A stretch of DNA of 20,000 bases from an uncultured virus (IMG/VR IMGVR_UViG_3300031087_000457) (IMGVR_UViG_3300031087_000457), one strand, 5' to 3'. Counted from the stretch's first letter, positions 1 to 20,000 are shown. Numbers and translations are program-made. The notes: generated by a model from the letters alone, not told the origin.

Positions 1-1
1 C

Positions 2-622
2 AACAGCCTGCGGAAGAAGCTCTACGAGCAGCAGGTGAGCTACCAGGATGGTCGAGTGGCTCTGGGAGAGCTCAAGTCGGAGGCTCGCATCCTTTCGAGC
101 AGCATCACCCACCTCACTGAGAAGAAGGAGAGCGCCGAGAAGGAGATCGAGCGCCATAAGGATCTCCTCAAGTCGGTGGAGGTCGCAACTGCTACGCTCC
201 AGACGCTCATCGAGTTCCGGGCTGATCGAGTCAAGACCGCTCTACCCACCATCGAGAGCTATGCCTCAGAGCTCCTCTCTCGCTTCACGGATGGAAAGTT
301 CGTCGCGCTGAACCTCGATGAGAAGTTCAACGCATCCGTGGTGCTGTCGAGTGGAGCCAAGAGGCCAGTTGCGCTCCTTTCGGGTGGAGAGCTTTCGGCT
401 GCTGCCATCGCGCTGCGGCTCTCTGTGAGCATGATGCTCAATGCCTCAGACAGTAGCAACCTCATCATCCTCGACGAGGTTCTCGTTTCCCAGGACGCTG
501 ATCGCTCCGAGCTCATCCTGTCCACCATCAAGGATGTCTGTAGGGGGCAGGTGGTGATGATTTCCCACGGTTCCGGTGTATCCGCCGTTGCGGACAAGAA
601 AGTCGACCTGGCTGGCAGCTGA
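2..622 (+). CDS. SbcC/Rad50 (SMC-like) ABC ATPase, C-terminal part; 5' end lies outside the window
   Basis: The frame is open from position 2 (NSLRKKLYEQQVSYQDG...). A coiled-coil is followed by the ABC signature LSGGE, Walker B LIILDE, D-loop-like VLVSQD and H-loop ISH. Confidence 0.88.
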   Translation, partial: NSLRKKLYEQQVSYQDGRVALGELKSEARILSSSITHLTEKKESAEKEIERHKDLLKSVEVATATLQTLIEFRADRVKTALPTIESYASELLSRFTDGKFVALNLDEKFNASVVLSSGAKRPVALLSGGELSAAAIALRLSVSMMLNASDSSNLIILDEVLVSQDADRSELILSTIKDVCRGQVVMISHGSGVSAVADKKVDLAGS

Positions 623-624
623 GT

Positions 625-631
625 CGATATG
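625..631 (+). promoter_or_regulatory. CGATATG motif, candidate element-specific -10 box
   Basis: GATAT ends 36 nt before the ATG at 667; recurs in other intergenic gaps. Confidence 0.5.
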
Positions 632-666
632 GCCGCCATAATGGTCGGCCAATGGAAGAGGATTAG

Positions 667-1884
667 ATGCTGAACTTCGTCAACGACCCATTTTGGAACA
701 GCTGCCTGCAATCGCTCGCAAGGCCTGGAGCCTCGGAGTTCGTTGCCAACGGCCCCGACAGCTTCTTCGTGACCTATCAGGGAAAGAAGGAGCGCATTCC
801 AGCTCCAGCTGGCATGAACCTGCGAAGCTACTCAGAGACCCTGGAGAAGAACATCGTTCCTCTCGTAGCCTCGCGAATGAACTTCGATCCCGATGGCTAC
901 ATCTTCGAGGGCCATTACAAGGCCGATGCTGGAGGGGGAAACTCCTTCGAGGGAAGATGCCACATCGCACTCTCGCCCATCGCGGAAATCCCCTACATCA
1001 CCATGACCAAGATCGCCTCAACTTCGAGCACCATCGAGAGCATCGCGGAGTCGGGCTCCATGAGCACTGAGATGATGCAGTTCCTGATCATGGCGGTCCG
1101 CGCAAAGCTCACCATCGTCCTCTCTGGGCAGTCGGGCGCTGGAAAGACCACCACCCTGCAGGCACTGTCGAAGTACTTCAATGAGCAGGATCGCATCGGC
1201 GTGGCTGAGGACATCCCCGAGCTCTCCTTCCCCCAGTCCAATGTGACCTACCTGCACACGCTTCCCCCTCGCCCCGGGCTTGACCCGAACCTTGTGGCGG
1301 ACCTTTCCTTCATCGTTAAGCAGTGGCTTCGAATGCGTCCGGACCGTGGAATCATCGGTGAGTCTCGAGGAAAGGAGTTCGCCGACTTCCTCGTGGCAGC
1401 CAACGCTGGTATGAGAGGATCGCTGACCACCATCCACGCCAGCGATCCATCGGGCGCCCTGGACAAGATGACTCGCTTTGCCCTGGCAGGGTCCGAGAGG
1501 CAGCCCATCCGGTCCATCAACAAGGAGATCGGCTCAGCGGTGGATCTCGTCGTTCAGCTCGCACGCATCGACGGCAAGCACCGGGTGACCCACATCGAGG
1601 AAGTCACGAGCACCGTGAGCAACACCGAAGATGCTCGACTCTCCTCGGAGACGCTCTACGAGTACATGCCTGAGACCGACAACTGGAGGAAGTCTGGAGT
1701 CCTCTCGGACAGACTTCGCAAGGAGCTCACTTCCGCTGGCATCGACATCAAGCCCTTCACTTCAGGCGCCGTTGGAACGATGCTTCCGAAGCACAATCCC
1801 GCCAGGGCTAACCCCAACAGCAACAACGGCGGAGGTTTCTCAGGAGAAAATCCTTTCAGAAGCGGACCAGGAAGGTCTATCTGA
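667..1884 (+). CDS. CpaF/TadA/VirB11-family secretion ATPase
   Basis: Walker A GQSGAGKTT, Asp box AEDIPEL, LRMRPDRGIIGESRG (Walker B region), His box TTIHA and C-terminal VDLVVQLAR..G.HRVTHIEEV. RBS GAGGA precedes the ATG. Confidence 0.92.
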   Translation: MLNFVNDPFWNSCLQSLARPGASEFVANGPDSFFVTYQGKKERIPAPAGMNLRSYSETLEKNIVPLVASRMNFDPDGYIFEGHYKADAGGGNSFEGRCHIALSPIAEIPYITMTKIASTSSTIESIAESGSMSTEMMQFLIMAVRAKLTIVLSGQSGAGKTTTLQALSKYFNEQDRIGVAEDIPELSFPQSNVTYLHTLPPRPGLDPNLVADLSFIVKQWLRMRPDRGIIGESRGKEFADFLVAANAGMRGSLTTIHASDPSGALDKMTRFALAGSERQPIRSINKEIGSAVDLVVQLARIDGKHRVTHIEEVTSTVSNTEDARLSSETLYEYMPETDNWRKSGVLSDRLRKELTSAGIDIKPFTSGAVGTMLPKHNPARANPNSNNGGGFSGENPFRSGPGRSI

Positions 1885-1887
1885 CCC

Positions 1888-2946
1888 ATGTCCGAAAAGA
1901 GAGTGACCGTAGACGCGCTGAGGCTCTATGTGCCCATGTTCCAGCGCGGAGAGGCAGCTGAAGCTCGCTTCAAGGCCGAAGAGGGTAGCCTACCAGATGA
2001 CCTTGCTGATCGTGCAAGGCTCCTGTCCGAGCGACCAATGAAGAAGCTCGCCTACGATGAGCTCACTGAGCTCACCTACCCTCTCATGCGCAGAGAGATT
2101 CAGTCGGTGATCCGCAACAGCCATCTGAAGCGCGAAGAGGATGAGATCTTCTCTGTGATCTACTATGCTGGACTTGGAGGCATGGAGCGAGGGCTGCGCA
2201 AGTTCGAGGTCTCCAAGATCGAGGAGTCTGCCACCAACTACCTCTTCCAGTGGATCATGGTCTACGCCAAGAAGGAGCTCCTGAAGCTAGAGGCTCCCAT
2301 GGGTGTTCCACCGACTCGCTTCCAGAAGCACAAGAAGATCGCAGCTGTCCGCAAGAAGCTCTCTGAGATCCTGGATCGACCTGCCACCAACGAGGAGATC
2401 CTCGAGTACTTCCACACCGGACGGGCTGAGTTCAAGAGCTACAACGGTCCGAAGATCAAGACGGCCGGAGTCTCCGAGGCCAATAAGAAGATCACCATGG
2501 AGCTCATCGAGGAACAGGAGGAGATCGAGAAGAACCTGAGCTTCGCCCAGATCTTCGATTCCTCCGAGGACTACAGGTCCGAAAGGCTGCTCTCAGCCTC
2601 CGACAGGACTCCCTTCTCCGAGACCCTCATGGGTACCTTCGTTTCGAGCATGCGCTTCGACCCCGAGGCCGTCGCCGTGCTCAAGTCCGAACTTCAGCAA
2701 GAGACATCAGAGGCCGAAGATCAGCTCCTTCGAGGAATCTCAGCCACGAAGCACCAGAGCACCATGCGCGTCTGGAGAGAGTATCTCGCTGACCCTCGAG
2801 GAGACTTCAGGACCTTCCTCCAGGGTGAAACTCACAGTGGATTTAGTGACCATGACATCGAAGCAATGCTGAAGTCCTTCGGAGCTGCTCCCAAGAGCAA
2901 GCGCTCCGTTCAGCCAGCTCGCTACAGCGTGCTCTTCGGGAACTAG
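1888..2946 (+). CDS. Divergent sigma-70-family RNA polymerase sigma factor-like protein
   Basis: AGLGGMERGLRKFEVSKIEESATNYLFQWIMVYAKKEL resembles region 2 (EGNIGLIRAVEKFD...FSTYATWWIRQAI). MGVPPTRFQKHKKIAAVRKKLSEILDRPATNEEI resembles region 3 (IRIP...KL.R....L.QELGREPT.EEL). No recognisable region 4 HTH. Confidence 0.72.
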   Translation: MSEKRVTVDALRLYVPMFQRGEAAEARFKAEEGSLPDDLADRARLLSERPMKKLAYDELTELTYPLMRREIQSVIRNSHLKREEDEIFSVIYYAGLGGMERGLRKFEVSKIEESATNYLFQWIMVYAKKELLKLEAPMGVPPTRFQKHKKIAAVRKKLSEILDRPATNEEILEYFHTGRAEFKSYNGPKIKTAGVSEANKKITMELIEEQEEIEKNLSFAQIFDSSEDYRSERLLSASDRTPFSETLMGTFVSSMRFDPEAVAVLKSELQQETSEAEDQLLRGISATKHQSTMRVWREYLADPRGDFRTFLQGETHSGFSDHDIEAMLKSFGAAPKSKRSVQPARYSVLFGN

Positions 2947-2955
2947 GAGAAGAAA

Positions 2956-3234
2956 TTGGACAACCAGACCACGGTGTTTCTCGCACTCATGGCGCTCATG
3001 CTCCTGGGTGTGATCTATGTGATCTACCGCTTCGTTCAGAGTGTGAAGGCCAAGCGTGCCTACGACAGCGAAGAGCTTCCCGATCTCTATGAGGCCTCCA
3101 TCGAAGATGAGGTGCTTCCAGACATCGAGGAATCTGGCTTCTCCGCCCTGGAGGATGACTTCAGCTCCCGGGAAGAGTCAGCTTCAGATATCTACCGAGA
3201 GATCTCGGAAGCCAACGATAGGAACGGTAGATAG
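2956..3234 (+). CDS. Small single-pass membrane protein with acidic tail, unknown function
   Basis: TTG start after AGGAG RBS. N-terminal hydrophobic helix VFLALMALMLLGVIYVIY, then basic residues and a D/E-rich tail. Confidence 0.75.
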   Translation: MDNQTTVFLALMALMLLGVIYVIYRFVQSVKAKRAYDSEELPDLYEASIEDEVLPDIEESGFSALEDDFSSREESASDIYREISEANDRNGR

Positions 3235-3256
3235 GCCTGTAGCAGGCACTTCTCTG

Positions 3257-3263
3257 TGATATT
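3257..3263 (+). promoter_or_regulatory. TGATATT motif, candidate element-specific -10 box
   Basis: GATAT ends 69 nt before the HU ATG. Confidence 0.4.
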
Positions 3264-3331
3264 GGTTCACGGATCGCAACGATCATCAGGCCCACTTCGG
3301 GCGCAACCGGAAAGAAAGAAGAGGTAACCCT

Positions 3332-3622
3332 ATGGCTGATCTACTCAAGAAGGAAGAGCTCGTAGCCGCTGTCGCGGAGGAGACCAACCTCACGAAGGCC
3401 GATGTGACTCGAGTTCTCGCATCGCTTCAGGAGAACATCACCAAGGCAGTTGTCGATGGCAAGCAGGTGAAGCTCCCCGGCTTCCTCGCCTTCGAGTCCC
3501 GCACCAACGCAGCTCGCACCATGAGGAACCCCTCCACCGGCGAGCCCATCCAGGTCGCCGAGAAGAAGGTCGTCAAGGTTCGGCCTCTCACTGCCTTCGC
3601 AGACACGGTCAAGAACAGCTGA
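3332..3622 (+). CDS. hup: HU family histone-like DNA-binding protein
   Basis: KKEELVAAVAEETNLTKADV...VKLPGFLAFE...AARTMRNPSTGEPIQVAEKKVVKVRP has the HU/IHF signature, including the intercalating RNP motif. GAGG RBS; followed by a terminator. Confidence 0.95.
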   Translation: MADLLKKEELVAAVAEETNLTKADVTRVLASLQENITKAVVDGKQVKLPGFLAFESRTNAARTMRNPSTGEPIQVAEKKVVKVRPLTAFADTVKNS

Positions 3623-3639
3623 TCTTCCTGAAGATCTTG

Positions 3640-3677
3640 GCGGGGCGGGTGCATTGCATCCGCCCCGCTTCCTTTTT
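3640..3677 (+). terminator. Rho-independent terminator after HU
   Basis: GCGGGGCGGGTGC-att-GCATCCGCCCCGC 13-bp stem (one G.U) followed by TTCCTTTTT. Confidence 0.85.
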
Positions 3678-3742
3678 GCCGCGAGGGGATCAACATTTCG
3701 GTACTGTAGCCCGGAAACACTCACCCAGAAAAAGGAGAGCCC

Positions 3743-4216
3743 ATGAGCACGATGGCTTCTAGAATCGCCTTCCATGTGAAGCTCGCTGAGAACTACATGG
3801 AGCTCATCGATGAGGCCATCGAGGACGAGCTCAGTATCGCACAGCGCAAGTGGGGCGTGGACCTCAGCGACGAGACCATCGAGTCAGTGAAGCGCCACAG
3901 CCTCAACCAGCTCTCCATGAAGGTTGATCTCAGCCTGAAAACATCCTGGAACTTCCAGCCCGTCGTGAGCGTCAAGATCAAGGGGCTCTCCAAGAACAGC
4001 GGAAGCGGCCTCCTCAAGGACCTCAATCTCCCCGAGGAGCTCAGCAGCGTTCCCGACATCGCCCTGGTGCTCAGCAAGGCCGACGGCTTTGAGGTTGAGT
4101 CCGAGCCTTCGGATGGCACCGTCCTCCCCTCGGAGCTCGGAGACTACATTCTGAAGAAGATCCTGACCTGGGCTCGCACCGGCATCTTCTACGGCGTCGG
4201 ATCCTACAAGAGCTGA
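3743..4216 (+). CDS. Hypothetical protein (157 aa)
   Basis: Strong RBS AAAGGAG and codon usage matching the neighbours; no motif recognised. Confidence 0.8.
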   Translation: MSTMASRIAFHVKLAENYMELIDEAIEDELSIAQRKWGVDLSDETIESVKRHSLNQLSMKVDLSLKTSWNFQPVVSVKIKGLSKNSGSGLLKDLNLPEELSSVPDIALVLSKADGFEVESEPSDGTVLPSELGDYILKKILTWARTGIFYGVGSYKS

Positions 4217-4218
4217 TC

Positions 4219-4629
4219 GTGAAGGAATCCCACGCCCGGCCGGGCTACAAGCGCAGGCACAGGTCCCTGGTGGACGATGTGGCTGCCCACGCCAACATCC
4301 GCAGGGATGTGGTCGAAGATGTGCTCAACGGCTTCTACGACATCATGGCGGAGAGACTTCTCAACGAGCGAGAGTTCCTCCTCAAGGACCTGATCTCGAT
4401 CCACGCTGTGCGAACGAAGAACGGGATCCGGCCTGAGCCGCATCTTCAGTTTCGAGCAAAGGTCTCTCAGGGCCTCCGGAAGCTCCTGCAGCGCACCGAG
4501 GAGGATCCGGCCCTTGAGGTAACTCGAGAGAGCTGGCGGGATCAGATCCGAGCACTCAGGGGGAGCTCCAGGAGCGGTTCAAAGCCCATGGAGCTCAGCG
4601 ACTTCCTCAGGGATGATGACGAGGATTAG
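4219..4629 (+). CDS. Divergent HU/IHF-like DNA-binding protein
   Basis: RSLVDDVAAHANIRRDVVEDVLNGFYDIMAERLLNEREFLLKDLISIH...FRAKVSQGLRKLL follows the HU helix1-helix2-beta-helix3 pattern with a shortened arm and a C-terminal extension. GTG start 2 nt after the upstream stop. Confidence 0.6.
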   Translation: MKESHARPGYKRRHRSLVDDVAAHANIRRDVVEDVLNGFYDIMAERLLNEREFLLKDLISIHAVRTKNGIRPEPHLQFRAKVSQGLRKLLQRTEEDPALEVTRESWRDQIRALRGSSRSGSKPMELSDFLRDDDED

Positions 4630-4632
4630 ACC

Positions 4633-4662
4633 TTGACAGGCGATATGAACACCTATTAAGTT
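4633..4662 (+). promoter_or_regulatory. Possible housekeeping-sigma promoter for the GNAT gene
   Basis: TTGACA (4633-4638), 18-nt spacer, TAAGTT (4657-4662, TAnnnT), 24 nt before the ATG at 4687. Confidence 0.45.
4641..4647 (+). promoter_or_regulatory. CGATATG motif, candidate element-specific -10 box
   Basis: GATAT ends 40 nt before the ATG at 4687. Confidence 0.5.
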
Positions 4663-4686
4663 CCGCCGCCCGAGAGGTCAAGAGCA

Positions 4687-5214
4687 ATGCTCACCTACGC
4701 ATCAATGCCCCAGGATACGAAGCGCATCGCCAGCGCGAATCTCGGTCGAGGCGTTCTACGGTCGGTGTTTTCAGGTGGCCACGAGTACCACCTCATGCTG
4801 AAGCTCGAGGACGGTGAGATCATTGGCTTCGCTATCTACCACTTCGAGGAGTACAGCGCCGGCGGCAGGGATGGCATCCTTGGAGTGCTGGACTGCGTTG
4901 TGGTGGACGAAGCTCAGAGACGCATGGGCTATGGCTCAGAGATGACCTTCGCAGTCTTCAAGAAGATGTCTGCCTATGGCGTGGATCGGGTCGAAATCCT
5001 GATCAAGGAGCCCGGCTACCTCGACCGGGACGGAGAGCCTGGAGTTCCCCTCGCGAGTCCCAGCTCGATCTTCGATCTCCTAGGCTTCAAGGAGGTCAAG
5101 ACCTTCCATGGGTACTATAGAACGGCCTCGGAGAGACTCGGCTACGAGTGCAAGTTCTGCGGGAATATGCCGGACAGCTGCAGGGCTGTTCTCTACGCGA
5201 AGGAATCTCTCTAG
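4687..5214 (+). CDS. GNAT-family N-acetyltransferase with C-terminal Cys cluster
   Basis: Acetyl-CoA binding motif A VVDEAQRRMGYGSEM, N-terminal GEIIGF strand, motif B FDLLGFKEV and C-terminal CKFCGNMPDSC. Confidence 0.85.
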   Translation: MLTYASMPQDTKRIASANLGRGVLRSVFSGGHEYHLMLKLEDGEIIGFAIYHFEEYSAGGRDGILGVLDCVVVDEAQRRMGYGSEMTFAVFKKMSAYGVDRVEILIKEPGYLDRDGEPGVPLASPSSIFDLLGFKEVKTFHGYYRTASERLGYECKFCGNMPDSCRAVLYAKESL

Positions 5215-5260
5215 GTCCGAGAGAAATCGCAGTCTGAGCGCATAGAAATTTCGCGGGCCA

Positions 5261-5267
5261 CGATATG
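5261..5267 (+). promoter_or_regulatory. CGATATG motif, candidate element-specific -10 box
   Basis: GATAT ends 38 nt before the ATG at 5305. Confidence 0.5.
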
Positions 5268-5304
5268 AGACCCATCGGCACTTTGACAGCGGAGAGTTTA
5301 GACC

Positions 5305-8300
5305 ATGGCACTTGGAAGGCAGCAGGGGGGATCCTTCTACCTGGATTCCACCGACCTTCAGCCTCAGGGCCGTCGGACACCTAGATTCCGTAGACTTCGG
5401 GAGCTCTCTCCCGCAAAGCTCTTCCTTCAGTTCACCGTGACTCTGGTGGGACTTCTCGTCATCGCCTCCGGACTTCAGCTCACCGTGCTCGCCGATGTGA
5501 TCCGCAGTGCCAGCGCAGCTGAGAAGCCCCAGGTGGGAAACAGTGGCGAAGACGACGGATCGGCCGAGGCCAACAAGAAGCTCAAGCAGGCCATGGAGGA
5601 CTCGGGCTTCGATCCCGATTCCCAGTCGGACTTCGAGAAGTGGGGCTCACAGGTTCGAGCTCCCAAGGATCGGAACAGCTTCGACTACCTCTTCTACAGG
5701 CTCTTCGTTCCTCAGTACATCAACAGCACTCCCAACGCTGTGAGCACAACCAACAGTGGAAGGACCTCCGGCTGCGCCGCGCCCCAGAATGGCAAGGGCA
5801 CCATCGTCTACCACAACTGCGATGTGCCCAACATCTCAGGTGAGATCGTCCAGGACATCGTTCGGTTCATCGTTCCCTCCGGAGCCTACAACGCGACACA
5901 GGAATCGGCCAAGGCAACCTTCGGCCTCCCCAGTGGCATCCTTCCCGGCAACGGTCAGGTACCCGTGAGCGAGGGTGCTCGGAGCTACAAGTACACCGGC
6001 CTCGAGCTCTACGGCTACAATCTCAAGTACAGCGCCTACCTCGGTGAGTGGGACTACATCAAGGTCTTCACCAAGGCTCGCGCCATGAGCAACTTCGGCG
6101 TCTTCGACAATCTGAAGCTCGGTGGTAAGGCCGTCATCGACGGTGCTGTGGGTGCTGTGGGCAACAGCGTCGAGGGCTGGAACAGCGGTTTTGACTCCGG
6201 TGGTCTCGCTGGAGCAATCGGAGGCTTCTTCAGCGGGTTCTTCGAGGGCGGCGCTACCGCCAGCGTCAACACCATCATGGACACATCTGATCTCAATGTG
6301 TTCGAGCAGCAGGCCTGGTATCGACCGGACTTCGGGGCCACTACCTACGGCGCTCGATCCATGAACTCAGCGGAGCTATCGGCGGAGTCCCTTCGCTGGA
6401 TGAACTCCATGATGAACTACTACCAGCCCAACAAGGGCGTCATCCCTGAGGACTTCCCCAGCAAGACTCCACCGGCAAAGCCTCTAGAGGCGATCTCCAG
6501 CTGTGCGGTGATCTCCAATGCCTCTGGAGCCATGAAGGCCTGGGGACAGAAGAGCACCGCTCCAGGGGTCACAGAGGCAGAATGTAGGGCCGAAGGCGAC
6601 AGGCTCAAGGCATCTATCCAGTCTGACCTCAACGACGCTGCTACGGGCGGAGAGGAACCACAGCAGCTCACGGGCGCATCCTACAAGTGGGATGCCGAGG
6701 GCACGCAGGCTCAGGAGTCCATCGCTTCCTGGAGTCAGAAGAACAGTGGCTTCATCTCCTCCATGAGCAAGTATGGCTGGAGCTGCTCGCTTCCCAGCGA
6801 GGGTAGCCTTCAGGGTCGCGCTCCAGGCATCGACGCCTGGTACAGCTGCTTCAGCTCAAGCTACGACGCCAACTACACCAAGACCCTCAACGAGGAGAAG
6901 GTCAAGGAGAACAACAAGTACACCGACAGCATCTTCGGAAAGTTCTCCGGGCTCTTCGCTGGATTCTATGCGGCGCTCCACCAGGACGGCAATTTCAACG
7001 CTGCCTACAACCGCTTCGTCTGCCAGGACACTCGCACCGGCAAGGACATCATGGACGGAGCCCGCAACGCGAGGGTCTACAACAGCGACGGAACGCTTAC
7101 GGGCAAGTGTGGAGCCATTCGAGCTCCCATCCAGGACGGACTCTACGGCAACGGCTACACCGCTGGCCAGAACAGCGCTGCCCAGGATACTCGCCGGGCG
7201 GCATTCAGCCCCCTGGAGAGCCTGGCCACTGCCCTGGGCAACACTGCAGCCAACATGTCTCTGAAGGTCTCGGTTGTCGTCACTCAGCTTTCGAACACCG
7301 TGCTCGGCCTCGCCTTCACTCCGGTGCTCGACGCTCTGGGCATCCGAGATGTGGTGACGAGCCTCGTGACGAGCTTCCGGGACAGCATGTTCATGCCCCT
7401 GGCCGTGCTCATCATCGCCCTGGGAGCGGTGAGCATCCTTATCCGAGCCATCCGTAGCGGAGCCTACGCATCCGCCTTCGGTTCTTTCCTCTACATCGTG
7501 GCCGCCTTCCTCCTCGGCGTCATCATCCTCGCTAAGCCCGCAGCAACCCTGAAGGCCATCGACGAGGCTCCGGTGCTCATCGAGAACACCGTGCTCACGG
7601 CCATGTTCAGCTCCAGTGGCTCTGCCGACGAGCTCTGCACCGCCACTGGCAGCTCTAGCGGTGTGGGCACTGGTGGTAAGCAGATCGACAACACGAGAGG
7701 CTTCGATCCCAACGCTAGCACCCGCATGCTCATGTGCGAGAACTGGAGATCCTTCGTCTTCACGCCCTGGGTCTTCGGTCAGTGGGGTACCGGCTACGAG
7801 AACCTCTACGCCAAGGGCTATGCTCCAGAGGGGGCCAAGGAGCTCACCAACACCAACGGGAAGCTCGTGGGCAATGCCGGAGTGAACTTCGGTGGCGGCA
7901 ATGTGATCCACAACTGGGCTACCTACCAGCTCGCCACAACCTCAGTGGGCACCTCCACCACCGCAGACCCCTCGAGGCCCACCGGTGTGGTCAACAAGAA
8001 CTTCTACCGCATCGTGGATGCTCAGATGGGACCCAACGGGGGCAAGGGCACAGATGCTACCTACGCCCAGAGCTGGTCCAAGTTCAGTGGCGACACGGCA
8101 GCTGCCACCATCTTCGGTCCAGTTGCTGCAGTCATGGGTGCTGTGGTGGTCATCGGCTACACCCTGGCGAAGCTCGAGCTGGTCTTCGTGACGATCTTCC
8201 TTCTGGTCATCCTTCCGATCATGCTCCTCATCGGAATCCACCCCACCTTCGGAAGACAGAAGCTCAAGGCCTACGCTGGCACCCTAGTCGGCCTGATGAT

Positions 8301-9567
8301 TCAGCGAGTGCTCCTCACCGTGCTCATGGGTCTCCTCTTTAAGTTCCTGTTCTCCATCGCTGCCTCGGGAGCCTCCTACCTCGTCGTGGCCATCGTGAGC
8401 ATCATTGTGGCCGGACTCTTCATCGGCTACAGAAAGGAGCTCCTCGGCCTGGTCCAGCGCTCCATGGATGCAGCTGCTGGAAGCTTTGCTGGCGGCGCGC
8501 TCTACAACGCTCGAGGTCAGATCGCTCAGCGCATCCCCGTGGGCCTCAGGAACTACGCTTCGCTCCGCAAGGAGGAAGCTCGAGGCATGGCCTTCGGCAC
8601 CGTCGCGGCTATCCGTCACAGGCAGACCCTGGAGGAGCTCCCCGGCACCCTGAAGACCATCCGGGACACCTACAGGTCTCGAGAGGGAGCCTCTCAGCTC
8701 CTCACGGGCCTCGGTGGAAGCCAGAAGGCTCGAAACCTCAGGAGCAGCATCGACCGGGATCTCGATAAGAGATTCAACCACGGAGAAGAGTACCAGGGAG
8801 CCAGGGATGCTATCCTGGAGAAGGCAGCAGTTCCCGATGGATCCTTCAACCGGGATGGAGATCTCGTCGTTCCTGAGTACCAGACCGACCTCAACCCCGG
8901 GCAGGTTGAGAAGCGGGACGGTGAGGGTCGCCTCCTCGATGAGAATAACGAGCCCATCGTCATCGGAGAGCAGGTTCAGCGCACGGCAATCTTCAAGCAG
9001 AAGAAGACCCTGAACCGAACTTCGGTGCGTCGGGAGCTCGTCCGCCACAGGAACCTCTCGGAGAAGCTCTCCAAGCTCGAGGAGAAGAAGACCCGTCGCA
9101 TCGTTGCGGGCGAGGAGCTCGCGCTCAAGCGCATGGGCCACACCAAGCCCATCGACAAGCTCAGCGATGAGGAGCGAGTCAGGCGTCAGGCAGATCGAGC
9201 TCGCATCCACCTCGAGCTCACTCGCCACTCAAAGAGAGACGGCCGCAACCTCGGAGCCGATGGACAGCCTCTGCAGGTCGATCGAGCTGGCACGAACATC
9301 GAACGCAAGATCGAGCGCACCTCTAGCGCCCTGGAGGGCACCATAGAGGGAGCAGTAGCCTCAGGTCGATTCGCCCCCAATGAGGAGCGCAGCCGAGCTC
9401 AGGCGGAAGCCTACAGGGAGCTCAAGGATCTAGTCTCTCAGGCTAATCGGGACCTAGCTGATAGTTTAGATAGAAGCTTCGGAGTCTCGGACACGATCCG
9501 TGAGGCGCGGAGCTCCATCAACAGACAGCTCGGTAGGGATGATTTCGGTGACTTCGGTAGGAGGTAG
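5305..9567 (+). CDS. Giant polytopic membrane protein, VirB6/TrbL/TcpH-like conjugation channel candidate (paralog 1, 1420 aa)
   Basis: N-terminal TM, ~580-aa Cys-containing extracytoplasmic domain, TM pair, loop with WRSFVFTPWVFGQWG, then a cluster of TMs (LLVILPIMLLIGIHPTFGRQKLKAY) and a charged cytoplasmic tail. This layout is typical of Gram-positive VirB6-like proteins. Confidence 0.7.
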   Translation: MALGRQQGGSFYLDSTDLQPQGRRTPRFRRLRELSPAKLFLQFTVTLVGLLVIASGLQLTVLADVIRSASAAEKPQVGNSGEDDGSAEANKKLKQAMEDSGFDPDSQSDFEKWGSQVRAPKDRNSFDYLFYRLFVPQYINSTPNAVSTTNSGRTSGCAAPQNGKGTIVYHNCDVPNISGEIVQDIVRFIVPSGAYNATQESAKATFGLPSGILPGNGQVPVSEGARSYKYTGLELYGYNLKYSAYLGEWDYIKVFTKARAMSNFGVFDNLKLGGKAVIDGAVGAVGNSVEGWNSGFDSGGLAGAIGGFFSGFFEGGATASVNTIMDTSDLNVFEQQAWYRPDFGATTYGARSMNSAELSAESLRWMNSMMNYYQPNKGVIPEDFPSKTPPAKPLEAISSCAVISNASGAMKAWGQKSTAPGVTEAECRAEGDRLKASIQSDLNDAATGGEEPQQLTGASYKWDAEGTQAQESIASWSQKNSGFISSMSKYGWSCSLPSEGSLQGRAPGIDAWYSCFSSSYDANYTKTLNEEKVKENNKYTDSIFGKFSGLFAGFYAALHQDGNFNAAYNRFVCQDTRTGKDIMDGARNARVYNSDGTLTGKCGAIRAPIQDGLYGNGYTAGQNSAAQDTRRAAFSPLESLATALGNTAANMSLKVSVVVTQLSNTVLGLAFTPVLDALGIRDVVTSLVTSFRDSMFMPLAVLIIALGAVSILIRAIRSGAYASAFGSFLYIVAAFLLGVIILAKPAATLKAIDEAPVLIENTVLTAMFSSSGSADELCTATGSSSGVGTGGKQIDNTRGFDPNASTRMLMCENWRSFVFTPWVFGQWGTGYENLYAKGYAPEGAKELTNTNGKLVGNAGVNFGGGNVIHNWATYQLATTSVGTSTTADPSRPTGVVNKNFYRIVDAQMGPNGGKGTDATYAQSWSKFSGDTAAATIFGPVAAVMGAVVVIGYTLAKLELVFVTIFLLVILPIMLLIGIHPTFGRQKLKAYAGTLVGLMIQRVLLTVLMGLLFKFLFSIAASGASYLVVAIVSIIVAGLFIGYRKELLGLVQRSMDAAAGSFAGGALYNARGQIAQRIPVGLRNYASLRKEEARGMAFGTVAAIRHRQTLEELPGTLKTIRDTYRSREGASQLLTGLGGSQKARNLRSSIDRDLDKRFNHGEEYQGARDAILEKAAVPDGSFNRDGDLVVPEYQTDLNPGQVEKRDGEGRLLDENNEPIVIGEQVQRTAIFKQKKTLNRTSVRRELVRHRNLSEKLSKLEEKKTRRIVAGEELALKRMGHTKPIDKLSDEERVRRQADRARIHLELTRHSKRDGRNLGADGQPLQVDRAGTNIERKIERTSSALEGTIEGAVASGRFAPNEERSRAQAEAYRELKDLVSQANRDLADSLDRSFGVSDTIREARSSINRQLGRDDFGDFGRR

Positions 9568-9572
9568 AGTTC

Positions 9573-12500
9573 GTGGCGAGCTACGCTAACTCCGACCTCA
9601 GGAAGAGAACGAGCAGGCCGAGGACCTTCGGGCTGAGGCCCTTCGCTGCAGTCGCCGTGATCTTCGGAATCGTGCTCTCCATGTTCGGAGTGCTAGCCGC
9701 GACTCTAGGACCACAGAGAGCGGTTCAGGAAGCGGATGCCTTCGACCCCGTGAACTCAGTGATCTGCGGACTCTTCCCCGATGACGCTCCGATCCGCAAG
9801 GCCTATCAGGCCTCTCAGACGGACGATCTCTACTTTGATCTTCAGTCCAAGTCCGCAGTGAGCAGCGGTAAGGCAGATGTGAGCAGCGGCCTCAACTGGA
9901 TCCTCATGGCTTCGGGCATGGACTTCAACAAGGTCAACGAGGGCATCATCGGCCAGGAGGTTGAGAAGGCGGGAACTTCCCTCCGGGAGACCAAGAGCGA
10001 TGACGAGCTCAAGAAGAGCTGGAACAAGGGACCGCAGGTAAGCCCCTTCGACCGCTTCGGCATGGCCGGCACCACATTCAGCTCCTACAACGGTGAGTGG
10101 AAGTACTACAAGGTCGACTCCTGCTCCGATGAGGCTCCCGTAGACCTCAAGGAAGGCGACTACTACGAAGGCCGTCTAGAGACAAGGTCCACCTGGGAAG
10201 ACCGGGCAGACTCCAAGGATCCTCGCACCGTACAGCACTACAAGGGCGAGACCTCTAGATTCTGGTTCGGCTTCGTCACGCTGATCTCAAACCTGATCTT
10301 CTGGGTGACCAAGCTCATCACAACGGCTACCATCGCCTTTGTGAGCTTCTCCTTCTCCGACATCAGTAGCACTCTTGGGCTCAATGGCATTCTCTCTGGA
10401 GATTCCTCAGGAGACGGCGTCTTCGGCTATCTGTTCACGGGGGTCTACACTCCGCTCATCGTGCTAGCTATGGTGGCTACCGGCTTCAAGATCTTTTTCG
10501 ATGGAGTCGTCCGGAAGCAGTTCCGCAATGCTCTCAGCACTGCAGGAATCTCCATCGCTATGTTCCTCTTCGCCATCGTCGTATCGGTGAAGCCGGACCT
10601 CTTCGTGAACTTCCCCAACAAGGCATCGGTGCTGGTCCAGGCTGTCATCGTCAAGTCCTTCACGGGCGAGCTCTCGGGTGACAGGGGTATCTGCTCCACG
10701 GACATCGGAAGCAAGCCCATCGGCATCCAGGATGGCACCAACGGCAAGGACGACCAGGGCTACCTCGATGGGATTGCCGCTAACATGCGATCCTCCATCG
10801 GCTGCAACTTCTGGCAGACCTTCGTGTTCAAGCCCTGGGCTCAGGGGCAGTGGGGAACCGACTGGAACGAGACCTGGGCCAAGGGCAAGACCGCAAAGTG
10901 GGCACCGGCCGGCCACCAGGAGCTCCAGAACACCAATGGGGCCATCGTGGGAGACGCAGCCGTTCCCCTCGGTGATGGAAAGGTCATGCACAACTGGGCT
11001 GTCTTCAACCTATCCACCCTGACCAACGCTCACTCTCCCGTCGGCGAGGAAGGCCACTACTCGAAGTACTCCCAGGGTGTGGCCAACGACTGGTGGAGGA
11101 TCGTGGATGCTCTCACCAACTACGAGGAGGTCCCCAACAAGGATCAGATCAGCGTCGCGGGTGGAGGCTCCGAAGACATCGAGTACACGGTCCCCAAGGG
11201 CAACGCTCCCCTCGAGGACTGGGACACCTGGAGCGGCAACAATCCGGGCAACCGCTTCGCGTCGGCTATCTCATCCCTGTTCATCGGAGCGGTGGGTCTC
11301 ATCGCGCCCTTCTTCCTGGGGCTCATGGCCGCAGTCTACTCCCTGGGCATGACCATCGTCATGGCCTTCCTTCCGGTGATGCTCCTCTTCGGTGCCTGGG
11401 GCGGTCGAGGCTTTGAGATCTTCAAGCAGTGGGCGAAGCTCCTCTGGAAGCTCTTCACCCAGCGCATCGCTGTGGGCATCATGCTCATGCTTTCCATCGT
11501 CTTCGTCAATGCGGCCATCGTGCTCATGGACAGCGTGGGCTGGTGGCAGGGTGCGCTCATGCTCATGGTGCTGACCTTCATCATCATCAAGAGCCGCCAC
11601 AAGATCGGCGACATGCTTTCTGCCTCCGGCGGTGGCAGCTTCTCACAGGTTGCGAGTAGGATCAGCAAGGGCTTCACCGACACCACTCGAACCATCGGTG
11701 GCATCGCTGCCTCCACTGCGGGTGGCGCTGCCTACTCGAAGTTCCGCGGCGGAACCATGGCCAGTGGCGCTAAGATCGGTCTCGGCCAGGAGCTCAACAA
11801 CCTGAGCTACCGGACCCCCTTCCTTCGAGATGTGCGAGTCTCCATGGCCGCTCTGAAGGAAGCCGAAAGTGGACCGATCCACGGCAAGGACAGTAGGCCC
11901 ATCAACCACTGTGCGCTCTGCCAGGAGCCCCTGGAGGACGGCACCATCGTTAAGATGGGCGCCGATGGCCTCTGGTACTGCCAGTTCTGTGCCGAAAGTG
12001 AGGTCCAGATCGAGGGAGGCCTCGAGGTGATCTACCGCAACGAAGCACCTCAGAGCGACAACGAGCCCAAGGAAGCAAGGACTCGAACGCTGAACTCCGC
12101 CGACGACCAGCTCACTGGAGGCAAGGTTCGAAGGCTCCACGGAAGCGACACTGGCAGGCTTGTCCACGCCACAGATGAGAACCGAACCAACTTCGCTCGA
12201 AACAACGCCTACCAGGTGACCGCTGACCTCGCCTCCGTGATCGGCGACATTCGAGACGGTAAGGCTCGCACGGACTCCATCCTGGGCTCCAACATTCCAG
12301 TCGAGCTGCAGCCCTATCTCGATCCGGGCATGGTGAAGACCCTGGTGGAAGCAAAGGACTGGGAAGCTGTTGCCAGCGCCTTCATCTCTGCCTATGTGCT
12401 CGCCATCGAGGCTCAGACGGGAGCAAAGCTCGATGGTCTCCTCGACGAGCTCCTGGGAGCCGCCCAGGGCGACTACCGCACAACCGGCCGGGCAGAGCTT

Positions 12501-12641
12501 CGAGAGTCTCAGATGGCGCTTCCAGACGACGAGCGAATTCTAAAGCTCGTTTCAGCACAGCAGAGGCGCGAGGCCGAAAAGTCCTCCCAGAATGGACAGG
12601 ATCGAGGCCCAGCCGGCTCCGAGTCCGAGGACCGTTCCTAA
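9573..12641 (+). CDS. Giant polytopic membrane protein, VirB6/TrbL/TcpH-like (paralog 2, 1022 aa) with a putative Zn finger in the tail
   Basis: Same layout as 5305..9567 with WQTFVFKPWAQGQWG and AFLPVMLLFGAWGGRGFEIFKQW. CALC-x19-CQFC in the tail. GTG start after GGAGG. Confidence 0.7.
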   Translation: MASYANSDLRKRTSRPRTFGLRPFAAVAVIFGIVLSMFGVLAATLGPQRAVQEADAFDPVNSVICGLFPDDAPIRKAYQASQTDDLYFDLQSKSAVSSGKADVSSGLNWILMASGMDFNKVNEGIIGQEVEKAGTSLRETKSDDELKKSWNKGPQVSPFDRFGMAGTTFSSYNGEWKYYKVDSCSDEAPVDLKEGDYYEGRLETRSTWEDRADSKDPRTVQHYKGETSRFWFGFVTLISNLIFWVTKLITTATIAFVSFSFSDISSTLGLNGILSGDSSGDGVFGYLFTGVYTPLIVLAMVATGFKIFFDGVVRKQFRNALSTAGISIAMFLFAIVVSVKPDLFVNFPNKASVLVQAVIVKSFTGELSGDRGICSTDIGSKPIGIQDGTNGKDDQGYLDGIAANMRSSIGCNFWQTFVFKPWAQGQWGTDWNETWAKGKTAKWAPAGHQELQNTNGAIVGDAAVPLGDGKVMHNWAVFNLSTLTNAHSPVGEEGHYSKYSQGVANDWWRIVDALTNYEEVPNKDQISVAGGGSEDIEYTVPKGNAPLEDWDTWSGNNPGNRFASAISSLFIGAVGLIAPFFLGLMAAVYSLGMTIVMAFLPVMLLFGAWGGRGFEIFKQWAKLLWKLFTQRIAVGIMLMLSIVFVNAAIVLMDSVGWWQGALMLMVLTFIIIKSRHKIGDMLSASGGGSFSQVASRISKGFTDTTRTIGGIAASTAGGAAYSKFRGGTMASGAKIGLGQELNNLSYRTPFLRDVRVSMAALKEAESGPIHGKDSRPINHCALCQEPLEDGTIVKMGADGLWYCQFCAESEVQIEGGLEVIYRNEAPQSDNEPKEARTRTLNSADDQLTGGKVRRLHGSDTGRLVHATDENRTNFARNNAYQVTADLASVIGDIRDGKARTDSILGSNIPVELQPYLDPGMVKTLVEAKDWEAVASAFISAYVLAIEAQTGAKLDGLLDELLGAAQGDYRTTGRAELRESQMALPDDERILKLVSAQQRREAEKSSQNGQDRGPAGSESEDRS

Positions 12642-12742
12642 GGCGCTGATCTGATCGAACTTCACAGGCACATGCCGAGCGACTGTTCGGCGCTCAGCGG
12701 GGCAGCTACTGGCGCTGAGAGGGTGTCCATGATCGCTGCCGT

Positions 12743-12749
12743 TGATATG
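12743..12749 (+). promoter_or_regulatory. TGATATG motif, candidate element-specific -10 box
   Basis: GATAT ends 41 nt before the ATG at 12790. Confidence 0.5.
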
Positions 12750-12789
12750 GAACAGCGAGACAGAACCTCTAGAGAGCGTTAGGCACACC

Positions 12790-14154
12790 ATGGGAATCTT
12801 CGACAAGGCGAGAAGCACCATCGCTGGTCGCTTCGGCGACGAGACCGTCCGTAAGGGCAACTTCGGCGCCCGGGAAGAGGATGAGCAGGAGCAGCGGCAG
12901 CCCCGAGGGCAGAAGCTCAAGAGATCGCCCCGCCAGAAGCCTACTCGAACTGAGCCTCGGCAGGAAGATCCCCAGGCTGACCAGAGCGATGGCTTCGGTG
13001 CCGATGATGACAGCTTCGAAGATGAGTACAGCTTCGAAACTCGAGACGAGCCTGGGGTCATCGATTCGCAGGCGCTCTCCGCGCTGTCGACCGACCAGGG
13101 ACAGTCTGTTGAGGAGATCCTAGCCTCCATGAGGATCGAGGAGACCTTCACCATCGACGAGGGTATCCTCTTCATCGACGAGGAGCTCGCCAACCAGCAG
13201 TTTGCCACACAGGCACCCTACGGCTACGACATGGGTGAGGTAGACTACTTTCTCACGAAGACTCAGCGCTCCATCGCTGAGTATGTGAAGCTCCTTCGCC
13301 GGCGCAACGACGATGTGGTGAAGCTTGCCTCTCGAATCAGCGACATGTCGGTTGAGATCAACAACATGCGCTTCAGCTCTGAGGTCGCCAACGGTATCAA
13401 CATCATGGCCAGCGGTGGAGACGAGGATAGCCTCGCCGTTGATCTCCAGGAAGCTCGCTCCAGGGCCCAGAGACTCCAGGAGAGGCTCGACATGCTCGAA
13501 GCAGCTCCCCGGGAGCGCGACGAGGACGAGCTTGAGATCCTGCGCAACGAACTCGCTGCTGAGAGGCGTTCCCGGGAGGGCTTCGAGGCCGAGGCCGCTG
13601 ATCTTCGGGCCCATCTCGTGCTCATCGAGGAGGAGTACGACATTCAGGTCTTCTCGGACCGGGGAGAGCTTCAGCAGCCCAGCAGTGGCACTGAGGGCTA
13701 TGACAGCTACTCCGAGCAGCGGGGCGATAGATTCCAGGATGTGTCCGGCATCGACAGCCGTGCCCAGGATGAGCTCTACGCTGAGGAGTCCAACTACCAG
13801 CAGGTAGGTCGAGATCACTGGCTCCCCAACAGCGACGACGACCAGAGCCTTCCGGACATGTCCTACGAGGAGGAGGGTCTCCCGGATGGCTCCTTCGAGT
13901 TTGAGGAGCAGTCCCTGGAAGAGCTTCCCCTGGGATCCTTCGAGGGCAGCGCCGGGGGGTTCGATCAGACCGACGATAGCTTCCAGGACTCTGCTTTCAC
14001 GGCCAATCCCTACCAGAATCTCGATGAGTTCATCGAGGAGAACAGTAGCGTTTTCCCCGATGATCCAGCCTCCAGCGAGAGGGACTTCGATAGAGTAGAC
14101 TCCGAAGAAGATCCCGACGAGGACGGCTTCAGCTACAGCTTCGAACGCAGATGA
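12790..14154 (+). CDS. Acidic coiled-coil protein with internal DivIVA-like domain
   Basis: EELANQQFATQAPYGYDMGEVDYFL matches the DivIVA/GpsB N-terminal motif (DI.NK.F....RGYD..EVD.FL). It is followed by heptad coiled-coil and a very acidic tail. ATG 12790 is preferred over TTG 12742 (same frame). Confidence 0.7.
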   Translation: MGIFDKARSTIAGRFGDETVRKGNFGAREEDEQEQRQPRGQKLKRSPRQKPTRTEPRQEDPQADQSDGFGADDDSFEDEYSFETRDEPGVIDSQALSALSTDQGQSVEEILASMRIEETFTIDEGILFIDEELANQQFATQAPYGYDMGEVDYFLTKTQRSIAEYVKLLRRRNDDVVKLASRISDMSVEINNMRFSSEVANGINIMASGGDEDSLAVDLQEARSRAQRLQERLDMLEAAPRERDEDELEILRNELAAERRSREGFEAEAADLRAHLVLIEEEYDIQVFSDRGELQQPSSGTEGYDSYSEQRGDRFQDVSGIDSRAQDELYAEESNYQQVGRDHWLPNSDDDQSLPDMSYEEEGLPDGSFEFEEQSLEELPLGSFEGSAGGFDQTDDSFQDSAFTANPYQNLDEFIEENSSVFPDDPASSERDFDRVDSEEDPDEDGFSYSFERR

Positions 14155-14190
14155 GCTGCAAGAAGTAATCCCTCAGAGAAAAGGCACCCA

Positions 14191-14703
14191 ATGACCGCAG
14201 CTGACCTCATGCTCTACGGCCTCCTGGTCATTCCCTTCCTGGGCACTCTGGCCGCTGGCTACGCGAAGCTTCGGGTGGGCCCTTTCCTGGGACTGACCAG
14301 TGCCCTGGGGGCTGTCTCGGTGTTCCTGAGCTACATCCTCCTAGATTTCAGCTCTGCGATGGTTCAGTTCGGAGTCCTCGCCCTGGGCGCCTTCCTCTTC
14401 TTCCTCACCATCGGGCTTCTGGGAGAGCGAGTGAGCTATAGGTCACCCATGCTCCTCCTCGCCGCAGTGTCTCTCTTCCCCCTCGGGCTGGTCCTGGCCA
14501 GCGGCACGCTTCTAGCCCTGCTCTTCTACGGCATTCTCATCGTTGCCAGCATTCTCTTCGCACTCCTTCTGACCTACATTCGTAGGAACTCGCTGACGGG
14601 GCGCAAAGGCCGAGAGAAGCCCAAGAACCGCTTCATGCTCACCATCCCCACCATCGTAGCAACAGTCGTTGCCGGACTCACGGTGCTTGCTCAGATTCAG
14701 TAG
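14191..14703 (+). CDS. Polytopic membrane protein (about 5-6 TM), unknown function
   Basis: Almost entirely hydrophobic, with one basic loop RRNSLTGRKGREKPKNR. AAAGG RBS. Confidence 0.8.
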   Translation: MTAADLMLYGLLVIPFLGTLAAGYAKLRVGPFLGLTSALGAVSVFLSYILLDFSSAMVQFGVLALGAFLFFLTIGLLGERVSYRSPMLLLAAVSLFPLGLVLASGTLLALLFYGILIVASILFALLLTYIRRNSLTGRKGREKPKNRFMLTIPTIVATVVAGLTVLAQIQ

Positions 14704-14725
14704 TCTGGGTCTCGCTTGAGCTCAC

Positions 14726-14732
14726 CGATATA
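14726..14732 (+). promoter_or_regulatory. CGATATA motif, candidate element-specific -10 box
   Basis: GATAT ends 34 nt before the ATG at 14766. Confidence 0.5.
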
Positions 14733-14765
14733 GGTTGCACCTTCAGCTAGTAGGAGAGAGTTCCC

Positions 14766-15875
14766 ATGGTAGACTCCAAGGGATCACCACAGATCCCCGA
14801 AGACGCTGCTCCCAAGAGGCCTTCGGATGCAGCTCCATCTGGCGAGCCCGCAGCCCGTCGAGACCCTGTTCTTGAGGAGCTCCTGCGCTCGAGGTCCGCT
14901 GACAGCGAAGGCGCAGCAGCCAAGGCTTCAAGGCGCAGGAAGCCAGCCAAGACTGGCACCTCTCTGGATCGAAAGTCTCGCAAGTCGAAGCTTCCGCTCA
15001 TCGCGCTCATCGTGGCCGGTGTGGTCCTCGTCGGTGGAGGCGGTGCTGCTACCTGGTTCGCACTATCTCCGGCCCAGTCGCAGATCGACCCCGACCGCAA
15101 CAAGGACAAGACTCAGAGCGTCACTGAGAAGGAAGCGGATCCTGCCGACGAAGTCGACGCACCCTTCAACAAGGAAAATGGAGTCTTCCCGGTCAAGCTC
15201 GACAAGTGGGAGCAGGACTCTGGAGTTCAAGGCCTCAGCCCAGAGGATAAGGCTAAGGTTGCAGAGACTTTCTACGGAACCGACCTCAACACCTCTGCTA
15301 GCATCCTTCCGTCGGAAGCTGCTGGCTTCACTTCTGATGATTCCAAGAGTGAGAACGAGGACGGAACGCTCAACGGCTACTACAGCTACTGGACTCAAGA
15401 GTCCTTTACCGCTGACGCCGGCGAGATCATCGAGAAGTTCCTTAACCCTCGCTTTGGCAACTGGGAGCAGTACCAGAAGCCCGGATCTGATCCCGCATCG
15501 ATCAATCCAGCCCAGCAGTTCCCGAACACCTTCACGACAGAGCTTCTCGATAGCAAGGAGCCTGTGCAGAGTTGGCTTCCGATCTACGCTGACTGGAACG
15601 GAAACAACTACGGAAGAAGCGATCTATCCGCCACCGGCGCACGCTGGTACGGCGAGATCACAGACTCCAACTCCGACTTTGTCTTCGATGAGGAGACTGG
15701 CCAGTACACTGTGAACTTCAAGGCCAATGTGAAGTTCACAGCCTATGGCCATGACGGAGAAAAGGTTTCAGAAAACGGAGTGCTATCGCTCGAGTTCGTC
15801 GCCAATCCTGGCGGTGAAGCAGGACCCGGTGGAAAGGTCCTCGTAAACAGGTCTAGTCTGACCATTGGTGGTTGA
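14766..15875 (+). CDS. Bitopic membrane protein with extracytoplasmic domain (possible VirB8/TcpC-like)
   Basis: AGGAG RBS; basic disordered N-terminus, single TM LPLIALIVAGVVLVGGGGAATWFAL and a beta-rich C-terminus. The family assignment is only inferred. Confidence 0.75.
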   Translation: MVDSKGSPQIPEDAAPKRPSDAAPSGEPAARRDPVLEELLRSRSADSEGAAAKASRRRKPAKTGTSLDRKSRKSKLPLIALIVAGVVLVGGGGAATWFALSPAQSQIDPDRNKDKTQSVTEKEADPADEVDAPFNKENGVFPVKLDKWEQDSGVQGLSPEDKAKVAETFYGTDLNTSASILPSEAAGFTSDDSKSENEDGTLNGYYSYWTQESFTADAGEIIEKFLNPRFGNWEQYQKPGSDPASINPAQQFPNTFTTELLDSKEPVQSWLPIYADWNGNNYGRSDLSATGARWYGEITDSNSDFVFDEETGQYTVNFKANVKFTAYGHDGEKVSENGVLSLEFVANPGGEAGPGGKVLVNRSSLTIGG

Positions 15876-15876
15876 A

Positions 15877-18093
15877 ATGAAGAACGCTAAGAAGACATCC
15901 TGGAGGAAGCTCCTTGCCGGCTTCGCTGTCGGCGGCGTGCTCCTTTCCGGGCTAGCCGTGGTGAATGGGCCAGGCGGCGCTGGATCGCTGATCACAGATG
16001 CTAGTGCCGGTGTTTCCGGTGGCGGTGGTGGAGGCGGCGGTGGCGCTGGTGGTACCGGCTACGCTACCTGGCAGCAGATCTCTCGCACCAAGGCGATGAA
16101 CGGCACTATCCAGAACCTGCCTTCAGAGATCAACAGTGATGTCTGTCAGAACGCTGAGGCTTACTTCGCACTTGTGCCTAACTCGGTGGGGGCCAACGCT
16201 CAGCGAGATAGCTGGACCTTCAACCTCTACGGTGTGAGGGGACTCCAGGGTGCGGACTTTGCTGGTGGAGCTGACCTCGCAACTCGCATCGCCAACAATG
16301 TGGGCTGGAGCTACCAGCAGGGTAGGGACTACCTCTACCAGAAGAACTTCATCTGCCTCGACAATCCCAATGTGCTCGCCGAAAGGCAGTGGCGCTATGA
16401 AGTTCGCTCAAGCTCGTCGAAAGATTCTCTCAGCGAGAACCAGATCTACAACCTCGTTACTCAGGTCGCCCCTCAGCCCATCGAGGGCAAGGCTGATCCT
16501 GCTGGTGCGGCCAACCTCCACTCCCAGTCGGATGAGGTAAAGACCAACTACGGAAAGGTCTGGGATGACTTCAAGAAGGCTTCCACCGCAAGCGGTGCAA
16601 GCTCTAAGGACTTGGTGGAGCAGTTCAAGTCTCGCTTTGCTGATGCTAAGAGCAAGGATAAGTCCATCGCTAGGGGATCTGTCGATCTTGATGCAGCGAA
16701 CAGGACAGGTATGGGAGAGGGCGGTGTCCTTAACATCAGCGAGTTCTCTCGCATGGCCAAGGCAACTGCTTCGACCTCTACCACTAAGTACCAGGTCTGG
16801 CGTTGTGGATGGGACCGCTACACCAAGAGCGGCTGGCAGCCAAGTGCTGCTTGCGAGCGAGTCGGTGGAAGCTCCTTCAATCCCAACAGCCTCTCTCGCG
16901 GTAGCTTCAACAGCGCAATCTGGAAGAACAGCACCGAGCGCAACAGATACAATCCTGTGAAGTCCGGTCAGACTGAGTGGGAGCGATTCTCTAGCAGCGC
17001 TAGCAACAATCTTGCCACCCAGCAGAAGGTTGGATTCTGGCAGCTTCTCGCTGTTCACTGTAACCCTGCTGAGTTCGCAGCTCTCGTTAAGTCCATGGGT
17101 ACAGGCGGAACCGTGCTAAGCTCTGGAGACAGCAGCAACACCATCTCCGGCCTGATCCGTACGAGGTACTTCGATGCGCAGCCTGCAATTCTCCCGTTCG
17201 GAGATAGCAAGAACACCGATGCTGCCCGCAAGGCGACTTCGAAGCTTGGATTCTTCGACAAGGAGTGCCCCTTCGATTGTACTCCAATCAAGACGGGTAC
17301 CGGCGCCTCCTCTAAGAATGACGCCATCAACAATGTTGGAGCTACTGGTGCCACCAACGCAGCTAAGGGTAAGTACGGATCGCAGGTGGACAACATGACC
17401 ACCGACGATAAGAGCACTCACACCTACACCAATTCGAGCTACTCAGAGATGTTCCGTGACAACCAGGGTCGCACCGTTCGCCCCGATGTCTGGTACCCCG
17501 TATCAAACAAGGGTGTGGTCTACGACGGTTCTGCTCCCAAGAGCACACTGATCACTCGCTGGGCAGGCGGAACACCTACCCTCGGCGATGAGTTCCAGGT
17601 CTTCAGAGAGGTGACCAAGAGCGGCAGCACTACTCTTGATCCGCTCTTCGACCCAAAGACCAACGCTCAGCCCAACCAGAAGAACAGCTTCACTAGCGGT
17701 TCAGCATCTAGCTTCAAGGGCTCTACGGCAACACAGGTTCCGGGACTCGTGAACGAGCTGACTGTTCAGTCCTCTTGGGCATCGGATAGTGGAAAGCCTC
17801 AGGCTCTCCAGGTAGCATGGCAGTACGCACCCAAGGTGAACTCCAATGTGCCTTCGAGTTTGAGCTTTGCTACTGGTGGCACCAACATCAAGATTGGCTC
17901 GAATGTGACAGTGAGCACAAATGTTGACGGTCGATGCTGGGGTACCTTCGGAACGACTGCCACGACTTCGGCTGTGACTGATCTCGCCAACAACACGGGA
18001 AGTGGAAAGACCACCAACTTCACGACCCCCAACGGTAGCGTAGACAACGCTCGCAACCTGGTCCTGAACTTCGTTCGAGGTGCCAGCGAGTAA
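15877..18093 (+). CDS. Large secreted/surface protein (signal peptide, Gly linker, Ser/Thr/Asn-rich)
   Basis: MKNAKKTSWRKLLAGFAVGGVLLSGLAVV...ASA is signal-peptide-like, followed by poly-Gly and several Cys. ATG 15877 lies 1 nt after the upstream TGA and is preferred over 15865. Confidence 0.8.
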   Translation: MKNAKKTSWRKLLAGFAVGGVLLSGLAVVNGPGGAGSLITDASAGVSGGGGGGGGGAGGTGYATWQQISRTKAMNGTIQNLPSEINSDVCQNAEAYFALVPNSVGANAQRDSWTFNLYGVRGLQGADFAGGADLATRIANNVGWSYQQGRDYLYQKNFICLDNPNVLAERQWRYEVRSSSSKDSLSENQIYNLVTQVAPQPIEGKADPAGAANLHSQSDEVKTNYGKVWDDFKKASTASGASSKDLVEQFKSRFADAKSKDKSIARGSVDLDAANRTGMGEGGVLNISEFSRMAKATASTSTTKYQVWRCGWDRYTKSGWQPSAACERVGGSSFNPNSLSRGSFNSAIWKNSTERNRYNPVKSGQTEWERFSSSASNNLATQQKVGFWQLLAVHCNPAEFAALVKSMGTGGTVLSSGDSSNTISGLIRTRYFDAQPAILPFGDSKNTDAARKATSKLGFFDKECPFDCTPIKTGTGASSKNDAINNVGATGATNAAKGKYGSQVDNMTTDDKSTHTYTNSSYSEMFRDNQGRTVRPDVWYPVSNKGVVYDGSAPKSTLITRWAGGTPTLGDEFQVFREVTKSGSTTLDPLFDPKTNAQPNQKNSFTSGSASSFKGSTATQVPGLVNELTVQSSWASDSGKPQALQVAWQYAPKVNSNVPSSLSFATGGTNIKIGSNVTVSTNVDGRCWGTFGTTATTSAVTDLANNTGSGKTTNFTTPNGSVDNARNLVLNFVRGASE

Positions 18094-18112
18094 GCTGCAT
18101 GGCTAGTCCCCG

Positions 18113-18153
18113 AGAGGGAGCGTAGGTTTCGATCTACGCTCCCTCTTCCCTTT
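18113..18153 (+). terminator. Stem-loop, probable intrinsic terminator
   Basis: AGAGGGAGCGTAG pairs with CTACGCTCCCTCT (13 bp), extended by G.U and U-A pairs closing a UUCG loop. Followed by TCCCTTT. Confidence 0.75.
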
Positions 18154-18218
18154 GGCTGAAGTCGGCCCGTTGCTCGATACCATGGACCCGAAGATAGTCG
18201 AACCGGAGGTACGAGCTG

Positions 18219-19880
18219 GTGAACAGCGCGAACAAGAAGAAGAGCTACAGGGAGCTCAAGGCAGACCCCGTCATCAAGGCGCCACTCCTGGCCTGGATCC
18301 TAGACAGGAAGGCCGTCTACATCTCAGTGACGCTGGTCGGCTGCCTCGCGGCCGGAGCCTTCGTCTACCAGGGCTGGCAGTCCTACCAGGACATCATCGC
18401 TCCACCCAAGGATACCTCGCCCTATCGGGCCATCGACCCGGCTGAGTCTCAGGGTGTGCGCTGGGCGTCGAGCTTCGTAGTGAACAGCCACGGCGTAGCC
18501 GACTGGGAGGTCAAGGACTCCATCCAGCCCAACCACGGCTTCATGCAGGATGCAACTGGCAGCACTGCCGGTGAGGTTCCCGTTACTCTCCTCGCAACCC
18601 GGGTAGCCTCTGCCGGTCCCGTGAAGGCCATGGCTCAGATCTACGGAGCTGGACAGGCTCGGAAGCAGTACGATTTCTATGTGAGCAAACTCGCTGCTCG
18701 AGGCACCGTTGACAGCAAGCAGGTTTCGGACGCTGGAATCTACGGAGCGAAGTTCGACAACGGGTTCATCCTCGTGGCCGGAGACGCAATCGTCGGAGCT
18801 CAGACCGCCGACAACGGTCAGCGGGACAAGCTCTTCGGGGACTACCTCAGCTCCCTGGAGTCCACACTCCCTGAGTCGGGCTGCGCGAGCGTCTCAGGTG
18901 CCGACGAGTCGAAGCGCAGCATCTACTTCGATCCCAACTCCTTCCAGGGGCTCCTCGAGACCCGAAAGATCGATCCCCAGGTCAACACAGACAACCTCCC
19001 CACCGTCCAGGGCATCGGAGCCAAGGATGTGAGCAATCCCTACGCAACTGAGCCGGAAGGTCCTCTGCCCGCATCGCTGCCGAAGCTTCCCAGTGAGGTG
19101 GCCAAGCCCACTGTGGACAACGCTCCGGCAACAGTGAACAGCTTCCAGGAAGAAGCATCCTACCGGGTCAAGGATCCCGTGGGCCCTGGCTGCGGCTGGG
19201 ACTGGTCTGCTCAGAAGCCCCTCAAGTACAATGAGGCTGACCTGAAGGCCGCCAAGGAGAACACGCTCACCAAGGTCCAGAACGATGTGAACGGTAAGGC
19301 TCAGAGCTATGTGGACTCGAAGATCCAGTGGGCTCGACTCGCTGCGCTCATCGCACCTCAGCTCGACAGCTGGAATCACTATGTGCAGGATGTGAACGAG
19401 GTCCACGCCAAGTGGGACAAGCTCACCAAGGATCGTCAGGCCCTGCGGCCCGCCTGGGATCAGTACATCTCAGACCATGAGCTCTGGAAGAGCTTCGACT
19501 CCCGCAAGGCAGCAGCTCAGCAGAGCTATTCTCAGGCCCAGGATCAGTGTCTCGCCGACCGCAAGGCCCACGACGAGTGGGAGACCGAGTGGGGGCCCGA
19601 AGCCCTGAAGAAGAAGCAGGATGCCTGGAGAGAAGAGCAAGAATCTCAGAAGCCCAAGCCCTCTCCGAATCCGAGCTCCAACCCCACCTCTACTCCCAGC
19701 CCCTCTCCGAGCCAGAGCTCCGAGCCCACAAGCCCCATGCCGACTGCTCCCCCTGAGCCAGCAGACTGCACTGGATCTCCCGTGAGACCCGCGATCCTCG
19801 ATCAGCAGAAGCCGGCAGAGCCTGCACCTCCTACCATTCCCGAGGATGTGACCGTTCCGAGCTCCTGGCCGCAGCCCTAG
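18219..19880 (+). CDS. Membrane-anchored extracytoplasmic protein with coiled-coil and Pro/Ser-rich C-terminus
   Basis: GTG start after GGAGG. TM AVYISVTLVGCLAAGAFVY, a Trp-rich helical/coiled-coil segment, and a PKPSPNPSSNPTSTPSPSPS tail. Confidence 0.8.
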   Translation: MNSANKKKSYRELKADPVIKAPLLAWILDRKAVYISVTLVGCLAAGAFVYQGWQSYQDIIAPPKDTSPYRAIDPAESQGVRWASSFVVNSHGVADWEVKDSIQPNHGFMQDATGSTAGEVPVTLLATRVASAGPVKAMAQIYGAGQARKQYDFYVSKLAARGTVDSKQVSDAGIYGAKFDNGFILVAGDAIVGAQTADNGQRDKLFGDYLSSLESTLPESGCASVSGADESKRSIYFDPNSFQGLLETRKIDPQVNTDNLPTVQGIGAKDVSNPYATEPEGPLPASLPKLPSEVAKPTVDNAPATVNSFQEEASYRVKDPVGPGCGWDWSAQKPLKYNEADLKAAKENTLTKVQNDVNGKAQSYVDSKIQWARLAALIAPQLDSWNHYVQDVNEVHAKWDKLTKDRQALRPAWDQYISDHELWKSFDSRKAAAQQSYSQAQDQCLADRKAHDEWETEWGPEALKKKQDAWREEQESQKPKPSPNPSSNPTSTPSPSPSQSSEPTSPMPTAPPEPADCTGSPVRPAILDQQKPAEPAPPTIPEDVTVPSSWPQP

Positions 19881-19950
19881 GGTGGTTGCCCCGGGGTCGG
19901 AGGCCGGCCTTTCTGCCGGCTCTCAGCTGAAAGATAGGCTGTTCTGAGCG

Positions 19951-19991
19951 CGGGCGCTAGAGCATCGATAGCTTCGACGCTCTAGCGCCCG
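19951..19991. terminator. Long inverted repeat, probable (possibly bidirectional) terminator
   Basis: CGGGCGCTAGAGC-a-TCGA-tagct-TCGA-c-GCTCTAGCGCCCG. The A/C mismatch becomes G.U on the minus strand; TTT follows on the plus strand. Confidence 0.65.
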
Positions 19992-20000
19992 TTTCCCGTG

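Follow-up and report, generated by a model that had tools for sequence, protein, structure and literature searches.

Avoidance of short palindromes as restriction sites occurs in phages and in promiscuous conjugative plasmids. The staphylococcal phage K is reported to lack GATC, plasmids of the IncP group are poor in 6-bp palindromes, and comparative surveys of palindrome avoidance exist; the tetramer ACGT is the specificity of restriction enzymes of the MaeII/TaiI/HpyCH4IV type. In the literature that we searched, no mobile element has been reported as ACGT-free. Depletion of this tetramer has been described in Helicobacter pylori, where the methyltransferase M.Hpy99XI makes A(5mC)GT and ACGT density ranges from 53 to 295 per Mb, with about 53 per Mb in hpEastAsia; the available part of that study attributes the depletion largely to deamination of 5-methylcytosine (PMC10423294). 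A density of ~53 per Mb indicates that a cellular genome can approach such depletion partly by mutation. Giant extrachromosomal elements have also been described, among them, as far as the accessible portions of the reports go, the plasmid-like Inocles of oral Streptococcus (PMC12340149) and the linear Borgs of Methanoperedens (10.1101/2021.07.10.451761).

The DNA analysed here, which we call the window, is a stretch of 20,000 bases (1..20000) in which ACGT does not occur once on either strand. The first-pass annotation had claimed this total absence, together with an expectation of about 70 sites, and both statements hold: the expectation is 72.6 under independent bases, 38.7 (sd 5.95) in 200 dinucleotide-preserving shuffles and 30.5 under a second-order Markov model (Markov-2), and thus ranges from 30.5 to 72.6 depending on the null. 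The Markov check of observed over expected tetramers that the same annotation had proposed places ACGT, at 0, far below expectation; it is alone among tetramers in having a ratio of 0, with CATA coming next at 0.25. ACG had been counted well over a hundred times and never before T, and its actual count is 255, the next base being A in 90 cases, C in 74, G in 91 and T in none; tetramers one substitution away from ACGT number 827. Other palindromes are common, as had been noted, with counts of 157 for GATC, 202 for AGCT, 187 for TCGA, 102 for CCGG, 126 for GGCC and 42 for GTAC. Like the sites of Type II enzymes, ACGT is a short palindrome, identical to its own reverse complement.

The ACGT gap follows the reading frame and is produced by synonymous codon choice. 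Codons for Asp, Asn, Tyr and His end in T in 36 of 36 cases before Val (GTN), against 216 of 870 elsewhere in the window, just as the first-pass annotation had described. The six positions that it cited carry the hexamers it gave, the last with a small shift: TATGTG (Tyr-Val) at 1927..1932 on the plus strand, one of the 36 NAT/GTN pairs that avoid NAC/GTN, TATGTG again at 3016 and 13282, CATGTG at 3773, and GATGTG at 5821 and, for the site placed near 19287, at 19284. Likewise, Thr is never encoded by ACG before a codon starting with T (0/53, against 59/305 elsewhere), and Arg is never encoded by CGT after a codon ending in A (0/21). Synonymous-codon shuffles of the 15 window genes yield a mean of 33.3 ACGT (sd 3.8), where none is observed, and the minimum among 500 such shuffles is 22.

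A gap of this kind might also arise by mutational decay, with methylation to A-5mC-G-T by host or element, and deamination to ATGT/ACAT outpacing the gain of sites under little or no selection. The available part of the H. pylori study documents this mechanism for the same tetramer, with M.Hpy99XI, transitions skewed to ATGT/ACAT and changes that are mostly silent and, in the second codon frame, give ATGT (PMC10423294). In keeping with it, the most frequent replacement in the window is ATGT (the 36 NAT/GTN sites), and ATGT exceeds its Markov expectation both in the window (49 vs 32.1) and in its relative L003 (48 vs 35.6). However, NAT is the sole synonymous escape in that frame, so that ATGT there is uninformative on mechanism, and Thr before T is mainly encoded by ACC (39/53), ACA accounting for 5/53 as against 28/305 elsewhere. 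Moreover, an observed/expected ratio below about 0.03 would require a more than 30-fold excess of rate at every site. As the accessible text describes it, H. pylori depletion concerns a cellular chromosome and is incomplete and variable between populations (PMC10423294), whereas the count here is zero and ACAT, which deamination on the opposite strand would yield, shows no excess (53 vs 56.6, 75 vs 70.7 and 62 vs 61.1). On balance, mutational decay seems an unlikely explanation.

Metagenome contigs of 206-674 kb and IMG/VR records of 89-438 kb carry the gene block of the window in conserved order, and a search of GTDB species genomes returned no relative. The three closest relatives are also devoid of ACGT, with 0 observed in L001 (12.5 expected under Markov-2 and 13.9 in codon shuffles), in L002 (33.1 and 29.4) and in L003 (30.3 and 24.0), and they make the same codon choices: NAT before GTN in 16/16, 30/30 and 27/27 cases, and Thr-ACG before T in 0/17, 0/49 and 0/44, respectively. 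The ACGT-free clade was read over 20 kb in the window, 8.5 kb in L001 and 21 kb each in L002 and L003, with largely overlapping gene content (its full contigs are Ga0308170_10000077 and Ga0308157_10000029), and this pooled sequence of ~71 kb with zero sites bounds the density at roughly 42 per Mb (95%). In a tree of the 1420-aa giant protein described below, which within the ACGT-free set is full-length in the window, L002 and L003, these three form a clade with support of 100/100, and the sister lineage L005 (100/100) retains ACGT (20 vs 25.1 under Markov-2, and 19 vs 30.9 in codon shuffles). The ACGT-free lineages being one clade, the purge has a single origin and does not represent three independent events. 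Four-fold sites differ at 501/949 positions between the window and L002 and at 453/882 between the window and L003, close to a saturation figure of 0.69 that is itself a rough estimate; judging from these differences, the purge is maintained through near-saturated synonymous divergence. In the pooled clade, the counts of CGATCG (9 vs 24.6) and TCATGA (3 vs 18.8) are also low under a fourth-order Markov model, which fits pressure from several restriction systems.

These comparisons bear as well on the notion that sequencing, assembly or data cleaning created the gap, which we hold to be extremely improbable. The window is covered with 0 differences by independently assembled contigs of run X1, although X1 may be the source sample, and 66% and 64% of sampled window words are present in the public runs X2 and X3. 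Besides following the reading frame through synonymous choices, the gap is confined to some contigs, for ACGT is present in others from the same metagenomes, including L005 and L008 from the metagenome of the ACGT-free L003.

The genes of the window form a block on one strand, all features below lying on the plus strand. At its left end, 2..622 encodes the C-terminal part of an SbcC/Rad50-like ATPase whose gene continues past that end and which is full-length in L003 (757 aa); its product matches PHROG 77 (4.2e-19) and, below cut-off in each case, Pfam SMC_N and SbcC_Walker_B and NCBIfam Rad50 (3.1e-20). It is followed by a predicted TadA/CpaF/VirB11-type secretion or conjugal-transfer ATPase of 405 aa (667..1884), with Pfam T2SSE at 1.5e-28 (99.9 bits vs a cut-off of 24.9) and NCBIfam matches to TadA, conjugal-transfer-associated (2.5e-35), and VirB11 (3e-33), both below equivalog cut-offs; its relatives at 61-95% identity are all without names. 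The conserved 352-aa protein at 1888..2946 has no assigned function and no Pfam or NCBIfam match, but is kept in 11/11 related loci (L001-L011) at 40-97% identity; a language-model lead hints that it might be sigma-factor-like, Sigma70 domains occurring in a minority of the members of its atlas neighbours. An HU/IHF-family DNA-binding protein of 96 aa (3332..3622; Pfam Bac_DNA_binding 7.5e-27, over cut-off) is joined by a weak HU-like protein of 136 aa (4219..4629; Bac_DNA_binding 9.8e-4, with 19.8 bits falling short of the 22.4 cut-off) and by a GNAT acetyltransferase of 175 aa (4687..5214; Pfam Acetyltransf_1 3.1e-8, over cut-off).

Two giant, putatively VirB6-like membrane proteins come next. 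The first, of 1420 aa (5305..9567), carries a VirB6-like stretch of the CD3337/EF1877 'mobilome membrane protein' kind (NCBIfam NF046089, 2.4e-10; 39.8 bits, short of the cut-off of 120) and has no Pfam match; it is kept in 10/11 of the loci L001-L011, with none in L006 and with its first 189 residues only in L001, where the contig ends. The second, of 1022 aa (9573..12641), has a similar stretch (NF046089, 3e-11, 42.8 bits, below the same 120 cut-off), and its counterpart in the complete relative G003 (L020:3510-6617) matches Pfam TrbL/VirB6 above cut-off (7.5e-7; 29.6 bits vs 25.9). The remaining five ORFs (12742..19880; 470, 170, 369, 742 and 553 aa) have no assigned function, show weak sub-threshold matches only (e.g. 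DivIVA, FliL-like), and PADLOC found nothing in them.

The claim that this is mobile-type DNA is supported by the conjugal-type ATPase and the VirB6-like giants, and by complete relatives that are records of 345-438 kb with terminal repeats and type IV secretion genes. Among the latter, G003 (344,889 bp, complete, linear, CheckV 100%) has inverted repeats at its ends, with 55 bp matching perfectly, and carries transfer-type genes for a VirB4-like AAA_10 protein (168.7 bits), TcpC, TcpE, an FtsK-like protein and a TraG/TraD-type (TraG-D_C/TrwB-type) coupling protein; no relaxase family was matched in it beyond a NikA-like accessory protein, and the window itself contains no VirB4-type ATPase, coupling protein or relaxase. 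Genes for ribosomal proteins, tRNA synthetases and the RNA polymerase core found no match in the complete relatives, including the 299 ORFs of G003. IMG/VR classes the relatives as viral. TerL_ATPase (PF03354) was matched in 0/3 related records, and neither Pfam scans of the 299 G003 ORFs nor PHROGs on 30 Pfam-negative ones gave a capsid, portal or terminase, though very divergent phage structural proteins may still be present in G003. From gene content, the window is best read as one portion of the gene block for transfer and maintenance in a predicted very large, plasmid-like extrachromosomal element of conjugative type. HU, sigma-70, PASTA, G5, Tcp-type transfer genes and a penicillin-binding protein indicate bacteria, probably with a Gram-positive-type envelope.

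Borgs have linear molecules that terminate in inverted repeats, and their genes lie mostly on one strand. They are archaeal, whereas the genes of the window and its relatives indicate bacteria; what the element shares with them, in the part of the report available, is very large size, extrachromosomal state and mostly hypothetical proteins (10.1101/2021.07.10.451761). Inocles, which were compared by description and gene kinds and not by sequence, measure hundreds of kb and have no bacterial marker genes, traits also seen in G003, and the accessible text lists gene kinds that occur in G003 too: DNA polymerase III alpha, gyrase, a sigma factor, a bifunctional transglycosylase, S26 signal peptidase, VirB4 and VirD4-type proteins (PMC12340149). 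On the other hand, that source describes Inocles as circular, with 24-32% GC, and as defined by InoC with Replic_Relax (PMC12340149), while G003 has inverted terminal repeats, the window has 59% GC, and Replic_Relax (PF13814) was found in 0/3 related records, G003 included. The words 'GATC', 'restriction' and 'methyl' are absent from the portion of the Inocle preprint available.

Relatives with the same syntenic module as the window have purged other tetramers. In G003, whose ATPase is 45% identical to that of the window, GATC is absent over all 344,889 bases, terminal repeats included, against 1116 expected, which we judge too extreme for deamination; in G001 there are 0 GATC against 616 expected, and in G004 AGCT is reduced to 146 against 1245 (0.12) within the 400 kb read. 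No tetramer purge was found in G002 or G005. Mutational decay is further disfavored by the outcome of a search for cytosine-5 methylases, which found none in G001, G003, G004 or G005. The clade-specific purge of ACGT and the GATC and AGCT purges in relatives are the pattern that restriction pressure would produce, and not that of a family-wide composition bias. It is conceivable that ACGT is reserved as a functional signal for binding, nicking or regulation, with a few functional copies elsewhere on the replicon, or that a bias is shared with the host chromosome. Nonetheless, the retention of ACGT by sister L005, the exclusion of GATC or AGCT instead by relatives, and the lack of any reserved GATC in G003, even in its terminal repeats, make such non-defence readings very unlikely.

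The first-pass annotation had offered two selective agents, and they fare differently. Selection against an ACGT-specific defence accords with a synonymous, persistent and clade-specific purge, but neither a nuclease nor a methylase specific for ACGT was encountered anywhere in the sequences examined, and the search for restriction-modification genes that it called for, run on the element side with Pfam, NCBIfam and PADLOC, gave none in the ~30 kb of the clade read. A nuclease borne by the element, without a partner methylase and used on competing DNA or on the host, is quite unlikely. Most proteins of the clade belong to no known family, and such an enzyme could hide among them or on the remaining replicon, at least 90% of the whole. 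Yet the window and 10 kb upstream in L003 yield no nuclease-type match beyond the SbcC-like ATPase, and the complete, GATC-free G003 has no DpnII-family gene, which leaves that option unsupported. The nuclease-type Pfam families of G003 (HNH, NERD, GmrSD_C, PD-(D/E)XK, NucS, YqaJ and RNase_T exonucleases) name no sequence specificity, an absence qualified by one Pfam-negative ORF that PHROGs call a homing/HNH endonuclease. In addition, a resident enzyme cutting all unmethylated ACGT would presumably destroy an unprotected host chromosome.

We therefore consider that the window probably records lineage-specific avoidance of ACGT restriction sites in a giant conjugative-type element, driven by Type II restriction in its host range. 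One clade would have lost the palindrome and would continue to remove new copies: the bacteria that the element enters would most likely carry a Type II activity cutting unmodified ACGT, a restriction enzyme of this sort being the putative selective agent across its host range, and new mutational sites would be eliminated by purifying selection. In coding sequence, such selection would account for the use of NAT over NAC ahead of Val and for the lack of Thr-ACG before T and of Arg-CGT after A. No DNA methyltransferase was found in G003, where PF02086, PF01555 and PF00145 are unmatched and Pfam scans over the full set of 299 called ORFs give none; lacking a methyltransferase of its own, such an element would have site absence as the sole protection working in every host. 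By analogy with G003, the purge may extend over the whole replicon, the clade itself having been read over ~30 kb of the syntenic region. The likeness to site avoidance in phages and plasmids lies in a Type II-like palindrome missing beyond chance, synonymous removal, lineage specificity and unmodified mobile DNA; the differences lie in the word, ACGT, in the size of the carriers, and in relatives that purge differing tetramers. The case thus appears to be a known phenomenon, restriction-site avoidance, in an extreme and apparently new instance, in which carriers of 0.2-0.7 Mb would have hundreds to a thousand sites to keep out.

The tetramer ACGT, whose apparent total absence had been pointed out in the first-pass annotation, does not occur once on either strand of the 20,000 nt of the window, as opposed to 72.6 occurrences expected from base composition, 30.5 under a second-order Markov model and 38.7 (sd 5.95) in 200 dinucleotide-preserving shuffles. 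It is the sole tetramer of the window with an observed/expected ratio of 0; the second lowest, CATA, stands at 0.25. The remaining four-base palindromes have ratios of 0.58-1.3 except for the rare TTAA, and those named in the annotation are indeed common. The 255 ACG trinucleotides are followed by A, C and G in 90, 74 and 91 cases, and never by T. Coding sequence on the plus strand makes up 95.6% of the window, and the switching among synonymous codons described from the sequence holds up on counting. Codons for Asp, Asn, Tyr and His end in T in all 36 cases in which a Val codon follows, compared to 216 of 870 elsewhere, and the reported hexamers are present at each of the six positions cited as examples (near 1927, 3016, 3773, 5821, 13282 and 19287). 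Likewise, the Thr codon ACG precedes a T-starting codon in 0 of 53 cases, against 59 of 305 in other contexts, and the Arg codon CGT is used in 0 of 21 cases after an A-ending codon. Shuffling of synonymous codons within the 15 genes of the window yields a mean of 33.3 ACGT sites (sd 3.8), with a minimum of 22 in 500 shuffles. The ACGT gap is thus the product of codon choice.

The same gap is observed in three related loci that together with the window compose an ACGT-free clade, and for which about 30 kb of the syntenic region were read. No ACGT is found in L001 (an 8.5-kb contig whose ATPase is 92% identical to that of the window), L002 (contig Ga0308170_10000077, 206,630 bp, 78%) or L003 (contig Ga0308157_10000029, 673,773 bp, 65%), as opposed to 12.5, 33.1 and 30.3 sites expected under the second-order Markov model and 13.9, 29.4 and 24.0 in codon shuffles. 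T-ending Asp, Asn, Tyr and His codons are again the only ones used before Val (16/16, 30/30 and 27/27, respectively), and Thr-ACG never precedes T (0/17, 0/49 and 0/44). On the other hand, the related locus L005 (475,499 bp, ATPase 63% identical) retains 20 sites where the Markov model predicts 25.1, and its genes contain 19 against 30.9 expected from codon shuffling. In a maximum-likelihood tree of a giant protein encoded by these loci (10 rows, L001 being omitted because its copy is truncated), the window, L002 and L003 form a clade with 100/100 support and L005 is placed as their sister, also with 100/100. Hence, the purge had a single origin, later than the split from L005. The window differs from L002 at 501 of 949 four-fold degenerate sites and from L003 at 453 of 882, which is near our own rough figure for saturation (0.69). 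Within the window, 827 tetramers lie one substitution away from ACGT, and ACGT sites must have been continually created by mutation and lost again, with the purge being kept since its origin. Two further comparisons are uninformative in this regard: L005 orthologues contain 12 ACGT sites, only one of which coincides with an identical dipeptide in the window (AACGTC versus AATGTG), too few for use, and none of the 40 strain differences inspected in reads, from a total of 2,663, creates an ACGT where about 0.5 would be expected.

The window, L002 and L003, when pooled, are also low in CGATCG (9 versus 24.6 expected) and TCATGA (3 versus 18.8), with GATC and CATG themselves at expectation. A separate trait concerns the Val codon that follows T-ending Asp, Asn, Tyr and His codons in the window, which is GTG in 31 of 36 cases (e.g. 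at 4276, 4306 and 4318), compared to 27 of 48 where another T-ending codon precedes Val and about 33-37% where the preceding codon ends in A, C or G. The excess is present in L002 and L003 as well, and also in L005, which retains ACGT, and so resembles a codon-pair bias unrelated to the purge.

That the gap is an artefact of sequencing or assembly is next to inconceivable, given that independent contigs reproduce the window, that the gap obeys the reading frame and that the same metagenomes yield ACGT-bearing contigs. More distant relatives show, in addition, that ACGT is not the only word affected. GATC is completely missing from G003, a related IMG/VR record of 344,889 bp in which 1116 sites are expected, and from G001 (616 expected), which is 92-98% identical to G003 over about 185 kb and also lacks CTCGAG and CTGCAG. 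In G004 (437,576 bp, of which 400 kb were read), AGCT is reduced to 146 sites against 1245 expected (0.12), evenly along its length, and CTAG to 306 against 730. L008 is low in CTAG (11 versus 34.2 expected) and L005 in AATT (15 versus 42.7), and the related records G002 and G005 show no purge. As a side note, bases 40-60 kb of G004 are mirrored exactly near the opposite end of the record, which would be explained by a fold-back assembly or by a very long inverted repeat at the termini. The retention of ACGT by the sister lineage L005 and the purging of other words by relatives make it very unlikely that ACGT is a reserved functional signal, or that its absence reflects a bias shared with the host.

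A purely mutational origin, in which methylated A(5mC)GT sites decay by deamination, has a precedent in Helicobacter pylori, where an excerpt of PMC10423294 documents the process down to about 53 ACGT sites per Mb. Zero sites in about 71 kb bound the ACGT density here only at roughly 42 per Mb, so that the counts alone are compatible with deamination. Nonetheless, ACAT is not raised, Thr codons before T are mostly ACC instead of ACA, and the total lack of GATC in G003, against 1116 expected sites, seems more than mutation pressure alone could achieve; we thus regard deamination as a rather unlikely explanation. Searches of G003 for the DpnII family and for the three main families of DNA methyltransferases gave no match, and no cytosine-5 methylase was found in G004 or G005.

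The 15 ORFs of the window lie on the same strand and include the C-terminal part of an SbcC/Rad50-like ATPase, a TadA/CpaF/VirB11-type ATPase (Pfam T2SSE, 99.9 bits), an HU protein and a weak HU-like protein, a GNAT acetyltransferase and two giant proteins of 1420 and 1022 aa. Part of each giant matches, below threshold, the CD3337/EF1877 "mobilome membrane protein" family, the VirB6-like component of Gram-positive transfer systems; profile searches assign the other ORFs to no known family. PADLOC finds no defence system, matching only SMC/Rad50-like ATPase look-alikes and one sigma factor. No Rfam family is present in the window, L001, L002 or L003, and no tRNA gene in the six related loci scanned (L001-L005 and L008). 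Immediately 3' of the last gene, between 19950 and 19990, two perfectly complementary arms of 12-13 bases enclose a 15-base loop in the manner of a terminator; contigs of related strains end or diverge at positions 19944 and 19968. A short repeat lies at 16012-16054, and reads seem to be truncated there.

Megablast of the window against phage and plasmid collections returned no close DNA match, the ATPase retrieved only CpaF-type proteins below 35% identity from the plasmid collection, exact 40-base stretches from both window ends had no match in viral_contigs, and two scans of GTDB species genomes revealed no relative. Unnamed relatives of the ATPase, with 61-95% identity, are nevertheless found on contigs of up to 542 kb, the 95%-identical one (P0124) on a contig of roughly 293 kb; a metagenome scan produced eight related loci and two IMG/VR scans added more. 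The order SbcC, ATPase, 352-aa protein, HU, GNAT, giant, giant recurs among the eleven loci L001-L011, with no match to the 1420-aa giant in L006, and marks a single module that very large replicons of one family have conserved. Ten public sequencing runs were listed as matching the window, none of them RNA; those holding it are labelled as phyllosphere metagenomes, and one (X1) is possibly the source sample. In two others (X2 and X3), the strain of the window itself is scarce (depth about 10-13), relatives with about 85-90% identity are more abundant (about 45-60), and hence several lineages of the clade co-occur in one community.

The nature of the family is best appreciated in G003, classed by IMG/VR as bearing inverted terminal repeats and by CheckV as 100% complete, which has a perfect terminal inverted repeat of 55 bp and 251 of its 299 called ORFs on one strand. 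Pfam searches of these ORFs identify a replisome (DNA polymerase III alpha, DnaB, DnaG, clamp loader, SSB, gyrase A and B, NAD-dependent ligase), together with RecA, RecG, ribonucleotide reductase, a tellurite-resistance-type cluster and cell-wall enzymes (a PBP1-type transglycosylase/transpeptidase, an S26 signal peptidase, NlpC/P60, and PASTA and G5 domains). Transfer genes comprise a VirB4-like AAA_10 protein, TcpC, TcpE, an FtsK-like protein, TrbL/VirB6, a TraG/TraD-type coupling protein, a NikA-like protein and Tad-pilus parts. None of the 299 ORFs matched a ribosomal protein, a tRNA synthetase or a core subunit of RNA polymerase; no large terminase was found in the family records searched, and no capsid, portal or terminase family among 30 Pfam-negative ORFs compared with PHROGs. 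From this combination of transfer genes and replisome, with neither cellular core genes nor terminase or capsid, we read the family as putative extrachromosomal elements of bacteria that are giant, plasmid-like and of conjugative type, with a highly divergent jumbo phage as a residual alternative. Their hosts probably possess Gram-positive-type envelopes, and a lead provided by a language model suggests Actinomycetota as the candidate host of the window's clade. A small-genome bacterial chromosome had been considered because of CpaF matches named Dojkabacteria and contigs of 0.3-0.8 Mb, and was dropped given the lack of ribosomal-protein, tRNA-synthetase and RNA-polymerase-core matches in the complete relative G003 and of any GTDB match. 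A halophilic archaeal origin, raised by the richness in TCGA and GATC, was dropped on protein isoelectric points and codon usage. G003 also carries a series of about twelve adjacent ORFs (350-420 aa each, all on one strand) without Pfam match, possibly tandem paralogues (L027:3145-17606), and several proteins made of up to six repeated DUF4379 treble-clef zinc-finger domains (e.g. L017:2896-4464, L017:17891-19792 and L016:1606-3360).

Lineage-specific restriction-site avoidance is the best-supported explanation for the ACGT purge. For an element that carries no methylase and whose DNA is unmodified on entry into new cells, presumably by conjugation as its gene content suggests, having zero sites would be the safest state, and selection would then eliminate every newly arisen one. 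Removal of sites might even be preferable to methylation, since methylated sites could become targets of modification-dependent nucleases in other hosts. The interpretation put forward in the first-pass annotation is supported in part, as regards mobile DNA under long-term, lineage-specific selection; a restriction activity is the candidate agent, and no ACGT-specific nuclease or methylase was observed in the sequences searched. An ACGT-specific nuclease carried by the element itself without a methylase seems unlikely: no sequence-specific restriction-enzyme family is found in the window, in G003 or in the 10 kb upstream in L003, and the host of a resident plasmid-like cutter would need protection too.

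Palindrome avoidance is well known in phages and promiscuous plasmids, and the window's clade presents the same kind of phenomenon. It departs from known cases in the word avoided, in the size of the carriers, and in the sister lineages, each devoid of a different tetramer and, in the members searched, showing no match to a DNA methylase. In gene content, the family resembles the giant plasmid-like "Inocle" elements; as far as an excerpt of PMC12340149 describes them, it differs in that the relatives tested have no Replic_Relax domain, present in the Inocle marker, and bear terminal repeats instead of forming a circle, and in the GC content of the window (59% versus 24-32%). Literature searches of open-access papers and bioRxiv revealed no mobile element described as ACGT-free and no mention of this giant-element family, which carries a replisome of its own, type IV secretion genes and terminal repeats, and seems to have been little studied. 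Site avoidance itself is an old idea, and the chief interest here is the clean family-wide pattern and its little-described giant carriers.

Elements of hundreds of kb that have completely lost a four-base word, a different one in each sister lineage, and that encode no methylase themselves preserve an unusually clear natural record of how restriction has acted on mobile DNA of very large size. Were the whole replicon purged, several hundred to about a thousand sites would be kept at zero by selection, implying that one site alone is costly at transfer. The missing word may serve as a predictor of what the restriction system of an unknown host cuts. As a tentative possibility, we suggest that the window belongs to an undescribed family of giant (0.09-0.67 Mb) conjugative-type extrachromosomal elements, at least some with terminal repeats, that have their own replisome but no methyltransferase in the members searched and are defended purely by erasing tetramers, each missing word (ACGT, GATC, AGCT) being the imprint of the dominant restriction system in its host range. 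Should this be the case, tetramer "holes" could help to identify the hosts of giant elements found in metagenomes, and an unreported, widespread ACGT-cutting system would be predicted in leaf-surface bacteria.
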